64,000 nt of DNA, from NCBI GenBank assembly GCA_963750285.1, contig CAVVQA010000010.1, positions 113,058 through 177,057 on the forward strand. The letters are read 5' to 3'. The position numbers were made by a program, and so were the translations under genes. Numbering within the stretch: position 1 is the stretch's first letter; the number at the start of each line of letters is the position of its first letter. Below are positions 1 to 64,000 of the stretch, piece after piece. The notes beneath the pieces were generated by a model, which saw only the letters and a program-made list of their open reading frames with translations, was not told the DNA's origin and made no database searches. Source of the stretch: an uncultured Actinomycetota bacterium (GTDB lineage: Bacteria; Actinomycetota; Actinomycetes; Actinomycetales; CAWJMD01).

Positions 1-1303
1 CGCCGTCGGCCGCCCAGTCCCGCAGGTCGTCGACCATCGCCGAGGCGTCCTGCGCCGAGTCGGTCGCGACCGTGACCCGGGTGCAGGCCCGGTCGCCGTC
101 GGCCCAGGTGACGTACTCGTCGCCGGCCCAGCCCTCGAGCGGCAGCTCCTCCTCGTAGGGCAGCTCGGTGTACTCGTCCGGGTCCTCGATCGTGAGCAGG
201 CTCAGCACGTGCACGCCGAGGGACCCGCGGTCGAGCACGTCGGTGCCGGCGTCCTGGGCGGGGTCGGGGACGTCGACCGGATCGGCCTCCTCGGCGTCGC
301 CGTCGCGCCAGCCCTCCATGTCCCACAGCTGCTCGAGCGACGTCGGGGGCGAGGTCATGGCGTCGAAGCCGGCCTGCGGACCCTCGCTGCCCTCGAGCAC
401 GCTGACCGCCCAGCCACCCAGGTCGTAGGGCAACCACGACATGGCGGCGCCGAACGGCTCGTAGGCGCCCCCCGCTGGACCGCTCTCGTAGTACCGCGCG
501 GTGTAGTCGGCCCCCTGCTCCAGGAGCCAGTCCTGCTCCACCACGGTCGCCTGGCCCTCGATCACCGCGCTCAGGGCCTGGTAGGTCTCGTCGTAGTAGG
601 CGGTCCTGGCCGTGACGGCGTCCAGGTCGACCACCTGGTCCTGCAGCGCGTGCACGAGCTCGTGCAGCAGCGTGACCTCGACCATCGGGTTCCACTGCGT
701 GCCGCGGACGCGGACGATGCCGTCGGTGGCGTCGTAGAAGCCGACGACGCCGTCGGCGAAGCCGTCCTCGGCGTAGGCGTCGAACGCGTCCGGGTCGGTC
801 ACCAGACCGAGGGCGGTGACCGTCGCGGTCCAGTCGTCGGTGGGCAGCGACTCCGGCTCCACGGTGCCCTCGGGCACCGGTGCGAGCAGCGCCTCCTCGA
901 ACTCCTCGTCCGCGAGCACGACGACCTCGGGGACGGAGTCGAACTCGCGACCGGTGCGGTCCTCGATCCAGGAGACCAGCTCGGGCAGCCGCTCCGGCAC
1001 GACGTCCGCCGCCTGCCGACCGTCGTCGGTGCCGCTGTCACCGGGCTCGTCGAGGGACTGGACGGCCAGGGTGCCGGCGACGCCGAGGAGCACGCCGACC
1101 AGACCGGCGACCAGCGCCGTGACGAGCACGACGACCCAGGTCCGGCGCGGGGCCGGCGGCGCGGGGGCGAAGTACGGCTGCTGGACGTACGGCTGCTGGG
1201 GGTACGGCTGGCCGTAGGCCTGCTGCGGTGGCGCGGGCAGCGGCGCGGGGGGAGGCACGGGCGGAGGCACCGGCAGACCGGGCGGGGCGAAGGGGTCGGT
1301 CAC
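1..1303 (-). CDS. Membrane-anchored Pro-rich protein with HExxH motif (putative zincin-like metallopeptidase); 3' end lies beyond the window start
   Basis: Reverse-strand translation from a GTG near 1303 gives VTDPFAPPGLPVPPP..., a Pro/Gln-rich N-terminus, then a TM helix (VVVLVTALVAGLVGVLLGV), then ...LLHELVHALQDQ (HExxH). The reading frame is open to position 1. The ORF track only shows antisense GC-driven ORFs here. Confidence 0.45.
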   Translation of the reverse strand, partial: MTDPFAPPGLPVPPPVPPPAPLPAPPQQAYGQPYPQQPYVQQPYFAPAPPAPRRTWVVVLVTALVAGLVGVLLGVAGTLAVQSLDEPGDSGTDDGRQAADVVPERLPELVSWIEDRTGREFDSVPEVVVLADEEFEEALLAPVPEGTVEPESLPTDDWTATVTALGLVTDPDAFDAYAEDGFADGVVGFYDATDGIVRVRGTQWNPMVEVTLLHELVHALQDQVVDLDAVTARTAYYDETYQALSAVIEGQATVVEQDWLLEQGADYTARYYESGPAGGAYEPFGAAMSWLPYDLGGWAVSVLEGSEGPQAGFDAMTSPPTSLEQLWDMEGWRDGDAEEADPVDVPDPAQDAGTDVLDRGSLGVHVLSLLTIEDPDEYTELPYEEELPLEGWAGDEYVTWADGDRACTRVTVATDSAQDASAMVDDLRDWAADG

Positions 1304-1433
1304 CAGGGGCCTTCGGGTCGGGTCGGTCGGGGTCGGTCGGGTCGGAGCGAGCGGTACGATAGGGCTGTTCCGGCGTCGGTGATGCCGCTGGCCCAGAGGG
1401 GCCACGCCGGGTCGTCCTCTTTCGTCGACCCTT

Positions 1434-2906
<1,473 letters not shown>

Positions 2907-2921
2907 TCGCTCGCTGATCCT

Positions 2922-3476
2922 GTGCCACGCGGCACCTACCACCTGGCCGGCCGGCCCGAGGCGTTCTCCTGCGCCCCGGGACCGGCCGGTTGGCGTTACG
3001 TCTCCTCGACGCTGGACCTGGCCTGCGACAGCGCCTTCCGCGCCGTCCGGTTCGTCGTGACCGGTGAGGGCGGGCGGTCCGTGCGCGGTGGTGGGCTCCG
3101 GCTGGACGACGGCGCGCCGGTCCTGGTCTGGGCTCCCCCGACGACCCCGGCGCCGAGCGCACCACCGCGGCCACGGGTGTGCTCACCGCGTCGCCCGGGT
3201 CGGTGGTGGCGCTGCTGCGGTCGGTCTCGCCGCCCGGTGAGGCCGCGGCCGGCGCCGACCTCGAGGTGCTGCGGTTCGGGCCCGACGCGCTCGCCGGCCT
3301 GCGGGTGCGGTTGCGGGTCGCCCGGGTCGGTGCGCGTCCGGCACGACGCGCCGGACGGCGAGCTGCTCGACGAGACCTGGACCGTCTCCGACGTCGACAC
3401 CGGCCTGGTCAGCGAGATCCACCTGGCCGGCGACGTCGTGCTGCACGCCACCGCTGGCGTCCTGGACGACGAGATC

Positions 3477-3488
<12 letters not shown>
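2922..3488 (+). CDS. Hypothetical protein (copy 1 of a duplicated gene); internal frameshifts, and the C-terminus is replaced by junction sequence after 3476
   Basis: Begins MPRGTYHLAGRPEAFSCAPGPAGWRYVSS... 16 nt after the ahcY stop. The product is split over three frames (2922.., 3179.., and ..VRHDAPDGELLDETWTVSDVDTGLVSEIHLAGDVVLHATAGVLDDEI). The same unit recurs at 5373-5979. Confidence 0.4.
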
Positions 3489-5357
<1,869 letters not shown>

Positions 5358-5372
5358 TCGCTCGCTGATCCT

Positions 5373-5979
5373 GTGCCACGCGGCACCTACCACCTGGCCG
5401 GCCGGCCCGAGGCGTTCTCCTGCGCCCCGGGACCGGCCGGTTGGCGTTACGTCTCCTCGACGCTGGACCTGGCCTGCGACAGCGCCTTCCGCGCCGTGCG
5501 GTTCGTCGTGACCGGCGAGGGCGGCCGGTCCGTGCGCGGTGGTGGGCTGCGGCTGGACGACGGCGCGCCGGTCCTGGTCTGGGCTCCCTCCGACGACCCC
5601 GGCGCCGAGCGCACCACCGCTGCCACGGGCGTGCTCACCGCGTCGCCCGGGTCTGTGGTGGCGCTGCTGCGGTCGGTCTCCCCGCCCGGTGAGGTCGCAG
5701 CCGCGGCCGACCTCGAGGTGCTGCGGTTCGGGCCCGACGCGCTCGCCGGTCTGCGGGTGCGGTTGCGGGTCGCCCGGCTCGGGTGCGGTCCGGCACGACG
5801 CGCCGGACGGCGAGCTGCTCGACGAGACCTGGACCGTCTCCGACGTCGACACCGGGCTCGTCAGCGAGGTCCACCTGGCCGGCGACGTGGTGCTCCACGC
5901 CGCCGCCGGCGTCCTGGACGACGAGATCGAGCTGGCCGCCCTCGACGGCCCGCCGACGCTCTTCGGGAGTTGCAACTAG
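5373..5979 (+). CDS. Hypothetical protein (copy 2 of the gene downstream of ahcY), frameshifted
   Basis: MPRGTYHLAGRPEAFSCAPGPAGWRYVSS... is identical in its N-terminus to 2922-3488. The C-terminal part ...VVLHAAAGVLDDEIELAALDGPPTLFGSCN* is read in the 5539-5979 frame. In the ORF track the 5373 frame runs on through low-GC DNA into the next gene. Confidence 0.4.
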
Positions 5980-6105
5980 GGCGAACGGAGGATGCGGAGC
6001 GAATGAAAGTCGCAGATCCTGCAGGTTCATCGAGTCGAGCCAGCGTCCGGGAGATCTGCGTGTTGTTCTCAACGAGTCAGTTCTCGAAGCCATCTCGTCG
6101 CATCA

Positions 6106-6980
6106 TGGCCGCGACTGTGGCGGCACTCCTCGGAGCGGGCACCGTCCTCGTCGGCGCGCTCGCCGGTCCTGCGGCAGCGGCTGCCGACGTCACAGCTCCG
6201 GTGATCAGGACGAACGCGGCAGCGGCGTTCTTGACGGGCGGGGTGATCAGTCAGACCGTCGCCAGCGACGACTTCGACCGCTACAGCACGATCCCCATGG
6301 TCGTGAGGTGGACGGTTACGGACAACAGCAGCAGGATCTGCGCCTTCCAGATCTACGCCTTGACGAGCTCCGAGGCGACGTTCGAGCCAGAGGAGTACGG
6401 ACGCCTCCTGCTCTCCGTCCAAGCGCCGCGGGCGACTCCCTACGCGGACCAGGTCGTCGACTCGGTCATGGAGTACGACGGTGCACTCGGTGGCAGCGAC
6501 GACTCGCACCAGGGGTGGCACCTGAAAGCCCAGGACTGCACCGGAAACACCACAACGATCGACATCCGGACGAAGTACGAGACGGTCGTCACCCAGGAGG
6601 ACGGGCGCGACTCCAGCGAGCTCGTGGATCCTGGGACGATCTCCTACGGCGGCGCGTGGGGCACGACGTCATGCACCTGCGCGTCGTGGGGCGCGATGCG
6701 CAACACGTCGGCGAAGAACGCGAGCGTCACGTTCACCCGCACGTACGACCGCGACGACCACGTCGCCCTGGTGATGGCCAAGGGTCCGGGCCGCGGCAAA
6801 GCGGCTGTGTACGTCGATGGCGTCAAGGTCGCCACCGTCGATACCAACGCCAGGGTCAACACGAACCGGGTCATCGTGTTCGACCGGTGGATGACGGCCG
6901 GCACCCACACGGTCAAGGTGGTCAACCTCGCGACTGCTGGGCATCCGAGGATCGACCTGGACGCGGTGCTGTCGAACTAG
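6106..6980 (+). CDS. Secreted hypothetical protein, member 1 of a three-paralogue family (conserved C-terminal ~110-aa module)
   Basis: ATG ~6106 gives MAATVAALLGAGTVLVGALAGPAAAAADVTAPV, a Sec signal with an AxA site. Local GC is clearly lower than the surroundings. The C-terminal block ...WGTTSCTCASWG...ASVTFT...VYVDGVKVATVDTN...NRVIVFDRW..GTHTVKVVN...RIDLDAVL is shared with 57529-58347 and 58389-59318. Confidence 0.7.
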
Positions 6981-6991
6981 GGAGCCTCGGG

Positions 6992-8090
6992 TTAGCCCCC
7001 GGGCAGGGGTTCGACCTCGACGACCTGGCGGGTGCCGAGGGGGCTGGTCCACTCGTGGGCGGTCACGGTGCCGGTGCTGTTGGTGAGCGTGCGGCAGTGC
7101 CAGAGGGCGGCGGTCTTGTAGCGGTGGCACCGGCGCGATCTGGGGGACAGGTTCTGGACCGACGTCGGTCCGCGGGGGTGGGGGATGGTGTGGTCGAGGT
7201 CGCAGCGTGAGGCGGGGACGGAGCAGCCGGGGAAGGTGCAGACGGGGTCGCGAGCTCGGACGAAGTCCGCGATCTCGACCGTGGGCGTGTAGGCGTCGGT
7301 GTGGTGCCGCGGCTCGGGTTGCTTCTGCAGTGCACGCCGGGTCACTTGCGAGCAGAGCGGTTCTGGTCCAACCGTTCTCGGGCACCCGACCGATGCGGAG
7401 GAACCGGGTGAGGCGCCCGTCGCGGTCGGTGAGCAGGACGCAGGTGCTCGCGCCGCGGTCCAGTGCCTGGTCGGCGACGACGCGGGCGACGGCGGCGGTC
7501 ACGGGCACCGGTGACCCGTTGCCGCGGACCTCGCCGGTGCTGTGGCTGGTCGCGTCGTCGCTGGTCAGGGTGTCCAGGGTGATCACGACGCCGACCTCGC
7601 GCTGCACCCGACCCCCGGCCCGGCCGGCCGGGCCGGTGCCGTCGTCGCAGACGGCGTCGAACAGCAGGTCGAGCTCGGCCATGCCGCGGGTGCGTCCGGC
7701 CAGCTCGTCGCGGCTCAGCCCGCTGACGCGGGCCTGGCAGGTGGCGGCGATGGTCTGGACCAGCTCGGTGGGTCCGGTGACGGTCATCGTGGACAGGGCC
7801 GGGTTCTCCGGGTGCGTCCACACCGAGATCCCCGTGCGGCGGCGGACCTCGTCCCTGACCTGCTCCTCGTCGTCACGGCGGAGCGCGGCGACGGCGGTGG
7901 TGACCCGGCGGGTGAACCGCTCCGGGGTCGGCCCGTCCCACGGCCCCACGGTGCCGGTCCCGTCCAGCACCGGCGCCGGCAGCCCGTCCAGCACGACGGC
8001 CTCGACCTTGCGGGCCTGCCGGTCGGTCAGGTCGGAGGTGTGCTCGGCCATCGTCCGGGCACGGGCGACGTCGATCCGCCCGGCCTCCAA
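6992..8090 (-). CDS. HNH endonuclease of the DUF222 / REP13E12-like family, frameshifted near 7345
   Basis: The N-terminal DUF222-like region (8090 down to ~7345, ORF 6669-8090) continues in a different frame into a canonical HNH motif (6992-7345: CTFPGCSVPASRCDLDHTIPHPRGPTSVQNLSPRSRRCHRYKT). Confidence 0.6.
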
Positions 8091-8496
8091 CGCGCCCAGG
8101 GTGCGCGGTCAGCCTGGTGCACAGCGCCCGGGCCAGGATCACGTCCTGCTCGGCCCAGTAGGTGCTCAGCCCGGTCGCGGCCGCGACCTCAGCCGCGGCC
8201 TGCACGTCGAGGTCGTGCTCGGTGATCCGCCCGCACCCCAACGCATCACCCCGCGAGGCGTCACCCAGCCGGTAGGACTCCTGCGCGTGCACGTGCCGGG
8301 TGATCGCCCAGACCCGCCGCAGGTGCTCGGCCTGGTGCGCGAACCCGGCCAGCGAGTGCGCCCGCAGGTCCGCGACCAGCGCCGCACCGCGCCCCGATCC
8401 GTGATCCCCCGACCTCATGGAGAAAGGCTAGACGCCACCACTGACAGTTGTTTGCCGTCGGATGCCTGTCGACGTCCAACACGAGATGATGAGCCG

Positions 8497-8967
8497 ATGG
8501 CGACAGTGCACCTGTTGGTCGGGCTCAACGCGTCCGGCAAGACGACGCACGCCGAGCGGCTGCAGGAGCAGGAGCCGGCCGTCCGGTTCACGCTCGACGA
8601 GTGGGTGCTGCGTCTGTTCGGCACCGCCTACGACCACCCCGGCTACCCCGAGCAGGCTCAGCGGTGCCAGGACCTCATCTGGGACCTCGCGTGCCAGGTT
8701 CTGGCTGCCGGGACCGATGTCGTCCTGGACTGGAACCAGTGGAGCCGGAAGCGGCGCGACCACTGGCGCGACCGGGCGGACGCGCAGGGGCACGCGGTGG
8801 TCGTCCACTACCTGCCGGTGCCGGTGGAGACGGCGATCGCGCGCGCCGCGCAGCGGGAGAGCGGCGGCCGCCACCACGACCTCGACGCTGCGGCGGTCCG
8901 GCACCTGGCCCTGTTGCTCGAGGTGCCGACCGAGGACGAGGGCAGCGAGCTGCGGATCAGCCGGTGA
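8497..8967 (+). CDS. P-loop ATPase/kinase (AAA_33-like ATP-binding protein)
   Basis: MATVHLLVGLNASGKTTHAERL has a Walker A motif. It is about 156 aa and is the 3' part of ORF 7207-8967, in frame. Confidence 0.55.
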   Translation: MATVHLLVGLNASGKTTHAERLQEQEPAVRFTLDEWVLRLFGTAYDHPGYPEQAQRCQDLIWDLACQVLAAGTDVVLDWNQWSRKRRDHWRDRADAQGHAVVVHYLPVPVETAIARAAQRESGGRHHDLDAAAVRHLALLLEVPTEDEGSELRISR

Positions 8968-9860
8968 CGCGGACCGCGTCCAGGACGGCGAGCCGCACCG
9001 CCTCGGCGGCGGCGGCCTGCACGGTCGCCACGCCCATCACCCGCTGGGCGCCGGGCCAGCCGGCCTCCGACCTCGGGAGCCGCTGCGGCAGAGTCGATCT
9101 CGCCGGTCGCGAGGACGAAGACGGTGTCGCCGTCGCTCAGCGTGTGCACCGGGTCGATCGACCGCGCGAGCCCGTCGTGGCCGGCGCCGGCGGCCCGGGT
9201 CGCCTCGGCGACGTCGAGCCGGGCGTTCGTCACCACCACGGCCAGGGTCGTGTTCAGCGCCGCGTCGCCAGCCGGAGGAGCAGCACCACCCCCCACCACC
9301 CCCGCCGCGTTCACCACGGCCAGCGCAGCCACCAGCACGCCGCCCGGGAGCCGCACGAGCCCGTTCCCGACGCCGCCGGGCGCCGACCCGCGAGCCGTCC
9401 GCGCACCCGTCCCGGCGCCGACCGCACCCCGCGGGAGCGAGCCCGAGACAGCCGAAGCGGCTGCGGCGTGACCCATCTCGGCATCGGGTCGCGCGTCCCA
9501 GTCACCACCGCGCCCGAGGTCGAAGATGCACGCCGCGGGGACGATCGGCACCACGACCGGACGCCCGTCGTCGCGGACGCCGACCGGGAAGCCCAGACCC
9601 TGCTCCTCGCACCACCGCTGCACGCCGTGCGCCGCCACCAGCCCGTACGCCGACCCGCCGGTCAGCACCACGGCGTCGACCGTGTCGACGAGCGTGCCGG
9701 GGGCGAGGGCGTCGGTCTCGTGCGTGCCCGGACCGCCACCCCGCACGTCGACGGCACCGACCGTGCCGGGCGGCGGCACGACCACGGTCACCCCCGTCAG
9801 CCAGCCGTCCCCGGTGCGCTGCGCGTGGCCCACCCGGACGCCGGTCACCTCGGTGATCAC
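8961..9860 (-). CDS. P1/S58 (DmpA-type) aminopeptidase family protein, frameshifted near 9040-9070
   Basis: ORF 8808-9860 has DmpA-like motifs (AVDVRGGGPGTHETDAL, TGGSAYGL, DGDTVFVLATG). The true C-terminus MGVATVQAAAAEAVRLAVLDAVRVTG* is in another frame and ends ~8961. Confidence 0.55.
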
Positions 9861-9919
9861 CGGCCCATCGTGCCACCGACCCGTCGTGCCACCGGGCCGG
9901 TGCCGGTACGGTTCGTGAG

Positions 9920-10753
9920 GTGGCGACCGACACCGATGCCGGCCCGGACGTCGCCGCGCCGCCCGCGCTGTCCTGGCGCCTGGTGCCCGCGATCCTGATC
10001 GCCGCCTCGGGCCTGTCGCTGTTCGGTCTGCACTGGCGTCCGGGCGGGTACGTGGTGCTCGCGGCGGCCGTCGCCTCCGCCCTCGTCGTCGACCGGAGGC
10101 TGGCGCGCGACCTCGCCCTGATCGCCTTCGGCCTCGTCACCATCAGCCTGGTGCGCGTGAACACCGACATCTCGGTGGGCCACATGCTCGAGATGGGCCT
10201 CGCCCTCACCGTCGCCGTCGCCGTGCCGTACCTGGTGTCACGTCACCTGTACGGCGACCACGCCGATCCGGTTCCCGATCCGACGCGGCCACCCGTGGTC
10301 CCCAGCCGAACGCTCGTACCTCGTCGCCGTCCTCGTGCTCGGCTGGGCGATCCTGCCGGTCTACATGATCGGCTCCGGCGTCTACCGGAACTGGCCCGCC
10401 GCGTCCGACGTCGAGCACGATCGCCCGGCTGTTCGTCGGCACCAACGCCCTGGGCATCTGGGACGAGCTGTTCTTCATCTGCACCTGCTTCGCGCTGCTG
10501 CGCCGGCACTACCCGGACTGGCTGGCGAACCTCGTCCAGGCGGTGCTGTTCACGTCGTTCCTGTGGGAGCTGGGGTTCCACGCCTGGGGACCGCTGCTCG
10601 ATCTACCCGTTCGCGCTGGTGCAGGGCTGGATCTTCCGGCTGACGAGGTCGCTCACCTACATCGTGTGCGTGCACCTGCTGTTCGACCTGGTGCTGTTCC
10701 TCGTGCTCGTGCACGCGCACAACCGGCAGTGGCTCCCGCTGTTCGTCTACTGA
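9920..10753 (+). CDS. CPBP-family (CAAX protease / Abi) intramembrane metalloprotease, about three frameshifts
   Basis: Multi-TM protein. Pieces in three frames rejoin to give motifs WDELFF..LLRR, FHAWG and HLLFD/HAHN. ORFs 9920-10753, 10335-10643 and 10543-10986 are the fragments. Confidence 0.45.
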   Translation: MATDTDAGPDVAAPPALSWRLVPAILIAASGLSLFGLHWRPGGYVVLAAAVASALVVDRRLARDLALIAFGLVTISLVRVNTDISVGHMLEMGLALTVAVAVPYLVSRHLYGDHADPVPDPTRPPVVPSRTLVPRRRPRARLGDPAGLHDRLRRLPELARRVRRRARSPGCSSAPTPWASGTSCSSSAPASRCCAGTTRTGWRTSSRRCCSRRSCGSWGSTPGDRCSIYPFALVQGWIFRLTRSLTYIVCVHLLFDLVLFLVLVHAHNRQWLPLFVY

Positions 10754-10775
10754 GAACGGCCGCGGCAGAACGGGT

Positions 10776-11665
10776 TCAGTGGTCCGACCGAGCGCCGGCG
10801 TTCACCGACACGGTGCGGACGGCGCCGTCGGCGACGTCCCAGTCCTCCAGCACCTTCTCGTACGCGCCCGAGGCGACCATCGTCTCCAGCGTGGCCTGCA
10901 GGGCGTCACGCAGCTGCTCGCGGTCCCGGGCGACGGCGATGCCGTACAGGCCCGGCTCGTACTGGACGTCGGAGGCCAGCTGGTAGTCGGCCTGCGTCCG
11001 CTGCGCCGTCGCGAGGTAGGCGGCCGGTGGGTAGTCGTTCAGCACCGCGGCGGCCCGACCCGTGCGGACCTCCACCAGCGCGTCGTCGTTGGTGTCGTAC
11101 AGCCGGACGTCGATCGGCCTCCCGTCCGGGCAGCTGGCCTGCGTCCTGCCGACGAGGTCGACCTGGACGGTGCCCTCCTCGACCGCGACCACCTTGCCGC
11201 ACAGGTCGTCGAGGTCGCTGATGCCGGTCGGGTTGCCGCGCTGCACCACGATCGAGGTGCCGGCCGAGAAGTAGTTGACGAAGTCGACGGTGCCCTGGCG
11301 CTCCTTGGTGTCCGTGATCGCCGCGATGGCGATGTCGAACTCGTGCGCCTGCACGTCGCCGAGGATCGTGTCGAAGTCGGTGACCTCCAGCTCGATCTCG
11401 ACGCCGAGCAGCTCGCCCATCACCGCGGCCAGGTCGGGCTCGAAGCCGGTGACGGTGCGGCCGTCCGGTGCGAAGAACGACGCCGGCGCGTAGGAGGCGT
11501 CGGTGGCCACGTGCAGCACCCCGGCCTCGCGGACGTCGTCCGGGAGGAGGGCGTGCAGGCCGGCGTCGACGGTGGCCGAGGGGGCCGCGCCGGCCTCCGA
11601 GCCGGGGTCGGCGGGCGCGCAGCCGGCCACCAGGAGGGCGGCGGCAGCCACGACCAGCAGGACGG
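10776..11665 (-). CDS. Amino-acid ABC transporter substrate-binding lipoprotein (family 3 SBP)
   Basis: A GTG start gives MNRPVLLVVAAAALLVAGC with a lipobox. The body has the SBP_bac_3 fold (DFDIAIAAITDT..., GKVVAVEEGT, LNDYPPAAY). Confidence 0.7.
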
Positions 11666-11671
11666 GACGGT

Positions 11672-13630
11672 TCACGGCATGGCCTCCGACGAGGTGCGGG
11701 AGCGGGGTCCGAGGACGGGGTGGTCGAGCAGCTCTTCCCACCGGGTGGGGCGGGCGTACCAGTAGCCCTGCGCGGCGTCGCAGCCGATGCCGGAGAGCCA
11801 GTCGGCGGCCTCCGCGGTCTCGACGCCCTCCGCGGTGACGGTGAGCCCGAGGCCGTGGGCCAGCGCGACGAGCGAGCGGACCACCTCGCGGTCGGCCTCG
11901 TTCCCCTCGACGCCGGCGACGAAGCCGCGGTCGATCTTCACCTCGTCGACGGCCAGGGTGCGCAGGTGCGCCAGGCTCGCGTAGCCGACGCCGAAGTCGT
12001 CCAGGGCCGAGCGCACGCCGTAGCCGGCGAGCCGGTCGAGCACGGTGCCGGCGCCCACGGGGTCGATCCCGAGGGCGGTCTCGGTGACCTCCAGGTGCAG
12101 CCGCGAGCGGGGCACGCCGCTGGCGTCCAGGCGGCTGAGCACCTCGTCGGGGAAGGCGTCGTCGAGGTTGCGCACCGAGACGTTGACCGAGACCTCCCAG
12201 GGCGCGCCGGCCGCCGTCCACGTGGCGCAGTCCTCCAGCGCGCGGGCCAGCACCCAGCGGGTGAAGGGCTGCACCAGGCTCGACTGCTCGACGGCCGGGA
12301 CGAAGTCGGCCGGGTACACCAGGCCGCGCTCGGGGTGCTGCCAGCGCACCAGCGCCTCGAGCCGGGTCACCTCGCCGGTGACGAGGTCGACGACCGGCTG
12401 GTAGTGCAGCACCAGCTCGTCGTGGTCCAGGGCCCGGCGCAGCTCGGACTGCACGGCCAGGCCCCCGGCAGGCGCGGACTCGATCCGCGGGTCGTAGACG
12501 ACGATGCTGCTCGTGCCGCGCTTGCCCTGGTACATCGCGGCGTCGGCGGCGCGCAGCAGCGACTCGGTGTCGTGGCCGTCGCGCGGGTGCAGGGCCACGC
12601 CGAAGCTGGCCTCCACGGCGACGGGCACGCCGTCCAGCTCGACGCTCTCGCCGAGCGCGAGGCTGACCCGCACGAGCAGGGAGTGCACCTCCTCGGCGCT
12701 GGTGATGCCCGGCAGGACGAGGCCGAACTCGTCGCCGCCGAGCCGGGTGACGACGTCGTCGGTGCGCAGGGAGTCGGTGAGCCGGCGGGCCACCGTCTGC
12801 AGCAGCTCGTCACCGGCGTGGTGGCCGAGGGTGTCGTTGACCTGCTTGAACCGGTCCAGGTCGACCAGCACGACCGCGAGCTCCTCGTCGGCCCGGGTGG
12901 CGGCCTCCACGCGGTGCCGGAACAGCTCGCGGTTGCCGAGCCCGGTGAGCGGGTCGTGGACGGCGGCGTGCGCCGCCTGGGCGGCGTCGGCCCGCAGCCG
13001 CCGGGTGGTGGACCAGGAGATCAGGGCGAGGACGACGTACAGCGCGCCCAGCCCGACGCCGAGCCGCTGGAAGGTGCGGGTCGTGGCCGCGGCCACCTCC
13101 TGGGCGATCGCGTCGTACGGCAGCTCCAGCTCCAGCACGCCGACGGCCCGGCCGGAGGCGCCGGCGATGACGGGCTGCACCACCCGGATGCTGCTGGTCC
13201 CGGCGCGGTCGATCACCTCGACCCTGGTCGAGCCCTCGGTGGCGGCGACGAAGTCGGGGTCGGCCGCCGGCAGCGCGCCCCGGACCGAGTTGTCGTCGGA
13301 GAAGACCACCGCGCCGTCGAACGCGCGCAGCCGCAGCCGCACGACCGAGCCGCGGAAGATCGCCAGGTCGGTGGCGGCCTGCATCCGCCGCTCCTCGGCC
13401 GTGCTCAGCCCTTCGCCGTCGAGCAGCTCGCCGGACAGGGCGGGGGCGATGGCCATCTCCTCGATGACCGCGGCCTGCGCGCGCGCGGACTCCAGGCCGC
13501 GCTGGACGCCGTCCTGCCGGTTGCCGTGGGCGAGCACCGCGCCCAGCGCGAGGACGGGGACCAGGCTCGCCACGGCGTACGTGGCGAACAGCCGGGTCCC
13601 CGAGCTCAGCCCCGGGCGGGAGGTCCTCAT
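11672..13630 (-). CDS. GGDEF-EAL (diguanylate cyclase/phosphodiesterase) membrane-anchored signalling protein
   Basis: Starts MRTSRPGLSS... The GGDEF region reads RLGGDEFGL. The EAL region reads ELVLHYQPVVDL, with EVTE...DDFGVGYASL and KIDRGFV. Confidence 0.85.
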   Translation of the reverse strand: MRTSRPGLSSGTRLFATYAVASLVPVLALGAVLAHGNRQDGVQRGLESARAQAAVIEEMAIAPALSGELLDGEGLSTAEERRMQAATDLAIFRGSVVRLRLRAFDGAVVFSDDNSVRGALPAADPDFVAATEGSTRVEVIDRAGTSSIRVVQPVIAGASGRAVGVLELELPYDAIAQEVAAATTRTFQRLGVGLGALYVVLALISWSTTRRLRADAAQAAHAAVHDPLTGLGNRELFRHRVEAATRADEELAVVLVDLDRFKQVNDTLGHHAGDELLQTVARRLTDSLRTDDVVTRLGGDEFGLVLPGITSAEEVHSLLVRVSLALGESVELDGVPVAVEASFGVALHPRDGHDTESLLRAADAAMYQGKRGTSSIVVYDPRIESAPAGGLAVQSELRRALDHDELVLHYQPVVDLVTGEVTRLEALVRWQHPERGLVYPADFVPAVEQSSLVQPFTRWVLARALEDCATWTAAGAPWEVSVNVSVRNLDDAFPDEVLSRLDASGVPRSRLHLEVTETALGIDPVGAGTVLDRLAGYGVRSALDDFGVGYASLAHLRTLAVDEVKIDRGFVAGVEGNEADREVVRSLVALAHGLGLTVTAEGVETAEAADWLSGIGCDAAQGYWYARPTRWEELLDHPVLGPRSRTSSEAMP

Positions 13631-13694
13631 GGTGACCCATCGGCGCGAGACGGCCCCGGGTTGACGTCTGGACGGGTGGTTCGCCCCGAAGGGT

Positions 13695-14231
13695 CTAGAA
13701 GAAGGTGTACGCCCGGCGCGACACCGAGAAGCCGAGCCCGGTGCTCGCCTGCGCGCAGCGCATGCCCGCCTCGCTGGAGGAGCAGCTGAAGTCGCCGACC
13801 GTGACGTCGCGGCCGTACGCGAGCGTGCCGCCGCCGGTACCCACGAGCGACTCGGCCGCGCAGGTGACGCGCGGCCCGGCGGCGTCGACGACCACGCCCG
13901 CCCCGTAGACGAGGGTGCAGGCCGCCGGCGGGGCACCCGCGTCCCAGGTCTTCTCCGCGACGTCGCAGCGGGCGAACTGCTCGCTGATGATGCAGGCGAT
14001 GTTGCCGGACGGGGAGACGAACCGGGTGATCGGGACGGCCGGCGCCGGTGGGGCGGTGGTGCCCTCCGCCGGGGGCGGCGTCGTGCCGTCGACCGGGGTG
14101 GCGGCCGGGTCGGGGATCGACGGCAGCGTCGTCTCCGGCACCAGCTCGACCGCGGCCCGGTCGCCGACCTGGCCGAGGGTGTTGAACGCCCACACGGCAC
14201 CGGCCAGGCAGAGCAGCAGGCCGAAGCCCAT
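13695..14231 (-). CDS. Hypothetical membrane-anchored Thr/Pro-rich, Cys-containing protein
   Basis: MGFGLLLCLAGAVWAF is an N-terminal anchor, followed by a PAATPVDGTTPPPAEGTTAPPAP linker and six Cys. No recognisable family. Confidence 0.4.
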   Translation of the reverse strand: MGFGLLLCLAGAVWAFNTLGQVGDRAAVELVPETTLPSIPDPAATPVDGTTPPPAEGTTAPPAPAVPITRFVSPSGNIACIISEQFARCDVAEKTWDAGAPPAACTLVYGAGVVVDAAGPRVTCAAESLVGTGGGTLAYGRDVTVGDFSCSSSEAGMRCAQASTGLGFSVSRRAYTFF

Positions 14232-14319
14232 CGCGATCGCCGGTGTTGCGCCGGCGCGCGCGCACGCGCGCGGCGACCAGCGCGTCCTGCTGGCTCATCA
14301 CCTGCTCCTCAGCCCGGGC

Positions 14320-15903
14320 TCAGCCGTCTCGGCGTCCGTCCCGCAGGTCGGCCATCCACGCCTCGACGTCCCCCGACGACCGGGGCAGCATGCCAGAGAG
14401 GTTCTCGCAGCCGTCCTGCGTGACCAGCACGTCGTCCTCGATCCGCACGCCGATGCCCCGCAGGTGCTCGGGGACGGCCAGGTCGTCGGCGCGGAAGTAC
14501 AGGCCCGGCTCGATGGTGAAGACCATGCCCGGCTCGAGCTCGGCGTCGAGGTACATCTCGCGCCGCGCCTGGGCGCAGTCGTGGACGTCGATGCCGAGGT
14601 GGTGCGAGGTGCCGTGCACCATCCAGCGCCGGTGGTAGCCGCCCTCCTCGGGGTCGAGCGACTCCTCGGCGCTCACCGGCAGCAGCCCCCACTCGGCGAG
14701 CCGGGCGGCGATCACCTCCATCGCGGCGCCGTGCAGGTCGCGGAACCGCGTCCCCGGCCTGGCGACCGCGAACGCGGCGTCGGCGGCCTCGCAGACGGCG
14801 TCGTAGACCTGGCGCTGGGCGTCGGTGAAGGTGCCGTCGACGGGCAGGGTGCGGGTGACGTCGGCGGTGTAGAGCGAGTCGACCTCGACCCCGGCGTCGA
14901 CGAGGATCAGGTCGCCCTCGTGCACCTCGCCGTCGTTGCGGATCCAGTGCAGCGTGTTCGCGTGGTCGCCCGAGGCGGCGATGGTGTCGTAGCCGGGGCC
15001 GTTGCCCTCGCGCCGCGCGCTGAGGTTGAACACGGTCTCGACGACGCGCTCGCCGCGGTGGTGCGCCACGGCGTCCGGCAGCGCCCGGACGATGTCCTCG
15101 AACCCGGCCGCGCTCGCGGCCACCGCCGCGCGCATCTGCTCGATCTCCCAGGCGTCCTTGACCAGCCGCAGCTCCGACAGCGCCTCGGCCAGGGCCTCGT
15201 CGATCTCGGTGTACTCCTGGTCGGTCAGTCCTGCGGACGCCCGCGCCTCGGCGACCTCGGCCTCGACCAGCGCGTCGGCACCCGGCACGACCCGCACGCG
15301 GACGCCGTCGGCCCCGACGTCCTTGCGCAGCGCGTCGCCCAGCTCGTCGATGTGGGCGGTGGCCAGGCCGAGCTCGGCCTCCACCTCCTCGAGCGACGGC
15401 CGCACGCCGACCCACAGCTCGCCGTACCGCGCGTCGGCGTAGAACTCCTCGGTGTCGCGCTCGGCCCGCGGCCGGAAGTACAGGACGGCGTCGTGGCCGT
15501 CGGGGGAGCCGTCCTCGGCGGTGCGCGGGTGCAGCACCAGCACGGCGTCGGGCTCGCGGTCGGTGCCGAGGCCGGTGAGGTGGGCGAACGCCGAGTGCGG
15601 CCGGAACCGGAAGTCGCTGTCGTTCGAGCGCACCTTCAGCCCGCCGGCCGGCAGCACCAGCCGGTCGCCGGGGAACCTCTCGCTCACGGCCTCGCGCCGG
15701 GCCGCCGCGAACGGCGCGACCTCCGCCTGCTCGGGCAGGGTGTCGGGACGCGCGCCCCAGCGGTCGGCGATGAACGCCTTGAACGCCTCGGACGTGGGTC
15801 GCTGGCTGCGGTTGCTCACCCGCTCCTCGAGCGGCTGCTCGTCGGCCGCCAGGTCGGCGGGGGCGGTCTCGGGCGTGTCGACGTGCTCGGACATGCCGGG
15901 CAT
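14320..15903 (-). CDS. pepP: Xaa-Pro aminopeptidase (M24B)
   Basis: M24 motifs HGTSHHLGIDVHD and GMVFTIEPGLY, plus an N-terminal AMP_N-like domain. The start is MPGMSEHV. Confidence 0.8.
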   Translation of the reverse strand: MPGMSEHVDTPETAPADLAADEQPLEERVSNRSQRPTSEAFKAFIADRWGARPDTLPEQAEVAPFAAARREAVSERFPGDRLVLPAGGLKVRSNDSDFRFRPHSAFAHLTGLGTDREPDAVLVLHPRTAEDGSPDGHDAVLYFRPRAERDTEEFYADARYGELWVGVRPSLEEVEAELGLATAHIDELGDALRKDVGADGVRVRVVPGADALVEAEVAEARASAGLTDQEYTEIDEALAEALSELRLVKDAWEIEQMRAAVAASAAGFEDIVRALPDAVAHHRGERVVETVFNLSARREGNGPGYDTIAASGDHANTLHWIRNDGEVHEGDLILVDAGVEVDSLYTADVTRTLPVDGTFTDAQRQVYDAVCEAADAAFAVARPGTRFRDLHGAAMEVIAARLAEWGLLPVSAEESLDPEEGGYHRRWMVHGTSHHLGIDVHDCAQARREMYLDAELEPGMVFTIEPGLYFRADDLAVPEHLRGIGVRIEDDVLVTQDGCENLSGMLPRSSGDVEAWMADLRDGRRDG

Positions 15904-15985
15904 CCTCGCACGGCGCGGCGCACGTGACCGAGCCCACTCGTCCCGGCCGTACCCCGGGCCGCCCGCCGCGGGCAGGATGTGGCGC

Positions 15986-16489
15986 ATGCAGTTCGGACGC
16001 ACCTTCGAGGAGTTCGAGGTCGGCGCGGTCTACAAGCACTGGCCCGGCAAGACCGTCACCGAGTACGACGACCACCTGTTCTGCCTGCTGACGATGAACC
16101 ACCACCCGCTGCACCTGGACGCGAACTACGCGGGCACCACGGTGCAGGGGAAGAACGTGGTCGTGGGCAACTACGTGTACTCGCTGCTGCTCGGCATGAG
16201 CGTCCCCGACGTCTCCGGCAAGGCGATCGCCAACCTCGAGGTGAAGAGCCTCAAGCACGTGGCCCCGACGTTCCACGGCGACACCCTCTACGGCGAGACC
16301 ACCGTGCTCGACAAGCGCGCGTCGACCTCGAAGGACGACCGCGGCGTCGTGACGGTCGAGACCCGCGGCTACAACCAGGACGGCACGCTCGTCTGCGTCT
16401 TCACCCGCGCCGTGATGGTCCCCAAGCAGAGCTACCTGGACGCCCGCGGCGGCGACCAGCCCGGCCGGCCGGAGCCTGCCGGGGCCTGA
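15986..16489 (+). CDS. MaoC-like (R)-specific enoyl-CoA hydratase / dehydratase
   Basis: MQFGRTFEEFEVGAVYKHWPGKTVTEYDDHLFCLLTMNHHPLHLD is the hot-dog fold MaoC signature. Confidence 0.8.
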   Translation: MQFGRTFEEFEVGAVYKHWPGKTVTEYDDHLFCLLTMNHHPLHLDANYAGTTVQGKNVVVGNYVYSLLLGMSVPDVSGKAIANLEVKSLKHVAPTFHGDTLYGETTVLDKRASTSKDDRGVVTVETRGYNQDGTLVCVFTRAVMVPKQSYLDARGGDQPGRPEPAGA

Positions 16490-16493
16490 ACCC

Positions 16494-17304
16494 TCACCGC
16501 GGCAGGTCGACCCACTCGCCGTCGATCCGGACCCGGACGCCGACCTCGACGTCGAACGCGGTCGTATCGACGTAGGCGTCGGCCAGCTCCGGCGCCGTCG
16601 CACTCAGGACGAACAGGTCCCTGGTCGGGCCCCACGCCTCCGGAGCCTCCGGGATCGCGGAGCCATCGACCCGGACGAGCCGGATCGGACCGATGTCCGG
16701 GGCGTCCGGCAGCGTCGCCTTGACCTCGCTCGCGCCGGGAGGCAGCACGCCGTACACGATCACCTGCCCGGTGTACGTCCCGTCGGGCCGGACGACGGCG
16801 GCCACCGTCCACCCCGGCGTGGCGTCGTCGGCGGTGACGACCACCGAGGAGCCCGCCAGGCCGGTCGCGGACAGGTCGGGCCGGGGCGACTGCTCGGCCA
16901 CGAGCTCGACCACGCTGTTCCCGTCGGGGGAGTAGACCTCGGGGACGAGGACCACGGGCACGCCGTCGACCTGGAGGCCGGTGGCCACCTGGAGCCGGCC
17001 GTCGACGACCTCGGTCTGCGCGTCCGGCGGCTCGGGCGCCTCGGTCGGTCCGGTCTGCTCTGTCACCGGCACGGTCGTGGCGCGGGACGGAGCGCTCCGC
17101 CTGCGGCTCCGGGCCGAGGACCACGGCGGCTGCGACCACGGACGCAGCCACCGCGGCGACGCCGGCGAGCGCGCCGAGGGTGCGGCGGCGGCGCCGCGCG
17201 CGGCGACCCAACAGCACGACCTCGGCAGCGAGAGTCGCTCGGTACGAGGGGATCTCGGCGGTCGACAGCGCCTCGTGCAGGCGCTCGTGCAGGTCGGTGC
17301 TCAT
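16494..17304 (-). CDS. Anti-sigma factor (single TM, extracytoplasmic domain), frameshifted near 17080
   Basis: MSTDLHERLHEALS... overlaps the sigma-factor stop (ATGA). It has a TM segment LGALAGVAAVAASVVAAAVVLG, then continues in the 16494-17072 frame. Confidence 0.5.
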
Positions 17305-17813
17305 CGCGGGCTCCCGTTCGTGGAAGAGGCGGTGTCGGTGAGGGCGGCGCGCATCCGCCGCAGGGCGCGGTGGGCGGTGGACTTCACGGTGCCGGGGGCG
17401 ATGCCGAGCTCGTCGGCGATCTCGCGCTCGGACAGCTCGGCGAGGTAGCGCAGCACGACGACGGCCCGCTCGCGCTCGGTCAGCACGGCGAGCGCCGGGA
17501 GCACGGTGCGGCGGTCGACCAGCGCCTCGAGCGCGCGCTCGTCCGGCGGGCCGGTCGGCTCGGGAGGCTCGTCGACGAGGTCCTCGCGCCGCGTCCGGCG
17601 CCAGGTGTCGGTGTGGGCATTCACCAGGACCCGCCGGGCGTACGCCGTGGCGTCCTCGACCCGCACCCGCGACCAGGCCAGGTAGGTGCGCACCAGCGCC
17701 TGCTGCACGAGGTCCTCGCCGCGGGCGGTGTCGCCGGTCAGCAGGTACGCGGTGCGCCACAGCGCCGGCGTCGCGGCGGCCGCGAACGCGGTGAACTGCT
17801 CGTCCGGGCTCAT
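17301..17813 (-). CDS. ECF (sigma-70 family, group 4) RNA polymerase sigma factor
   Basis: 170 aa with region 2 (LVQQALVRTYLAW) and region 4 (LSEREIADELGIAPGTVKSTAHRA). Confidence 0.88.
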   Translation of the reverse strand: MSPDEQFTAFAAAATPALWRTAYLLTGDTARGEDLVQQALVRTYLAWSRVRVEDATAYARRVLVNAHTDTWRRTRREDLVDEPPEPTGPPDERALEALVDRRTVLPALAVLTERERAVVVLRYLAELSEREIADELGIAPGTVKSTAHRALRRMRAALTDTASSTNGSPR

Positions 17814-17814
17814 G

Positions 17815-17850
17815 ACTGGAGTACGCAGGTCGGCGCCCCGGAGGTTCTGT
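17815..17850 (-). promoter_or_regulatory. Candidate autoregulated ECF-type promoter (GAAC-N16-CGTA)
   Basis: On the minus strand, just upstream of the sigma start: agaacc-tccggggcgccgacct-gcgtac. Confidence 0.4.
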
Positions 17851-18192
17851 CAGGCGCGCAGCACCTTGGCCATCGGACGGCCCTTGGCGAGCTCGTCGAC
17901 GAGCTTGTCGAGGTAGCGGATCCGGCGCATCAGCGGGTCCTCGACCTCCTGCACCTTGACGCCGCAGACGCTGCCCGTGATCGAGCGAGGCGCGCGGGTT
18001 GAGCTCGGCCGCGGCGAAGAAGTCCTCGAAGGTGGTGCCGGCGTCGAGGTGGGAGCGCAGCGTGGCGTCGTCGAAGCCGGTGAGCCAGCGGATCACCTCG
18101 TCGACCTCGTCGGCCGTGCGGCCCTTGCGCTCGACCTTGGTGACGTACAGCCGGTACACGTCGGCGACGCTGGTGGTGAAGATGCGGTGCAC
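17850..18192 (-). CDS. DUF2200 domain protein, single-base frameshift near 17968
   Basis: [40 protein letters not shown]...[13 protein letters not shown], then in the +1 frame [43 protein letters not shown]. Confidence 0.55.
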
Positions 18193-18314
18193 GCGGCGAG
18201 GCTACCTGCGCCGGTCGGGTGACGGCGTCCACCGGACCGTGACCCGTCCGGGCGAGCGGGGGAGCGGGGGCCGAACGGGTCAAGCACGAGCGCGATCGGC
18301 CCGACGCTGTCGAG

Positions 18315-19380
18315 GTGCGTGCACCGGGGTGGGGCCGTCTGACGGCAGGCTGCGTGCTGGGCGCCGCCGTGCTCGGCGCCGTCGGCGTGCCCGCGCCCGG
18401 GCCGACCGGCGCGGCTTCCGCTACCCGGGCCGCGGCCGAGGTCCCCACGATCCGCGCCCTCACGCGCGGCCGACGTGGTGCTGCGCGTGCGGGCCGAGGC
18501 CGACGACGCGAGCCGCTCGTCACGGGTCGCGGCACCGGGGTCGGTCGAGGGCCTCACGACCGACCCGACCGCCGCCTCGGTCCTGCCGCCCGGGCTCACG
18601 GGTCCGCCCGGCAGCACCGGCCCGCTCGGCGTGCCCGACCGGGTGCTCACCGCGTACCACTCGGCCGAGGTGCTGCTGGCCCGCACCCGTCCCGGCTGCG
18701 CGATGCCGTGGTGGCTGCTCGCGGGCATCGGCAAGGTCGAGTCCGGCCACGCCAGCGGCGGCCGGGTGGACCGTCACGGCCGGACCCGGGGCGAGGTGCT
18801 CGGACCGCTGCTCGACGGCAGCCTCGCCGGGACGATGGTGGTCGAGGACACCGACCGCGGCGTGATGGACGGCGACACCGCCTTCGACCGCGCCGTCGGG
18901 CCGATGCAGTTCCTGCCGGGCACCTGGCGGACCGTGGGCACCGACGCCGACCGCAACGGCACGGCCGACCCGCACGACGTGGACGACGCGGCCGCGACCG
19001 CCGGCGTCTACCTCTGCCGCGGCGGCGGGAGCATGACCGACCCGGACCAGATGCGCGCAGCGGTGCTCCGCTACAACGGCTCCGACGAGTACGCCGACGC
19101 GGTGATCGCCTGGGGCACGTCGTACCGCGACCGCGCCGTGGCCGTCCCCGGCCAGGACGGCACCATCGGGCCGCTGCCCGTGGTGCCGGTGGTGCCCGCA
19201 CCGGGAACCCCCGCCGTGCCGGTCGCCCCGACGTCGCCGTCCGACCCCGCACCCGACGGCGCCGCCGACCACCACCCCGCCCACGCACCCCACGACGCCG
19301 CCGACCACCGAGCCGCCGGTCGACCCGGAGCCCACCGAGCCGCCCGGCGCCGCGCCCGAGCCGCCCGAGCCCACGCCCTG
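18315..19380 (+). CDS. Secreted lytic-transglycosylase-domain protein with Pro/Thr-rich C-terminal tail, about two frameshifts
   Basis: Signal peptide at 18315. The SLT-like core is PWWLLAGIGKVESGHA...GPMQFLPGTW...DPHDVDDAAATAGVYLC. The tail PTPTTPPTHPTTPPTTEPP...PEPTP* is in another frame and ends ~19380. Confidence 0.55.
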
Positions 19381-19402
19381 AGCGCACCCCTACCCTGAGC
19401 GG

Positions 19403-20246
19403 CGTGCTCATCGACCTCCACACCCACTCCACGGTGTCGGACGGCACGCAGCCGCCGGCCGTGGTGGTGGCGGAGGCGGCGGCGGCCGGCGTCGACGTCG
19501 TGGCGCTGACCGACCACGACAGCACCGCGGGCTGGGACGACGCGGCGGCCGCGGCGGCCGAGCACGGCGTGGCGCTCGTGCGCGGCGTCGAGATCTCCTG
19601 CGCCCGCTGGGGCACGAGCGTGCACCTGCTCGGCTACCTGTTCGACCCCGCCTCGCCCGGTCTGCTCGCCGAGATGGAGCGCTCGCGCGGCTCCCGCGAG
19701 AGCCGCGCGCGGAAGATGACCGAGCGGCTCGGACGCGACTACCCGATCACCTGGGACGACGTCCTGGAGCAGGTCGAGGACGGCGCCACGATCGGGCGGC
19801 CGCACCTGGCCGACGCGCTCGTCGCCGGTGGCTCGTTCCCCGACCGCGACGCCGCCTTCGCGACCGCGCTGCACCGGTCGTCGGGCTACCACGTGGCGCA
19901 CTACGCGCCGGACCCCGCCGACGCCGTGCGGCTCGTGCTGGAGGCCGGTGGCGTCCCGGTGCTCGCCCACCCGTTCGCGCACACCCGCGGGCGGGTGCTG
20001 GACGACGAGACGGTCGAGGAGCTGGTCGAGGTGGGTCTGATGGGGCTCGAGGTCGACCACCGCGACCACGACGACGACGCCCGCCGGCGGCTGCGCGAGA
20101 TCGCCGCCGCGCACGACCTGCTGGTCACCGGCTCGAGCGACTACCACGGCGCGGGCAAGCAGAACCGGCTGGGGGAGAACGCGACCCGTCCCGACCAGCT
20201 CGAACGGATCGAGGCGGCCGGACGGCTGGAGGTGCTGCTCCCGTGA
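19403..20246 (+). CDS. PHP-domain metal-dependent phosphoesterase (TrpH/YciV-like)
   Basis: LIDLHTHSTVSDG...ALTDHD...HP motif series. Confidence 0.8.
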
Positions 20247-20864
20247 GCGTCGACGCGGTGGTGAACCTCCAGCTGCTCGGGGCCACGTTCGTCACGCTGT
20301 TCGTGATCATGGACCCGCCCGGCACCGTGCCGATCTTCCTCGGCGCTGACCTCGAAGATGGACGGCCCGGCGCGCTCGCGGGCCGCGCGCCAGGCCGTGC
20401 TGGTGGCCCTCCTGGTGATCGTGCTGTTCGCGATCTTCGGCCAGGGGATCCTGTCGTACCTGCACATCTCGCTGCCCGCGCTGCAGGCAGCGGGTGGCCT
20501 GCTCCTGCTGCTCGTGGCGCTCGAGCTGCTCACCGGCAAGGCCGACGACCCCTCGGCGACGGCGGACGTGAACGTCGCGCTGGTGCCGCTCGGCACACCG
20601 CTGCTGGCCGGGCCGGGCGCGATCGTCGCGACGATGGTGTTCGTCCAGCAGGCCGAGGGCGCGCCCGACGTGGTCGCGATCGCGGTCGGCATCGTGCTGG
20701 TGCACGTGGCGCTCTACCTGGCGATGCGGTTCGCCGGGCAGATCCACCGGTTGCTCGGCGAGAGCGGGGTGCTCCTCGTCACCCGGATCGCCGGCCTGCT
20801 GCTCTCGGCGATCGCGGTGCAGCTGGTGGCCGACGCGGTGAAGGCCTTCATCGAGCAGGCGTGA
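20243..20864 (+). CDS. MarC-family (UPF0056) integral membrane protein, frameshift near 20345
   Basis: MSVDAVVNLQLLGATFVTLFVIMDPPGTVPIFLG, then in the +1 frame LTSKMDGPARSRAARQAVLVALLVIVLFAI... Confidence 0.55.
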
Positions 20865-20880
20865 GCGGAGGCGGTCAGCC

Positions 20881-21345
20881 GTGCCGCGCGCCGAGCTCGA
20901 ACCACACCCGCTTGCCGCCGGCGTCGGCCGCCCGCCACCCCCAGGTGTCGGCGAGCACGTCGACCAGCTGCAGGCCGCGGCCGCCCTCGTCGTCGTCGGC
21001 CGCGTGCCGTACGGCCAGGTCGTCCGGGTCGGCGGACGGGACGGTGCTGTCGTGCACCTCGACCCGCAGGACGGCCAGGTGGAGCAGCCCCGCCGACAGC
21101 CGCACCGGCGCGGCGCCGTGCCGGATCGCGTTCGTCACGAGCTCGCTGGTGAGCAGCACCGCGACGTCGACGGCGTCGCCGGTCCACCCCCACCCGGTGA
21201 GGGCGCGCGCCAGCGCCCTGCGGGCGCGGCTGACCTCGCGGGGGCCCGACCCGAGCTCGGCGATCAGCTCCACGCCGGGGATTCTCGCACCCCGGGACGT
21301 CCGTCCGGGTGACCGGCTCGTCGGGCCGTCACCCGGACGGGGCAT
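20881..21345 (-). CDS. Anti-sigma regulatory factor (HATPase_c Ser/Thr kinase-like)
   Basis: ELVTNAIRHG...VLRVEVHDS...DDEGGRGLQLVDVLADTWGW is a GHKL ATPase fold of about 150 aa. Confidence 0.6.
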
Positions 21346-21354
21346 GATGACCGC

Positions 21355-22126
21355 GTGAGCGTCGTCCTGGCCGTCGCCAACCAGAAGGGCGGCGTCGCCA
21401 AGACCACCTCGGTCGCCTCGATCGGGGCGGCCCTGGCCGAGCGCGGCCACCGCGTGCTGCTCGTCGACCTCGACGCCCAGGCGTGCCTGACCTTCAGCCT
21501 CGGCATCGACCCCGACGTCGTCGAGGCCGGGATGCACGAGGTGCTCGTCGGCACCCTCGCCGCCGCCGACGTGCTCACCGAGGTCGGCGACGGCGTCGAC
21601 CTGCTGCCGGCCACCATCGACCTCGCCGGCACCGAGTCGCAGCTGCTGTCGCGTCCCGGCCGCGAGTACGTGCTGCGCACCGCGCTCGAGCCGGTGCGTC
21701 GACGCCTACGACGTCGTCCTGCTCGACTGCTCGCCCTCGCTCGGGGTGCTGACCCTGGCCGCGCTCACCGCCGCCGACGAGGTCCTGGTGCCGCTGCAGT
21801 GCGAGATGCTCAGCCACCGCGGCGTGGGCCAGCTGCTCGACACCGTCGCCGACGTGCAGCGCATCCTCAACCCGGCCCTGGTGGTCCGCGGGATCCTGCC
21901 GACGCTGTACGACGGCCGCACCTCGCACGCTCGTGCGGTGCTCGCTGACGTCGGCGAGCGGTACGGCGTGCCCGTGCTCGAGCCGCCGATCCCGAAGTCG
22001 GTGCGGTTCGCCGAGGCCCCGGCCGTGGGCCGCTCGATCCTGCAGACCGCGCGCACGTCGAAGGGCGCCCAGGCGTACCGGGACGTCGCGAGCGTCCTGA
22101 TCACGGCGTGGGGGCTCACCCGCTGA
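21355..22126 (+). CDS. ParA/Soj-family ATPase (orphan), one-base frameshift near 21700
   Basis: MSVVLAVANQKGGVAKTT is a deviant Walker A. The C-terminal half is in frame 21746-22126 (VLLDCSPSLGVLTLAALTAADEVLVPLQCE). Confidence 0.7.
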
Positions 22127-22181
22127 CCGCGGGACCCAGGGGCATTGCCACGGTTCGGCTCAGCAAGGTACCTTGTGACAC

Positions 22182-22529
22182 ATGGCACCGGCCGATCGCA
22201 CCGCGCTCCCGCAGCTGCGGCGGGGCGTCATCGAGTTCTGCGTGCTGGCCCTGATCGGCGACCAGGAGCGCTATGCCTACGACATCGTCGAGGAGCTCGG
22301 CGCGAAGGACGGCCTCGTGACGAGCGAGGGCACGATCTACCCGCTGCTGTCCAGGCTCCGGCGCGACGAGCTGGTGGCGACCAGCTGGCGCGAGTCGGAG
22401 CAGGGGCCGCCGCGGCGGTACTACCGGCTGACCACGGCGGGTGCGCAGGCGCTCGCCGGGTTCGCCGAGGACTGGGCGCGGTTCCGCGACTCGGTCGACC
22501 AGCTCGTCCACCCGAGAGGAACGTCATGA
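22182..22529 (+). CDS. PadR-family transcriptional regulator
   Basis: GVIEFCVLALIGDQERYAYDIVEEL...GTIYPLLSRLRRDELV. Confidence 0.85.
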   Translation: MAPADRTALPQLRRGVIEFCVLALIGDQERYAYDIVEELGAKDGLVTSEGTIYPLLSRLRRDELVATSWRESEQGPPRRYYRLTTAGAQALAGFAEDWARFRDSVDQLVHPRGTS

Positions 22530-23197
22530 TGACGACGACCGACCCGCGTGTCGCTGCCTACCTCGAGCGTCTCGAGGAGGCCGCCGCCGGACTGCGACCC
22601 GAGCACCGTGCCGAGCTGTTGGCCGAGATCCGCGACCACATCGCGACCCGCCTCGCCGACGCGGACCAGACGCCGGCGGGAGTCGACCCGGTCGTCGCAG
22701 CCCTGGCCCGCCTCGGCGAGCCCGAGGAGATCGTCGCTGCCGCGGCCGACGAGGCCGGCGCGCCGGGCTCCGCGGGCCAGGTCGCGAGGCCCGACCCACC
22801 GCGTGGGAACGGTGGACGTGACGCCGCGGCACTGGGCCTGGTGCTGATCGGTGGCTTCCTCCTCGGGATCGGCTGGGTCGTCGGGGTCGTGCTGCTCTGG
22901 ACCTCCCCGACGTGGACCCTGCGCGAGAAGCTGTGGGCGACGTTGGTCTGGCCGGGCGGTCTCGCCACACCGGTGCTGGTCGGCGGCGCGCTGACCGTCG
23001 TCGTCGCGCGGGTCGAGTCGTGCGTGAGCACCCAGACCGCCGCCGGACTGGCGGCCGAGCAGTGCACCGGTGCCGGCGGACCCGACTGGCTCGCGATCGG
23101 CCTGCTGGTCGCTGCCGTCATCGCGCCGATCGTCGTGGTGGCGGTGCTTGCGCGGCGCGCCTCCCGCCGGGCGGCACAGGGCTCACGGAGCGCCTGA
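22526..23197 (+). CDS. PadR-associated membrane protein (DUF1700/HAAS-like)
   Basis: The start overlaps the padR stop (ATGA). MMTTTDPRVAAYLERLEEAAAGLRPEHRAELLAEIRDHI is followed by three TM helices. Confidence 0.55.
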   Translation: MMTTTDPRVAAYLERLEEAAAGLRPEHRAELLAEIRDHIATRLADADQTPAGVDPVVAALARLGEPEEIVAAAADEAGAPGSAGQVARPDPPRGNGGRDAAALGLVLIGGFLLGIGWVVGVVLLWTSPTWTLREKLWATLVWPGGLATPVLVGGALTVVVARVESCVSTQTAAGLAAEQCTGAGGPDWLAIGLLVAAVIAPIVVVAVLARRASRRAAQGSRSA

Positions 23198-23217
23198 ACG
23201 ACACCGGCGCGACGACC

Positions 23218-23251
23218 GAAGGTCCGACCCCTCGCAGGGGGTCGGACCTTC
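23218..23251. terminator. Bidirectional intrinsic-terminator-like hairpin between convergent genes
   Basis: gaaggtccgacccc-tcgcag-ggggtcggaccttc is a perfect 14-bp stem. It lies between the + gene ending 23197 and the helicase ending ~23273. Confidence 0.5.
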
Positions 23252-23272
23252 CGTCGTGCGTGGAGCGTGCGG

Positions 23273-25026
23273 TCAGTCGGCCGCGGGGGCCGATCCGGCC
23301 GACGCGGCGGAGCCGCCGGAGCGACGACGACGGCGACGACGGCGCTGACGCCCTCGCCCGCCTCGCCGGCCGGGGCGGACGGGCCGGATCCGTTCGCCTC
23401 GCCGGTCGCGGCGGGAGCGCCGGCGCCGGCCTCGACGGGCTCGCCGCCGTGGGTGCGGCGCCGGTTGCGGGTGCGCGCGGGACGCTCGCCGTCCCGGGCG
23501 TTGTCGCGACCGCCGTCACGGCCGCCCTCGCGGCTGCCGTCCCGACCACCGCGGCCGCTGTCACGACCGCCGTCGCGGCCACCGCGACCGGAGTCGCGGC
23601 CGCCACGGGCGTCGCGGCCGCCGTCACGGCCCTTGCCGCCGGTCTCGCCGAGGTCCTCGAGCACCTCGGCGTCGAGCCCGGCGCGGGTGCGCTTGCTGCG
23701 GGGCAGGCGGCCGGTGGTGCCCTCGGGGATGTCGAGGTCGGCGTACAGGTGCGGCGACGTGGAGTACGTCTCGACCGGGTCGGCCTTGCCGAGGTCGTGC
23801 GCCTTGCTGATCAGGCCCCAGCGCGGCACGTCGTCCCAGTCGACGAACGTGACCGCCACGCCCTTCTTGCCGGCGCGGCCGGTGCGGCCGATCCGGTGGA
23901 CGTAGATCTTCTCGTCCTCGGGGCACTGGTAGTTCACGACGTGGGTGACGTCGTCGACGTCGATGCCGCGGGCGGCGACGTCGGTGGCGACGAGCACGTC
24001 GACCTTGCCGTTGCGGAACGCGCGCAGGGCCTGCTCGCGGGCGCCCTGGCCGAGGTCGCCGTGGATCGCGCCGGCCGCGAAGCCGCGGTCGATGAGGTCG
24101 TCGGACACCTTGGCGGCGGTGCGCTTGGTGCGGGTGAAGACGATGGACAGCCCGCGGCCCTCGGCCTGCAGGATGCGCGCGAGCACCTCGACCTTGTCCA
24201 TCGCGTGCGCGCGGTAGACGTGCTGGGTGATCGCCTTGACGATGGCGCCCGCGTCGTCCGGCTCGGAGGCGCGGATGTGGGTCGGCTGGGTCATGTAGCG
24301 CCGGGCCAGCGCGACGACGGCGCCCGGCATGGTGGCCGAGAACAGCATCGTGTGGCGACCGGCCGGGGTCATCGACAGCAGCCGCTCGACGTCCGGCAGG
24401 AAGCCGAGGTCGAGCATCTCGTCGGCCTCGTCGAGCACGACGGTGCGGGCGTGGCCGAGCTGGAGGTGGCCCTGCTGGGCGAGGTCGAGCAGCCGGCCGG
24501 GGGTGCCGACGACCACCTCGACGCCGCGCTTCAGCGCGTCGACCTGCGGCTCGTAGGCGCGGCCGCCGTAGACGGTGAGCACGCGGGCCGCGCGCTTGGA
24601 GGAGGCGCGGTCGAGGTCGCCGGCCACCTGGACGGCGAGCTCGCGGGTCGGGACGACGACCAGGGCCTGCGGCTTGCCGGGATCGGAGAGCTGGTCCCAG
24701 CCGTCCTCGCCCGGGCCGCGGACGGCCATCAGGGCGGGGATGCCGAAGCCGAGCGTCTTGCCGGTGCCCGTCTTGGCCTGGCCGATGATGTCGTGGGCCT
24801 GCAGGGCCACCGGCAGGGTCATGGCCTGGATCGGGAACGGGTGCACGATGCCGGCCTCGGCCAGCGCCTCGCAGATGCTCGCCTCGACGCCGAAGTCGGC
24901 GAAGGTCTTGTCGGGGGCGACGGGCTCGACGTCGGCGACGTCGATGGTCTCGATCGCGTCGGTCGCCGCGGCGATCTCCTCGGCGGTGGGCTCGAGGGAG
25001 GACAGGGTGGGGTCAGAGAGGGTCAC
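23273..25026 (-). CDS. rhlE: DEAD-box ATP-dependent RNA helicase with Arg/Gly-rich C-terminal tail (RhlE-like); frameshift in the tail
   Basis: Motifs Q (F..PIQ), I (AKTGTGKT), DEAD (VLDEADEM), SAT, and HRIGRTGRAG. The tail has GGRDGGRD repeats. The true stop is ~23273 in a shifted frame; the ORF-track frame runs on to 22558. Confidence 0.85.
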
Positions 25027-25193
25027 GCATACCTCATCGGTATCTGGCGGGGCCTCACGCACACTCGTCCGGACGTGACCGGGGTCGAGAGCGGGCCGCT
25101 CCGCATCGGTCGGTAGCCGGACGCTTCCCACGACCGGTCAACCGTTGAACGGTGCCAGTGTAGCCCGGTGCCGTCGTCGCTAGGGTTCGGCAG

Positions 25194-25859
25194 GTGAGCG
25201 AGCAGACCCCGGACCCGTCCGTCACCGACCTGCTGGGGGTGCTCGCCTACGGCGCGCTCACCGCCTTCGTCCGGGTCGCGGAGGACGCCGAGCTGGCGCC
25301 GACGGTGCGCGACAAGGCCCGGCTCGGGCGCATCGCCGTCACCGAGTTCGCGCACTTCGAGACCCTCGTGGCACGGCTGAAGGAGATCGGCGCCGACCCC
25401 GAGGAGGCGATGGCGCCGTTCGTCCACGCGGTCGACGCCTTCCACGCCCGCACCGCCCCGGCCGACTGGCTGGAGGGCCTGGTGAAGGCCTACGTCGGTG
25501 AGGGGATGTCGACCGACTTCTACCGCGAGGTCGCGCAGTACGTCGACGCCGGCACCCGCGACCTCGTGCACGAGGTGCTCGACGACACCGGCCACGCGGA
25601 CTTCGTGGAGCGGGCCGTGACCGCCGCGATCGAGCGCGACCCGCGGGTGGCGGGCCGGCTCGCGCTGTGGGGACGCCGGCTCGTCGGCGAGGCGCTCAGC
25701 CAGGCCCAGCGGGTCGCGGCCGACCGCGACGCGCTCGCCGACCTGCTCGTGCGCGGCGAGGGCGGCGGCGGGGCCGACCTGCTCGAGATCGGACGGATGT
25801 TCAGCCGGCTCACCGAGGCGCACACCGCGCGGATGGCCCGCCTGGGGCTCACGGCCTGA
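25194..25859 (+). CDS. Ferritin-like domain protein
   Basis: 221 aa helical protein with spaced E/H residues, typical of ferritin-like-fold proteins found in this conserved neighbourhood. Confidence 0.55.
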   Translation: MSEQTPDPSVTDLLGVLAYGALTAFVRVAEDAELAPTVRDKARLGRIAVTEFAHFETLVARLKEIGADPEEAMAPFVHAVDAFHARTAPADWLEGLVKAYVGEGMSTDFYREVAQYVDAGTRDLVHEVLDDTGHADFVERAVTAAIERDPRVAGRLALWGRRLVGEALSQAQRVAADRDALADLLVRGEGGGGADLLEIGRMFSRLTEAHTARMARLGLTA

Positions 25860-25869
25860 GAGGCGCGCC

Positions 25870-26295
25870 GTGGACCTGGTCGTGCCGAGCGGTCCGGGGC
25901 TGTCGGACGGGCTGGTGGTGCCCGGGTCCGACCTGGTGGAGCGGTTCTCCCGCTCGTCCGGACCCGGCGGGCAGTCGGTGAACACCGCCGACAGCCGGGT
26001 CGAGCTGGAGCTCGACCTGCGCTCGGTCACGGGGCTGACCGACGCCCAGCGCGAGCGCGCGCTGCGGCGTGCCCCCGACCCGGTGCTGGTCGCCACCGCG
26101 TCCGAGCACCGCGCCCAGCGCCGCAACCGGGTGGCCGCCCGCGACCGGCTGGCCGAGCGCCTGCGCGAGCTGCTGGCCCCGCCGCCGCCCACCCGTCGCG
26201 CCACCCGGCCCACGCGCGGCTCCACCGAGCGCCGGCTCGACGCCAAGCGGCGCCGCGGCCAGGACAAGCGGCTGCGCGGCTCCGTCGACGAGTGA
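25870..26295 (+). CDS. arfB: Alternative ribosome-rescue factor ArfB (peptidyl-tRNA hydrolase with RF-1 GGQ domain)
   Basis: [17 protein letters not shown] plus a basic C-terminal tail (RRLDAKRRRGQDKRLRG). Confidence 0.85.
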   Translation: MDLVVPSGPGLSDGLVVPGSDLVERFSRSSGPGGQSVNTADSRVELELDLRSVTGLTDAQRERALRRAPDPVLVATASEHRAQRRNRVAARDRLAERLRELLAPPPPTRRATRPTRGSTERRLDAKRRRGQDKRLRGSVDE

Positions 26296-26374
26296 GGCCC
26301 GAGACGACTGACCGCCCGGACGACTGACGGCCGCGCCCCCCGTGGGGGTCGCGGCCGTCAGGGTCGTGAGGGTG

Positions 26375-26661
26375 TCAGCGGATGGAGCGACGCCCCGCGG
26401 TGCCCGCGTACACGGAGACCAGGATCGCCGCGACCACGATCGAGATGATCCAGCGGATCCAGTCGATGCCGCCGGTCGTGCTGTCGATCGTGAAGCCGTC
26501 ACCGCTGATGAGGCCCCAGAGGAAGTAGCCGATCAGCGCCCCGATGATGCCGAGGACGATCGTCATGACGATGCTGATGTTCTGCTTTCCGGGGAGCACC
26601 AGCCGTGCCAGCGCCCCGATGACCGCCCCGAAGATGATGGTGCCGATGATGGTGCCCACTG
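26375..26661 (-). CDS. GlsB/YeaQ/YmgE-family small membrane protein
   Basis: GTIIGTIIFGAVIGALARLVLPG...IIGALIGYFLWG. Confidence 0.65.
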
Positions 26662-26790
26662 CGCATCCCTTCTCGCGGGAGGATGATCCCCCGCTGGCGA
26701 ATGGACCCGACGCGGGTGTCGTGGTCCGTGGCTCGTGCGGTGGAACGTTCCCACCGCCGGTGGCCGCGCGCATCTCGACGCGCGGGACGG

Positions 26791-27012
26791 TCAGGAGCCG
26801 AAGCCGACCCGGCGCGACTCCTCGACGCCGATCTCGACGTAGGCGATGGACGCGGACGGGACCACCAGGACCCGGCCCTTGTCGTCGGTGAGCTCCAGCG
26901 TCGGGGAGCCCCCCACGGCCGCCGCGACGGCGGCCTGGACCTCGGCGGCGGACTGGCTGGACTCCAGCACCAGCTCGCGGGTCACGTGCTGGACCCCGAT
27001 CTTGACCTCCAC
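26791..27012 (-). CDS. DUF3107 domain protein
   Basis: MEVKIGVQHVTRELVLESSQSAAEVQAAV...VEIGVEE. Confidence 0.7.
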   Translation of the reverse strand: MEVKIGVQHVTRELVLESSQSAAEVQAAVAAAVGGSPTLELTDDKGRVLVVPSASIAYVEIGVEESRRVGFGS

Positions 27013-27097
27013 GGCACTTCCTTCCGGTTCGTCTGCGATGCGTTCGTCGTGCGATGCGCTCGTCGTGCGATGCTCTCGTCCGGTCCAACGTCGGACG

Positions 27098-27765
27098 TCA
27101 GCCCTGCTGTTCCTCGTCCCGACCCGTCCGGGGGAACGCCCTGATGCCGCGCCAGCCGAGCTGGGCGATCAGGGCGGCGGCCTGCTCGCGCGGGATCCGG
27201 CGCTCGCCCTGCAGCCAGGCGCGCGCGCTCACCTGGGCCATGCCGGTGAGGGCCACCCCGAGCAGCTCGGCCTCGGCGCGGTCGAGACCGGCGTCCTCGG
27301 TGATGATGTCGGCGATGGCCTCGGACACGGTGCGCTCGACCAGGTCCACCCGGTCGCGCACGAGCCGGTCGTTGGTGAGGTCGGACTCGAAGACGAGCCG
27401 GAACGCGGCGTCGTCGCGGTCGACGAACTCGTAGTAGGCGTTGATCGCCGCGGCCACGCGGTCCTTGTTGTCGTCGTGCGACTGCATCGCCGCGCGCACG
27501 CTCTGCACCAGCTCGCCGTTGTGCAGGTCGAGGATCGCCAGGTACAGCTCGAGCTTGCCGGGGAAGTGCTGGTAGAGCACGGGCTTGCTCACGCCGGCGC
27601 GGTCGGCGATGTCGTCCATGGCCGCCGCGTGGTAGCCGTTCTCGACGAAGACCTCCTGCGCGGCGAGCAGCAGCTGGGCGCGGCGGGCGCTGCGCGGCAG
27701 CCGCGCGGAGCGGGACCGCGCGTCCTGCGTGCTGGGCTGGGCCGGCATGGTCCGAACCATACCCA
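27098..27765 (-). CDS. TetR-family transcriptional regulator
   Basis: HTH region VFVENGYHAAAMDDIADRAGVSKPVLYQHFPGK. Confidence 0.8.
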
Positions 27766-27842
27766 TCGGTAGCCGGCCCGCAGGCCGACGGGGCCGCACG
27801 TCGCTGCGGCGTCCGCCGGGGTGCCCGTGCCATGCTCGGCGC

Positions 27843-28637
27843 GTGAGGGGACGGAGGGGGTCGGCCGCGCCGGCGGCGGCGCTCCTGGTGGCCGTCGCCG
27901 CGGCTCTCGCCGCGTGCGGACCGGCGTCCGGAGGCTCCCCGACCTCCGCCGCGGTCACCTCCACGCCCACGGGCCCGCTCGGTGACGGCGCCACGTCGGC
28001 AGCGGCCCCGCCGGCGACCACCGCCGCGCCGACCACGACCGCCGCCCCCACGACGACAGCGCCCGCCGAGCCGACCCCCGACCAGCTCGCGGGCCTGCTC
28101 TCGCACGAGGTCCCCGACTCCGGCGACGGAGAGCCGGTGGTCGTGCCCGGCAGCGCACCCGCCCCCGGACCCGGCACCGACGAGATCACCGTCGCCGTGG
28201 CGGTCGAGGGCGGCGTCCCCGCGGACGGCGAGGCGTTCGCGGCCTTCGTCCTCACCACCCTGAACGACCCGCGCAGCTGGCCGCACGAGGGGTACACCTT
28301 CGCCCGCACCGACGACGGCGACGCCGCCGACGTCACGGTCGTGCTCGCCAGCCCGGCGCTCACCGACCGCCTGTGCAAGCCGCTGGTCACCTACGGAAAG
28401 CTGTCCTGCCGCAACGGGAACCGCTCCGTGCTCACCTTCTACCGGTGGGTGAACGGCATCCAGGAGTACGCCGACGACCTCACCGCGTACCGCCGCTACC
28501 TGGTGAACCACGAGGTCGGCCACTTCCTCGGCAAGGGCCACGTCTCGTGCCCCGGCAGCGGCGCGCTCGCGCCGGTGATGATGCAGCAGACGAAGGGTCT
28601 GGACGGCTGCGCCGTGAACTCCTGGCCGTACCCGTGA
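27843..28637 (+). CDS. DUF3152 lipoprotein (zincin-like, HEVGH motif)
   Basis: A GTG start gives a lipobox LAAC. The protein has a Thr/Pro/Ala-rich linker and a C-terminal YLVNHEVGHFLGKGH. Confidence 0.6.
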   Translation: MRGRRGSAAPAAALLVAVAAALAACGPASGGSPTSAAVTSTPTGPLGDGATSAAAPPATTAAPTTTAAPTTTAPAEPTPDQLAGLLSHEVPDSGDGEPVVVPGSAPAPGPGTDEITVAVAVEGGVPADGEAFAAFVLTTLNDPRSWPHEGYTFARTDDGDAADVTVVLASPALTDRLCKPLVTYGKLSCRNGNRSVLTFYRWVNGIQEYADDLTAYRRYLVNHEVGHFLGKGHVSCPGSGALAPVMMQQTKGLDGCAVNSWPYP

Positions 28638-28647
28638 GGGTGCGCCC

Positions 28648-28953
28648 GTGAGGATCCCGAGCGAGCTCGCCGAGGCGGTGCTCGACCTGGTGGAGCAGAT
28701 CCCGCCGGGGCACGTGCTCACCTACGGCGACGTCGCGGAGCTCGTGGGCCGCGGCGGCCCGCGCGGCGTCGGTTCGGTGATGGCGGCCTACGGGTCGGAC
28801 GTCCCGTGGTGGCGGGTGCTGCGGGCCGGGGGCCTGCCGCCGCAGGGGCACGAGGCGGAGGCGCTGCGCCGCTACCGGGCCGAGCGCACCCCGCTGCGCC
28901 CGGACGGTCTGCGGGTCGACCTGACCCGCGCTCGCTGGGACGGCGGCTCCTAG
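28648..28953 (+). CDS. MGMT-family DNA-binding protein (alkyltransferase-like, lacks catalytic Cys context)
   Basis: IPPGHVLTYGDVAELVG...VPWWRVL is the DNA_binding_1 domain. Confidence 0.7.
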   Translation: MRIPSELAEAVLDLVEQIPPGHVLTYGDVAELVGRGGPRGVGSVMAAYGSDVPWWRVLRAGGLPPQGHEAEALRRYRAERTPLRPDGLRVDLTRARWDGGS

Positions 28954-28988
28954 GAGGCGCTGTCGGGGCGCTGTGGTGGGATCGGTCC

Positions 28989-31900
28989 GTGCCGTCCTCC
29001 ACCCCGCCGCTGCGCCTCGTGCGTCGCCCGGCGGGTGCCGTGGAGCCGCCGGAGCTCGACGCCGTCCAGGCCGAGGTCGTGGCCCGGCGCGCAGGCAGCG
29101 GTCCGCTGGTGCTGGTGGGTGCGCCCGGCACCGGCAAGACCACGACGCTGGTCGAGTCCGTGGTGGCGCGGGTCGCCCGCGACGGGCTCGACCCCTCGAA
29201 CGTGCTGGTGCTGGCGCCGTCCCGCGTCGCCGCAGCCGTGCTGCGCGAGCGCGTCACCGCCCGGCTGGCGCAGGTCGGGCCGCTCGCGGTCGGCGAGCCG
29301 CTCGCCCGCACCCCGGCCTCGTACGCCTTCGGGCTGATCCGCCGCGCCGCGGTGCTCGCGGGCGAGCCCAGCCCGCGGCTGATCTCCGGGCCGGAGCAGG
29401 ACACCGTGCTGCGCGAGCTGGTCGAGGGCCACCTCGCGGGCGAGGGCGCCGTGCCCGACTGGCCCGAGCAGATCCGACCTGCGTTGCGGCTCAGCGGGTT
29501 ACGGGCCGAGCTGCGCGAGCTGCTCATGCGCGCGCTGGAGCGCGGGCTCGACCCCGAGGACCTCGCCCGGATGGGGCGCGAGCGCGGGCGGCAGGAGTGG
29601 GTGGCCGCGGCCGAGGTGATGCGCGAGTACCTCGACGTCACGGCGCTGCGCACGCCGGGCGCGTTCGACCCCGCCGGCATCGTCGACGAGGCGGCGTCGC
29701 TGCTGGCCGGCGACGCCGACCTGCTCGCCGCGGAGCGCTCACGGTGGCGGCTGGTCGCCGTCGACGACCACCACGAGTCGGTGGAGGCGACCTCGCGCCT
29801 GCTCGACCAGCTCTGCGGGACGGGCTCGGACCTGCTCGTCACCGGCGACCCCGACGCCACCACCGGCTCGTTCCGCGGCGCCGACCCGGCGGCGCTCACC
29901 CTCGCCGCGGACCGCCACCCGCAGCGCGACGGGGCGCCCGCGCCGGTGCGCGTGCTGCCCACCCGCTGGCGGTCCGGACCCGCGACGACCGTCGTGTCGC
30001 AACGGGTCGCGGCGTCGATCGGCGGGTCGGGCGGCGAGGTGGTGGCCCGGCGCGGCGCGGCCCCGGGCCGCGAGCGCGACGCCGTCGAGGTGAAGGTGCT
30101 CGGCTCCGCGAACGCCCAGTCGGCCTACGTCGCCGGGCTGCTGCGCCGGGCGCACGTCACCGAGGGCGTGCCGTGGGGCGAGATGGCGGTGCTCGTGCGC
30201 AGCGGCGGCCGCACCGTCGGGCTGCGCCGGGCGCTGTCCGCCGCCGGGGTGCCCGTGGGGGCGGCCACCGCCGAGGCGCCGGTGCGCGACGAGCCCGCCG
30301 TGCGCCCGCTGCTGCTCGCCGTCCAGGCCTGCCTGCGGCCCGAGCTGCTCGACGCCGCCGCCGCGGCCGACCTCATCACCTCGCCCGTCGGCGGGGCCGA
30401 CGCCCTCGGGCTGCGCCGGCTGCGCCAGGACCTGCTCGCCGCCGAGCGCGCGGCCGGGGGAGCGCGAGCCAGCGACGCCCTGCTCGTCGACGCCCTCCTC
30501 GACCCCACCGAGGCCGTGCGCGGGCGCGGCGGGCCGGAGCCGCTGCAGCGCGCCGCGGCCACCCTCGCCGCCGGGCGTGCGGTGGTCGCGGCGTCGACCG
30601 CCGCGTCCGGCCCGTCGGCCGAGGAGCTGCTCTGGGCGATCTGGTCGGCCTCCGGGCTCGCCGAGCGATGGCGCCGCAGCGCGCTCGCCGGTGGGCGGCG
30701 CGGCCGGCGGTCCGACCGCGACCTCGACGCCGTGGTGGCGCTGTTCGAGGCCGCGGCCCGGTTCGTCGAGCGGCTGCCCGGCTCGGGCGCCGCCGCGTTC
30801 GTCGAGACCCTCGCGCAGCAGGAGGTCCCGGCCGACACCCTCGCCGAGCGGGCGCCGCAGCACGACACCGTCGCGCTGCTCACCCCCCAGGCCGCGGTGG
30901 GCCGCGAGTGGCGGCTGGTCGTGGTCGCCGACGTGCAGGACGGCGTGTGGCCCGACACCCGGCTGCGCGGGTCGGTGCTGGGCGCGCCCGACCTCGTCGA
31001 CGCCGTGGCCGGGATCGACCACGACCCGGGCGCGAGGGTGCGCGCGGCACGGCTCGCGGTGCAGCACGACGAGCTGCGGATGCTGCACGTCGCGGTCACG
31101 CGCGCCACCGAGCGGCTCGTCGTCACGGCCGTGCGCGACGCCGACGAGGTGCCGTCGCCCTACCTCGACCTGGTCGACCCCCTGCCCGACGGCGTCGACG
31201 AGCGGCCGACGTCGCGGGTGCCGAGGCCAACCACCCTGCGAGCCGTGGTGTCCGACCTGAGATCCCGCCTGCTGCAAGCGATCTCGTCCGGGAACGACGC
31301 CCTCGTCGGAGAGCTCGCGGCGCTGCTGGCCCGGCTGGCGGAGGAGGACGTGCCGGGTGCCGACCCCGGCCAGTGGTACGGCACGGCGCCGCTGTCCGAC
31401 GACCGCCCGCTGCAGCCCGAGGGCGTCCCGGTCACCGTGTCGCCGTCCGCGATCGAGAAGTTCGAGGGCTGCGCCCTGCGGTGGCTGCTGGAGACCAGCG
31501 GCGGACGCGACGGCTCCGCGGGCACGGCGGCGGGCATCGGCTCGCTGCTGCACGACCTCGCCCACGAGCTCGCGCCGCGCGCCGCCGAGCTGGACGGCGT
31601 CGCGCTCCAGGCCGAGCTCGAGCGCGAGCTCGAGCGGCGCTGGCCGTCGCTCGGTCTGGAGGGGTGGGTGGGCCGCAAGGAGCAGGCCCGGGCGCGGGCG
31701 ATGGTGCGGCTGCTCACGGGGTACCTGCAGCAGGGTGCGCCGGGGCTGGTGGGCACCGAGCTCGACGTGCGGGTCGAGATCGGCCGGGCGGTGCTCACCG
31801 GACGCGTCGACCGGCTCGAGGTCGACTCCTCGGGCCGCCCGGTCGTGGTCGACCTCAAGACCACCAAGTACCCGCCCACCAACGACACCGTGGCCCAGAA

Positions 31901-32248
31901 CGCCCAGCTCGGTGCCTACCAGCTCGCCGTGGAGCACGGTGCCTTCGAGCGGCTCGACGCCGTGCGGGAGAACGAGCCCGGCGGTGCCGCGCTGGTGCAC
32001 CTCGGCCACGGTGCCGCGAGCCCGCGGGTCCAGCCGCAGCCGCCGCTGGCGCAGGCCGCCGACCCCGGGTGGGCGGCCGCGATGGTGGCGCGGGCGGCCG
32101 ACGGCATGGCCGCCGCGGCGTTCCCCGCCCGGGTGAGCGCCGACTGCGACCGGTGCCCGGTGCGGTCGTCGTGCCCGGCCCAGCCCGAGGGCGGCCGGCT
32201 CGAGCCGCCGGGAGCGAAGCGCGGGAGACGAGTCGTGAGCACGCCTGA
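28989..32248 (+). CDS. adnA: Helicase-nuclease subunit AdnA/AddB-like (UvrD-like motor domain plus C-terminal nuclease domain carrying a Cx2Cx5C cluster)
   Basis: Walker A VLVGAPGTGKTTT, a RecB-type nuclease region, and the Cys cluster FEGCALRW...SADCDRCPVRSSC. The 3' boundary is uncertain: the track fuses it in-frame with the next gene (ORF 28806-34163), and an alternative frame stops at 32248. Confidence 0.7.
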
Positions 32249-35200
32249 CGGCGGTCGAGGTCGCCGCAGCTGCTCGGGCTGCCGGCGCCCACGCGACGAG
32301 CAGGCCCAGGTCGTCGAGGCGCCGCTCGGCCCGCAGCTGGTCGTGGCCGGGGCGGGCTCGGGCAAGACCGAGACGATGGCGGCCCGGGTGGTGTGGCTGG
32401 TGGCCAACGACCTCGTCGCGCCCGACGCCGTGCTCGGGCTCACCTTCACCCGCAAGGCCGCGGGCGAGCTCGCGGAGCGGGTCACCCGCCGGCTCCGGAC
32501 GCTGCGGCGGGTGCGGCCGGCCCGGGGCGCCGACGGACCGGCGGCGCTCGAGGCGTTCCCGCGGGTCGGCACCTACAACGCGTACGCCGCGTCGCTGGTG
32601 GCCGACCACGGGCTGCGGCTCGGCATCGAGCCCGGCGCGCGGCTGCTGGGCGAGGCGGCCACCTGGCAGGTCGCGCACGACGTCGTGGAGGCCTGGGACG
32701 CCACGGCGCTGGAGTCGCTCGACTACGCGCTCGACACCCTCGTCGGCGCGGTGCTGGCGCTGGCGGGCCAGTGCGCCGAGCACCTGCTCGACCCGGACGA
32801 CGTCGTCGGCCTCGTCGACGCCGTCGAGGGGCGGCTCACCGGCCTGCCCAAGGACGCGAGCGGCGGTGCCGCGGTGGGACCCACGGCGTCGTCCGACGTC
32901 GGAAAGGCGTTGCGGTCGCTGCGTACCCGGCGTGCCCTGGTCCCGCTGCTGCACGCGTACGCCGCCCGCAAGCGCGACCTCGGGGTGCTCGACTTCGGCG
33001 ACCAGGTGGCGATCGCGGCGCGGCTGGCCGCGCTGCCCGAGGTCGCGGCGGCCGAGCGCGCCCAGTACGGCGTGGTGCTGCTCGACGAGTACCAGGACAC
33101 CTCGCACGCCCAGCTCGAGCTGCTGTCGCGGCTGTTCGGCGACGGCCACGCCGTCACCGCGGTCGGCGACCCGCACCAGTCGATCTACGGCTGGCGCGGT
33201 GCCAGCGCCGGCAACCTCGACGCCTTCCGCGACACCTTCCGCGACCCCGCCGGCGCCACCGCCCGGGTCGACGGGCTGTCCACCTCGTGGCGCAACCCGC
33301 GGGTGGTGCTCGACCTCGCCAACGCGCTCGCCGCAGCCGCTCGTCGAGCGCGGCGGCGTGCCCGGTGCGCGCGCTGCGCCCGCGCGACGACGCGCCGGAC
33401 GGCACGGTGCGGGTCGCCTGGCACGCCACCGTCGACGACGAGGTGGCCGACCTCGCCGACGAGGTGGCGCGGCTGCGGGCGGGCGAGGGCCACCCGACGG
33501 TCGCCGTGCTGTGCCGGCAGCGGGCCCAGTTCCCCGCCGTCGAGAAGGCGCTGCGCGAGCGCGGGGTGCCGGTCGAGGTCGTGGGCCTCGGCGGGCTGCT
33601 GCACCGCCCCGAGGTCGCCGACGTCGTCGCCACGCTGCGCGTGCTGCACGACCCGCTGCGTGGCGACGCGCTGGTGCGGCTGCTCACCGGTCCGCGCTGG
33701 AACCTCGGCCCCCGCGACCTGGTCGCGCTCGGGGCGTGGGCGCGGCACCTGGCCCGGCCGCCGCGCCGGCGGCCGACGCACCCGCCGCCGAGGCCGACGC
33801 CGTGCACGACCCCGACGCCGTCGACGAGGCCTCGGTCGTCGCCGCGCTCGACGACCTGCCGCCCCGCGGGCTGGACCAGCTCGGCCGGCCACGGGCTGTC
33901 CGAGCCGGCGCGGCACCGGCTCGAGCGGCTCGCGCGCGAGCTGGCCCGGCTGCGCGCCTCCACCGACCTGTCGCTGCCCGAGCTGGTGCTGGAGGTCGAG
34001 CGCGCGCTGCTGCTCGACGTCGAGCTCGCGGCCGGGGCGGGCGCGCCGGGCGGCACCGACGCCGTGCTGGCGCGCGCCCAGCTCGACGCCTTCACCGACG
34101 TCGCCGCCCGGTTCCACGACACCTCCGACCGCCCGACCCTGGGCGCGTTCCTGTCCTGGCTGAAGGCGGCCGAGACCCGCGAGCGCGGCCTGGAGCAGGC
34201 CGACGACGTCACCGGCCACGACGCCGACGCCGCGGTCGTCCCCGACGAGGTGCAGGTCAACCCGCACGCCGTGCAGGTGCTCACCGTGCACGCGGCCAAG
34301 GGCCTGGAGTGGGACGTCGTGGCGGTGCCCGGGCTGCTCGAGGAGCGGTTCCCCTCGGGCCGCACCAAGGCCGAGCAGGACACCGCGTCGGGCTGGCTCA
34401 CGCCGATCGGGTCGCTGCCGTACGAGCTGCGCGGCGACGCCGGCTCGCTGCCGTCCTGGCGCTGGCGCTCGGTCGTGCACGTCAAGGACGCCGCCGCGTC
34501 GGTGGAGGAGCACAAGCTGGCCTGCGGCGCCCACGAGGTCGACGAGGAGCGGCGGCTCGCCTACGTCGCGGTGACCCGCGCGCGGCACCGGCTGCTGCTC
34601 AGCGGCGCGTGGTGGAGCACCCGGAAGAAGCCGATGAAGCCGTCCCGGTTCCTCGTCCGCGCGGTCGAGCTGCTGGCCGGTGACCCGCGCGCGGAGCTGG
34701 TCGGGCGCTCGCTGCTCGACCAGGTGCCGGACGGCGAGAACCCGCTCCAGGCCGAGCAGCGGGTGCACCCGTGGCCGGAGCCGGTCACGGCTGCCGGGGC
34801 GCCGCTGGAGGTCGCCGCCGCGGCCGTCCGCGCCGCGGGCGGAGGCCGCACGGCCAGCTGGCGCTGGTGCCGGCGAGCCCGGTGGTGGCCGCGCTCGAGG
34901 ACGAGGTGGACCGTCTGCTCGCCGAGCGGGAGGCGTTGCGGCGCACCGCGTCCGAGGTGGTGCTGCCGTCGCACCTGTCGGCCTCGCGCACCGTCCGGCT
35001 GGCGCGCGACCCCGCCGAGCTGGCGCTGGCCCTGCGCCGGCCGGTGCCCACCGAGCCGCGCGCGCAGACCCGGCTCGGCACGACCTTCCACGAGTGGGTG
35101 GAGCACCACCTGCGCTCGCAGGCGCTGCTCGACCTCGACGACGTCGCGGGCGCCGGCGACGCCGACGAGCCGCCGGCGCCGGGCCTGGAGCCGCTCCAGG

Positions 35201-35577
35201 ACGCGTTCCTGGCCAGCGAGTGGTCGCGGCGCGAGGTCGTCGACGTCGAGGTCGACCTCGAGACCTCGGTCGGCGGCACCGTGCTGCGCGGTCGCATCGA
35301 CGCCGTCGTGCGCGACGACGACGGTCCGGACGGCCGACGCCGCTACGTGGTGGTGGACTGGAAGACCGGCGCGGTGCCGACCGGCGACGACGCCGTGGCG
35401 GCCCAGGTGCAGCTCGCGGTGTACCGGCTCGCGTGGTCGCGGCTGCACGGCGTGCCGCCGCAGGACGTGCGCGCGGCGTTCTTCCACGTGGCGTCGGGCC
35501 GCACGGTGTGGCTCGACGACGGCGAGACCGACCAGGAGCGGCTCGAGCAGGTGCTGGGCTCGCTGCCGACGGCCTGA
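32236..35577 (+). CDS. adnB: UvrD/Rep-type helicase-nuclease subunit AdnB-like, five or more frameshifts
   Basis: LVVAGAGSGKTETMAARV, LLDEYQDTS, VGDPHQSIYGWRGA, and VLTVHAAKGLEWDVV. The C-terminal PD-(D/E)XK domain reads GRIDAVV...YVVVDWKTG (frame 34771-35577). The N-terminus LLGLPAPTDEQAQVV is split between two frames. Confidence 0.75.
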
Positions 35578-35588
35578 GCGGCGAACCG

Positions 35589-36509
35589 CTACAGCGCTTC
35601 CTCGCCGACGTCGGCGTCCAGCTCGCGCAGCATGCCGACCGCGTCGTCGACGACGGTGCGGTCCTCGGTGCGCACCCCGTGCATCAGCCAGCGCGCGAGC
35701 GCCAGCTCGCCGGCCAGCCGGGCGCGGTCGGCCAGGTGCCGGTCAGGCTGCTCGAACCGGGCCACGGCGTACGACTCCAGCACGGCGTCGAGCGCCCGCT
35801 CGTCGGCACCGACGGCCACGAAGGCGAGGTCGTCGGCCGGGTCGGCCACCTTGGCGTCGCCGAAGTCGAGCAGGCCGACCACCTCGTTGTCCTCCACCAG
35901 GACGTGCGCAGGGGCGAGGTCGCCGTGCACCACGGTGGGCTGGAACCGCCACCGGCCGACGTCCTCGAGCGCCTTCTCCCACCGCGTGAGCAGGCCGCGC
36001 GGGACGTGGCCGGTCGCCGCCGCGGCGTCGAGCTCGCCCATCCGGCGGGTGCGGTACTCGTCGGCGCCGTAGGAGGGCAGGCCGGCGTCCTCGACCACCG
36101 ACGGCGGCACCTCGTGCAGCGCGGCGAGGGCGCGGCCGAACGCGGCGGCCAGCCCCGGGCCGGGGCCGAGGTCGCCCGGGTGCAGCGGGTGCCCGGCGAG
36201 GTAGGGGTAGACCATCGCGTGGCCGCCCTCGGGCAGGGCCACGGTGCGGCGCGGGTCGGGCACGGCGAAGGGCAGGTCCTGCTCGCGCATCCGGGCCAGC
36301 AGGGTCAGCTCGGACTCCAGCGCGGCGCCGGCGCTCGGGCGGCGCGGGGCGCGCACGATCCAGTGCCGGTGCTGGGTGTCGGTGACCACGGCGGTGTCGT
36401 AGTCGCCGCCCTCGCCCGCCGTCGGACGGGTGGACACGGGGACGAGGCCGGGCTCCGCGGCGCTGGCGAGCGCGGCGAGGACGAGGGGCGAACGAGGCAC
36501 GACGTCCAC
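35589..36509 (-). CDS. Phosphotransferase (APH/choline-kinase-like) family protein
   Basis: VVHGDLAPAHVLV...GLLDFGDA is the Brenner/APH motif. Confidence 0.75.
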   Translation of the reverse strand: MDVVPRSPLVLAALASAAEPGLVPVSTRPTAGEGGDYDTAVVTDTQHRHWIVRAPRRPSAGAALESELTLLARMREQDLPFAVPDPRRTVALPEGGHAMVYPYLAGHPLHPGDLGPGPGLAAAFGRALAALHEVPPSVVEDAGLPSYGADEYRTRRMGELDAAAATGHVPRGLLTRWEKALEDVGRWRFQPTVVHGDLAPAHVLVEDNEVVGLLDFGDAKVADPADDLAFVAVGADERALDAVLESYAVARFEQPDRHLADRARLAGELALARWLMHGVRTEDRTVVDDAVGMLRELDADVGEEAL

Positions 36510-36570
36510 CGTACGGGCCGGGCCACCGCCCGGCCTGCTGCCCCGCCGGGCGGCCCGTAGGGTGACGAGC

Positions 36571-37505
<935 letters not shown>

Positions 37506-37510
37506 CGGCG

Positions 37511-38150
37511 TCAGGTCGGCAGGGAGGTCACCAGCGCGGGGCGGTCCGGGTGCTCGCACCCGGGCCACCAGGTCGGCGCGGTCGGCGGGCCAGGTCTCCT
37601 CGGTGTAGCGGGCCCAGGCGCCGCGCACCCGCTCGAGGTCCTCGGGCGCCAGCCGCCGGGCGAGCGCGGCGTCGCCGGCCACCAGGTGCACGCCCACGTC
37701 GACGGCGTCGGCGGTCTCCCAGCGCAGCAGGAACGGCCCGTCGACGACCAGCGTGCTGCCGGGTGCGGCCTGCTCGCGCGGCGCCCGGGTGGCCCGGTCG
37801 GTCACGGGGTCCCACAGGGTGGGCAGCCAGCGCAGGTCGCCGTCCGGGCCGAGGGGGTCGAGCACCTCGCGGCGCAGCGCCAGGTGGTCGACCCAGCGCT
37901 CGTAGCCGGCGTCGGCGTCGTGCGGGCCGTGCTCCAGCCGCACCGAGCGGGGGCGCAGGAAGTCCTCGGCGTGCACCCGCAGCACCGGCTGCCCCTGCGC
38001 CGCCAGGTCGGCGGCGACGAGGTCGGCCAGCGAGCGGGCGTCCGCGGGGACGGCGGCGTCGACCGCCACCCGGACGCAGCCGCGGCCGGAGGCCAGCAGG
38101 TCGCGGGCCCGGTCGGCCACGAGCGCGGCGAGCCCCGCCGGGGTGACCGG
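37511..38150 (-). CDS. Conserved hypothetical protein (frameshifted); start not resolved
   Basis: Real-looking coding in ORF 37356-38450 from about aa 100 onward (LAALVADRARDLLASGRGCVRVAVDA...RWLPTLWDPVTDR...). The C-terminus ...EHPDRPALVTSLPT* is in a shifted frame ending ~37511. Confidence 0.35.
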
Positions 38151-38173
38151 TCGGACGTGCGGCCCGGCCGGGG

Positions 38174-38434
38174 TCAGGCCAGCGCCGCCTTGACCTGCCC
38201 GAGCGAGGGGTTGGTCAGCGCGCTGCCGTCCGGGAACAGGACCGTGGGGACGGTCTGGTTGCCGCCGTTGACCTGCATCACGAAGTCGGCCGCACCGGGC
38301 TCGTTCTCGATGTTCACCTCGGAGTACGCGATGCCCTCGCGGTCCAGGGCCTGCTTCAGCACGCGGCAGTAGCCGCACCAGGTGGTGCTGAACATCGTCA
38401 CGGTGCCGGCGGACGGCGTCGCGGGTGTCGTCAT
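38174..38434 (-). CDS. mrx1: Mycoredoxin (glutaredoxin-like, CGYC active site)
   Basis: VTMFSTTWCGYCRVLKQALDREGIAYSEVNIE... Confidence 0.85.
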   Translation of the reverse strand: MTTPATPSAGTVTMFSTTWCGYCRVLKQALDREGIAYSEVNIENEPGAADFVMQVNGGNQTVPTVLFPDGSALTNPSLGQVKAALA

Positions 38435-38500
38435 ACCAGGACCCAACCACCCGTCTCGACCGCCCATTCCGTCGGGTGTCGGCGGGCCGGGGCAGGATGG

Positions 38501-40616
38501 GTGCCGATGACGCTCCTGCCCACCACCCCCTCGTCGGCCGACGCCGTCCTCGAGGCGCTCGACCCCGAGCAGCGCGAGGTGGCCACCAGCCTGCGCGGTC
38601 CCCTCTGCGTGCTCGCGGGGGCCGGCACCGGCAAGACCCGCGCCATCACCCACCGCATCGCCTACGGGGTGCACTCGGGCATCTACGTCCCGCAGACCGT
38701 GCTGGCCGTCACCTTCACCGCCCGCGCCGCGGGGGAGATGCGCACCCGGCTGCGCGAGCTCGGCGTCGGCGGCGTGCAGGCGCGCACCTTCCACTCCGCC
38801 GCGCTGCGCCAGCTGCAGTTCTTCTGGCCGCAGGTGGTCGGCGGGGCGCGTGCCGTCGCTGGTCACGCAGAAGGCGCCGCTGGTCGGTGCCGCCGCCTCG
38901 CGGCTGCGGATCCAGGTCGACCGCGCCGCCGTGCGCGACCTCGCCGCCGAGATCGAGTGGGCCAAGGTCTCCATGGTCGAGCCCGACGACTACCCGGCGG
39001 CGGCCGAGCGGGCCGGCCGCAGCGGCGTCGCCGGCATGGCACCCGTCGCCGTGGCGCGGGTGCTGCGCGGCTACGAGGACGTCAAGACCGACCGCGGCGT
39101 GATCGACTTCGAGGACGTCCTGCTGCTCACCGCCGGCGTGCTGGAGGAGCGGCCCGACGTCGCCGCCACCGTGCGCGGGCAGTACCGGCACTTCGTGGTC
39201 GACGAGTACCAGGACGTCTCCGGCCTCCAGCAGCGGCTGCTCGACCTGTGGCTCGGCGACCGCGACGACCTGTGCGTGGTCGGCGACGCCAGCCAGACCA
39301 TCTACTCCTTCGCGGGCGCCGACCCGCAGCACCTGCTCGGCTTCCGCCGGCGCTACCCGCAGGCCGCCCTGGTGCAGCTGGTGCGCGACTACCGCTCCAC
39401 CCCGCAGGTGGTGGGCCTGGCCAACCGGCTGCTCGACCGCGCCCCCGCCTCCGCCCGCACCGCGCGGGTCGAGCTGGTGGCCCAGCGGCCCGCCGGGCCG
39501 GAGCCCGAGCTGCTCGAGCACGCCGACGACGTCGACGAGGCCGAGCAGGTCGCCACCCGCATCCGCGCGCTGGTCGACGGCGGCGTGCCCGCCCGCGAGA
39601 TCGCGGTGCTGTACCGCACCAACGGCCAGTCCGAGCCGCTCGAGCAGGCGCTCGCCGAACAAGGGCGTCGGCTACCTCCTGCGCGGCGGCGAGCGGTTCT
39701 TCCAGCGTCCCGAGGTGCGCGAGGCGGTGCTGCTGCTGCGCGGCGCCGCGCGCGGCGACGACGGCTCGTCCTCCCTCGGCGAGGCCGCCCGCGCCGTCCT
39801 CGGCCGGGGCGGGCTGGTCGCACGAGCCGCCCGCCGGCACCGGCGCGGTGCGCGAGCGCTGGGAGTCGCTGCAGGCGCTGGCCGCGCTCGCCGACGACCT
39901 CGACCGGGCCCGGCCCGGGGTGCGCCTGCCCGACCTGGTGGCCGAGCTCGAGGAGCGGGCCGCCGCCCAGCACGCGCCGGCCGTCGAGGGCGTCACCCTC
40001 GCCTCCCTGCACGCCGCCAAGGGCCTGGAGTGGGACGTCGTCGCGATCGTCGGGCTGTCCGAGGGGCTCGTGCCGATCTCGTTCGCCGCCGACTCGGCCG
40101 ACGCCGTGGAGGAGGAGCGCCGGCTGCTGTACGTCGGCGTCACCCGCGCGCGCGAGCGGCTGCTGCTGTCCTGGTCGCGCTCGCGCACCCCCGGCGGACG
40201 CGGCTCGCGGCGGCCCTCGCGGTTCCTCGACGGCCTGGTGCCGGGCAGCCGGCCGTCAGGCGCCGCCGGCCGCCCGGAGCAGCCGCAAGCGGCGCGCGTC
40301 GTCGCTGCACACCACCTGCCGCGGGTGCGGCGCGGCCCTGTCCACCGCGGTCGAGCGCAAGACCGGGCGCTGCTCGACCTGCCCGCCCGACCACGACGAG
40401 CAGCTGTTCGAGGCGCTGCGCGGGTGGCGGGCCGAGATCGCCAAGGAGCAGAAGGTGCCGGCGTACGTCGTCTTCACCGACGCCACGCTCGAGGCGCTCT
40501 CGTTCGCCAAACCCGTTGACGCACAAGGACTCCTGAAGATCTCCGGGATCGGCCGCACCAAGGTGGAGCGGTACGGCGAGGCGGTCCTCGACGTCGTCGC
40601 CAGAAGTTCTTCGTGA
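38501..40616 (+). CDS. uvrD2: ATP-dependent DNA helicase UvrD2-like (UvrD core plus C-terminal HRDC domain), several frameshifts
   Basis: CVLAGAGTGKTRAITHRIAY, VVDEYQDVS, VVGDASQTIYSFAGA, ASLHAAKGLEWDVV, a Cys4 linker, and the HRDC region (EALRGWRAEIAKEQKVPAYVVFTDATLEAL). Confidence 0.8.
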
Positions 40617-40629
40617 CGTCCTCGTTAAT

Positions 40630-40690
40630 GTCGTTGCCCCGCGCGAGCCGGGCCGTCTAACCTGATCGACGCAGCCCGGAGCGGGTTGTC
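40630..40690 (+). promoter_or_regulatory. Candidate whiB7 promoter with an AT-rich element just upstream of the -35 (cgttaatgtcg; TTGCCC-N18-TAACCT)
   Basis: An AT-rich patch at ~40635-40645 in otherwise GC-rich DNA. WhiB7 proteins bind AT-rich DNA next to their own -35 via the AT-hook. Confidence 0.35.
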
Positions 40691-40750
40691 GCAGCTACCG
40701 GCCGTGCGTGGCACACGGACCGGCGACCGAGGGAGAGGAGGGGACACCTG

Positions 40751-40990
40751 ATGGAGAGCACGAAGTCGATGCAGCTGGTCGCGCTGTCGCGCGCCGGGTA
40801 CCAGGTCCCCTCCGCGGACCTGGGCAAGCGGTGCGTCCAGGGCGATCTGCTCGTGACCAGGGGACAGGTGCGCCCGATCCAGGGTGCCGTCGCCGGTTTC
40901 CCGGTCCGCATCCGCCCCGCCGCCTTCCCGATCCCCGCCACCCAGCTCACGGGCTCCGTCCCGCCTGGAGGCCACCGGTTCGAGACGTAG
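40751..40990 (+). CDS. Upstream ORF (79 codons) in the whiB7 5' leader; candidate attenuator uORF
   Basis: A strong RBS gggagaggagggg lies 7 nt before the ATG. It sits in the ~580-nt leader between the uvrD2 stop and the whiB7 start. Confidence 0.4.
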   Translation: MESTKSMQLVALSRAGYQVPSADLGKRCVQGDLLVTRGQVRPIQGAVAGFPVRIRPAAFPIPATQLTGSVPPGGHRFET

Positions 40991-41194
40991 GTCGACCCCG
41001 AGTCGACCGAGGTCGACCCACCGGAGCCACCAGGCCGCGGATCCCCGAGAGGGATACCGCGGCCTTTCTCGTCCCCCACGAGGCGCTCCGGCACAGGAGC
41101 GCTGCACCGGCCCAGAACGGGCCAGCACGCAACGTCTGACCGACGACCCGCTCCAGGCCACCACCCGTGGCCCGACCTCCAGGAGGTGCCCGCG

Positions 41195-41632
41195 ATGCAG
41201 CTCGCGGCACTGCTCGACCGGCTCCACGACTCGCTCGACGAGCTCGAGCCGGACCACCAGGTGGCCACCTCGGCCTCCGCGACCCCGTGCCAGCAGGGCG
41301 ACGGCGAGCTCTGGTTCGCCGACGCCCCGAAGGACGTCGAGGCGGCCAAGGCTCTCTGCGAGACCTGCCCGGCCGTCACCGCGTGCCTCGCCGGCGCCCT
41401 CGAGCGGCGTGAGCCGTGGGGCGTCTGGGGCGGTCAGCTCTTCGAGAACGGCGTCGTGGTCGCGCGCAAGCGGCCCCGGGGCCGGCCCCGCAAGGACGAC
41501 CCGCGCTACACCGAGCCGGCCTCGGCCGCCCGGTCGGCGCACGACGCCGCCCTGCAGCTCGTGCAGGCCGCCGGGTTCGAGATCTCGCCGGTCCCGCGGC
41601 AGCGGGACTCCGGCGACGAGCTCGTCGCCTGA
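41195..41632 (+). CDS. whiB7: WhiB-family regulator with C-terminal AT-hook (WhiB7-like)
   Basis: Four Cys (C..QGDGELWFAD, CETCPAVTAC), GVWGG, and the AT-hook RGRPRK. An RBS aggagg precedes the ATG. Confidence 0.8.
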   Translation: MQLAALLDRLHDSLDELEPDHQVATSASATPCQQGDGELWFADAPKDVEAAKALCETCPAVTACLAGALERREPWGVWGGQLFENGVVVARKRPRGRPRKDDPRYTEPASAARSAHDAALQLVQAAGFEISPVPRQRDSGDELVA

Positions 41633-41690
41633 CCGGCTGACCGCCTGTGACCACCGCATCCGTGAACGCCTCACCGACAGGAGCACCACC

Positions 41691-41864
41691 GTGTACAGCG
41701 AGCACCAGCTGGCCCTCGCGCGACAGCGCGAGGACCAGCGATCCGCGGAGCAGCACCGCCTCGTGCTGGCGCTGCTCACCCAGCGCCGGGCGCGCCGGCT
41801 CGAGCGTCGCGCCGACCAGGCGCTGGCCCGGGCCGGCCGTGCCGCCCGGCTGGTGGCCGTCTGA
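41691..41864 (+). CDS. Small basic coiled-coil protein (hypothetical)
   Basis: RBS aggag then a GTG start. VYSEHQLALARQREDQRSAEQHRLVLALLTQRRARRLERRADQALARAGRAARLVAV. Confidence 0.3.
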   Translation: MYSEHQLALARQREDQRSAEQHRLVLALLTQRRARRLERRADQALARAGRAARLVAV

Positions 41865-41961
41865 CCGCCACCACCCCCACAGCCAGACCCGTCCGAGACT
41901 CTCGGGCGGGTCTGGCTGCTTTCCAGGACGGGCGCCGTCGGCCCGGTCTAGGCTCGCGGCC

Positions 41962-42129
41962 GTGCCCGACGTGGTGTGCCAGCGGTGCGGCACGCGCTCG
42001 CCCTCCGAACCGCCGCCCCTGGGGTGGTCGCCCGGGATCGAGCGCGGACGCACGAGGTGGGTCTGCGAGCAGTGCGCTCGCGAGAACATGCGCAGCATCG
42101 AGGGCAAGCTCGACGAGGAGTGGTGGTGA
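41962..42129 (+). CDS. Small zinc-ribbon protein (two CxxC pairs)
   Basis: VPDVVCQRCGTRS...WVCEQCARENMRSIEGKLDEEWW. Confidence 0.45.
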   Translation: MPDVVCQRCGTRSPSEPPPLGWSPGIERGRTRWVCEQCARENMRSIEGKLDEEWW

Positions 42130-42183
42130 GCGCGGCTCTGCGCCCACCCGGACGGACCCAGACGATCTCGAGGGAGACCCGCG

Positions 42184-42891
42184 TTGCGTAGCCAGCTGTT
42201 CGACGCCCAGCACACCGCCCCCCTGACCTCCCAGGAGCGCTGGGCCACCCAGAGCTCGAAGATGCTCCGCGTGGGCCTCGGACCGGACGTGCTCGCCGCC
42301 AAGGGCGCGATGGTCGCCTACACCGGCCAGCTCACCTTCGCGCACGAGGGCGCGGGCTCGATGGGCCGCCTGGTGCGCCGGATGATCAGCTCCGACGACG
42401 CACCGCTGATGCGGGTCGCGGGCCAGGGCCTGTGCTACTTCGCCCGGCTGGCCGAGGACATCTTCATGATCGAGCTCGAGGGCGACTCGATCAGCATCGG
42501 CGGGTCGAACCTGCTCGCCTTCGACGCCTCGCTCAACTGGGACATCAAGCGGGTGCAGGGCATCGGGGCGATGGCCTCGGCCGGTCTGTTCAACACCGTG
42601 ATCGAGGGCCGCGGCACCGTGGCGATCACCTCCGACGGCCCCCCGATGCTGATGGACTGCTCGCAGCAGCCGGTCTTCGTCGACCCGCAGGCGATCCTCG
42701 GCTGGTCGGCGAACCTGGTCCCCGGCGTGGTCCGCTCCGCCGGGCTCGGGGCGCTGATCGGCCGCGGCTCGGGCGAGGCGTTCCAGCTGGCGTTCCACGG
42801 TCCCGGCTTCGCGATCGTCCAGCCCAGCGAGGGCGCGCCCGCCCCGGCGGGCGGCGGCGGTGGTGGCGGCATCGGCGCCCTGTTCGGCTGA
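42184..42891 (+). CDS. AIM24-family (DUF124) protein
   Basis: TTG start, 235 aa, with a Gly-rich C-terminus. The pattern is typical of the AIM24 family. Confidence 0.65.
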   Translation: MRSQLFDAQHTAPLTSQERWATQSSKMLRVGLGPDVLAAKGAMVAYTGQLTFAHEGAGSMGRLVRRMISSDDAPLMRVAGQGLCYFARLAEDIFMIELEGDSISIGGSNLLAFDASLNWDIKRVQGIGAMASAGLFNTVIEGRGTVAITSDGPPMLMDCSQQPVFVDPQAILGWSANLVPGVVRSAGLGALIGRGSGEAFQLAFHGPGFAIVQPSEGAPAPAGGGGGGGIGALFG

Positions 42892-42901
42892 GCGTCCGAT
42901 C

Positions 42902-43861
42902 GTGGTGAAGCCGTTCCGGTTCCTCGCCGAGGCCAGGTCCGCGGCCTCGGCGAGGGAGCTGGGCGAGACCGCGCGCCGCGCCGAGGCGTCCGGGATCGAC
43001 GTCCTGGTCTTCCCCGACCACCTGATCGACCAGCTCTCGCCCGTGCCGGCGATGACGGCCGCCGCGGTGGCGACCACCACGCTGCGGGTGGCGCCGTTCG
43101 TCCTCAACAACGACCTGCGGCACCCGGCCGTGCTCGCGCAGGACCTCGCCAGCCTCGACGTGCTGAGCGAGGGCCGGCTCGAGATCGCGATCGGCGCGGG
43201 CTGGAACCGTCCGGAGTACGACGCGATCGGGCTGCCGTTCGACCGCACCCCGGTGCGGCAGGCGCGGCTGGCCGAGGCGCTGGAGGTGCTCGCGGGCTGC
43301 TTCGCCGACGGCGAGTTCTCCTACGCCGGCGAGCACTACCGGATCGAGGGCTACGACGCGATGCCCAAGCCGGTGCAGCGTCCGCACCCGCCGTTCTTCG
43401 TCGGCGGCGGCGGACGGCGCACCCTCGAGCTGGCCGCCCGGCACGCGCAGACCGTGGGTCTGGCGCCGCGGCTGCTGCGCTCGGCGCTGGACGGCGGCCC
43501 GGTCGCCGACCCGGCGAGCGTCACCTTCGCCGGGACGGCCGAGAAGGTCGGCTGGGTGCGGGCCGCGGCGGGGGACCGGTTCGAGGAGATCGAGCTCAAC
43601 GTCTACCCGTCGATGTACCCGGTGACGGTGACCGACGACCCGGCCCCGCACCTGGAGGAGCTCGCCGCGAGCCTGGCCGCGCGGGCCGACCAGCACGTGA
43701 CGCCCGAGATGCTCGCCGACAGCCCGCACGTGTTCGTGGGGTCGGTCGGCGCGCTGGCCGACAAGCTCCAGCGGTGCCGCGAGGAGCTCGGCATCAGCTC
43801 GGTGATGGTGGGCCAGGTGGGCGAGCTGGACGACCTGGTCGCCCGGCTCGCCGGCACCTGA
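42902..43861 (+). CDS. LLM-class (luciferase-like) F420-dependent oxidoreductase
   Basis: TIM-barrel LLM motifs (VLVFPDHL, EIAIGAGW, FFVGGGG). Confidence 0.75.
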   Translation: MVKPFRFLAEARSAASARELGETARRAEASGIDVLVFPDHLIDQLSPVPAMTAAAVATTTLRVAPFVLNNDLRHPAVLAQDLASLDVLSEGRLEIAIGAGWNRPEYDAIGLPFDRTPVRQARLAEALEVLAGCFADGEFSYAGEHYRIEGYDAMPKPVQRPHPPFFVGGGGRRTLELAARHAQTVGLAPRLLRSALDGGPVADPASVTFAGTAEKVGWVRAAAGDRFEEIELNVYPSMYPVTVTDDPAPHLEELAASLAARADQHVTPEMLADSPHVFVGSVGALADKLQRCREELGISSVMVGQVGELDDLVARLAGT

Positions 43862-43900
43862 CCCACCACCGTTCCCGAGGGGACCGGGTCGGAGGGTCGG

Positions 43901-45500
43901 TCAGTCGCCGATCGTCGGGATCAGCTGCGGCGCCACGCGGACGTCGGTGTGCTGCTCGAACGAGTAGGCGAGGGAGAGCATCTCGGCGTCCGACCACCGA
44001 GCACCGAAGAAGCTCACTCCGACCGGGAGCGGGCCGGAGTAGCCCGCCGGGACGGTGACGTTCGGGTACCCGGCCACGGCGGCCGGCCCGGACGAGCCGA
44101 ACACGAAGGCGTCGCCCTCACCCAGGGTGCTGACCCACGCCGGGCTGTTCGTCGGCGCCATGATCGCGTCGAGGTCGTACGTCGCCAGCGTCTCGTCGAT
44201 CGAGGCGCGGGCGGCGCCGGTGGCCGCGGTCCGGGCGGCCCGGGCCTCGGCGGAGCCGGCCGGCGGTGCGTCGACGGCCAGCTGGAAGATCTCCTGGCCG
44301 AAGTACTGCAGCTCCACCGGGTCGCGCTCGTTGAAGCGGATCAGGCCCTCGAGGGTGCCCGGGTGGCGCCCCGGGGTGGAGCGGAGGTACTTCTCGACGT
44401 CGCGCTCGAACTCCGAGAGCAGCGCCGGGAACTCGTTCTCGTCGATGACGTCCTGGTACGGCAGCTCGACGTCGACCGCGGTGCCCCCGGCGGCCTCGAT
44501 GGCGGCCACCGCCTGCTCGGTGATCGCGTCGGTCTCCGGCGAGCCGGTGGCGCCGCGCAGCCAGACGCCGATGCGGGCACCGTCGAGGGAGTCGGCGTCC
44601 AGGGCCTTGGCGTAGTTGCGGGTCTGGTCCGCGGGGATCGCACCGGTCGCGGGGTCCTTGCGGTCGCGCCCCTGCAGCACGTTCAGCATCAGGGCGGCGT
44701 CGATCGCGTGCCGGGCCATCGGGCCGGCGGTGTCCTGGTCGGCCGAGATCGGCACGATGCCGTCGCGGCTGACCAGGCCGAGGGTCGGCTTGACCCCGAC
44801 GAGCCCGTTCGCGGCCGAGGGGCACACGATCGAGCCGTCGGTCTCGGTGCCGACCGCGACCTGGGCGAGGGACGCCGCGACGCCGGCGGCCGAGCCGGAC
44901 GAGGAGCCGCACGGGTTGCGGTCCAGCACGTAGGCGTTCGAGGTCAGGCCACCGACCGCCGACCAGCCGCTGGTGGACGTCGTGGACCGGAAGTTCGCCC
45001 ACTCCGACAGGTTCGCCTTGCCGATGACGACGGCGCCCGCCTCGTGCAGCTTCCGCACGATGGTGGCGTCGTCCGGGCGGCCGCCGAGCAGGGCGCGCGA
45101 GCCGGCGGTGGCGCCCTGCGCCTCGGTGTCGATGTTGTCCTTGAGCAGCACCGGGACGCCCTCGAGCGAGCTGCGCGCGCCGTGGTGGCGGCGCTGCTTG
45201 TCGCTGGCAGCGGCCTCCTTCTGCGCGAGGGGGTTCACCTCGAGGACGGCGTTCAGCCGGCCGTCCAGGCGCTTGATGCGCTGCAGGTACGCGGCGGTGA
45301 GGTCGACGGAGGTGAGCCGGCCCTGGCGCATCTCCTGCTGGATGAGCGGGGATGGTGGCGGCGTCCAGGTCGCGCAGGACCTGGGAGCGGTGGTGGCCGC
45401 CGCCGGCCTGGGCGGCGGGGACGAGACCCAGGCCGAGCGCGACGGCGAGGAGGGCGACGAGGAGGGCGGAGCGGGTCCTGCGGGGGGAGCGGTGGCTCAT
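43901..45500 (-). CDS. Secreted amidase (amidase signature family), frameshift near 45345
   Basis: A signal peptide MSHRSPRRTRSALLVALLAVALGLGLVPAAQA in frame 44118-45500. The mature AS enzyme is in frame 43901-45331 (GGSSSGSAAGVAA, KDNID). Confidence 0.75.
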
Positions 45501-45625
45501 GGGGGAGCCTTCCGTGCCGGGGCCCCGGGCGGTCGGCAGGGCCGGTCCGGACCTGACGAAAGCACACCAGTGTCGGTCGGGGCCAGTCCTACTCGACCGG
45601 TACGCCCCGGGTAGGCTCGTGGATC

Positions 45626-46753
45626 GTGGCTGCCGTCGACTTCCCCGCCGAGATCAAGAGCCTGCGCACGACCTACGAGTCGATCGTGGAGGTCTCCGAC
45701 CTCGTCGGCCTGCGCGCCCGGATCCAGGAGCTGTCCGACCAGGCGTCCGCCCCCAACCTGTGGGACGACCCCGAGGCCGCGCAGAAGGTCACCAGCGCCC
45801 TGTCGCACCAGCAGTCCGAGCTCGACCGGGTCGAGAACATGGGCGCGCGGATCGACGACCTCGAGGTGCTGGCCGAGATGGCCGCCGAGGAGTCCGACGC
45901 CGCCGTGCTCGAGGAGTCGCTGGTCGAGCTCGGGGCGGTGCGCAAGCAGCTCGGCGAGCTCGAGGTCCGCACCCTGCTGTCCGGCGAGTACGACGAGCGC
46001 GAGGCGCTGGTGACGATCCGGGCCGAGGCCGGCGGCGTCGACGCCGCCGACTTCGCCGAGATGCTGCTGCGGATGTACCTGCGCTGGGCCGAGCGCCGCG
46101 GGTACCCCACCGACGTCTTCGACACCTCCTACGCCGAGGAGGCGGGCATCAAGTCCGCCACCTTCCGGGTCAGCGCCCCGTACGCCTACGGGACGCTGTC
46201 GGTCGAGCAGGGCACCCACCGCCTGGTGCGGATCTCCCCGTTCGACAACCAGGGCCGCCGCCAGACCTCCTTCGCGGGCGTCGAGGTGCTCCCCGACGTC
46301 GCCGAGACCGATCACATCGAGATCCCCGAGAACGACCTGCGGATCGACGTGTTCCGCTCCTCGGGCCCGGGCGGGCAGAGCGTCAACACCACCGACTCGG
46401 CGGTGCGGCTCACCCACATCCCGAGCGGCATCGTGGTGTCCTGCCAGAACGAGAAGTCGCAGCTGCAGAACAAGGCCGCGGCGATGCGGGTGATGCAGGC
46501 CAAGCTGCTGGAGCGGGCGCGCAAGGAGCGCCAGGCCGAGCTCGACGCCCTCAAGGGCGACGACTCCGGCTCGTGGGGCAACCAGATGCGCTCCTACGTC
46601 CTGCACCCGTACCAGATGGTCAAGGACCTGCGCACCGAGCACGAGGTGGGCAACACCTCCGGCGTCTTCGACGGCGACATCGACGACTTCCTCGAGGCCG
46701 GGATCCGCTGGCGCAAGCACGGCGAGCAGGCCGCGGCGGCCGCCGCCGGCTGA
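45626..46753 (+). CDS. prfB: Peptide chain release factor 2
   Basis: [14 protein letters not shown], a GGQ motif ([11 protein letters not shown]), and a contiguous ORF from a GTG start with no programmed frameshift. Confidence 0.9.
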
Positions 46754-46837
46754 CGCCGCCGGCTGACGACGCAGGGGGACACGCACCCTCCCGGCGGTCC
46801 CGGGAACCCTCAGGAACCGGACGTATGCTCGACCCTC

Positions 46838-47533
46838 GTGATCCGCTTCGACTCCGTGTCCAAGGTGTACGACGTGCGGACGCGTGCTGCCCTCGAGGAC
46901 GTCTCGATCGAGGTCGACCGCGGCGAGTTCGTCTTCCTGGTCGGTGCCTCGGGGTCGGGCAAGTCCACCTTCCTGCGTCTGGTGCTGCGCGAGGAGAAGG
47001 CCACGTCGGGCTCGGTGCACGTGGCCGGGCGCGACCTCGCGCACCTGTCGTCGTGGAAGGTGCCGCACCTGCGGCGCCAGATCGGCGCGGTGTTCCAGGA
47101 CTTCCGGCTGCTGCCGAACAAGAACGTCTACGAGAACGTCGCGTTCGCGCTGCAGGTGATCGGACGGTCGCGGCACGCGATCCGGCAGACCGTCCCCGAG
47201 ACCCTCGAGCTGGTCGGTCTGGGCGGCAAGGAGAAGCGGCGGCCGCACGAGCTGTCCGGCGGTGAGCAGCAGCGGGTGGCGATCGCCCGCGCGTTCGTGA
47301 ACCGGCCCGCGATCCTGCTCGCCGACGAGCCCACCGGCAACCTCGACCCCACCACCAGCGTCGGCATCATGAAGCTGCTGGACCGGATCAACCGCACCGG
47401 CACCACGATCGTGATGGCCACCCACGACGACGAGATCGTCGACCAGATGCGCAAGCGCGTGATCGAGCTCGACGACGGCCGCGTCACGCGCGACGAGTCC
47501 AGCGGCGTCTACGGCATGAAGCGGAGCTCCTGA
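46838..47533 (+). CDS. ftsE: Cell-division ABC ATPase FtsE
   Basis: [34 protein letters not shown]. Confidence 0.9.
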
Positions 47534-47537
47534 CCCC

Positions 47538-48455
47538 ATGCGTGTGCAGTTCATCCTCGAACAGCTGTGGAAGGGCCTGGCGCGCAACATCGCCATGGTC
47601 GTGTCGGTCGTCATCGTGACGTCGATGTCGCTGTTCTTCGTCGGCGGCGCCCTGCTGTTCCAGCAGCAGATCGACACCATGAAGGACTACTGGTACGACC
47701 GGGTCCAGGTCTCGATCTTCCTGTGCAGCGAGGGCAGCGAGGCGCCCACGTGCACCGCGGGCGCGGCCGACGACGCCGTCCGCGACCAGATCGAGTCCGA
47801 CCTGGAGTCGCCGGCGCTGGAGACCTACGTCGACGAGGTCTTCTACGAGAACAAGGACGAGGCGTTCGACCGGTTCCAGGAGCAGTTCGAGGACACCCCG
47901 GCGATCACCGAGAACGTCACGGCCGAGCAGATGCCGGAGTCGTTCCGGGTCAAGCTCAAGGATCCCGAGAAGTACGAGGTGGTCTCGCAGTTCTTCTCCG
48001 GCCGGTCCGGGGTCGAGGAGGTCGTCGACCAGCGCGAGCTGCTCGACACCTTCTTCAAGTTCCTCAACCTGCTGACGGCGGGGGCGGTGGTGCTGGCCGT
48101 CTTCATGCTCGTCGCGGCGACGCTGCTCGTGGCCACGACGATCCGGCTGGCGGCGGTGAGCCGTCGCCGCGAGACCGAGATCATGCGGCTGGTCGGTGCC
48201 TCCAAGACGCTGCTCCAGCTGCCGTTCATGCTCGAGGGCATCATCACCGTCGCCCTCGGGGCGGCGCTGGCCGTCGCGGGGTGGTGGGTGGTCGTCAAGT
48301 ACGTCGTGCAGGGCGTGCTGGTCTCGGACCTGCCCCTGTTCAACTACATCGGCACGGGTGCGGTCTGGGCGATGGCGCCCTGGCTGTTCGCGCTCGGAGT
48401 GCTCCTGGCCAGCGTGTCGTCCTTGGTCACGCTGTCCCGGTACCTCAAGGTGTAG
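47538..48455 (+). CDS. ftsX: Cell-division ABC permease-like protein FtsX
   Basis: An N-terminal TM, a large extracellular domain, and a C-terminal three-TM FtsX fold. It lies immediately after ftsE. Confidence 0.9.
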   Translation: MRVQFILEQLWKGLARNIAMVVSVVIVTSMSLFFVGGALLFQQQIDTMKDYWYDRVQVSIFLCSEGSEAPTCTAGAADDAVRDQIESDLESPALETYVDEVFYENKDEAFDRFQEQFEDTPAITENVTAEQMPESFRVKLKDPEKYEVVSQFFSGRSGVEEVVDQRELLDTFFKFLNLLTAGAVVLAVFMLVAATLLVATTIRLAAVSRRRETEIMRLVGASKTLLQLPFMLEGIITVALGAALAVAGWWVVVKYVVQGVLVSDLPLFNYIGTGAVWAMAPWLFALGVLLASVSSLVTLSRYLKV

Positions 48456-48524
48456 GGGCGCCACCACCTCCACCAGACACCTCCCACCAGGCCCGGTCCC
48501 GACTTCCCCTCAGGAGCCAGCCCC

Positions 48525-49816
48525 ATGCGCCACCCCGACCCGTCCGCGACGGGACGTCGCCCGACCGCTCGGTCGGGCGCTCGTCGCCGGTGCCGTCGTG
48601 CTGGCCGTCCTGGTCAGCGGCGTCGGCCGCCTCGGCCGACCCGCGCGAGCGCAAGCGGGAGGTCGACAGCTCGATCGAGGAGCTCCAGGAGGCCCTGAGC
48701 GGCACGTCGAAGGAGCTGCAGGCGGCGTACGCGGCGCTGGCGAGCACCCAGGCGCAGATCCCGGTCGCGCAGGCGGCGCTGGACACGGCGCTGTCGGCCG
48801 AGGCCGCCGCCGAGCAGCTCGACGCCGAGCTGGCGGTGCGGCTCGAGGCCGCCCGCACGACGCAGGAGCAGGCGCAGGCCGAGCTGGACGAGAGCAGCGC
48901 CGAGATCGAGCGCACCCGCACCGACATCGGGCGGATGGCCGGCGAGGTCTACCGCTCGGGCGTGGCCTCGCCGCAGCTGAGCATCGTGCTCGGGGCGCAG
49001 AGCCCGGACGACTTCGCCACCCGCTACACCATGGCCGACACCGTGCTGCGGGCCCGGATCGGCACCCTGACCTCGCTGGGCGAGCGGAAGGCGGTGCAGG
49101 CCAACGCGCAGGCACGGGTCGACGCCGTCGAGGTGGAGGTCGCCGACCTGCGTCAGCAGGCCGCCGACGCGCTCGCCGCCGCCGAGCAGGCCCGGGCCGA
49201 CGCCGCCGCGCGGCGCACCGAGCTCGACGGCCTGCTGGCCGCCCAGCAGGCGGCGACGGCCCAGATCGCTGCCCGCAAGGCCGAGGAGGAGACCAAGCTC
49301 GCGGCCTACGAGGCCGAGCAGGCCGCGCTCGCGGCCGAGCTGCGGCGGATCGCCGAGGAGGAGCGTCGCCGGGCCGCCGAGGAGGCGCGCAAGGCGCGCG
49401 AGGCCGGCCGCCGGGTCCCGGCCGCCGCCTCGGGCAACGGGAGCCTGTCGCGCCCGGTGGACGGCTACATCACCTCGGGCTTCGGCTACCGGATCCACCC
49501 GATCTACGGCACCCGCCGCCTGCACGCCGGCACCGACTTCGGGTCGCCGTGCGGCACGCCGGTCCGGGCAGCGGCGCCGGGATCGGTGGTCTCGGCCGGC
49601 TGGGGCGGCGGGTACGGCAACCGGATCATCGTGTCCCACGGCAGCGGCATGGCCACCACCTACAACCACCTGTCGCGGTACGCGGTGCGAGGCGGCTCGG
49701 TGTCGCGCGGCCAGGTGATCGGCTACGTCGGCACCACCGGGTCGTCCACCGGGTGCCACCTGCACTTCGAGGTCCGGATCAACGGGACGCCGGTCAATCC
49801 GATGGGTTACCTCTAG
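48525..49816 (+). CDS. Secreted coiled-coil M23 peptidase (EnvC/PcsB-like, FtsEX-associated), two frameshifts in the signal region
   Basis: RBS then ATG ~48525. The signal peptide is RPLGRALVAGAVVLAVLVSGV. A long Ala/Glu/Gln coiled-coil follows, then the M23 domain (HAGTDFG...GYGNRIIVSHG...GCHLHFEV). Confidence 0.75.
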
Positions 49817-49837
49817 AGGAGTCCGTAGACTCGTCCG

Positions 49838-50320
49838 ATGCCCAAGGAGCAAGGCCGCAAGCTCGTCGCGAGCAACCGCAAGGCGCGGCACGACTACCAC
49901 ATCGACGACACCTTCGAGGCCGGCCTGGTGCTGACCGGCACGGAGGTCAAGGCGCTGCGCATGGGCCGTGCCTCGCTCGTCGACGGCTGGGCGAGCGTCG
50001 ACGGCGGCGGCGAGGCCTGGCTCGAGGGCGTGCACATCCCGGAGTACCTCAACGGCACCTGGACCAACCACGCGCCGCGGCGCAAGCGCAAGCTGCTGCT
50101 GCACCGCGAGGAGATCGTGAAGCTGGCCTCGCGCGCCAACGACAAGGGCTACACGATCGTGCCGCTGTCGCTGTACTTCAAGGACGGCCGGGCCAAGGTC
50201 GAGATCGCGATGGCGCGGGGCAAGAAGGAGTACGACAAGCGGCACACCCTGCGCGAGCAGCAGGACAGCCGCGAGGCGGCCCGCGCGATGTCGGACTCGC
50301 TGCGCAAGCGCCGCCGCTGA
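49838..50320 (+). CDS. smpB: SsrA-binding protein SmpB
   Basis: [41 protein letters not shown]... Confidence 0.92.
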
Positions 50321-50537
50321 CCTGGCTCTCGGTCCTCACAGGCAGGTATCGGGGCAGGGGGTCCGCGGCTCGTCCTCGGGTGACGAGCAGGCGGGCGCGA
50401 CGACGGGCACGTGGCGAGCTGCGCCGATCGTCCGCGTTTCGTGAGACCCGGGGTGGATCGCCCGCGCGCCGCGTGGCAAGGTCAGGGCAGCGCCGTCCGT
50501 CGACGGCGCCGGACCAGGCACGACGAGGAGCACCACG

Positions 50538-51865
50538 GTGGCGTCCCCCACCCACGGCCAGCCGCGGGTGATCCGGCTCGGACCGCGCCCGCGCGCGGCC
50601 GCTGACGACGCGCACCGTCCGGGCGGTCGGACCCGCCGGGTGCGGCGCCTCGCCGTCCGTCCCGGCCGCCGCGGTCCTGGTCGTCGCCTCGCTGCTGTGG
50701 CCCTTCCTGGTCCTCGCCCCGCTGGCCGGGGCCGGTCCGGACCAGGTGCGGCTCGTGCAGGACGACGACACCGCCGACCTCGGCGTCGCGTACGGCCCCG
50801 GCGGCGCCGGGACCGTCACCGCCGACGACGGGCTCGTCGTCGACCAGGTGAGCGCGGCGCTGCTGAAGATCACGCCACCCGGACTCAGCGAGCCCGGCAC
50901 GCGTGCTCGACCCCTCGGCGCTGGCGGCGTCCGGCATCCCCGAGGTCGCGCTGCGCGCCTACGAGGCGGCCGAGTCCGCGCTCGCGCAGTCGGACCCGGG
51001 CTGCGCGCTGCCGTGGTGGCTGCTCGCCGGGATCGGGCGGGTCGAGTCGAACCACGGGCGGTTCGCCGGCGCGGTGCTGCTCGCGGACGGCACGTCGTCC
51101 CCGCCGGTGATCGGCATCCCGCTCGACGGCCGCGAGGGCGTCGCGCTGATCACCGACTCCGACGACGGCCTGCTCGACGGCGACACCACCTACGACCGGG
51201 CCGTCGGCCCGATGCAGTTCATCCCCACGACCTGGGCCGGCTGGCAGGCCGACGGCGACGGCGACGGCCGGGCCGACCCGCACGACGTCACGACGCGGCC
51301 CTGGCGGCCGGCCGGTACCTGTGCGGCGGCGGCGCCGACCTGTCCACCGAGGACGGCCTGCGGTCGGCGGTGTTCCGCTACAACCACAGCGACGCCTACG
51401 TCGACCTGGTGCTGGCGATCGGTCGCGCGTACGCGACCGGCACGACGCCGGTGCTCCCGGTCGGGGACGCGCACCGCGCCCGCGCCGACGACCTCGGCAC
51501 CGGTGCCCACCACGACCCCGCCGCCGACGACCTCGCCGACGGCCGCGCCGACCACCACGCCGCCGACGACCTCGCCCACGACGTCGCCGACCGACCCGGT
51601 GCCCACCTGCACGCCGGCGCCCGACCCCACCGGGTCGCCGACGACGACGACCAGCCCGCCGACGACCAGCCCGCCGACGACACCGCCGACCACGTCGCCG
51701 ACGGACCCGCCGACGCTGCCGCCGTGCGACCCGTGCCCCACCGCCGACCCGACCGGCACGCCCACGACCGACCCGACGGGCGGCCCGACGCCGAGCCCGA
51801 CGTGCACCGTGCCGACGACGGCGCCGCCGACCGACCCGACGGGCACCGGGACCACCACGCCCTGA
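50538..51865 (+). CDS. Second secreted lytic-transglycosylase-domain paralogue with long Pro/Thr-rich tail, frameshifted; start uncertain
   Basis: A TM/signal AAAVLVVASLLWPFLVLAPLAGA. The core CALPWWLLAGIGRVESNHG...GPMQFIPTTW...DPHDVTT is a paralogue of 18315-19380. The tail PTTTPPPTTSPTAAPTTTPPTTSP...TGTGTTTP* is read in frame 50903-51865. Confidence 0.5.
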
Positions 51866-52206
51866 GCTCGCGCGTCCGTCCCTCGCGAAATGCGTTGGAC
51901 CGCAGGGCGGTCCGGGCTCCACCCTTGGTGGCGGTCGTCGTGAGCGGCGAGCCGGCGGTCGCCGGTCCTCGTCCCGCGTGTGAGCGGCGGCCCGGCTCTG
52001 TCACAGCCACGGGACCTCGGATCTCGAGCGCGGTTCAACTCCGCATCACACAAGCGACGGTCGCCGCACCGTGCCCCTCGCGGGGTGGCGGCAGCCGCCC
52101 TGCGGGCGCGCCCAGGTGGGCGTCGTCCCCGTGGCTGCTGCCGGTGCGGCGGCCGTCGCACCCGAGCGACGAACACATCAGACCGACGAGCGAGGAGGTG
52201 GGCACG

Positions 52207-52872
52207 ATGGCACGGATCACGGTGCACGAGGGATGGGTGGCGGTGGTGCGGCGCGACGCGCGGGTGCTCGCCGTCCTCGGGGCGGGCCGGCACCGGCTGC
52301 CCCGGCCGGTGTGGCGGCGGCGGGTCGACCTCGTCGACCAGCGGCAGGCGCTGCTCCTGGTGACCGGCCAGGAGGTCGCGACGGCCGACGTGCCGGGCGC
52401 GAAGGTGTCGGTGCTCGCCCGGTGGCGGGTGGCCGACGCGGTCGCCTTCCTCGACCGGGCGCAGCTGCCGGAGGAGCAGCTCCGGCTCGCCGTCCAGCTC
52501 GCGGTGCGGGACTGGGCGGCGTCGGTGCCGCTCGAGGTGGCGGTGGCCGACCGGGCCGCGGCCACGGGACCGCTGACGGCGTCCGTGCGGGCCGCGGTCG
52601 CCGACGTCGGGATCGAGGTCGAGGAGGTCGCGGTGCGCGACGTCGTCGTCCCGGGCGAGATCCGGCGGGCGGTGCTCGCCCTCGCGACGGCACGGCAGGA
52701 GGGCCAGGTGGCCCTCGAGCGGGCGCGGTCGGAGACGGCCGCGCTGCGGGCGATGGCCAACGGCGCGCGGGTGCTGGCCGATCACCCCGACCTGGCCCGG
52801 CTGCGGCTGGCCCAGGCGGCCGGCGAGGCCGGCGGCACCGTGGTGATCGAGATCGGCCGGCCCACGGGCTGA
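52207..52872 (+). CDS. SPFH/band-7 domain protein
   Basis: 221 aa. The SPFH-like core is followed by an Ala-rich helical C-terminus (RQEGQVALERARSETAALRAMANG). Confidence 0.6.
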   Translation: MARITVHEGWVAVVRRDARVLAVLGAGRHRLPRPVWRRRVDLVDQRQALLLVTGQEVATADVPGAKVSVLARWRVADAVAFLDRAQLPEEQLRLAVQLAVRDWAASVPLEVAVADRAAATGPLTASVRAAVADVGIEVEEVAVRDVVVPGEIRRAVLALATARQEGQVALERARSETAALRAMANGARVLADHPDLARLRLAQAAGEAGGTVVIEIGRPTG

Positions 52873-53045
52873 CGGGCGGTGGCGGTGGGGGCGTGGTGGC
52901 GGTGGGGCTGCACCCGCCGCCACCACCGCCGCGGCAGGTGGCAGTGGAGCGGTCACGCGGAATCACCGGCGCACGACGTCCGTTGCACCAGGTAGCCTGA
53001 GGTCGTCCGGACGGTTCGCCGCCCGGCTGCAGGTACAACTGCACA

Positions 53046-53413
53046 GGGGGTGACTGGTTTCGACGTCGGATGTCGAACTAGGGGAAGCGGGTCGAGGACG
53101 CGGGGTTATCTCGTAAACGCCCTCCGCAAAACACAGGTGCCGATTCCAATCGCACCGACTTCGCCCTCGCCGCCTGAGCGAGCCGCGATAGTCCGTCAGC
53201 CCGGGAGTGCTCTCGACCCGGTAGCTGGCGTCAGCTAGAGAGCCACTGCTGTCAGCACTCGTCGTCGGTGCTGACGGGACTTCTAGGCGACTGGGCCCGT
53301 CGGCGGACATGCTCGCGTGAGCGCCGGGGCCGAGAAAAGCCGTAGCGAGCTGCACCCGGAGAAGCCCTAGGGGTACGACGACGGACGGGAGTTCGATTCT
53401 CCCCACCTCCACA
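53046..53413 (+). ncRNA. ssrA: tmRNA (ssrA), 368 nt; tag reading frame encodes ADSNRTDFALAA*
   Basis: The 5' end GGGGGTGACTGGTTTCGACGTCGGATGTCGAACTAGGGGAAGCG and the 3' end GGACGGGAGTTCGATTCTCCCCACCTCCACA closely resemble mycobacterial tmRNA (tRNA-like T-arm and acceptor). There is an internal resume codon GCC followed by the tag ORF ending ...GCCCTCGCCGCCTGA. It lies 2.7 kb downstream of smpB. Confidence 0.9.
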
Positions 53414-53472
53414 GTCACGCAGGACGAACCCTGCGCCGCGGACAGCGGCGCAGGGTTTCTGCTGTCTCCCGC

Positions 53473-54882
53473 CTACTGGGTGGCGTGCTCGTACGTCGAT
53501 CGTGAACCGGTCATCAGCTGGCGCGCTGCGACTCCGATGACGGCGCTGTAGGTCGGGTAGGCGAACTCCACCCGCGCGAGCGTCGCCACGTCGACCCCCG
53601 CTGCCATCGAGGCGGTCACCGCCGACACGACCTCGATCGCCTGCTCGCCCACCGCGTGCGCGCCGAGGAGCAGCTCGCGCCGGCTGTCGGTGATCAGCTT
53701 GAGGAACCCGCGCGTGCGGTCGTCGATGACCGGCCGTTCCATGCTGGCGTAGTCGATGTGGGCGACGCCGTACGCCATGCCCCGGTCCCGGGCCTGCTCC
53801 TCGGTGAGACCCACTCCCGCGTAGTCCGGGTCGGTGAATCCTCCTGCGGGCAGCAGGTGGTGCGGGGCGCGGGTCCTGGCCCCGAGGACGGCGTTGAGGG
53901 CCGCGGCCTCGGCCTCGAAGTGCGCCGCCTGGACGAGCATGGCCTGCTGGTTGACGTCGCCCGCGGCGTAGATGTGCGGCACGTCGGTACGGAGGTGCTC
54001 GTCGACGGGGATGCCGCCTCTCGACGCCGTCACCCCGGCGGCCTCCAGCCCGAGGCCTCCGATGGACGCAGGCCAGCCGGTGGCGGTGATCACCGCGTCG
54101 TAGGTCGATCGGCGCTCCTCGCCGCCGCGGCGCCAGGTCAGCTCGATCCCGTCGTCCGAGCGCACCAGGGAGACGACGGCGTCCACCGAGGTCTCCACCC
54201 GGACACCCTGCTCGACGAACGCCTGGGCCACAGCGGCGGACACCGCGGCGTCCGTGTGCGCCAGGATCCGCGGCTCCTTGTCGAGCAGCGTGACGTCCGC
54301 GCCGAGCGCCCCGAAGACGGTGACCAGCTGTGCGCCCGTGTTGCCGGCGCCCACGACGGCGAGTCGCCGTGGCACGGAGGGCAGGTCGAGGATCTGCTCG
54401 GGCAGGGTCGCGAGCTCGGCTCCGGGGATCGGCAACCGTCGCGACCGCCCGCCGACGCAGATGATGACCGAGTCGGCGCGCACCCGGCGGCCGGTGGCGG
54501 CGAGCTCGACCTCGTGCGGGCCGGTGAAACGGGCTCGGCCCTCCATCAGCAGGTCGACGCCCGCGGCGGCCAGCTTCTGCGGCTCGGCCTTCGCCTGTTG
54601 CACCCGCTCGACCGTGGCACGAACCCGGGCGACCGTGACCGGCCAGTCCACGGCCTGCTCGGACACCGAGATGCCGTAGGTGTCGGCGGTGCGCACCTCC
54701 CGCATCAGCCGCGCCGTCTTCGCCAGCACCCGCGTCGGCACGCAGCCGCTGTTGACGCAGCTGCCGCCCGTGCGTGACTGCTCGGCCACGGCCACGGTGG
54801 CGCCGAGCTCGGCGGCGCGCAGGGCAGCCGCCGTGCCCGCGGGCCCGCCGCCGATGACGAGCACATCGTAGAAGTCGCTCAC
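53473..54882 (-). CDS. Class I pyridine-nucleotide-disulfide oxidoreductase (Lpd/mycothione-reductase-like)
   Basis: FAD site VIGGGPAGTAAA, a redox-active disulfide GGSCVNSGCVP, an NAD site VVGAGNTGAQ, and a dimerisation domain. Confidence 0.8.
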   Translation of the reverse strand: MSDFYDVLVIGGGPAGTAAALRAAELGATVAVAEQSRTGGSCVNSGCVPTRVLAKTARLMREVRTADTYGISVSEQAVDWPVTVARVRATVERVQQAKAEPQKLAAAGVDLLMEGRARFTGPHEVELAATGRRVRADSVIICVGGRSRRLPIPGAELATLPEQILDLPSVPRRLAVVGAGNTGAQLVTVFGALGADVTLLDKEPRILAHTDAAVSAAVAQAFVEQGVRVETSVDAVVSLVRSDDGIELTWRRGGEERRSTYDAVITATGWPASIGGLGLEAAGVTASRGGIPVDEHLRTDVPHIYAAGDVNQQAMLVQAAHFEAEAAALNAVLGARTRAPHHLLPAGGFTDPDYAGVGLTEEQARDRGMAYGVAHIDYASMERPVIDDRTRGFLKLITDSRRELLLGAHAVGEQAIEVVSAVTASMAAGVDVATLARVEFAYPTYSAVIGVAARQLMTGSRSTYEHATQ

Positions 54883-54932
54883 GGGACCAAACGTCCCACG
54901 GCTCGCTGCTCGTTCTCCTCAGTGACACAGGG

Positions 54933-55291
54933 TTGATGGCCGCCGTGCGCAGGTTCATCCTTGATCCCATGGGCGTCATCGAGCTCGACCTCGAACGCAC
55001 CATCGAGGCGCCCGTCGAGGCGGTGTTCGCGCGGCTGGCCGCCAGCGGCCCCACACGGTGGTCCACCACTGGTGGGACCGGACGAGGTCCGGCCGGCTCA
55101 AGGCCGAGGGCTGGCCGGGCTACTCGCTGCAGAGCGTCTCCGACGGCACGACGCTCGTGCGGCACCACGCGAAGATGCACACGTACGGCCTCTCTCGCCT
55201 GGCCACGCCGATGTTCCGGCGGATCGCCCTCAAGGAGCGCACCGCCACCATGGAGGCACTCAAGGCGTCGTTCGAGAAGAACGCGTTGTAG
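54933..55291 (+). CDS. SRPBCC (polyketide-cyclase/START-like) family protein, frameshifted
   Basis: MGVIELDLERTIEAPVEAVFARLA is the typical SRPBCC opening. The C-terminal part is in frame 55058-55291. Confidence 0.45.
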
Positions 55292-55310
55292 GGCAACGGC
55301 TCCCGTTCGG

Positions 55311-55526
55311 CTAGCGGTTCTCGGCGGACCAGTGCTCGAACAGCACCTCCGGCTCGGTGGCGAACAGATCGACGTGTCCGCAACGTCTGCAGACCCATGC
55401 CGCCAGCGGCGTGGTCCTCGGACGCCCGAGCGGACGCGACCGCATCGTGGAGACGAGCACGTTGCCCTCGCCCATCCCGGTCTCCGGATAAGGCGCAGCG
55501 GTCCGAACACGTCGGCGGACGCGCAC
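55311..55526 (-). CDS. Small hypothetical protein (71 aa, one CxxC)
   Basis: ORF only. WVCRRCGHVDLFATEPEVLFEHW. No family recognised. Confidence 0.25.
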   Translation of the reverse strand: MRVRRRVRTAAPYPETGMGEGNVLVSTMRSRPLGRPRTTPLAAWVCRRCGHVDLFATEPEVLFEHWSAENR

Positions 55527-55611
55527 GCGCGACAGCTGGACGGCGGATCCTGGAGTGGATCGCTCATGGAGGTCTCCTCTGTCGAGCGGCGACAGGCAGG
55601 CACGCTAGTCG

Positions 55612-56286
55612 TCAGTCGGGGTCTCTCAGGGGCTCGAGCGCGTCGAGGACGAGGTCGAGGCCGAAGGCGAACTCCTCTGCCGGGTCGTAGTCGGCAGCGA
55701 CGAGCGCCGCGGCCGACTCGTTGAGGTAGGGGTACTCGTCAGGAGGAAGCTGCGGCAGGAAGACGCCCTCGGCCATGTCCGCGAACTCATCGGCGGTGTC
55801 GAACGGCAGGCTGGCTGCCTGGAGGGCGAACCCGTAGACGTAGGCGTCGAGCAACCAGTTGGCGTGCGTCGCCATCACGACCGAGAAGCCGGCCCGTCGC
55901 AGGCAGGCGGTGACCGCTTCGCGGTGGCGGAGGTGCGCGGGCCCCGGCGACGTCCGCGACTCCATCAGGCCGATCGCCCACGGGTGGCGTGCGAGAACCT
56001 CTCGGGCGGACGCCGAACGCTGTCGCATCGCCGACCGCCAGTCGGTCCCCTCGGCCGGGAGCTCGATCTCCTCGAACACGACGTCGATCATCGCGTCCAG
56101 CAGCTCCTCCTTGTTCGCCACGTAGTGGTAGAGCGACATCGCGCCCGCACCGAGCTCGCCGGCCAGTCGGCGCATGCTCAGCCCGTCGACGCCCTCGCGG
56201 TCGGCGAGACGCAGTGCCTCGAGCACCACCCGCTGCTTGCTCAGCCCTGCGCCAGACCCGACCTGGGGTTGTTCCCTCGCAGACAC
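55612..56286 (-). CDS. TetR/AcrR-family transcriptional regulator
   Basis: LEALRLADREGVDGLSMRRLAGELGAGAMSLYHYVANKEELL. Confidence 0.85.
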   Translation of the reverse strand: MSAREQPQVGSGAGLSKQRVVLEALRLADREGVDGLSMRRLAGELGAGAMSLYHYVANKEELLDAMIDVVFEEIELPAEGTDWRSAMRQRSASAREVLARHPWAIGLMESRTSPGPAHLRHREAVTACLRRAGFSVVMATHANWLLDAYVYGFALQAASLPFDTADEFADMAEGVFLPQLPPDEYPYLNESAAALVAADYDPAEEFAFGLDLVLDALEPLRDPD

Positions 56287-56425
56287 CGGTCTCCTCGTTG
56301 CCTGGGCATGTTGACAGTCGTACAGCGTACGCCCATAGTACGGCGTACGAACTCGGTCGTACGGCGTACGAGCGTGCGGTGAACGAGCAGGCGATGGTCG
56401 CCGGCTCGGATCTGAGGAGGCTCCT

Positions 56426-57169
56426 GTGGGAACCGAACAGCGATCGAAGGCCGGAGCACGGGTCGTGCCAGGAGCGGATCCGGCCGGGGCGGCGACGATG
56501 CGCGTCGTCGGCGCGACGGCGATCGCGCTCGCAGCGTCGATAGCGATCCAGAACGCGATGTTCGTCGGTGTCGATGCTCCTGGCTACGGGGACCCGATCG
56601 AGGAGGTGCTCGCCTGGCACGCGCAGAACCGGGTCGTGGTCGCGATCGCCGTCGGTCAGGAGGCCCTGCACCTGCCGTTGCTGCTCGGGTTCGTGACCGG
56701 TCTCCACGGGATCATCGGGCGTCGCGGGGGTGCGGGTGCGGACTGGTCGCGCCTCGCAGTGGCCGCGGGCGCGACTCTCTCGGCGGTCTACGCGCTCTAC
56801 GCCGTTCTGTGGATCGGGGTCGTGCTGTCCGCCGGCGGGCTCGCCGAGCCGAGCCCGACGTTCGAGCTCGCCTGGCAGCTGCATGCAGCAGCGTTCGCCT
56901 TGGCGCTGCCGGCGCTCGGCACCACCCTGATCGGCGTTGCGCTGGCAGCGCATGCGAGCCGGCTGACGCCGCCGTGGCAGCGTCTGCTCGGCGTGGCTGG
57001 GGGAGGCCTGCTGCTCGCCGCCGGGGTGGCCAGCCTCGCGATCGCGGACGGCTCGGCGTTGTTGCTCGTGGGGCTGCCCGGCCTCGCCGCCTGGCTGGTG
57101 TGGCTGCTGGCGACCGGCGTACGGCTGGTGCGCGCTCGGACAGCCGACCGTCCGGACCGTATCCGCTGA
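56426..57169 (+). CDS. Hypothetical polytopic membrane protein, divergent from the TetR gene
   Basis: Six predicted hydrophobic helices. The likely start is the internal MRVVGATAIALAAS. Confidence 0.45.
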   Translation: MGTEQRSKAGARVVPGADPAGAATMRVVGATAIALAASIAIQNAMFVGVDAPGYGDPIEEVLAWHAQNRVVVAIAVGQEALHLPLLLGFVTGLHGIIGRRGGAGADWSRLAVAAGATLSAVYALYAVLWIGVVLSAGGLAEPSPTFELAWQLHAAAFALALPALGTTLIGVALAAHASRLTPPWQRLLGVAGGGLLLAAGVASLAIADGSALLLVGLPGLAAWLVWLLATGVRLVRARTADRPDRIR

Positions 57170-57528
57170 CAACGCTTCTCGCGCCCGCATCCGTCTCGAC
57201 GCGGTAGGCAAGCCGCGCCGCGCGTGGCCGGGACACGGGTGGAGCTTGACCCCGGTTACCGCACACGTTCGATGTGGTGATCATGCCGCCGCGATAGCGG
57301 CGGAGCGTCGCAGCGCTGCGATCCCTGCCGGGTAAGTATCACCGCCGAGCTGGGTGCGAGCAGATCGTCGTGGAGCCGGACGAGGCGGGTCGCAGACGCG
57401 CTCATGGTCATGGTCTGACCGCGACACCGCGGCTTCTAGAGCCTGACAGGTTCCGCATGGACCGTTCGGCTGATCTGCGTCAGCGGCGCCGCACGTAGCC
57501 TGCTCGTCGCGGGGGCACGGGCCTCCAA

Positions 57529-58347
57529 TTGGTCAACCACTATGAGGCAGCCGTGAAAGTTCGACCGTTCGCTGTCGCGGTCGCATCGATGCTGCTCGTC
57601 TCAGGAGTAGCCGTCGTGGGGCCGGCGTACTCGACGCCGGACACCACCGCGCCGCAGGTGAAGCTGGCTGCGGCTGCGTTCGTGAAGAAGGGCGCGGCGA
57701 TCGGCACCGACGCTAACCGGTCCTTGCCGGCGAACATCACGTGGAAGACCTCCGACCCGTCCGGCATCTGCGAACAGTCGATGGAACTCATTAAGTACTA
57801 CACCGACGGTAGTGACGACGGCGATGATCCTGGCATCGTCGAGAGGCCCCCGCTGACCGCGGCTGCCCGGCAAGCCACAGTCAGATTCGGGCTGGAGTAC
57901 TACCAGTACCTGGTCCGACTTCGCGTCAGCGACTGCGCGGGCAACGTGACGAGCGCGAATTGGGCGTACTACCCGTACGAGTGGTCGCCGGAGTGGGGCC
58001 CGAACCGGCCGTACCGCGACTTCACGACGACCGGCTCGTGGACGTCCGCGCGATGTGCGTGCTGGACGGACGGCGCCGTGATGACGTCCAGCCAGCCCGG
58101 CGCCCGGGCCCGCTTCACGTCGACCGTCAACTCCGGCGTCGCCATCGTCGGGAACACGGCGGCCAACCGGGGCAAGGTGCGGATCTGGGTGGACGGCAGA
58201 GCCGTCACGACGCTCGACCTCAAGGGACCCACCGTCAACCGCACGGTCATCTTCGCTCAGCGGTGGCCTGACTACGGCACGCACACGATCGAGCTCGAGG
58301 TTGTCTCGGGACGTGTCGACCTCGACGCGATCGTCAGCATCGACTGA
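57529..58347 (+). CDS. Secreted hypothetical protein, paralogue family member 2
   Basis: A signal peptide, lower GC, and the C-terminal module ...WTSARCACW...ARFTSTV...VRIWVDGRAVTTLD...NRTVIFAQRW..GTHTIELEVV..RVDLDAIV. Confidence 0.7.
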   Translation: MVNHYEAAVKVRPFAVAVASMLLVSGVAVVGPAYSTPDTTAPQVKLAAAAFVKKGAAIGTDANRSLPANITWKTSDPSGICEQSMELIKYYTDGSDDGDDPGIVERPPLTAAARQATVRFGLEYYQYLVRLRVSDCAGNVTSANWAYYPYEWSPEWGPNRPYRDFTTTGSWTSARCACWTDGAVMTSSQPGARARFTSTVNSGVAIVGNTAANRGKVRIWVDGRAVTTLDLKGPTVNRTVIFAQRWPDYGTHTIELEVVSGRVDLDAIVSID

Positions 58348-58388
58348 TGGTCCTGGTCCGAATTGCCAACTCAAGACTGGAGTCACCT

Positions 58389-59318
58389 GTGCGCCTCCTC
58401 CGACGCCCATCACTGCCGTCCTTCCTCGCCGGCGCCGTCTGCGCCACGGTCTTCGTCGGGGTACCGGCCGTCGCGGCAGTGGTCGGCTCCGACCAGAACC
58501 CCGCGGTCTTCGACGGCACCACGCCGTCGCTCATCGTTCAGCCGGCGCAGTTCTCCATTGGTACAAGCATCGACTCCGCTTATGACTCATGCTTCGGCGG
58601 CCAGTACGGCTACCAGCAGGTGCCGGTGAAGCTCAGGTGGGACGCGACCGACAGCACCGCTGGCGTCTCTTCTTTTGATGTCTACGAGGCAGGAAACGGC
58701 GGCGAAAACGGCTCGGAACTACTCCTCGACCACACCAGAAGCAACACCATCGACGTCCTCACGAGCTCCTACGACGGAGCCTGCGGCGGCGGCTGGGAAC
58801 CCGACCTGTGGTGGGTCACCGCCCGCGACTTCCGCGGAGCAACCGCCACGTCCTCCACGATCGCAGGAGCCCTGGACGTCTGGGACGACACCGGGACCTC
58901 GTACTCAGAGCGGCACGGCGATCTGGCGACGACCCGGACCGGTACGTGGTCGACGTCGCGGTGCGCCTGCGCCAACTTCGGGTCCACGAGCTACACCACC
59001 GCGAGAAACGCCTCGATCACCTACACGATCACGGTCGACAAGCCCGGACGCACCATCGCGATCGTCGCTCCCAAGAGCAGCACCCGCGGGGTTATGAACA
59101 TCAGCGTGGACGGCGCGACAGCACAAGCCGTGAACACGAACGCCACCACCACGATGAACCGCGTCATCGTCTGGCAACGGACCCTCGGCGCCGGTACGCA
59201 CACCGTAAAGGTCACCAACGCGGGAACGTCGGGCCAGAGCCGGATCGACGTTGACACACTCATGCTCGGCCCGGCCTGGACTGGCGAGGTGCGACTCAAC
59301 CTGTACGACCAGAACTAG
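58389..59318 (+). CDS. Secreted hypothetical protein, paralogue family member 3
   Basis: A GTG start after RBS ggagt gives VRLLRRPSLPSFLAGAVCATVFVGVPAVAAVVG. The module reads ...WSTSRCACANFG..ASITYTIT...MNISVDGATAQAVNTN...NRVIVWQR..GTHTVKVTN...RIDVDTLML. Confidence 0.7.
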   Translation: MRLLRRPSLPSFLAGAVCATVFVGVPAVAAVVGSDQNPAVFDGTTPSLIVQPAQFSIGTSIDSAYDSCFGGQYGYQQVPVKLRWDATDSTAGVSSFDVYEAGNGGENGSELLLDHTRSNTIDVLTSSYDGACGGGWEPDLWWVTARDFRGATATSSTIAGALDVWDDTGTSYSERHGDLATTRTGTWSTSRCACANFGSTSYTTARNASITYTITVDKPGRTIAIVAPKSSTRGVMNISVDGATAQAVNTNATTTMNRVIVWQRTLGAGTHTVKVTNAGTSGQSRIDVDTLMLGPAWTGEVRLNLYDQN

Positions 59319-59339
59319 GCGGTCTTGCGCCAAACAAGT

Positions 59340-59362
59340 TGCCAGGCCCGGCGAGCCTGGCA
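59340..59362 (+). terminator. Hairpin just after the paralogue-3 stop (8-bp stem, 7-nt loop)
   Basis: tgccaggc-ccggcga-gcctggca. Confidence 0.35.
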
Positions 59363-59616
59363 GTCGGCGGACTTGGTTTGTCCATAAGCGGCGGCTGGTG
59401 CGCCGGCAGGCCACGGATAGACGCACGCCTCACCCTCTCGTATCTGGGATCCGCGGGGGCGTCCAACAAGCTGAGTGCCTCTAGTCAGAGGACGAGGACA
59501 CTGCAGCCACGGAGGTCGAGCAGATCGACAACGGCCGGCGCTGGTCATGGGCCGCCTCGCGTGCCGAGGCCGACGATCGTCGCCGCGACGCAGAGCAGCT
59601 GGTTGGCGAGCGCATC

Positions 59617-60144
59617 GTGGCAGTGCGCTACTTCACGATCGACTACGAACGCCATCTTCTGCACCCGGACCTGATCGTCCGCGGCCCCCGCAGCGTCGAG
59701 GAAGGTGGGGAATGGACGGAGGCGACATGGTTCAACGATGGCTTCGATGCCCTGGACTACGGACTCGAGATCGTGACTGGCTCAGGTGCTGTCTTCTCGT
59801 TGACCTGGGATCCCCCGGGCGATCGCGAAGGCATCGGCTTGCAGCCGGTTCCCTTGCTCGGAACCGGCGTCCGTAGTGATGCGGACGTAGCGACTTGGTC
59901 GGTGGAGGACCGCTCCGGCACTTGGGCGCACTTGGTGGGGACCGCGATTACTGGTCTTGACTTGCACTACCGCCCTTGGGACGCCGATCAAGGGAGCCTG
60001 TGGTGTTCGCGGATCACATTTCGCGGTGAGCGTGGCCGCGTGGAGGTCGTGATGGGCGACTCCGAGGACGGGCGACTGGTCCCGTCGGCAGACAACGTCG
60101 CAGTGCTGCAGGCGGGCAGAACCCTACCTCGGTGGCTCGCATAA
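59617..60144 (+). CDS. Hypothetical protein (175 aa)
   Basis: A clean ORF with moderate GC and Trp/Asp-rich composition. No family recognised. Confidence 0.4.
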   Translation: MAVRYFTIDYERHLLHPDLIVRGPRSVEEGGEWTEATWFNDGFDALDYGLEIVTGSGAVFSLTWDPPGDREGIGLQPVPLLGTGVRSDADVATWSVEDRSGTWAHLVGTAITGLDLHYRPWDADQGSLWCSRITFRGERGRVEVVMGDSEDGRLVPSADNVAVLQAGRTLPRWLA

Positions 60145-60305
60145 CGGGTCTCCCGGACGAACTTGATGGCCAAGATCAGAGTGGCAAGCAGGCGGCGGAT
60201 GGACGTGCCCCGACCAAAGCCCGGACTGTGCTGGACGTGCTCAACGTGGGCCCCCGCGTGCCTTGGTCGAAGCACCACGATGCCTTGCAGGCATGGCGGT
60301 CGCCG

Positions 60306-60644
60306 CTAGAGGTCCAAGAGCAGCGCCAGAGTCTCGCGGACCTCGCCGAGGATGACGGGGCCCACATTGCCTAGGCGCTGATGAATGCGTGTCGTGGCTA
60401 CCGAGCGCACGTGCTGACACTGCGCCGCAGACCTGGCCGTCAGGCGATTGCTTGGATCGGGGTCGACCGCAATCTCCGTGCTGCTCTTGCGGATCGTTCT
60501 GGTCAGCGGCACGACCTGCACGACGTTGGGGCCACCGTTGAGTACTCGCGCAGCGGTGACGACGATGGCCGGGCGATGCATCCCGGCTTCGCTTCCGGCC
60601 GGTGGGCCGAGGTCGAGCTCGACGACGTCACCCGGCGTCAGCAT
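60306..60644 (-). CDS. mazF: MazF/PemK-family toxin (type II TA)
   Basis: MLTPGDVVELDLGPPAGSEAGMHRPAIVVTA...VVQVVPLTRT... Confidence 0.8.
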   Translation of the reverse strand: MLTPGDVVELDLGPPAGSEAGMHRPAIVVTAARVLNGGPNVVQVVPLTRTIRKSSTEIAVDPDPSNRLTARSAAQCQHVRSVATTRIHQRLGNVGPVILGEVRETLALLLDL

Positions 60645-60825
60645 CGAGCCAGGCCGTCTCTTCCTCCGTGAGTGCGTCGGCGAGGTCGCTGGCCATGTCG
60701 TCCTGGCGGAGCGCGCGCAGAGCGTTGCGAACCGTCGCATCGATCGTTTCGTGCCGTGCGGCCGCCAATCGGGTCACGCGTGCGTGGGTATCCCTGCTGA
60801 CGCGGATCGTCGTTGTCTCGGCCAT
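60628..60825 (-). CDS. mazE: Ribbon-helix-helix antitoxin (MazE/CopG-like); overlaps the mazF start
   Basis: MAETTTIRVSRDTHARVTRLAAARHETIDATVRNALRAL. Confidence 0.7.
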   Translation of the reverse strand: MAETTTIRVSRDTHARVTRLAAARHETIDATVRNALRALRQDDMASDLADALTEEETAWLDADAG

Positions 60826-60918
60826 GCACCAACCGTAACTCGTGTAGACCGAATCGTCTACAGAAGGTCTTGGTGGTGCTCCTCGTATGACTCAGGGCGC
60901 CTGACAGGCGAAAGTTCG

Positions 60919-61830
60919 TCAGACGCCGGCGACGTAGGCGGTCAGGAAGTGGACGCCGTGTCGGTCGAGGTTGCCGCGGGCGCGGTCGTAGTGCTGGGTG
61001 GTGCGGGGGTCGGCGTGGCGGGCGAGGATCTGGGCGTCGCGCAGGGGGACGCCGGCGTCAAGGGCGTTGGTGATGGCGGCGTGCCGAAGTGAGTGGGGGC
61101 TGATGTGCCGGGGGATGGCGGCGGCCTTCGCGATCCGGGTGACCATGCGGTAGGCGTCGCGGCGATCGATCGGCTTGCCCGACAGCGGCCGCAGGACCAG
61201 CGGGCCGGTGGCGCGCTGGCCGCGGCAGGCCTCCAGGACGCGCAGGACCGGCACCGTGATCGGCATGGTGGCGGGCTTGTTGCCCTTGCCGACCAGGTGC
61301 AGGACGCGGTGCCCGCGCAGGGTGTCGGCGTAGTCCTCGATCCGCACGGCGCACGCCTCGGAGGCGCGCAGGGCGTTGATGCCGAGCAGGTACGCCAGGG
61401 CGCCGTGGTGCACGGTCAGGGTCTGGGCGACCTGAAGGAACCGGATCAGCTCGAGCCGGTCCAGGCCCTGGGTGCGGGACTCGTCGCGGTGGACCTTCGG
61501 CAGGCGGGCGTAGACGGCCGGGTCGGAGGGGATGAGGCCGTCGATGTGGGCGAACCGGAAGTAGCCGCGGACGGCGTGCATGGAGGTGACGACGGAGGAG
61601 TCCATCAACCCCGCCTCGCCGAGGTGGCGGATGTAGAGCTCGACGTGGGCTCGCTGGATCCCGACCAGCGGGTCCAGGCCGTGGGTCTGGCACCAGGTGA
61701 ACCACCGAGCGAGCTGGAAGCTGTACAGGTGGTGGGTGCGCCCGGCGTACCGGGCCAGGTAGGAGACCGCCGCCAGCTGAGCGGTCGACATCGTCGCCGG
61801 CTCGTACGGCAGCAGCGTGGTCGTGGACAT
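60919..61830 (-). CDS. Tyrosine-type site-specific recombinase/integrase
   Basis: Catalytic residues are spread across ...HSLRHAAIT...LARHADPRTTQHY (R..H..R..Y). Confidence 0.85.
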   Translation of the reverse strand: MSTTTLLPYEPATMSTAQLAAVSYLARYAGRTHHLYSFQLARWFTWCQTHGLDPLVGIQRAHVELYIRHLGEAGLMDSSVVTSMHAVRGYFRFAHIDGLIPSDPAVYARLPKVHRDESRTQGLDRLELIRFLQVAQTLTVHHGALAYLLGINALRASEACAVRIEDYADTLRGHRVLHLVGKGNKPATMPITVPVLRVLEACRGQRATGPLVLRPLSGKPIDRRDAYRMVTRIAKAAAIPRHISPHSLRHAAITNALDAGVPLRDAQILARHADPRTTQHYDRARGNLDRHGVHFLTAYVAGV

Positions 61831-61976
61831 GGGGTCACCTCGCGCGGCGACCTGGGCCGGGCTCAGACCACGCTCGCCGCTGACGCGGCTGGCACCTGGA
61901 ACGCACGACGCTAGACGGCCGCAACCTCGCCGCACGCTCTGCAGGCGGCGGAAGGGGGTAGGTGGGGGAGCGAGGT

Positions 61977-62387
61977 TCAGGCGGTCAGCCGCTCAAGCGG
62001 TTGTCCGGTGATGCCCGCGATGAGCTCGAAGTCTTTGTCCTGGTGCAGCACGGTGAGTCCTGCGAGCTCGGCGACGGCGGCGATGACCAGGTCGGGGATT
62101 GATGGCGCGCGGTGGTGACCTTCCTTGGCTAGCAGCAGCTGGACTTGCACAGCGCGGTCCTCGGTGGAGGGGGTGAGGTACTCGACCGGCATCGACGACA
62201 TCGGCGGGCGGGTGAGCAGCGTGTGGGCGTCCTGCCAGCTACGGGCGGAGTAGCCGACCTCGAGTCGCGTTACGGTGGTGACTCGGACGAGGCCCCTTTC
62301 GATCCGCTCGGCCCAGGTTGCTGCGTCCGGGCTGGCGCCGAGCCGTACCAGGGCGGACTTGTCGGCGAGCCATTGCGTCACCGCCAC
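61977..62387 (-). CDS. vapC: PIN-domain toxin VapC
   Basis: 136 aa. PIN-like, with acidic residues D/E spaced as expected (LADKSALV..., D..D at the C-terminus). Confidence 0.7.
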
Positions 62388-62599
62388 GCGTCGCCCATCA
62401 CCTTGGGCTCGCTTAAGTCGCCAGCCAGATCTCCGAAGCTCGACAGGTCGTCCACCGAGACGGAGTCGCCAGTGGAAGCGGCGTCGGCTGCCAGCCGCCG
62501 GCGGATGTACTCAACGCGGGACAGGCCCAACCTCGCTGCGTGCGCGTCCACGCCCGCAAGGACCGCGTCGGACAGGTCTCGGATCAGAACGTCAGCCAT
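62378..62599 (-). CDS. vapB: VapB-type antitoxin
   Basis: [36 protein letters not shown]. It overlaps vapC by about 10 nt. Confidence 0.65.
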
Positions 62600-62928
62600 G
62601 GGACCACCTCCAGATATCTGACGATATCATGGGGATACATGACCGCGCGCCTACGCCGCTCGCGGCGGTAGGACTGTGAGGATCGCCAACGCAGTCTGAA
62701 GGTGCTGGGCTGTGGTCGGTGACCGCGAGCGTGACCCCCGGTATGACTGGCTTCGTGCCTTGCTGCGACCTGTCCGCTCGTGGTCGCCGGCCCCGGCCCG
62801 GTTGGAGGAGCTGGCCTGATCAGGAGCTTGACCATGCGGCGTTAGCGGCGCCGGATGTGTCTCATCACAGTCCTGCCGAGCCTCCGTCCCGGACCGGAAC
62901 CACGTCCCGTCCGGCGAAGGAGAGAACG

Positions 62929-63989
62929 CATGAACAGTCTGACCGATCTGCGCGAGGTCGTCGATGTCGTCATCGGCGTCGACACCCACGTCGGGACCCA
63001 CTCCGCGGCCGTGGTCGACGCCGCGACCGGTGCCGTCCTGGACGAGATCACCGTCGAGGCGACAGCCCGCGGCTACGCCGAGCTGGTCGCGTTCGCCGAC
63101 AACCACCCGAGGTTGCGGGCGTGGGCGATCGAGGGGACCGGCAGTCATGGCGCCGGCCTGAGTCGTCACCTGCTGAGCATGTCCGAGCTGGTCATCGAAC
63201 TGGACCGCCCGAAGCGGGTCGCGCGTCGCCACGGCGCGAAGTCCGACGCGCTCGACGCGATCCGCGCCGCGCGTGAGGCGCTGGCCCGCCCGCGGCTGGG
63301 GACACCACGCTCGGGCGGTGAACGTCAAGCATTGTCAGTGCTGTTGGCCGCTCGACGCTCGGCGGTCAACGCCTCCACCGAGGCCCAGCAGCAGCTGTTT
63401 GGTCTGATCGTGGCAGCACCCGAACCCGTCAGGTGTCCGGTTCCGCGGGCAGAAGCTCGCCGCGATGCTGAACACCGCCGCGAAGCTACGCGTGCACCCG
63501 TCCTGGGACGTCGAGACGACCAGCACGGTGGTGGCGCTGCGGACCCTGGCCCGTCGGGCGCACGCGATGCTGAAGGAAGCACGCGAGCTGCAGAAGGCGA
63601 TCGTGGCGATCATCCGCAGCTGGCGCCCGGACCTGCTCGAGCAGTTCGGTGTCGGGCCGATCGTGGCCGCGACGGTGCTGTGCGCGTGGTCTCACCCTGG
63701 CCGGGTCCACTCCGAGGCCGCGTTCGCGATGCTCGCCGGCGTGGCGCCGATCCCTGCGAACAGCGGCCAGGTCACCACCCGGTACCGGCTCAACCGCTAC
63801 GGCGACCGCCAGCTCAACAACGCCCTGCACACCGTGGTCCAGAGCCGGATCCAGTACCAGCAGACCACCCGCGACTACGTCGCCCGCCGCACCGCCGAGG
63901 GCAAGACCGGCCGAGAGATCAAACGCTGCCTGGCCCGCTACGTCGCCCGCGACCTCTACCGCCTACTCGAGGCCCCGGCCACGGCTTGA
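62929..63989 (+). mobile_element. IS110-family transposase gene (DEDD), one frameshift near 63430
   Basis: RBS aaggagag. MNSLTDLREVVDVVIGVDTHVGTHSAAVVD is the IS110 N-terminal DEDD domain. The C-terminal half is in frame 63465-63989 (...RYRLNRYGDRQLNNALH...). Confidence 0.8.
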
Positions 63990-64000
63990 CGAAGCATAGG

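Follow-up and report, generated by a model that had tools for sequence, protein, structure and literature searches.

Three genes for secreted-type proteins with a common C-terminal block are found in the window, by which we mean the whole 64,000-nucleotide stretch of DNA that was analysed. They raise the question of whether they belong to an undescribed system spreading horizontally with mobile elements, as a first-pass annotation had suggested, or are proteins of a recognisable kind whose role can be proposed from their architecture. In the six-frame translation of the window, the family HMM detected exactly three genes, with scores of 341, 254 and 164 bits (the last for copy 2, W2), in agreement with that annotation. 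The C-terminal motifs that it had listed, W-x-T-x-x-C-x-C, VDG, NR[VT]VI, GTHT and R[IV]D[LV]D, are also present.

Copy 1 (W1) is an intact ORF of 306 aa on the forward strand (6060-6980), and its GTG at 6060, six bases 3' of a GGGAG Shine-Dalgarno sequence, is a better start than the in-frame ATG at 6105; the product of 306 aa is also equal in length to the closest homologues. W2 (57553-58347, forward strand) encodes 264 aa from a GTG with GAGG five bases upstream. This GTG is a likelier start than the TTG at 57529, and the resulting leader, which reads MKVRPFAVAVASMLLVSGVAVVGPAYS/TPDTTAP, is of the textbook type. For copy 3 (W3; 58389-59318, forward strand), which encodes 309 aa from a GTG with GGAG six bases upstream, the same 309-aa product in NCBI/ENA records supports the start at 58389. 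Of the starts given earlier, 58389 was therefore retained on its Shine-Dalgarno sequence and the public record, whereas 6106 and 57529 give way to 6060 and 57553. Lack of homologues, combined with poor coding statistics, had been named as a point that would argue against real genes; given the GC3 of 0.85-0.88 and the conserved homologues, 103 of which were found for W1, their coding status is beyond doubt. Upstream of the three genes, neither a riboswitch or other RNA (the tmRNA described below is the sole Rfam match in the window) nor a sigma-70-like promoter was found.

The N-terminal regions had been regarded as divergent, but they are homologous as well. W1 aligns with W3 over residues 75-304 (BLASTP E=8e-32) and with W2 over residues 14-305 (E=3e-18), and the match between W2 and W3 is confined to the C-domain (E=5e-11). 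Judging from these alignments, the three genes are real paralogs with full-length homology, and not unrelated proteins with a common C-terminal module. The identity among the three copies is 25-35%; they are therefore old full-length paralogs and not the products of recent spread.

Sec signal peptides had been proposed for all three proteins, and this proposal agrees with the leaders, which we judged by pattern inspection and hydropathy and not with a trained signal-peptide predictor. The leaders (aa 1-42 in W1, encoded by 6060-6185; aa 1-27 in W2; aa 1-33 in W3) contain two to three K/R residues, no acidic residue and a stretch of 25-28 residues without charged or polar-amide residues, and an A-x-A-like small-residue cleavage motif lies directly before D-x-T-x-P. 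By the same inspection, W1-W3 display the positive n-region, hydrophobic h-region and A-x-A-type site of a Sec signal peptide. The same leader layout recurs across 177 family members, and on this pattern both W1-W3 and the family are predicted to be secreted via Sec. Twin-arginine export and lipoprotein anchoring were rejected as family traits, as RR-like motifs and lipoboxes occur in 31 and 6 of the 177 members, respectively.

The AlphaFold2 model of full-length W1, built from a 43-sequence alignment, is all-beta after the leader (pLDDT 86.9, pTM 0.82), and the blocks of the C-domain reach pLDDT 94-99. The N-domain (about aa 43-185; 6186-6614) adopts an Ig/FnIII-like, seven-strand-type beta-sandwich fold, and the C-domain (about aa 190-306; 6627-6977) folds as a beta-jelly roll with two sheets, of the kind that spans some 120-130 residues. 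The corresponding jelly rolls lie at about aa 158-264 in W2 (58024-58344) and about aa 182-295 in W3 (58932-59273), where a tail of ~15 aa follows. Foldseek comparison of the W1 C-domain with the PDB returned matches at probability 1.0 (E 2e-6 to 5e-4), with TM-scores of 0.60-0.68 when normalised to target length. These matches include the xylan-binding module MiXBM (7ehg; 0.60-0.63), CBM36 (7ay3 and 1w0n, 0.66-0.68; also 1ux7), CBM35 (2vzp) and CBM6 (2cdp), both at 0.62-0.64, a further CBM6 (8j3x), and domains of the CBM type from modular xylanases and galactanases. Cry toxin domain III is also among the Foldseek hits. The earlier guess of a beta-sandwich with a lectin-like or carbohydrate-binding-like fold was thus right at the level of the model. 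The N-domain is similar to FnIII, MG and PKD domains of the adhesion type; in Pfam, one family member matches Big_13 (E=0.003), and no Ig model rises above threshold.

Sequence comparison leads in the same direction by a transitive route, since family members and tandem repeats match the CE2_N and CBM_35 models while the window proteins stay below threshold. None of the three window proteins reaches the Pfam gathering score of any CBM or CE2_N model. W3 matches CBM_35 at E=3.4e-4 (21.3 bits against a cut-off of 28) over model positions 16-119 of 121, W2 matches CBM_35_2 at E=0.0027 (18.2 bits against 23) and CE2_N at E=0.2, and the window proteins as a whole match CE2_N at E=0.02-0.2 (12.2-15.4 bits against a gathering score of 27.9). 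CE2_N is nevertheless matched by 24 of 43 family members at E<=0.1 (best E=1.2e-6), the C-domain repeats of multi-domain relatives score 42-127 bits (126.8 in one example) against the same cut-off of 27.9, and PF16990 CBM_35 appears in the precomputed annotation of four W3 relatives. According to an article that summarises work of Montanier et al. 2009, the N-terminal jelly roll that CE2_N describes in family-2 carbohydrate esterases is a domain of the CBM type and aids carbohydrate binding (PMC9487903). Searching the literature for PF17996 or CE2_N by name returned materials-science papers only. A Pfam match to "nec1" (E=0.012), which spans the signal peptide and the first part of the N-domain, was taken as noise.

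On the model and these links, the C-terminal block represents a diverged form of the jelly roll found in CBM6, CBM35, CBM36 and CE2_N. The first-pass annotation had put it forward as a novel module, to be judged less novel should a well-characterised domain match it with confidence, and the Foldseek probability of 1.0, the CE2_N matches in 24 of 43 members and the PF16990 annotations of W3 relatives amount to such a match. That the block could still be a genuinely new fold or domain without a characterised relative might be argued from the window proteins themselves: no Pfam, NCBIfam or PDB sequence match exceeds a curated threshold (the NCBIfam search gave noise only, and PDB sequence searches with W1 alone and with the full-length family profile gave nothing significant), and every named family member is labelled "hypothetical". 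We consider this scarcely credible, since the high-confidence model and the transitive links to CE2_N and CBM_35 refute it at the fold level.

The family itself is large and has no name. A word-index search found the 103 homologues of W1, the best with 66% identity; all named ones are labelled "hypothetical protein", and most are 270-306 aa long and belong to Actinomycetota from soil and metagenomes, Nocardioidaceae among them. Of 1.84 billion cluster representatives searched exhaustively with a HMMER profile, 10,754 were matched at E<=1e-3, 5,753 at E<=1e-10 and 654 at E<=1e-30. Among species-representative genomes, searched for related loci with a profile from 18 closer sequences, stand-alone two-domain genes were found in Actinomycetota MAGs and Nocardioides, and longer proteins that bear the unit mostly in Chloroflexia and Limnocylindrales. 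A single relative, 47% identical, is closer to W2 than the family at large. A metagenomic relative of 578 aa contains two complete family units in tandem, the second at residues 304-561 (HMM 25-282); it has no Pfam match and is the fused counterpart of the adjacent W2 and W3. What emerges is a large family, mainly from soil Actinomycetota, that is now recognised as a member of a well-known domain class.

The conserved polar positions of the jelly roll are W200, R245, D253, R270, H283, N289, R297, D299 and D301 (W1 numbering). In a 178-sequence alignment, W200 is conserved in 99%, G246 in 100%, D299 in 96% and D301 in 97% of the sequences, and W200, N289, D299 and D301 are, as far as sequence can tell, compatible with CBM-like sites for Ca2+ and ligand. 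In the same alignment, both cysteines of the N-domain pair C94/C160 are present in 130 sequences, a single one in 1 and neither in 47, W3 being without both; for the pair C205-x-C207 at the start of the C-domain, the corresponding numbers are 147, 0 and 31. The cysteines are thus gained or lost in pairs, which fits disulfides, or a common site, in an exported protein.

The module also recurs within larger proteins. The C-domain alone is present in up to 16 repeats in giant surface proteins, and Peptidase_S8, PPC, cohesin and fn3 domains accompany it. The whole Ig-like and jelly-roll cassette (HMM about 27-284) forms the C-terminus of multi-domain secreted hydrolases, whose N-terminal parts include Amidase_2 (N-acetylmuramoyl-L-alanine amidase), Peptidase_S8 (four cases), GH18, NAGPA phosphodiester glycosidase with Metallophos, and BNR/Sortilin repeats. 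As read from these domain architectures, the cassette behaves like a module that targets secreted hydrolases without itself being catalytic.

This pattern bears on whether the proteins might themselves be enzymes whose catalytic site, in the jelly roll or between the two domains, has gone unrecognised. The strict conservation of R245, D253, R270, H283, N289, R297, D299 and D301 and a weak Pfam match to a Diels-Alderase N-terminal domain (E=0.006) could be read in that way. However, CBMs, too, typically have conserved D, N and R residues where they bind Ca2+ and ligand, no SGNH (GDSL) esterase or other catalytic domain was found in the three proteins, the W1 model consists of two beta domains, and in the fusions the cassette follows catalytic domains that are already complete, in the manner of an accessory module. 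An enzymatic role is, in our opinion, highly improbable.

We therefore favour, with a probability of roughly 0.6, the reading that W1-W3 are non-catalytic, secreted two-domain proteins that bind an extracellular polymer, most likely a glycan. The leader would be removed, and the mature protein would begin at D-x-T-x-P with an Ig/FnIII-like beta-sandwich that usually carries one disulfide (C94-C160), followed by a beta-jelly roll of ~115 aa with the conserved C-x-C pair. The jelly roll would bind the extracellular polymer, most likely a cell-wall glycan or one from environmental biomass, and the Ig-like domain would serve as a spacer or scaffold. In their free-standing form, the proteins would act as secreted lectin-like binders, the stand-alone version of a cassette that other bacteria fuse to hydrolases. 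Both ligand binding and the glycan nature of the ligand are suggested by the modelled fold and the domain fusions. Several observations speak against this reading: the window proteins stay below the gathering scores of all CBM and CE2_N models, sequence searches of NCBIfam and the PDB yielded no significant match, the partners of the cassette include proteases, whose substrates are not glycans, and proteins that bind non-carbohydrate targets can contain a jelly roll of this superfamily as well, Cry toxin domain III being among the Foldseek hits.

The same fusions can be read differently, with the cassette serving as a module for cell-envelope retention or protein-protein adhesion that has these folds without being a glycan-binding CBM. 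Enzymes, or the module itself, would then be held on the surface of the producer or in a proteinaceous matrix. The C-terminal position on S8 proteases and on a muramoyl-alanine amidase is like that of many wall-anchoring domains, and the co-occurrence with cohesin, the long tandem arrays in giant surface proteins and the likeness of the N-domain to adhesion-type FnIII, MG and PKD domains point in the same direction. Nevertheless, in both structure and sequence the C-domain has its best matches in bona fide CBMs and CE2_N, and the two readings overlap, as a module that bound a glycopolymer of the wall would still be a carbohydrate binder. On balance, we regard an adhesion role as rather unlikely.

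Within the reading of secreted polymer binders, a more specific proposal is that the free-standing Ig-like and jelly-roll proteins would count in CAZy as a CBM family of their own, one whose ligand specificity is not yet described; we offer this tentatively, as a possibility with the odds against it. The ligand might be, for example, a bacterial or fungal cell-wall glycopolymer, bound at a site stabilised by the C-x-C pair. The proteins would then be secreted lectins of soil Actinomycetota that could, for instance, coat or compete for polymer surfaces, and the several divergent paralogs per genome might correspond to different ligands.

Is the family, in addition, carried by mobile elements? 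The lower GC content on which this suggestion was partly based is confirmed: the three genes have 66% GC against 73.5% for the window, and their GC3 of 0.85-0.88 compares with 0.93-0.98 in core genes. However, the gene lies below its flanks in GC in eight of eight relatives, by 1.4-6.1 points and whatever the context, and the lower GC is therefore a family-wide trait. About half of the deficit of the window genes arises at codon position 1 (0.56-0.59 against about 0.65-0.75), because of a composition rich in Thr, Ser, Asp and Gly, and the remainder reflects the modestly lower GC3.

An association of the family with integrase, HNH or toxin-antitoxin (TA) genes had been suggested, and no integrase, transposase, HNH or TA gene was present in any of nine neighbourhoods of stand-alone relatives. 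No neighbour or partner gene is common to the nine, and no second family copy was found within about 8 kb in the relatives, the W2/W3 tandem not being conserved. The 66%-identical homologue of W1 sits among purC and purSQL, the 73%-identical homologue of W3 adjoins hut genes, and the chromosomal position varies among relatives. In a Nocardioidaceae MAG (JAXLSN010000035.1, ~7001-7864), the family gene lies amid genes for HTH_3 with Peptidase_M78, ThiF, HIRAN/DUF2510 and Imm7, possibly a variable or defence-like region and the sole such case among the nine.

Within the window, W2 and W3 had been placed in an island associated with ssrA, alongside TA modules, an integrase and IS110. The mobile-type genes do lie about 0.3-5 kb away, in a cluster downstream of W3 (59617-63989, mixed strands, GC 64-72%). 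By Pfam, this cluster comprises, at 1-5 kb from W3, a MazF toxin (60306-60740, reverse), a XerC/D-like tyrosine integrase (60919-61935, reverse), a PIN toxin (61977-62387, reverse) with an RHH antitoxin (62378-62599, reverse) and a fragment of an IS110-family transposase (63465-63989, forward) that runs to the end of the window; an ORF of 175 aa with no assigned function (GC 64%, GC3 0.74) lies in the same interval. The placement in an ssrA-associated island is not supported within the window. The tmRNA gene (53046-53414, forward; ARAGORN, and Rfam RF00023 at 140 bits), whose tag peptide is ADSNRTDFALAA and which is followed by a hairpin at 53420-53464, lies 4.1 kb upstream of W2, and three ordinary genes with normal GC, for an oxidoreductase, a TetR regulator and a membrane protein, intervene. 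The integrase is 7.5 kb from the tmRNA and not adjacent to it, no repeat of the tmRNA 3' end was found in the window at up to 3 mismatches, the window contains no convincing flanking direct repeats (att), and no boundary of an element was located. An island with W2 and W3 on it could extend past base 64000.

W1, for its part, is convergent with a DUF222/HNH-like gene (6992-8418, reverse), which is not a family member and is spread over three frames in the window. It had been taken for a frameshifted endonuclease gene, probably wrongly. Its frame changes at 8105 (an extra G) and at 7349 (an extra C), and both bases are missing from two ENA contigs, independent assemblies of the same organism that are 99.4% and 98.2% identical to window positions 5932-8975 and differ from it by scattered single-base indels. 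Thus, the gene is probably intact and its frameshifts are artefacts of assembly indels. After repair, the protein has 474 aa and matches DUF222 (21.4 bits where 24.4 are required; E=1.8e-4) and HNH (E=0.11), both below threshold. Where the three assemblies were compared across W1, its ORF agrees with the two-of-three majority at every indel.

Similar irregularities are seen in nearby genes. The gene for AhcY (S-adenosylhomocysteine hydrolase; 3869-5368, forward) is broken into two or more ORFs, and a part of 4427-5368 is out of frame. As AhcY is a housekeeping gene, the split speaks for assembly indels rather than a pseudogene, and indels are probably the cause of the frame change. The gene directly upstream of W1 (5373-5979, forward) also seems to switch frame, from that of 5373 to that of 5539-5979, and its stitched product of 201 aa has no Pfam match. 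Beyond the HNH-like gene lies a gene for an AAA_33 or zeta-toxin-like kinase (8590-8967, forward; 2566-3036 in one of the ENA contigs), with an AAA_33 match at E=2e-12 and a weak Zeta_toxin match in Pfam. The window thus represents an indel-prone long-read assembly, and its frameshifted genes should not be taken as pseudogenes.

Taken together, an undescribed secreted or surface system that is carried by mobile elements and spreads horizontally appears very unlikely. The proximity of W2 and W3 to MazF, the integrase, PIN/RHH and IS110 in a stretch of 65-68% GC, the convergent DUF222/HNH-like gene next to W1, the reduced GC3 relative to core genes and the variable chromosomal position of relatives could be cited for it. 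Against these stand the nine relative neighbourhoods without mobile-type genes, the low GC of all eight relatives with about half of the deficit at codon position 1, the absence of an att repeat from the window and the low identity of the copies. No conserved partner genes were found, hence there is no "system", and each gene stands alone.

We therefore return to secreted polymer binders as the preferred reading. The family raises no new biological question and is not a mobile or defence-like system. If the proposed function is true, W1-W3 belong to a sizeable family, so far unannotated, of proteins that soil Actinomycetota secrete to bind polymers, and the same targeting cassette has been reused on proteases, amidases and chitinase-type enzymes of Chloroflexia. 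Its recognition would then be useful for annotation, as a Pfam or CAZy entry, and possibly for finding new binding specificities.

Among known systems, the families CBM6, CBM35 and CBM36 (Pfam clan GBD; 1w0n, 7ay3, 2vzp, 2cdp and 7ehg) are comparable to the C-domain in having the same jelly roll of about 115-130 aa and the same use as a non-catalytic appendage of secreted hydrolases. The present family differs from them in sequence, with identities of 13-18% and with the window proteins under every Pfam gathering score, and W1-W3 differ further in their C-x-C pair, their Ig-like partner domain and the lack of an attached enzyme in the window. The CAZy criterion for a CBM family is demonstrated carbohydrate binding. 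PF17996 CE2_N is the Pfam model most often matched by the family, above the gathering score on tandem repeats. In the CE2 esterases, however, the jelly roll is N-terminal and accompanied by an SGNH domain, whereas in W1-W3 it is C-terminal and no SGNH domain is present. The N-domain can be compared with the Ig-like, FnIII, MG and PKD domains (Big_12, Big_13 and the FnIII domain of Bacillus circulans chitinase A1, 1k85), from which it differs in its size of ~140 aa, its long insertions and a disulfide that is specific to this family.

What the first reader, a model, noticed from the sequence alone, without database searches (positions are those of the whole stretch)
6992..49816. Pervasive single-base frameshifts in about 20 otherwise well-conserved genes
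Reconstructing the proteins by eye shows one or more +1/-1 indels in many genes. Affected genes include the HNH endonuclease, DmpA peptidase, CPBP protease, anti-sigma factor, DUF2200 protein, both transglycosylases, marC, parA, the DEAD-box tail, adnB (at least five), nudC (at least three), the hypothetical at 37511-38150, uvrD2, the amidase, the M23 peptidase (two within 100 nt), the SRPBCC protein and the IS110 transposase. The AhcY copy 2 and the copy-1 downstream gene are also affected. In each case the conserved motifs simply continue in a shifted frame, for example ParA LEPV|RDAYDVVLLDCSPSL and DUF2200 NPRASL|ITGSVCGV. Genes in the same window such as ahcY copy 1, prfB, ftsE, ftsX, smpB and pepP are intact. 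A rate of about one indel per 1-2 kb in GC-rich runs is typical of uncorrected long-read consensus, not of natural pseudogenisation. The alternative is a genome undergoing massive decay, which would be unusual given that the frameshifted genes include essential-type functions.
Basis: seen in the sequence. Interest (0 to 1): 0.55.

Follow-up and report, generated by a model that had tools for sequence, protein, structure and literature searches.

The report
Assembly-error frameshifts in a soil MAG
About forty genes' worth of broken reading frames in this high-GC actinobacterial contig are caused by stray single extra bases put in by a noisy long-read metagenome assembly, not by real gene decay, so the finding is an artefact worth flagging only as a data-quality warning.

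Summary
Between 6992 and 49816 the window carries about 41 one-base indels that break some 20 otherwise conserved genes. Two details are wrong. The events are almost all insertions (about 41 insertions against 3-5 deletions). They also avoid homopolymers (29 of 40 are not next to an identical base).

Evidence for error:
- A 99%-identical independent contig (L068) lacks all five window insertions in their 7.5-kb overlap.
- Relatives at 97.5% and 95.6% (L065, L066) lack most of the window's insertions and carry 14 and 18 private ones at other sites.
- With the extra bases removed there is not one in-frame stop, and dN/dS of the worst-hit genes (adnB 0.10, uvrD2 0.09) equals that of intact neighbours.
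- The same contig holds a junk stretch with A21-G156 between two copies of ahcY.

The relatives come from Nanopore-only Flye and Medaka soil assemblies (Microflora Danica). About 12 insertions recur at the same site in one other noisy contig. Substitutions there still fall on third positions of the original frame, so these are recurrent artefacts and not inherited frameshifts. Their cause is unexplained. Interest is low.

The parts
7011..8383 (-). HNH/DUF222-like gene, read in three frames. Extra T at 7346 and extra G at 8103.
   Evidence: Viterbi switches at 7344 and 8100. One-base gaps against L061. The references here are only 90-93% identical, and L061's own copy looks disrupted, so confidence is lower.
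8963..9900 (-). DmpA/Peptidase_S58 gene with an extra C at 9067. It gives a garbled, extended C-terminus (350 aa instead of about 296-300).
   Evidence: Absent from L068 (99.0% identical), L061 and L063. P0199 shows the correct C-terminus. The exact 350-aa product is in the public collection.
9905..10750 (+). CPBP/Rce1-like protease with three extra bases at about 10264, 10410-10415 and 10599. The middle 335 nt is out of frame and the frame is then restored.
   Evidence: Frames run +1 to +2 to +0 to +1. All three insertions are private to the window against L068, L061 and L063.
13696..14319 (-). DUF6636-like gene with an extra base at 14237-14239.
   Evidence: Private to the window against L065, L068, L061 and L062. 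Viterbi switch at 14238.
16501..17326 (-). Anti-sigma factor downstream of the ECF sigma factor (17327-17814), with an extra C at 17083. A further extra C at 17836 lies upstream of the sigma gene.
   Evidence: L065 has an intact 269-aa gene and lacks both bases. Viterbi switch at 17073. The sigma factor was identified by Pfam.
17851..18198 (-). DUF2200 gene with an extra base at 17982-17985.
   Evidence: Translation. Private to the window against L065, L061 and L062.
18249..19330 (+). SLT_2 transglycosylase with an extra G at 18464 and a cluster of extra bases at 19222-19243.
   Evidence: 18464 and 19243 are private to the window.
19385..20858 (+). PHP gene (extra G at 19401, at its 5' edge) and MarC (extra G at 20345). 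Both insertions recur in contig L065.
   Evidence: Shared by the window and L065, absent from L061 and L062. Downstream of 20345, 12 of 13 window-L065 differences are at third positions of the original frame. An intact 206-aa MarC is found in a JGI relative, P0193.
20881..21322 (-). HATPase_c_2 (anti-sigma-factor-type kinase) gene with an extra C at 21290, in a CCC run.
   Evidence: Private to the window.
21355..22123 (+). ParA-type ATPase with an extra G at 21696.
   Evidence: Pfam AAA_31 profile positions 3-112 and 116-175 fall in two frames.
23321..25026 (-). DEAD-box helicase. A one-base deletion at 23348 in the RGG-rich tail removes the stop codon, and the ORF runs on to 22558.
   Evidence: The base is present in L065, L061 and L062. 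ORF 22558-25131.
32232..35572 (+). adnB. Extra bases at about 32264, 32292, 33333, 33364, 33867, 34837-34842 and 34850, plus a 4-nt deficit at 33763-33773.
   Evidence: With the insertions removed, pN/pS is 0.10-0.11, the same as intact adnA, with 0 stops. 32292 and 33867 recur in L066.
36564..37502 (+). nudC. Extra bases at 36663, 37104, 37240, 37313 and 37481. The patch also has excess private non-synonymous substitutions.
   Evidence: 36663, 37240 and 37481 recur in L066. The 37-38 kb bin has 21 private changes at codon positions 1 and 2. An Illumina-type Logan contig (L067) has an intact 317-aa NudC.
37505..38175 (-). Hypothetical gene with an extra G at 37556. The 2-nt difference at 37781 is an insertion in relative L001, not in the window.
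38531..40598 (+). uvrD2. Extra bases at 38849, 39655, 39814, 39830 and about 40255, and one missing base at 39835.
   Evidence: pN/pS is 0.09-0.11 with 0 stops. In 39836-40250, 13 of 15 window-L066 differences are at third positions of the original frame. The exact garbled 588-aa product is in the public collection.
43902..45474 (-). Amidase with an extra C at 45347 that cuts off the N-terminus.
   Evidence: One-base gap against L041. Viterbi switch at 45348. The exact 476-aa truncated product is in the public collection. There is only one reference here.
48551..49813 (+). M23 peptidase with extra C at 48558 and at 48627.
   Evidence: One-base gaps against L064, whose gene is an intact 421 aa. 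There is only one reference here.
25075..41130 (.). Scattered one-base insertions outside coding sequence: 25075 (shared with L065), 35578 and 41130.
3477..3888 (.). Low-GC junk containing A x21 (3588-3608) and G x156 (3609-3764). It separates two direct copies of ahcY plus its downstream gene (1327-3476 and 3771-5928). This is outside the finding but is the same quality problem.
   Evidence: Copy 2 has about 8 insertions, and pN is roughly equal to pS against copy 1. L061 and the 99%-identical L068 have a single copy.

Best explanation
The frameshifts are consensus errors in a deposited long-read metagenome contig. The contig is very probably Nanopore-only, built with Flye and Medaka, and low in coverage. 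It is a 177-kb contig of an uncultured high-GC actinobacterial MAG.

During consensus calling, single spurious bases (mostly G or C, as expected in 74% GC DNA) were inserted about once per kilobase. They come in patches, probably where read depth or read quality was lowest. Each extra base shifts the reading frame by +1, so gene callers emit truncated or garbled proteins. The organism's real genes are intact.

**Shown:**
- The insertions exist in the public record.
- Most are private to this contig.
- Related contigs from the same kind of assembly carry their own private insertions.
- The underlying coding sequence shows normal purifying selection and no nonsense mutations.

**Inferred:**
- The sequencing platform and pipeline of this particular contig, because its record name is not retrievable.
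- That low depth is the cause of the patchiness.
For: 1. **Direction.** All Viterbi frame switches step +1 per event, or +2 where two insertions lie close together. Alignments give about 41 insertions against 3-5 one-base deletions.
2. **Privacy.**
   - L068 (99.0% identical, 7.5 kb) lacks all 5 window insertions in the overlap and has one of its own.
   - Against L065 (97.5%): 8 window-private, 14 L065-private (9 of them within 550 nt of pepP), 4 shared.
   - Against L066 (95.6%): 12 window-private, 18 L066-private, about 8 shared.
   - L064 has its own insertions in prfB, where the window and L041 agree.
3. **Selection.** After dropping the inserted bases there are 0 in-frame stops in any gene. 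dN/dS is 0.104 for adnB and 0.087 for uvrD2, against 0.083 for intact adnA, 0.107 for pepP and 0.09 for the DEAD-box gene.
4. **Shared sites are not inherited.** In intervals that would be out of frame in both contigs, differences fall on third positions of the original frame: 45 of 56, 13 of 15 and 12 of 13.
5. **Assembly junk in the same contig.** A21-G156, degraded low-GC sequence and a duplicated ahcY block. The second copy has pN roughly equal to pS. The duplication is absent from L061 and L068.
6. **Patchiness.** There are no coding insertions in 25.1-32.2 kb, against about 20 in 32.2-37.6 kb.
7. **Provenance of relatives.** L001/L061, L002 and L062-L066/L068 are ENA ERZ250395xx Microflora Danica assemblies. 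These were Nanopore-only, built with Flye --meta --nano-hq and one round of Medaka, and their authors note Nanopore-associated errors in lower-coverage MAGs (PMC12313526). Nanopore R10.4 bins below about 40x need short-read polishing (PMC9262707). Nanopore soil assemblies show more frameshift errors than HiFi (PMC13087279).
8. **Other broken copies.** Other ENA contigs of this lineage yield further truncated MarC, S58, SmpB and amidase fragments broken at different points.
Against: - The error profile is not the textbook one. The insertions avoid homopolymers, and I know of no documented insertion-only mode for this pipeline.
- About 12 insertions recur at identical positions in a second independent contig, where about 0.03 would be expected by chance. 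Purely random noise does not predict that.
- No sequence motif explains them.
- The window's own record, platform and read depth could not be retrieved, so the link to the Nanopore pipeline is by association with its relatives.
- For the amidase, the M23 peptidase and the HNH-like gene, only one moderately distant reference was available.
Confidence: 0.93

Rival explanations
1. Genuine pseudogenisation. The lineage is undergoing reductive genome decay and has accumulated real frameshift mutations in about 20 genes.
For: The frameshifts are in the deposited sequence. A minority recur in a second related contig. nudC shows a somewhat raised pN/pS of about 0.4.
Against: - There is not one nonsense mutation.
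- Insertions outnumber deletions about ten to one, although I recall from general knowledge, not tested here, that bacterial mutation favours deletions.
- dN/dS in multiply hit adnB and uvrD2 equals that of intact neighbours.
- A 99%-identical contig lacks all five testable insertions.
- Each related contig has a different private set.
- At shared sites the original frame is still under purifying selection.
- Junk and a spurious duplication in the same contig show that the assembly is unreliable.
Confidence: 0.02
2. Strain-mixture consensus artefact. Reads from co-occurring 95-99% related strains were piled onto one contig. At polymorphic sites the polisher kept both alleles, which creates a one-base insertion. 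This is a specific mechanism within the error explanation.
For: - Several related strains co-occur in the same samples. contig_25804, contig_25805, contig_47462 and contig_2225 are all in ERZ25039476, and contig_7386 and contig_33469 are both in ERZ25039530.
- The ahcY block appears twice as two diverged haplotype-like copies.
- The insertions are non-homopolymeric and mostly G or C, as G/C third-position polymorphisms would give.
- At a few sites the inserted base equals the allele of a relative at the neighbouring column, for example 33333, 33364 and 37104.
Against: - Only 22 of 29 clean coding insertions touch a third codon position. Chance gives 2/3, and this model predicts about 0.9.
- A column-wise test found the inserted base as a neighbouring allele in a relative at only 5 of 40 sites, although that test was blurred by gap placement.
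Confidence: 0.15
3. Recurrent context- or modification-dependent basecalling error. The roughly 12 insertions that recur in L065 or L066 mark sites where the pore signal makes the basecaller emit an extra base. The cause would be local sequence context on one strand or a strain-specific DNA modification. The error survives only where depth is low. This applies to a subset of sites and is compatible with the main explanation.
For: - At least 6 events in L066 and 4 in L065 are identical to window events at the same position, against about 0.03 expected by chance.
- They are not inherited.
- The cleaner relatives L001, L061, L062, L002 and L041 lack them although their local sequence is the same.
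Against: - No enriched k-mer or positional base preference was found among 79 insertion contexts.
- From my own knowledge, not tested here, methylation-related Nanopore errors are usually described as substitutions.
- Whether the samples are truly independent could not be fully checked, because the window's sample is unknown.
Confidence: 0.3

Closest known systems
Indel and frameshift errors in Nanopore-only (Flye + Medaka) metagenome-assembled genomes at low coverage
   Same: - One-base indels break otherwise conserved genes and give truncated gene calls.
- The errors are patchy and differ between independent assemblies of the same lineage.
- The closest relatives come from exactly such a pipeline (PMC12313526).
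- Low-coverage bins are documented to need short-read polishing (PMC9262707).
   Different: - The classic description is of homopolymer indels, often deletions. Here the errors are almost all insertions and they avoid homopolymers.
- The density is about 100 per 100 kb. That is far above the roughly 4 indels per 100 kb reported for well-covered R10.4 assemblies (PMC13087279).
Pseudogene-rich genomes in reductive evolution (for example Mycobacterium leprae, recalled from general knowledge)
   Same: Many conserved genes, including DNA-repair genes, are interrupted by frameshifts.
   Different: - There are no nonsense mutations, no larger deletions and no relaxed dN/dS.
- The insertions are absent from a 99%-identical relative.
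- The pattern is insertion-only.
Chimeric-read or haplotype-duplication misassembly in long-read assemblies
   Same: Two direct copies of the ahcY block are separated by degraded sequence and A21-G156. Relatives have a single copy.
   Different: The read evidence for a chimeric join could not be inspected.

Membership tests
Long-read consensus (assembly) indel errors | The indels are absent from independent assemblies of the same or a near-identical lineage. | tested here: met
   L068 (99.0%) shares 0 of 5. L065 (97.5%) lacks 8 of 12. L066 (95.6%) lacks 12 of about 20.
Long-read consensus (assembly) indel errors | Other assemblies made the same way carry their own unrelated indels. | tested here: met
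   Private insertions: 14 in L065, 18 in L066, 1 in L068, 2 or more in L064 prfB, and one 2-nt insertion in L001. The reference-free rate is 2.4-2.9 per 10 kb in L064 and L006, against 0 in isolates.
Long-read consensus (assembly) indel errors | With the indels removed, the coding sequence behaves as a functional gene (no stops, low dN/dS). | tested here: met
   0 stops. dN/dS is 0.104 for adnB and 0.087 for uvrD2, against 0.083-0.107 for intact genes.
Long-read consensus (assembly) indel errors | The indels are concentrated in homopolymer runs (the classic Nanopore, PacBio or 454 signature). | tested here: not met
   29 of 40 have run length 1, against 46% expected at random. Only 2 lie in runs of 3 or more.
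Long-read consensus (assembly) indel errors | The record derives from an unpolished or low-depth long-read assembly. | tested here: inconclusive
   The window's record is not retrievable. Its proteins sit on a 177,057-nt NCBI+ENA contig. All close relatives are Microflora Danica Nanopore assemblies (PMC12313526).
Long-read consensus (assembly) indel errors | The read pile-up does not support the extra base. | not testable with these tools
   No reads are available.
Genuine pseudogenes / reductive genome decay | A mixed spectrum of inactivating mutations: frameshifts of both signs, nonsense mutations and deletions. | tested here: not met
   About 41 insertions, 3-5 one-base deletions and 0 nonsense mutations.
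Genuine pseudogenes / reductive genome decay | Relaxed selection (dN/dS approaching 1) in the disrupted genes. | tested here: not met
   Substitutions lie at third positions of the original frame even downstream of shared insertions. nudC is mildly raised (0.37-0.46), but it lies in a patch that also has excess private substitutions.
Genuine pseudogenes / reductive genome decay | The lesions are inherited by close relatives in a tree-like pattern. | tested here: not met
   The closest relative (99%) shares none. The sharing with the 97.5% and 95.6% relatives contradicts the selection evidence.
Programmed frameshifting / transcriptional slippage | A slippery heptamer or homopolymeric tract at the shift site. 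| tested here: not met
   The contexts are heterogeneous, GC-rich and non-repetitive, with no enriched motif.

The most novel reading that the evidence does not exclude
The roughly 12 insertions that recur at identical positions in independent contigs of related strains could be genuine features of the DNA. The original reading frame around them remains under purifying selection. They could be real extra nucleotides that are bypassed during expression, which would be pervasive non-slippery +1 recoding in an actinobacterium. They could also be bulky modified bases that the pore reads as two bases. The sequence data alone cannot exclude this for that subset.
Probability: 0.01. Interest if true: 0.85.

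Novelty: not a real feature. Interest (0 to 1): 0.07.

Why it matters
**Biology.** It does not matter biologically. The organism almost certainly has intact adnB, nudC, uvrD2, parA and the other affected genes.

**Practice.**
- This public MAG contig feeds truncated and garbled proteins into protein databases. Four such products were found verbatim in the public collection.
- It would mislead pseudogene counts, pangenome analyses and metabolic reconstructions.
- The error signature is insertion-only and non-homopolymeric. Homopolymer-aware correction would therefore miss these errors.
- The partial recurrence at identical sites in other Nanopore contigs means that agreement between two such assemblies is not proof that an indel is real.

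Tried and rejected
1. **Both alleles kept at a polymorphic site.** Only 22 of 29 insertions touch a third codon position, which is close to the 2/3 expected by chance. A neighbouring-allele test gave 5 hits in 40 and was blurred by gap placement. The idea is not supported, though it is not excluded.
2. **Methylation or sequence-motif hot spots.** No k-mer (k = 3-5) or positional base preference stands out among 79 insertion contexts after allowing for multiple testing.
3. **Inherited real frameshifts for the sites shared with L065 and L066.** Rejected, because differences between the contigs sit on third positions of the original frame.
4. **Identifying the window's own record.** Exact look-ups of SmpB, PepP (P0001) and FtsX (P0122) returned 'not on record'.
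5. **First frame plot.** My first frame plot, based on GC by codon position, confused sense and antisense frames. I replaced it with a codon log-odds model.
6. **Pfam on the HNH-like and anti-sigma fragments.** No hits.
I did not locate it.

Full report
**What the window is.** The window has 74% GC and GC3 of 0.97-1.0 in coding regions. It is an uncultured actinobacterial contig. A scan with AdnA found L001, a Microflora Danica MAG (MFD04212.bin.1.208), about 94% identical over window 19.5-43.5 kb. It also found L002 (MFD01275.bin.2.2, a closed chromosome, about 80%) and L003 (an Illumina MAG, about 81%). Further look-ups gave L061 and L062 (the same lineage as L001, covering 1.8-26.7 kb), L063, L041 (82-89%), L064, L065 (97.5%), L066 (95.6%), L067 (a Logan contig) and L068 (99.0%). 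Intact window proteins (PepP, FtsX, SmpB) occur residue-for-residue in the public collection on a 177,057-nt contig with sources NCBI and ENA. The record itself could not be retrieved.

**Checking the observation.** I trained a six-frame Viterbi segmentation on codon log-odds from called genes of L061. It finds 34 same-strand frame switches that are not gene junctions, 24 of them inside 6992-49816. That is 6.1 per 10 kb of coding sequence. Seven relatives give 0-1.3, two other Nanopore contigs give 2.4-2.9, and Streptomyces and Kitasatospora isolates give 0.

- Every switch steps the frame by +1, or by +2 where two events lie close together.
- The switch points coincide with one-base gaps in DNA alignments.
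The ParA halves match Pfam AAA_31 positions 3-112 and 116-175 in two different frames.
The genes it called intact are intact.
- The IS110 transposase (62.9-64.0 kb), the second transglycosylase (50.5-51.9 kb) and a frame switch at 55049 lie outside the stated range. The SRPBCC gene was not located.
- The 'anti-sigma factor' is 16501-17326, downstream of an ECF sigma gene. That gene pair is absent from the L001 lineage but present in L065.

**Nature of the events.** About 41 are one-base insertions and only 3-5 are one-base deletions (23348, 25859, 39835; perhaps 7077 and 13689). The inserted bases are G 20, C 15, T 3 and A 2. Of 40 insertions, 29 are not adjacent to an identical base, whereas random insertion into this sequence would give 46%. 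The events are patchy. There are none in the coding sequence of 25.1-32.2 kb and about 20 in 32.2-37.6 kb.

**Error or biology?**
1. *Closest relatives.*
   - L068 is 99.0% identical over 7.5 kb. It lacks all five window insertions there and has one of its own, in pepP.
   - In a four-way alignment with L065, L061 and L062, 8 insertions are private to the window and 14 are private to L065, nine of them within 550 nt of pepP. Four are shared by the window and L065.
   - With L066, L001 and L041, 12 are private to the window, 18 are private to L066 and about 8 are shared.
   - L064 has its own insertions in prfB, where the window and L041 agree. L001 has a private 2-nt insertion.
   - Every noisy contig therefore has a different set of insertions.
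2. *Selection.* With the inserted bases removed there is no in-frame stop in any gene. dN/dS against L001 and L061 is 0.104 for adnB (eight events) and 0.087 for uvrD2. Intact adnA gives 0.083, pepP 0.107 and the DEAD-box gene 0.09. Real decay that produced this many indels should also leave nonsense and excess non-synonymous changes.
3. *Other signs of a poor assembly.*
   - Positions 3477-3888 are low-GC junk with A21 followed by G156.
   - The junk separates two direct copies of ahcY and its downstream gene.
   - Copy 2 carries about eight insertions, and its pN is roughly equal to its pS against copy 1.
   - L061 and L068 have one copy.
4. *Provenance.* The related contigs come from Nanopore-only assemblies built with Flye --meta --nano-hq and one round of Medaka. 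Their authors report Nanopore-associated errors in lower-coverage MAGs (PMC12313526). R10.4 bins below about 40x are known to need short-read polishing (PMC9262707). Nanopore soil assemblies show more frameshift errors than HiFi (PMC13087279).
5. *Not introduced downstream.* The shifted products (MarC 168 aa, amidase 476 aa, S58 350 aa, UvrD2 588 aa) are in the public protein collection verbatim. Other ENA contigs of the lineage yield differently truncated copies.

**The recurrent subset.** About 12 insertions recur at the same position in L065 or L066. These are 19401, 20345, 22157 and 25075 in L065, and 32292, 33867, 36663, 37240, 37481, 39814, 39830 and about 40255 in L066. Chance predicts about 0.03 such coincidences. 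If these were inherited frameshifts, the sequence between them would have drifted neutrally since the strains split. Instead, window-to-relative differences lie on third positions of the original frame: 45 of 56 in adnB 32300-33860, 13 of 15 in uvrD2 39836-40250, and 12 of 13 in marC 20350-20858. pN/pS in the uvrD2 interval is 0.06. The original frame is therefore what selection sees, and the shared insertions are recurrent artefacts.

I could not find their cause.
- There is no motif.
- There is no homopolymer association.
- The 'both alleles retained' idea is not supported by codon-position statistics.
- Strand-specific context errors that survive at low depth, strain-specific DNA modification, or cross-mapping of reads from co-occurring strains all remain possible.

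**Verdict.** The feature is an assembly artefact of low biological interest. It has some practical value as a warning about this record and about insertion-type, non-homopolymer and partly reproducible errors in Nanopore-only MAGs.

Noticed in passing
window 3477-3888 (A21 at 3588-3608, G156 at 3609-3764): A low-GC, degraded-looking stretch containing 21 A followed by 156 G. It lies between two direct copies of the ahcY block and looks like a chimeric-read or stalled-pore artefact frozen into the contig.
   Followed up: partly
window 1327-3476 and 3771-5928: A direct duplication of ahcY plus its downstream gene, 92.5% identical and mosaic, with some stretches near-identical. Copy 2 has about 8 insertions and pN roughly equal to pS. 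L061 and the 99%-identical L068 have a single copy, so this is probably a false haplotype duplication.
   Followed up: partly
window 16492-17849: An ECF sigma factor and anti-sigma factor pair. It is present in the window and in L065 but absent from the L001/L061/L062 lineage, so it is a real 1.36-kb presence/absence difference between related strains.
   Followed up: partly
L065 (window-equivalent 14746-15298); L064 prfB (window-equivalent 45725, 46574); L001 (window-equivalent 37781): Other public Microflora Danica contigs carry their own one- or two-base insertions. There are nine within 550 nt of pepP in L065. The problem is therefore not confined to this record.
   Followed up: yes
window 19401, 20345, 25075, 32292, 33867, 36663, 37240, 37481, 39814, 39830, ~40255: Insertions that recur at the identical position in a second independent Nanopore contig (L065 or L066), although the original frame stays under purifying selection. 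The cause of the recurrence is unexplained.
   Followed up: partly
window 53046-53412 (+): A tmRNA gene (tag peptide ADSNRTDFALAA), about 2.7 kb downstream of smpB. It gives a full-length Rfam match.
   Followed up: yes
window ~57000-64000: A lower-GC region (0.66-0.69) with a tyrosine-recombinase-like gene (60920-61891, minus strand), a frameshifted IS110 transposase (62937-63957) and two paralogous secreted proteins (57884-58342 and 58411-59313, resembling 6250-6930). It is probably a mobile or variable island.
   Followed up: no
window 27000-31000 versus L066 and L001: L066 is almost identical to L001 here, with very few private substitutions. It is closer to the window further right. This suggests a mosaic (recombinant) relationship among these strains.
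   Followed up: no

Follow-up and report, generated by a model that had tools for sequence, protein, structure and literature searches.

WhiB7 is an antibiotic-stress regulator of actinobacteria; proteins of its subclass of WhiB-like (Wbl) transcription factors switch on resistance genes and respond to drugs that target the ribosome. [quoted passage not shown] An alanine-enriched uORF has been reported to be universal in mycobacteria (PMC10274678). In WblC promoters, the motif GAAAWY precedes the −35 element TKGMNN at a distance of 3 bp, and this element is followed by a spacer of 16–19 nt and a −10 element TANNNT (PMC7157823). The published determinants of the WhiB7 protein are the EPW motif, which is the contact for sigma region 4 and is followed by a G(V/I)WGG turn, and the AT-hook (PMC3905903).

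The locus described here lies in a 64 kb stretch of DNA (the window) from an uncultured high-GC actinomycete. It is an ordinary whiB7 locus with the published uORF attenuation system, to which only small clade-specific details are added, namely a uORF that is not alanine-rich, three GTCGAC copies after its stop codon, a WhiB7 lengthened by 44 aa at the C-terminus, and a small ORF, itself conserved, behind the gene. The genes of the locus are as follows.

38501–40616, + strand: uvrD2-like helicase gene with the Pfam domains UvrD-helicase, UvrD_C, and HRDC; conserved upstream neighbor of whiB7.
41181–41186, + strand: Shine-Dalgarno sequence AGGAGG of whiB7, located 8 nt before the start codon and invariant in 9 sequences.
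41195–41632, + strand: whiB7 coding sequence of 145 aa, starting with ATG at 41195.
41691–41864, + strand: small ORF of 57 aa, rich in Arg, Ala, and Gln, immediately 3′ of whiB7.

The start codon of whiB7 was assigned to ATG 41195 because GTG 41186, the start given in the mechanical ORF list, is located within the Shine-Dalgarno sequence; the alignment shows that this ATG and the next codons are unchanged across 9 relatives. Judged from its sequence, the product is a WhiB7 (wblC) ortholog, as the earlier note had proposed on account of its C-terminal AT-hook. It matches the Pfam family Whib (PF02467) with an E value of 8.7e-14, and the NCBIfam search returned no match for it. The cysteines of the Fe-S cluster, as read from the translation, are Cys32, Cys55, Cys58, and Cys64, which fit the C-Xn-C-X2-C-X5-C pattern. 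The EPW motif (residues 73–75) and GVWGG (residues 76–80) both align identically to M. tuberculosis WhiB7, and the AT-hook KRPRGRPRK occupies residues 92–100 (41468–41494), where KRPRGRPRKD (residues 92–101) is the same as in the M. tuberculosis protein. In the PDB search, the top solved structure was M. tuberculosis WhiB7 (7KIF/7KIM/7KUF) with an E value of 5.1e-29, which is by far the best match; the other Wbl classes were much weaker (WhiB3, 1.7e-7; WhiB1, 3e-6; WhiB, 2e-5; WhiB4, 5e-5). After the AT-hook, the protein continues into a C-terminal extension of 44 aa, which is specific to the clade and unlike M. tuberculosis WhiB7.

The gene upstream is regarded as uvrD2-like because of its three domains. 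In the window, it is interrupted by four single-base insertions, so that tblastn follows it through frames 1/2/1/2, compared with a single frame in the relative L001; the window sequence probably contains indel errors in uvrD2 near the leader. The adjacency of whiB7 and uvrD2, noted before as a mycobacterial trait, was found again with the uORF between them in 5 other lineages: a Mycobacteriales MAG, Quadrisphaera, a Knoellia-like contig, an M. tuberculosis-complex-type contig, whose WhiB7 is 100% identical to the M. tuberculosis query, and a contig with Mycolicibacterium litorale WhiB7. Downstream of whiB7, the small ORF at 41691–41864 has a GC content by codon position of 0.93/0.51/0.93 and no Pfam family; it has homologs in L001, L002, L006, L007, L009, and L011 and equivalents by position in L015–L017. 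Since the scan gave no terminator-like site between the two genes, this ORF is probably co-transcribed with whiB7.

The relatives compared below were collected in two ways. A protein-based scan of a genome collection gave 5 loci, among which only L001 (approximately 95% identical DNA) provided a usable leader, and the remaining leaders were obtained by exact-protein look-ups. The promoter and leader alignment comprised 9 clade sequences, the uORF lengths were taken from eight clade loci, the folds were computed for 13 leaders, and the initial duplex test covered 10 loci.

The promoter upstream of whiB7 has the layout TTAATG-TCG-TTGCCC-N18-TAACCT and consists of three elements.

40623–40633, + strand: AT-rich box cgttaatgtcg, with the core TTAAT at 40625–40629, 3–4 bp upstream of the −35 element.
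40634–40639, + strand: −35 hexamer TTGCCC, which fits the TKGMNN of WblC promoters.
40658–40663, + strand: −10 hexamer TAACCT, after a spacer of 18 nt; TA(A/G)CCT throughout the clade.

The AT-rich box is presumed to be the docking site for the AT-hook of WhiB7, although it matches the S. coelicolor consensus GAAAWY at just 3–4 of 6 positions. The sequence CGTTGCCC at the −35 region is unchanged in the 9 clade sequences, the −10 hexamer is identical in the M. tuberculosis-type locus L018, and every relative has an AT-rich 5–6-mer at this same offset; in the M. tuberculosis-type locus, the sequence reads GAAAAT-CGG-TTGTGG. Both strands of the 64 kb window, whose GC content is 73.6%, were scanned for TTGNNN-N16–19-TANNNT with an AT-rich 6-mer (A or T at five or more of its six positions) no farther than 12 nt ahead of it. 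The promoter of whiB7 was the one site returned, where the mean over 100 first-order Markov simulations gives a chance expectation of 0.03 such sites per window. The AT-rich patch adjoining a −35/−10 pair, described previously from the letters of the sequence, is where it had been placed, conserved in relatives, and unique in the window. The same scan answers the proposal of the earlier note to look for such motifs at regulon genes: run over the window, it found no WhiB7-type promoter beyond that of whiB7 itself, and thus no regulon member is detectable there. A consensus promoter scan returned nothing at this position, which we judge to be a limit of the scan rather than an absence, since the −35 and −10 elements depart from the E. 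coli consensus.

According to the rule that the start lies 7–8 nt after the −10 element (PMC7157823), transcription is predicted to start near 40670. The distance between uvrD2 and whiB7 is 578 nt, in agreement with the 580 nt given previously for the leader; as a transcribed length, that figure does not hold, because the leader would be only about 525 nt long from the predicted start.

The leader contains a uORF with its own ribosome-binding site.

40731–40743, + strand: Shine-Dalgarno sequence GGGAGAGGAGGGG of the uORF, strong, 7 nt upstream of its ATG and kept in all clade loci.
40751–40990, + strand: uORF of 79 codons, from ATG 40751 to TAG 40990.

Both had been reported in the earlier note at these coordinates, where they were found again. 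A length of 79 codons alone is without significance in DNA so GC-rich. The start codon, Shine-Dalgarno sequence, frame, and TAG stop codon are retained in 8 of the 8 clade loci for which DNA was available, where the uORF takes seven different lengths, all in frame (73, 74, 77, 78, 79 twice, 80, and 88 codons), and all five loci from other lineages, including M. tuberculosis, have a uORF of 40–89 codons at the equivalent position. The lack of such conservation had been named as an observation that would count against the proposal, and the uORF proved to be kept in both groups. In alignment A1, it is open and homologous in 13 sequences. The identity of the peptide is 59–100% for the database homologs, 47% for L006, and 39% for L007; some positions are invariant (RC..L, Q.RP, PGG), and the search of Pfam and NCBIfam assigned it to no family.

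The GC content of the uORF by codon position, 0.71/0.54/0.92, is a coding-type pattern. Its dN/dS ratio is 1.2–2.6 (not computable for the near-identical L001), compared with 0.22–0.48 for whiB7, and its synonymous divergence is below that of whiB7, which indicates that the constraint acts on the frame and the nucleotides and not on the peptide. Two blocks of the uORF, 40829–40849 and 40856–40876, are frozen at the nucleotide level, synonymous sites included. Two candidate functions of the peptide were considered. Pausing at a polyproline motif (PPG) where the uORF ends could have served as a timing device. In relatives, W, Q, or L takes the place of the first proline although the nucleotides beneath, CCUGGAGG, do not vary, which places the conservation at the RNA level, and the pause was rejected as unsupported. 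A nascent-peptide sensor composed of the RCVQGDL and GQVRP blocks is disfavored, because the near-zero synonymous change in these codons points to selection on nucleotides.

The alanine content of the uORF is 10.1%, and it ranges from 8 to 16% in the clade against a background of 14.5%; L015, L017, L018, and L019 reach 19–27%. The enrichment published for mycobacterial uORFs was thus not found in the uORF of this clade. Alanine enrichment is an attribute of the mycobacterial elements and does not define the mechanism.

Four further elements were found in the leader RNA by folding and alignment.

40671–40689, + strand: predicted stem-loop GCAGCCCG-GAG-CGGGUUGU at the 5′ end, an RNAalifold helix at columns 120–138.
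40946–41049, + strand: predicted antiterminator, a long hairpin astride the uORF stop codon, obtained from the fold before the 3′ arm of the terminator is made.
40991–41017, + strand: three GTCGAC palindromes after the uORF stop codon, with copies at 40991, 41002, and 41012.
41033–41072, + strand: predicted intrinsic terminator (attenuator), GGCCGCGGAUCCC-CGAGA-GGGAUACCGCGGCC at 41033–41064 followed by UUUCUCGU.

The stem-loop at the 5′ end shows a change on both sides of one pair in one sequence (RNAalifold), and it may have a role in transcript stability. The terminator hairpin has an energy of −25.5 kcal/mol, and the enclosing segment of 78 nt (41003–41080) has z = −4.05. Over the 13 sequences, 89.9% of the cells of the terminator are paired, 3 pairs are altered on both sides, and mycobacteria show a swap of G:C to A:U; this support from covariation is modest, and the compensatory changes appear only in the cross-order alignment. 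Its U-tract is weak, short, and interrupted, reading UUCCUCGU in L011. A consensus terminator scan reported nothing in the leader; a bulge in the stem breaks the perfect-repeat rule of the scan, and its silence at 41033–41072 is accordingly judged to be a limit of the scan. Beyond the terminator, about 120 nt of conserved leader with more hairpins follows. One of the RNAalifold helices, a hairpin sequestering the Shine-Dalgarno sequence and start codon of whiB7, was rejected as its stability does not exceed that of dinucleotide shuffles in any of the 10 loci (z from −0.4 to +0.6). A search of 40000–42500 against Rfam at E values up to 1 gave no family.

In the basal helix of the antiterminator, uORF codons 66–73 (40946–40968, including CCGCCUGG at 40961–40968) pair with the 5′ arm of the terminator (41030–41049). 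When the 3′ arm is omitted, the 5′ arm pairs at least partly with the last 6–13 codons of the uORF in all 13 leaders folded, with some of its partners located elsewhere in L006, L018, and L019. By duplex energy, this pairing is stronger than that of dinucleotide shuffles (0–7 of 300) in 9 of 10 loci, with L016 as the exception; for the additional loci L018 and L019, the test gave no significance either. The paired cells amount to 87.5% in the antiterminator, compared with 26–44% when the partner is slid. Within the clade, nearly all paired columns are invariant, and as a result the covariation counts of the antiterminator are not above its controls, while the helices are kept.

The choice between the two folds depends on the position of the ribosome footprint in the simulation. 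In the absence of a ribosome, the lowest energy (−74.1 kcal/mol) belongs to the antiterminator, and which of the two states comes out lowest also varies with the amount of upstream sequence included. Masking a footprint over codons 67–77 or over the stop codon gives the complete terminator. The GTCGAC palindromes, which are conserved in the clade and absent from L015–L019, take part in both predicted states: the first copy pairs with the second to form the tip of the antiterminator, and with a ribosome on the stop codon, the second pairs with the third. The alternative structures that the earlier note had suggested looking for between the uORF and whiB7 are thus predicted with the same topology in 13 of 13 leaders, and its broader suggestion of a uORF-controlled attenuator like that of known WhiB7 loci is supported by the conservation of both folds and by their switching with the masked footprint. 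The antibiotic-inducible resistance regulon that it went on to suggest is a more conjectural part of that reading.

These elements can be combined into one explanation, an autoregulated whiB7/wblC promoter followed by a leader-peptide attenuator, which we regard as very probable. The promoter would be of the primary-sigma type, with WhiB7 docked at the AT-rich box by its RGRP AT-hook and bound to sigma region 4 by its EPW/Fe-S domain; positive autoregulation would result. Transcription from about 40670 would enter the 79-codon uORF, where a strong ribosome-binding site is present. In the OFF state, a ribosome close behind the polymerase would sit on the last 15 or so codons or on the stop codon and cover the 5′ strand of the hairpin at 40946–40997; the freed 41033–41046 would then pair with 41051–41064 to form the terminator, and transcription would end at the U-tract near 41072. 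In the ON state, ribosomes would stall earlier in the uORF, either on ribosome-targeting drugs or on a shortage of charged tRNA, so that the naked 3′ end of the uORF would pair with 41030–41049 as the antiterminator, the terminator would be blocked, and the polymerase would read into whiB7. The ON state would then be amplified by autoactivation through WhiB7.

Some of the same observations could be read differently. If the uORF were an ordinary small-protein gene with a function of its own, its place before whiB7 would reflect operon organization without any sensing. The coding-like GC3 pattern and the invariant residues are in line with this idea, as is the fact that gene callers annotate the uORF in many assemblies, with 11 homologs in the database. 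The substitution rates point the other way, with a dN/dS far above that of whiB7 and lower synonymous divergence, and the peptide belongs to no recognized family; moreover, the peptides of other lineages are unrelated to it, yet the same position, stop-straddling hairpin, and terminator recur there. This explanation is therefore very improbable. Still less credible, to the point of being nearly negligible, is the idea that the promoter and hairpins are fortuitous resemblances within GC-rich intergenic sequence and that whiB7 is transcribed by read-through from uvrD2. Only 6 nt and no terminator separate the stop codon of uvrD2 (40614–40616) from the AT-rich box, and transcription from uvrD2 probably does enter the leader; however, the chance expectation for the promoter is far below one per window, and the elements are invariant in relatives whose flanks have diverged and recur in other orders.

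The nature of the termination step deserves separate consideration, since the leader might be controlled mainly by Rho-dependent or otherwise factor-assisted termination, as polarity when the uORF is untranslated, or at the level of translation, and the hairpin would then not be an intrinsic terminator. The short, interrupted U-tract, the empty consensus scan, and the conserved hairpins beyond the terminator speak for such a reading. Against it, Rho polarity would have the opposite sign, because stalled translation would lead to more termination, and the hairpin with its U-run is kept from the clade to M. tuberculosis with compensatory changes. Mycobacterial transcripts, furthermore, end at the equivalent stem-loop (PMC4128351), and translational control finds no basis in the start-codon hairpin of whiB7, which is no more stable than shuffles. 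We consider this reading unlikely, and intrinsic attenuation remains the preferred one.

It is also conceivable, as a tentative suggestion that is probably not correct, that the attenuator of this clade is a functional variant and not a plain copy of the published system. Having lost the alanine bias, the uORF would report general translation stress instead of the supply of alanine. The frozen blocks of the uORF could be a signal for polymerase pausing or coupling, or the binding site of a factor. The three GUCGAC copies could act as a three-state toggle, a role that we infer from the predicted folds: the antiterminator would pair the first copy with the second, and once a ribosome is at the stop codon, the second and third would form an anti-antiterminator. 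The tail of WhiB7 and the co-transcribed basic protein of 57 aa could add a partner that is lacking in the mycobacterial system.

Under the plain attenuation reading, the locus raises no new question on its own. It shows that the control module of whiB7 is preserved nearly base for base from M. tuberculosis to an uncultured soil actinomycete; its parts are a promoter with an AT-box, a long uORF, a stop-straddling hairpin, and the terminator GGCC(G/A)CGGA...CCG(C/U)GGCC. For annotation, the uORF together with the terminator provides a reliable signature of whiB7 leaders, and no Rfam 15 model matched the leader found here. The locus also bears on whether alanine enrichment is general among these uORFs, as has been claimed, because the uORF of this clade does not show it.

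Compared with mycobacterial whiB7 (M. tuberculosis Rv3197A and M. smegmatis MSMEG_1953), the locus has the same order of uvrD2, leader, and whiB7, and the core and AT-hook of the protein are nearly identical. In the M. tuberculosis-type L018, 3 bp likewise lie between an AT-rich box and the −35 element, the spacer is also 18 nt long, and the −10 element is the identical TAACCT; a GGAGG-type Shine-Dalgarno sequence of the uORF, a hairpin straddling its stop codon, and the terminator GGCC(A/G)CGGA...CCG(U/C)GGCC are also shared with the mycobacterial system. The leader is longer, at about 525 nt versus the approximately 350 nt reported for mycobacterial whiB7 (PMC4128351). The uORF of 79 codons compares with 40 in L018 and is near the 83 aa reported for M. 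smegmatis, whereas its alanine content of 10% is well below the 22–27% of L018/L019 and the 24% reported for M. smegmatis. The three GUCGAC copies and the 44-aa tail of WhiB7 belong to this clade and not to mycobacterial whiB7, and a small ORF is located downstream of whiB7 in place of the convergent ABC1 gene of the mycobacterial locus.

For S. coelicolor wblC, the logic is the same, in that translation of the uORF leads to a Rho-independent terminator and stalling leads to an antiterminator (PMC10274678, PMC11550727); the grammar of the promoter is also the same, with the WblC box 3 bp upstream of TKGMNN, a spacer of 16–19 nt, and TANNNT, although the box reads TTAAT(G) here and GAAAWY there. 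In the trp, leu, and his attenuators of E. coli, the position of the ribosome on the leader ORF similarly selects the antiterminator or the terminator, and the upstream strand is masked once a ribosome has reached the end of that ORF. By contrast, the leader ORF is five times longer here and has no run of regulatory codons; it would report general translation stress and not a single amino acid, and its output would be a self-amplifying transcription factor. In the erm leaders and the ARE-ABCF genes (vmlR, msrD, lmo0919), drug-stalled ribosomes on the uORF likewise switch the leader from terminator to antiterminator; their uORFs are very short, at 3–20 codons, and frequently require a particular nascent peptide and a particular drug, whereas the uORF here is long and its peptide evolves freely (dN/dS > 1).

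The sequence bore out the uvrD2-adjacent whiB7 locus proposed in the earlier note. The helicase gene at 38501-40616 (+), with UvrD, UvrD_C and HRDC domains in Pfam, is uvrD2-like and ends at 40616, and a WhiB-domain protein (PF02467, E 8.7e-14) is encoded at 41195-41632. The elements of the locus are as follows.

40623-40633 (+), AT-rich box cgTTAATgtcg, starting six bases after the end of the uvrD2-like gene
40634-40639 (+), -35 element TTGCCC
40658-40663 (+), -10 element TAACCT, after an 18-nt spacer from the -35
40731-40743 (+), Shine-Dalgarno site of the uORF, GGGAGAGGAGGGG, 7 nt before the ATG
40751-40990 (+), uORF of 79 codons, ATG to TAG
40991, 41002 and 41012 (40991-41017, +), three GTCGAC palindromes directly after the uORF stop, kept in the clade only
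41033-41064 (+), predicted terminator hairpin GGCCGCGGAUCCC-CGAGA-GGGAUACCGCGGCC, then UUUCUCGU, downstream of the uORF stop
41498-41629 (+), C-terminal extension of WhiB7, 44 aa after the AT-hook, DPRYTEPASAARSAHDAALQLVQAAGFEISPVPRQRDSGDELVA, kept across the clade

It is very probable that this arrangement represents a WhiB7 orthologue with an autoregulated AT-box promoter and a leader in which the uORF controls a terminator and an antiterminator.

Judged from its sequence, the protein is WhiB7, in agreement with the AT-hook on which the earlier note had relied. It carries Cys32/55/58/64, EPW (73-75), GVWGG (76-80) and KRPRGRPRK (92-100), and all the sequence-level features of WhiB7 were found. 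Its top match among all PDB chains is M. tuberculosis WhiB7 (7KIF/7KIM/7KUF, E 5.1e-29), with identical EPW, GVWGG and AT-hook segments, and the WhiB3, WhiB1, WhiB and WhiB4 chains rank behind, none better than E 1e-7. Experiments have identified EPW and the AT-hook as the WhiB7 determinants that bind sigma-A and recognise the AT-rich box of the promoter (PMC3905903). The start is the ATG at 41195, which is unchanged with the next codons in nine relatives; the GTG at 41186, the start in a mechanical ORF list, overlaps the AGGAGG ribosome-binding site.

The relatives comprised a single near-identical MAG from a genome-collection scan (L001, DNA ~95% identical) and loci obtained by exact-protein look-ups, namely six further clade leaders (L006, L007, L009, L011/L012, L013, L014), a Mycobacteriales MAG (L015), Quadrisphaera (L016) and a Knoellia-like contig (L017). 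Two mycobacterial loci were included, an M. tuberculosis-complex-type contig (L018), with a WhiB7 that matches the M. tuberculosis query at 100% identity, and the contig of a WhiB7 named for Mycolicibacterium litorale (L019). Every relative locus shows uvrD2, promoter, uORF, hairpin and whiB7 in this order. In each, the AT-rich box stands 3 bp away from the -35, which is TTG-type, the -10 is TANNNT, the uORF has 40-89 codons and a ribosome-binding site of the GGAGG type, and the hairpin ahead of whiB7 is GC-rich and runs into U residues.

A scan of both strands of the whole 64-kb window (GC 73.6%) for an AT-rich hexamer plus TTGNNN-N16-19-TANNNT returned a single site, the predicted whiB7 promoter, where 0.03 were expected from first-order Markov simulations. 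The scan found no second WhiB7-type promoter in the window, so a regulon is something we infer. All the sequence-level features of a WhiB7/WblC promoter are present.

The uORF and its strong Shine-Dalgarno site are conserved in related genomes. In the eight clade loci with DNA the uORF has seven different lengths (73-88 codons), always in frame, and the Shine-Dalgarno site, the start and the TAG abutting GTCGAC are kept. The GC content by codon position, 0.71/0.54/0.92, is a coding pattern, and 11 database homologues of the peptide were aligned with the peptides of L006 and L007 (13 sequences). The uORF is evidently translated. Its dN/dS against the relatives is 1.2-2.6 (not computable for L001, which has zero synonymous differences), compared to 0.22-0.48 for whiB7, and synonymous divergence is lower in the uORF (0.11-0.42) than in whiB7 (0.25-0.47). 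These values indicate an open, translated ORF whose peptide is itself without purifying selection; it is the nucleotide sequence that is conserved, in blocks, which argues against an independent small protein. The pattern fits a leader peptide that serves to carry a ribosome.

Two blocks, 40829-40849 (+, codons RCVQGDL) and 40856-40876 (+, TRGQVRP), show almost zero synonymous change in the eight loci, compared with differences at 25-47% of synonymous sites in whiB7; this points to selection on the nucleotides. No convincing pairing partner was found for either block, as single-sequence and alignment folds disagree. In RNAalifold, the Shine-Dalgarno core GGAGGGG (40737-40743, +) pairs with CCCCUCC (40807-40813, +, codons 19-21), which could be a self-limitation of uORF initiation; as both segments hardly vary in the alignment, except in L007, covariation gives no evidence for the pairing.

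The terminator and antiterminator alternatives suggested in the earlier note were both predicted in 13 leaders. The terminator has a folding energy of -25.5 kcal/mol, and the 78-nt segment enclosing it (41003-41080) has a fold z of -4.05. Its pairing holds in 89.9% of cells across the 13 leaders vs 35-55% with the partner slid, and three pairs change on both sides, including a G:C to A:U swap that sets apart the hairpin of the mycobacteria, GGCCACGGA...UCCGUGGCC. The predicted terminator at 41033-41064 is followed by a weak U-tract and was missed by a consensus scan. Between it and whiB7 there are two further hairpins, GGCGCUCC-GGCACA-GGAGCGCU (41082-41103, +), which is conserved, and GGCCAC-CACCC-GUGGCC (41156-41172, +), which is invariant in nine sequences.

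When the transcript is cut at the terminator loop, mimicking the state before the 3' arm exists, the 5' arm finds its partner in uORF codons 66-73. The two form the basal part of a long hairpin, 40946-41049, with the stop codon in its 5' strand. This arrangement was predicted in 13/13 leaders, with partners mainly 18-39 nt upstream of the stop-codon end (partly elsewhere in L006, L018 and L019). In 9/10 loci the arm is more complementary to the last 15 sense codons than in dinucleotide shuffles (0-7 of 300); the complementarity is weaker in L016, L018 and L019. Within the clade almost every paired column is invariant, so antiterminator covariation was not above controls. Without a ribosome, the minimum-energy fold of 40900-41072 is the antiterminator (-74.1 kcal/mol), the lowest-energy state varying with the flanking sequence included. 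The complete terminator folds when a 33-nt footprint centred on codon 72 is masked. It also folds under a 30-nt mask that places the stop codon in the A site, and GUCGAC copies 2 and 3 then pair with each other; at the tip of the antiterminator it is copies 1 and 2 that pair. Translation of the uORF to its end would allow termination; if ribosomes stalled earlier, the 3' end of the uORF would be available for the antiterminator.

The uvrD2-like gene, which is normally essential, is split over two reading frames (1/2/1/2) in the window and intact in L001. The breaks are four single-base insertions relative to L001 (38849/50, 39655/56, 39802/03 and 40262/63), reflecting either a pseudogene or assembly indel errors in the window's source. 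Divergently upstream, at ~38174-38450 (-), is a glutaredoxin-like gene (PF00462, E 8.8e-14), matching Rv3198A beside uvrD2 in M. tuberculosis; L007 has this neighbour too. Downstream, 58 nt after whiB7, a basic ORF of 57 aa with many Arg, Ala and Gln residues (41691-41864, +) has its own GGAG site and a GC content by codon position of 0.93/0.51/0.93; whiB7 and this ORF are probably co-transcribed. The ORF is conserved in L001, L002, L006, L007, L009 and L011, has positional equivalents of 43-74 aa in L015-L017, is absent from the two mycobacterial loci, and matched no Pfam family.

The interpretation as whiB7 autoregulation with uORF attenuation is supported, and the control mechanism is already known; the predicted leader switch is the one described for whiB7/wblC. 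The promoter layout agrees with the WblC grammar derived from 183-189 S. coelicolor promoters, and the -10 hexamer TAACCT is common to the window and the M. tuberculosis-type locus (GAAAAT-CGG-TTGTGG-N18-TAACCT). A length of 79 codons is unremarkable, the uORF of M. smegmatis being reported to encode 83 aa. All the sequence-level features of the attenuator were found except alanine enrichment, the only one that the locus lacks: alanine is 10% of the uORF vs 14.5% in neighbouring genes, 19-27% in L015, L017, L018 and L019, and reportedly 24% in M. smegmatis. The alanine-leader property is absent from the clade; it characterises the mycobacterial elements and is no defining part of the mechanism. 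The clade-specific points, possibly worth work, are the non-Ala-rich uORF, the frozen blocks, the three GTCGAC copies, the WhiB7 tail and the 57-aa ORF. M. tuberculosis WhiB7 has 92 aa, whereas that of the window runs on for 44 residues past the AT-hook, a tail also missing from the Quadrisphaera and Knoellia-type proteins. In mycobacteria, whiB7 is followed by a convergent ABC1 gene, whereas the 57-aa ORF stands there instead in the window's clade.

Follow-up and report, generated by a model that had tools for sequence, protein, structure and literature searches.

A probable integron-like cassette array with its own tyrosine integrase downstream of ssrA in an uncultured Actinomycetota bacterium

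tmRNA genes are classical integration targets, and the ssrA gene of this actinobacterium is followed by an integrase, toxin-antitoxin genes and an insertion sequence. The original prediction for the window (the whole 64,000-nt stretch of DNA that was analysed) read positions 53,414–64,000 as one old or composite island integrated at the ssrA 3′ end. Which part of this DNA is mobile, and is ssrA its insertion site? Our analysis points elsewhere: the region that starts at 57,305 and continues past the window end is probably an integron-like, site-specific cassette array with its own integrase.

The ssrA gene (53,046–53,412, plus strand) was called by ARAGORN with the tag ADSNRTDFALAA and matches Rfam RF00023 over its full length (140 bits, model positions 1–374 of 374), confirming the intact tmRNA described originally; it lies outside the mobile region. 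A terminator-like hairpin at 53,420–53,464 (an inverted repeat with 20-nt arms, 85% complementary, and a 5-nt loop) separates it from a convergent gene for an FAD/NAD(P) (pyridine-nucleotide) disulphide oxidoreductase (53,473–54,882, minus strand; Pfam Pyr_redox_2, 4.6e-55, and Pyr_redox_dim; GC3 0.93). The order of ssrA and this gene is kept in L081 (96% nucleotide identity) and in L165–L167 (91–93%), i.e., in the three related lineages compared (91–96%). This synteny contradicts the claim that everything downstream of ssrA is accessory, and it indicates that the oxidoreductase is a conserved ssrA neighbour in the clade, not island DNA. In the window, a 26-mer from the ssrA 3′ end, searched with up to three mismatches, matched only itself, and blastn-short with the last 170 nt of ssrA returned only chance 10–13-mers; the absence of a direct repeat, already noted in the prediction, thus holds for the window. 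Among 80 metagenome loci carrying homologues of the window integrase, none has a tmRNA gene nearby and only one has a tRNA gene. Judged from these sequences, ssrA is a bystander, not the insertion site.

Variable DNA begins 1.5 kb from ssrA (at 54,893) in comparison to congeners and 3.9 kb from it (at 57,305) in comparison to L081, the closest relative. The first open reading frame in this interval (54,969–55,291, plus strand) is split between two frames, in L081 as in the window, and is probably a gene remnant; since it has no Pfam family match, its earlier name, SRPBCC, is unverified. It is followed by a TetR-family regulator (55,612–56,286, minus strand; Pfam TetR_N and TetR_C_1), which is common to the window and L081 and missing from this position in L165–L167, and by a divergent gene for a 247-aa membrane protein with no Pfam match (56,426–57,169, plus strand), the last gene shared with L081 (~97%). 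The 600 nt ending at 57,305 are 97.5% identical between the two genomes. GC content is 74.5% in positions 1–53,000, 71.3% in 53,414–57,305 and 67.3% in 57,306–61,952, in agreement with the low-GC block that had been reported.

Comparison with L081 delimited a variable block. The window aligns to L081 at 48,554–57,313 (96.2% identity) and at 61,945–62,631 (86%), with nothing between, and the block 57,306–61,952 (three cassettes, 4,647 bp) is exactly missing from this 96%-identical relative. An 8-bp direct repeat, GCGGCGGA (57,297–57,304 and 61,945–61,952), bounds the block and forms the core of a ~19-bp site. The two genomes are 97.5% identical on the chromosomal side and 85.7% identical in the vapBC cassette; past site C only noise remains. 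The related-genome comparison that had been proposed did reveal a genome without this DNA, but with the boundary at an array site unrelated to ssrA.

Five copies of the site (consensus yGCGTCwywyC/GCCGCsw) are present in the window, all intergenic and all on the minus strand, and none was found at a PWM score of at least 12 in the 57 kb upstream. Terminal site A (TGCGACGCTCC/GCCGCTAT, 57,294–57,312; score 14.0), placed also by the junction alignment, abuts the chromosomal palindrome GCCGC-TATC-GCGGC, and L081 homology stops within it at 57,305. Two internal sites follow, one with a degenerate core (TGCGTCTATCC/GTGGCCTG, 59,407–59,425; 17.4) and one between the 3′ ends of a hypothetical gene and mazF (CACGTCCATCC/GCCGCCTG, 60,189–60,207; 18.3). 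Site B (TACCCCCTTCC/GCCGCCTG, 61,942–61,960; 11.6) adjoins the integrase and forms the other L081 junction, at a position conserved in 66 loci. Site C (ACAG/TCCTACC/GCCGCGAG, 62,659–62,677; 13.1) has its left arm interrupted by an IS110 element, and its uninterrupted equivalent is present in L081. Two of the five are weak, namely site B, by its score, and the site at 59,424, by its mutated core.

These sites delimit four cassettes, listed like the sites on the minus strand. The first (57,306–59,417) carries sec1 (57,529–58,347) and sec2 (58,347–59,318), both on the plus strand and both with weak CBM35-like C-terminal domains; the two secreted proteins had been described as paralogues, which is correct only for their C-terminal ~110 aa (31% identity, E = 2e-11). 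The second (59,418–60,199) holds a single plus-strand gene (59,617–60,144) for a 175-aa hypothetical protein, to which family searches gave no assignment; its homologues (45–68% identity) occur in Intrasporangium, Nocardioides, Cellulomonas, Kribbella and others. The integrase cassette (60,200–61,952) contains, all on the minus strand, mazF (60,306–60,644; PemK 4.9e-18), a putative mazE called from position only (60,628–60,825), the Xer-like integrase gene (60,919–61,830) and a conserved leader (61,831–61,944). These three cassettes make up the block missing from L081. The vapBC cassette (61,953–62,668), with vapC (61,977–62,387; PIN 2.7e-10) and vapB (62,378–62,599; NCBIfam VapB equivalog, 3e-29) on the minus strand, occurs in L081 too, between that genome's own sites and only 85.7% identical; in both genomes the unit lies between good sites, with different neighbours. 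A vapBC-like pair also lies downstream of the L117 integrase, past a degenerate site. Few instances were seen of one cassette recurring in arrays that clearly differ.

An IS110-family element (62,661–64,000, plus strand) is inserted into site C and runs to the window end. Its transposase (62,930–63,989, plus strand; DEDD_Tnp_IS110 5.5e-12, Transposase_20 3.6e-17) is frameshifted near 63,400, which places the DEDD domain in 62,930–63,400 and the Transposase_20 domain in 63,465–63,989. At seven loci, including the window, IS110 is inserted at an identical point and in the same orientation within the sites, a pattern that indicates specific targeting of array sites by the element. Collectively, the oxidoreductase, TetR, membrane protein, MazF, integrase, VapBC and IS110 of the original gene list stand, whereas the SRPBCC assignment is unverified.

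The integrase (Phage_integrase 3.3e-21, SAM_1) shows the catalytic residues R...K...HxxR...H...Y in its translation. Its start is most likely the ATG at 61,830, preceded by the ribosome-binding site GAGGTGA, giving 303 aa rather than 338; its homologues are ~304 aa long. They number in the hundreds, at 84–91% identity, and are spread over actinobacterial genera. Those at 86–91% amino acid identity include members of Nocardioides, Flexivirga, Monashia, Dermatophilaceae, Jiangellales and Phycicoccus, whereas SmpB identity does not exceed 82% between comparable taxa. Between the window and the 80 metagenome loci, DNA homology spans only 60,918 to 61,914–61,963, i.e., the integrase gene and a leader of ~90–135 nt; its limits are the stop codon and the same junction.

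The same sites recur around these homologues. A regular-expression search gave 88 matches in 0.53 Mb of integrase loci, all 88 on the integrase strand, and 9 on both strands together in 1.39 Mb of control loci; positions left free by the expression show conservation as well, with T or C at −1 in 88% and A or T at +16 in 96%. At a PWM score of at least 14, there were 170 sites on the integrase strand and 3 on the other, with 8 in the control; the matrix was trained and scored on the same loci, and the strand asymmetry and the control loci serve as independent checks. The fullest site lies in the integrase 5′ flank and is a 25-bp imperfect palindrome (GCGTCAyTCCGCCGCCTGCGGACGC). Sites away from the integrase have one conserved arm and the core only and show neither dyad symmetry nor a hairpin signal. 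In three locus pairs, the integrase cassette is 97–99% identical on one side of a site and meets unrelated DNA on the other, with the homology break exactly at C/GCCGC. L164 contains tandem 25-bp units with a core in each ("empty units"). The cassette genes are very diverse: the 122 non-integrase open reading frames scanned (of 131 unique ones) include ParE/Phd, GNAT and methyltransferase genes. Cassette open reading frames point in either direction, 72 lying on the integrase strand and 59 on the other, and thus lack the common promoter logic of integrons.

In the mechanism that we propose, the small arm-less Xer-like integrase would recombine two sites inside their shared 7–8-bp core, (y)CGCCGC. 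With sites repeated in the same direction, the intervening DNA would be excised as a circle with one site, and the reverse reaction would insert the circle at any site, with the palindromic site beside the integrase probably being the preferred partner, similar to attP or attI. In this way, the array would gain and lose cassettes singly or in blocks, e.g., the three-cassette block missing from L081. The sites with their orientation and enrichment, the positions of the indel and the junctions, and the spread of the integrase are observed; catalysis by the integrase, and mobilisation in trans of cassettes that lack one, are what we infer. Toxin-antitoxin cassettes (mazEF and vapBC) would stabilise the array, and its sites would serve the IS110-family element as an insertion target.

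Much of this could also arise by tandem accretion alone, in which only integrase-bearing elements are mobile and integrate via an attP-like site into an existing one, while integrase-less units are decayed remnants that moved at most with a neighbouring integrase element, like the cis-mobilisable elements beside ICEs. Elements would then pile up at one locus, and the region would be no cassette system. We consider this unlikely, though well short of negligible. The block that differs in L081 does have the integrase at one end, the full palindrome is confined to integrase-adjacent sites, L106 and L123 hold two integrase copies, and the internal sites of the window block are partly degenerate. 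Yet 118 of 155 unique sites do not lie beside an integrase, and at least 72 of the 80 loci have a single copy (up to 8 kb examined per side). Moreover, integrase-less units as small as 0.3–0.8 kb have well-conserved sites, and the vapBC unit has different neighbours in two genomes.

A cassette array moved by its integrase also explains the data better than two further readings. It is very improbable that the site is a passive, REP-like or terminator-associated 19-bp repeat, with RecA or microhomology indels and the integrase as a passenger. Such a view suits short, intergenic sites that, away from the integrase, do not show the dyad symmetry that a recombinase site should have. It does not suit sites that strictly follow the direction of the integrase gene (170 vs 3), the clustering local to the integrase (no PWM sites in 10 kb upstream of the L163 integrase, as in the 57 kb upstream here), the extended copy at a fixed distance upstream of the integrase start codon in 37 unique loci, or breakpoints inside a core whose 8 bp are too few for homologous recombination to be efficient. 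Integration of a single island at the ssrA 3′ end seems extremely improbable. The general role of tmRNA genes as targets, the somewhat lower GC content after ssrA and the lack of downstream genes in common with any of 80 distant SmpB loci favour it, and the location near ssrA and the integrase, toxin-antitoxin and IS content do resemble tmRNA- or tRNA-targeting islands. The window nevertheless has no att-like repeat derived from ssrA and has a conserved gene ahead of the variable DNA; the integrase is 7.5 kb distant, comes from an arm-less Xer-like family whose 80 loci lack tmRNA genes and has its own unrelated site, and the measured indel boundaries are 57,305 and 61,952. As the stretch does contain mobile, strain-variable DNA, "island-like" is a fair label, and "composite" applies to its modularity, in the sense of a cassette array.

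Simple integrases of the IntBrujita type resemble ours in having ~300 aa and only core-binding and catalytic domains. Here, there are no phage genes and there is no match in IMG/VR, and the integrase family at 84–91% identity is chromosomal and found in repeated-site arrays; the integrase of the window has as its closest annotated relatives Arthrobacter and Gordonia phage tyrosine integrases (~51% identity). As stated in PMC8138268, citing Lunt & Hatfull 2016, the Brujita phage Int drives both integration and excision. By analogy, this enzyme of the same broad arm-less type would have the properties that the cassette mechanism needs. In ICE accretion, units (CIMEs) keep att sites without an integrase and cis-mobilisable elements move with adjoining ICEs; ICE, IME and tycheposon systems target tRNA or other conserved genes, with kilobase units carrying replication or transfer genes. 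The array shares with them the tandem build-up at one attachment site, integrase-less units included, but its units can be 0.3–2 kb, the site lies outside genes, and there are no transfer genes; tycheposons are the subject of 10.1101/2020.12.28.424599. The pdif modules of Acinetobacter plasmids depend on the XerC/XerD of the host, and their successive sites have alternating orientations. They are likewise discrete and involve a Xer-like simple recombinase family, whereas the present sites are all direct and chromosomal with a dedicated recombinase, and 72,556 plasmids gave no match. Such modules, toxin-antitoxin ones among them, have short Xer-type sites at their borders and are reshuffled among replicons (PMC13141974, PMC6160057).

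Integrons are similar in outline, with arrays of short, highly diverse cassettes, mostly of one or few genes, co-oriented recombination sites between them, a tyrosine recombinase and toxin-antitoxin cassettes. The targeting of sites by an IS110/IS1111-type element is another likeness, as the IS1111-attC group targets integron attC sites (mentioned in PMC11187229). Differences are also evident. The integrase was rejected as IntI (49 bits against a TIGR02249 cutoff of 265, with the C-terminal part alone matching), it is itself one of the array's cassettes and shares the strand of the sites, the sites are sequence-defined (~19 bp, asymmetric) rather than folded attC hairpins, and cassette genes run in both directions. 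PMC4889954 found no complete integrons in Actinobacteria, and no published description of such cassette arrays was found in the literature searched. The arrangement described here recurs in many actinobacteria and resembles an integron.

The tmRNA gene (ssrA) is located at 53046–53412 on the plus strand and, as the original prediction had stated, is intact: it is the sole ARAGORN match, with the tag ADSNRTDFALAA, and the Rfam tmRNA model, the only Rfam match in the window, covers it end to end (140 bits). The tag of L081, the closest relative (96% nucleotide identity), differs by one residue (ADSKRTDFALAA; tmRNA at 9766–10132), whereas the congeners L165–L167 (91–93%) share the tag of the window. 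A terminator-like hairpin lies 3′ of ssrA (53420–53464), and the stop codon of a convergent gene is found 60 nt past ssrA. The smpB–ssrA interval (50746–52956; ~2.7 kb, ~78% GC) encodes an SLT-like protein and a Band_7 protein; the former contains an internally repetitive low-complexity stretch at 51489–51841, and its SLT-like part has a paralogue of 68–70% identity elsewhere in the window (18691–19365).

Because the window has a GC content of 73.5%, genes were called by third-position GC and checked against Pfam and NCBIfam. Downstream of ssrA are a disulphide oxidoreductase (53473–54882, minus strand), a TetR regulator (55612–56286, minus), a divergent 247-aa membrane protein (56426–57169, plus), two secreted proteins (57529–58347 and 58347–59318, plus) whose likeness is limited to the C-terminal domain (31% identity over 111 aa), a 175-aa hypothetical protein (59617–60144, plus), MazF/PemK (60306–60644, minus) with a possible MazE assigned by position only (60628–60825, minus), a tyrosine recombinase, hereafter the integrase (60919–61830, minus), VapC (61977–62387, minus), VapB (62378–62599, minus), and an IS110 transposase in two frames (62930–63989, plus). 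The gene list first drawn up from the sequence was essentially right, with corrections that include the name SRPBCC; Pfam offers no support for this name, and the ORF that bears it occupies two frames. The frame split of the ORF at 54969–55291 is identical in the window and L081 (7886–8260), and this ORF is probably a shared gene remnant. The low-GC block of the original prediction was also recovered: GC falls from 74.5% (1–53000) to 71.3% (53414–57305) and 67.3% (57306–61952). GC and GC3 support a foreign origin of 57.3–62.7 kb and are compatible with either status for 53.4–57.3 kb.

The same prediction interpreted everything from ssrA to the end of the window as a probable genomic island at the ssrA 3′ end, while noting that a direct repeat of this end could not be found. 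The repeat is indeed absent from the window: no attR or other second copy was detected in the window at up to three mismatches, and blastn-short returned chance matches only. SmpB loci of GTDB representative genomes were at most 82% identical and none carried the downstream genes of the window; these relatives are too distant to decide synteny and were of use in two ways only, for a negative check of gene order and as a source of control DNA. Closer relatives came from a search with the oxidoreductase. In L081, this protein is 99% identical and the DNA (96.2%) is collinear with window 48554–57313, and L165–L167 are collinear with 43373–54892, each with the same tmRNA adjoining the oxidoreductase. 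Because L081 and L165–L167 all keep ssrA, the terminator, and the oxidoreductase in the order of the window, the ssrA–oxidoreductase pair is a common synteny of the clade; none of these four loci lacks the DNA that directly follows ssrA in the window. Such core synteny, which the original prediction itself had named as evidence against an island, was found for this ssrA-proximal part only. In two further loci (L082 and L168), the oxidoreductase (88–92% identical) is located elsewhere, with no ssrA close by. The integrase lineage shows no preference for tRNA or tmRNA genes, as 80 metagenome loci with 84–91% identical integrases contain no tmRNA and a single tRNA. With no attR in the window, a conserved ssrA–oxidoreductase synteny, and an integrase lineage without a tmRNA link, the downstream DNA is not an ssrA island, nor did integration take place at ssrA.

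The distance from ssrA to the start of the flexible DNA is 1.5 kb when congeners are compared and 3.9 kb for the comparison within the species. Homology to L165–L167 ends at the oxidoreductase 5′ end (window 54893 onward), beyond which these congeners carry GmrSD_C, APH, and UvrA-like genes instead. This is a second, older synteny break, seen against L165:1–9990, where GmrSD_C, APH, a 438-aa protein, and a UvrA-like ATPase occupy the place of the TetR regulator, the membrane protein, and the array of the window.

The younger break could be read to the base. Past window position 57313, the L081 alignment restarts at 61945–62631 with 86% identity. The junction in L081 reads ...GCCGCCGCGATAGCGGCGGAG/TGGGGCAG... 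(a slash marks the junction here and below), whereas the window has the common left flank to 57305, 4,647 bp absent from L081, and then GCGGCGGA/AGGGGGTAGG.... The block 57306–61952 is bounded by the direct repeat GCGGCGGA (57297–57304 and 61945–61952) and comprises the genes for both secreted proteins and the hypothetical protein as well as mazEF and the integrase, whose gene has its 5′ end ~120 nt from the right junction. On the chromosomal side, 600 nt match L081 at 97.5% identity; the value drops to 85.7% in vapBC and to noise level beyond; thus, the DNA on either side of each junction differs in history. The vapBC genes of L081 lie between sites of their own, and its upstream cassettes differ, comprising a UPF0158-like gene, small ORFs, and an ISL3 element.

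Alignment of integrase upstream regions from the metagenome loci revealed a conserved junction, ...GTGCGTCAyTCC/GCCGCCTGCGGACGCGG..., to the left of which similarity among the loci extends for ~12 nt only. The window repeat GCGGCGGA is the reverse complement of TCCGCCGC at this junction, and the far end of the block (reverse complement of 57306–57320, ...GCTGCGACG/CTCCGCCGC) bears the same left-arm motif. The motif is repeated in the loci, every time on the integrase strand: a regular expression matched 88 times in 0.53 Mb, never on the opposite strand, compared with 9 matches on both strands together in 1.39 Mb of control loci, and a position weight matrix (PWM) at a score of at least 14 placed 170 sites on the strand of the integrase, 3 on its opposite, and 8 in the control. 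Conservation extends to positions left free by the regular expression, and the consensus is yGCGTCwywyC/GCCGCsw. In the loci, the sites have a median spacing of 1.35 kb. Thirty-seven of 155 unique sites adjoin an integrase, and these extend to the 25-bp imperfect palindrome GCGTCAyTCCGCCGCCTGCGGACGC; the other 118 have the left arm and core only. At these 118 sites, neither attC-like hairpins (mean folding z-score −0.09, equal to control flanks) nor enrichment of an inverted partner over background was detected. L165 has a single isolated high-scoring site (7964, score 20.9) that overlaps the APH start codon. A Dermatophilaceae genome (L164) contains tandem 25-bp units, GTCCCACACCGCCGCGAGTGCGGCy, each with the core, in ~7 copies (9760–9880) and ~17 copies (13780–14200), one group on the upstream side of its integrase and one on the downstream side. 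The units resemble empty cassettes or slipped site copies.

In the window, the PWM identified five sites within 57–63 kb, all intergenic and on the minus strand, and none with a score of at least 12 in the preceding 57 kb. Given as the G of GCGTC, they lie at 57311 (site A, score 14.0), 59424 (17.4), 60206 (18.3), 61959 (site B, 11.6), and 62676 (site C, 13.1). Site A is the chromosomal end of the array and abuts the palindrome GCCGC-TATC-GCGGC; at the other side, the array extends past the end of the window. The sites delimit cassettes with the secreted paralogues (57306–59417), the hypothetical gene (59418–60199), the integrase and mazEF (60200–61952), and vapBC (61953–62668), the first three of which are missing from L081. 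Presence/absence polymorphism with breakpoints in the shared core, the mark of an integrative element, was found in the window against L081 and again in three independent locus pairs (L092/L095 versus L096/L099, L101 versus L133/L134, and L110 versus L124), in which integrase cassettes are 97–99% identical right of the core and the DNA left of it is unrelated. These matches stop one base before GCCGC. To judge from the window and the three swaps, exchange takes place within ~7–8 bp, (y)CGCCGC; tyrosine recombinases normally have overlaps of this length.

The integrase starts at an ATG at 61830 after GAGGTGA and has 303 residues, with the Pfam domains SAM_1 (SAM-like core-binding) and Phage_integrase (catalytic) only; its translation has the complete catalytic set of R, K, HxxR, H, and Y, the tyrosine being that of a TTQHYDR motif near the C-terminus. 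By this domain composition, it is classed as an arm-less simple tyrosine recombinase. Brujita Int, of the same broad type, reportedly drives integration as well as excision (PMC8138268, citing Lunt & Hatfull 2016). The IntI model TIGR02249 scores 49.2 bits against a cutoff of 265, with residues 225–283 alone matching; XerC (99 bits, cutoff 335) and XerD (92, cutoff 330) score above IntI yet far under their cutoffs. The closest solved structures are XerD (1A0P) and XerA (4A8E), and among annotated proteins, tyrosine integrases from phages of Arthrobacter and Gordonia come closest (~51% identity). A chromosomal XerC/XerD recombinase for dimer resolution was considered and rejected in view of the sub-cutoff scores, the 86–91% identity across orders, the variable context, and the presence of two copies in some loci.

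Homologues of the integrase number in the hundreds, and the best 120 are 86–91% identical, ~304 aa long, and distributed over Nocardioides, Flexivirga, Monashia, Dermatophilaceae, Intrasporangium, Jiangellales, and Phycicoccus, as well as a MAG labelled Chloroflexota. This conservation far exceeds that of SmpB over such taxa; therefore, the gene spreads horizontally. Nucleotide homology between the window and the 80 metagenome loci is confined to the integrase gene and its leader, ending at the stop codon (60918/60919) and at 61914–61963, the junction seen against L081. No match was found in 72,556 plasmids or in IMG/VR. The ~110-nt leader between the integrase-adjacent site and the start codon (61831–61944, minus strand) is conserved in sequence in 40 loci, with the blocks CTAGCGT, GGTCCAGGTGCC, TGGCCGCGTTGGCGGCGAGCGGGGTCTGGGCC, and GGTCGCCGCGTGAGGTGAC and further internal GCCGCG/GCGGCG motifs. 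Covariation did not support an RNA structure in the leader (compensatory change in 1 of 13 predicted pairs), which may hold operator or promoter sequences.

A second mobile element recognizes the same site. The IS110 element (62661–64000) encodes DEDD_Tnp_IS110 and Transposase_20 domains, with a frameshift near 63400. Homologous copies in L128 (12932–14287), L122 (5–435), L150 (1752–1963), L126 (1–145), and L145/L147 (L145:3186–3253) all start at window 62651–62661. The end of the element, ...CCTCACAG (...GATCCTCACAG), abuts TCnnnyCGCCGC in the window, L128, L122, L150, and L145/L147; thus, the element sits in the 19-bp site at GCG^TC in one orientation, which the window shares with four or more other loci. 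In L126, the end abuts the variant ACGCTCCACCGC, apparently shifted by a few bases. A DEDD transposase is thus combined with a fixed insertion position and orientation in a repeated target, as in site-targeting IS110 elements. Integrons with their IS1111-attC elements (PMC11187229) offer one parallel, and the guidance of IS110 to its targets by RNA (PMC11208160) offers another. The homing of a second mobile element to it speaks for the site as a real and abundant sequence feature. The 270-nt 5′ non-coding region of the element contains three CAGTCnTnCC copies (62676–62661 and 62745–62737, reverse complement; 62865–62877, plus), which could be guide segments of a bridge RNA or seekRNA.

Cassette content is diverse. 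Of 131 unique cassette ORFs, 72 have the same strand as the integrase and 59 the opposite one, and the window cassettes likewise face both ways. The 122 non-integrase ORFs were scanned; nearly all of them are singletons, and they are distributed over 161 Pfam families, including GNAT acetyltransferases, hydrolases, methyltransferases, ParE/Phd, TetR, LuxR, and NERD. An all-against-all comparison for the same cassette in different arrays mostly returned one locus from several samples, and support from these comparisons for the exchange of single cassettes is thin. A vapBC pair with 73% DNA identity to that of the window lies directly downstream of the L117 integrase (2130–2806), behind the degenerate site TGTCAGTTCCGCCCCGA, whereas the window pair is upstream of the integrase; the comparison hints that this cassette can take different array positions. 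In a Nocardioides genome assembly (L163, a 4.58-Mb contig), the integrase and ~10 kb with sites are embedded amid ordinary chromosomal genes. There, two unknown genes and a ThiF–Prok-JAB–DUF6602 trio follow the integrase (11349–15382); the trio looks like a defence-type module, and most of the integrase leader has been removed by an IS with an rve-type transposase.

The sites with their orientation and local enrichment, the base-exact polymorphism against L081, the junction swaps, the spread of the integrase, and the IS110 targeting are observed features; the mechanism proposed here is recombination of site pairs by the integrase within the core. Direct sites would give excised circles able to re-enter at any site, so that cassettes or cassette blocks would be gained, lost, and reordered, with the palindromic integrase-adjacent site as the preferred partner. 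We consider it probable that the locus is an integron-like array operating by this core mechanism, in which cassettes without an integrase are moved in trans. The alternative, accretion, would make these cassettes mere remnants of successive insertions of integrase elements. Accretion appears unlikely to us. Weak points of the array reading are the asymmetric non-integrase sites, the two weak sites in the window, and the few cassettes shared between arrays.

The array resembles an integron in its co-oriented sites parting cassettes, its cassette diversity, its toxin–antitoxin cassettes, and its site-targeting IS. However, the integrase is not of the IntI type by TIGR02249, the sites lack attC hairpins, and the cassette genes are not co-oriented under a common promoter (72 versus 59 ORFs); an integron proper was rejected on these three defining features. 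With pdif modules, the array shares Xer-type chemistry on short sites and toxin–antitoxin modules (PMC13141974, PMC6160057), but it has direct sites, is chromosomal, and encodes its own recombinase. Like ICE/CIME accretion and tycheposons, it consists of tandem units built up at one site. Those systems generally use a conserved gene as target and carry transfer genes, and the array has neither. A non-exhaustive full-text literature search returned no description of this integrase-and-site system, and complete integrons have not been found in Actinobacteria (PMC4889954).

For the window itself, a misleading ssrA-island annotation is removed, and the variable DNA now has boundaries of single-base precision. 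More broadly, and tentatively, Actinobacteria might carry a widespread, undescribed integron analogue: chromosomal arrays of mobile cassettes bounded by a sequence-defined 19-bp site and shuffled by an arm-less Xer-like integrase, itself one of the cassettes, that spreads horizontally, with stabilising toxin–antitoxin cassettes, a dedicated IS110 lineage parasitising the sites, and integrase-less cassettes mobilised in trans. If the array reading is true, the compact recombinase with its ~25-bp site would be a candidate tool for high-GC hosts, and the integrase together with the 19-bp site would be a simple annotation marker delimiting flexible regions. It would also bear on the exchange of small accessory, toxin–antitoxin, and defence-type genes among soil actinobacteria and would represent a second, independently evolved form of integron-like cassette capture, in a phylum reported to be without integrons (PMC4889954).
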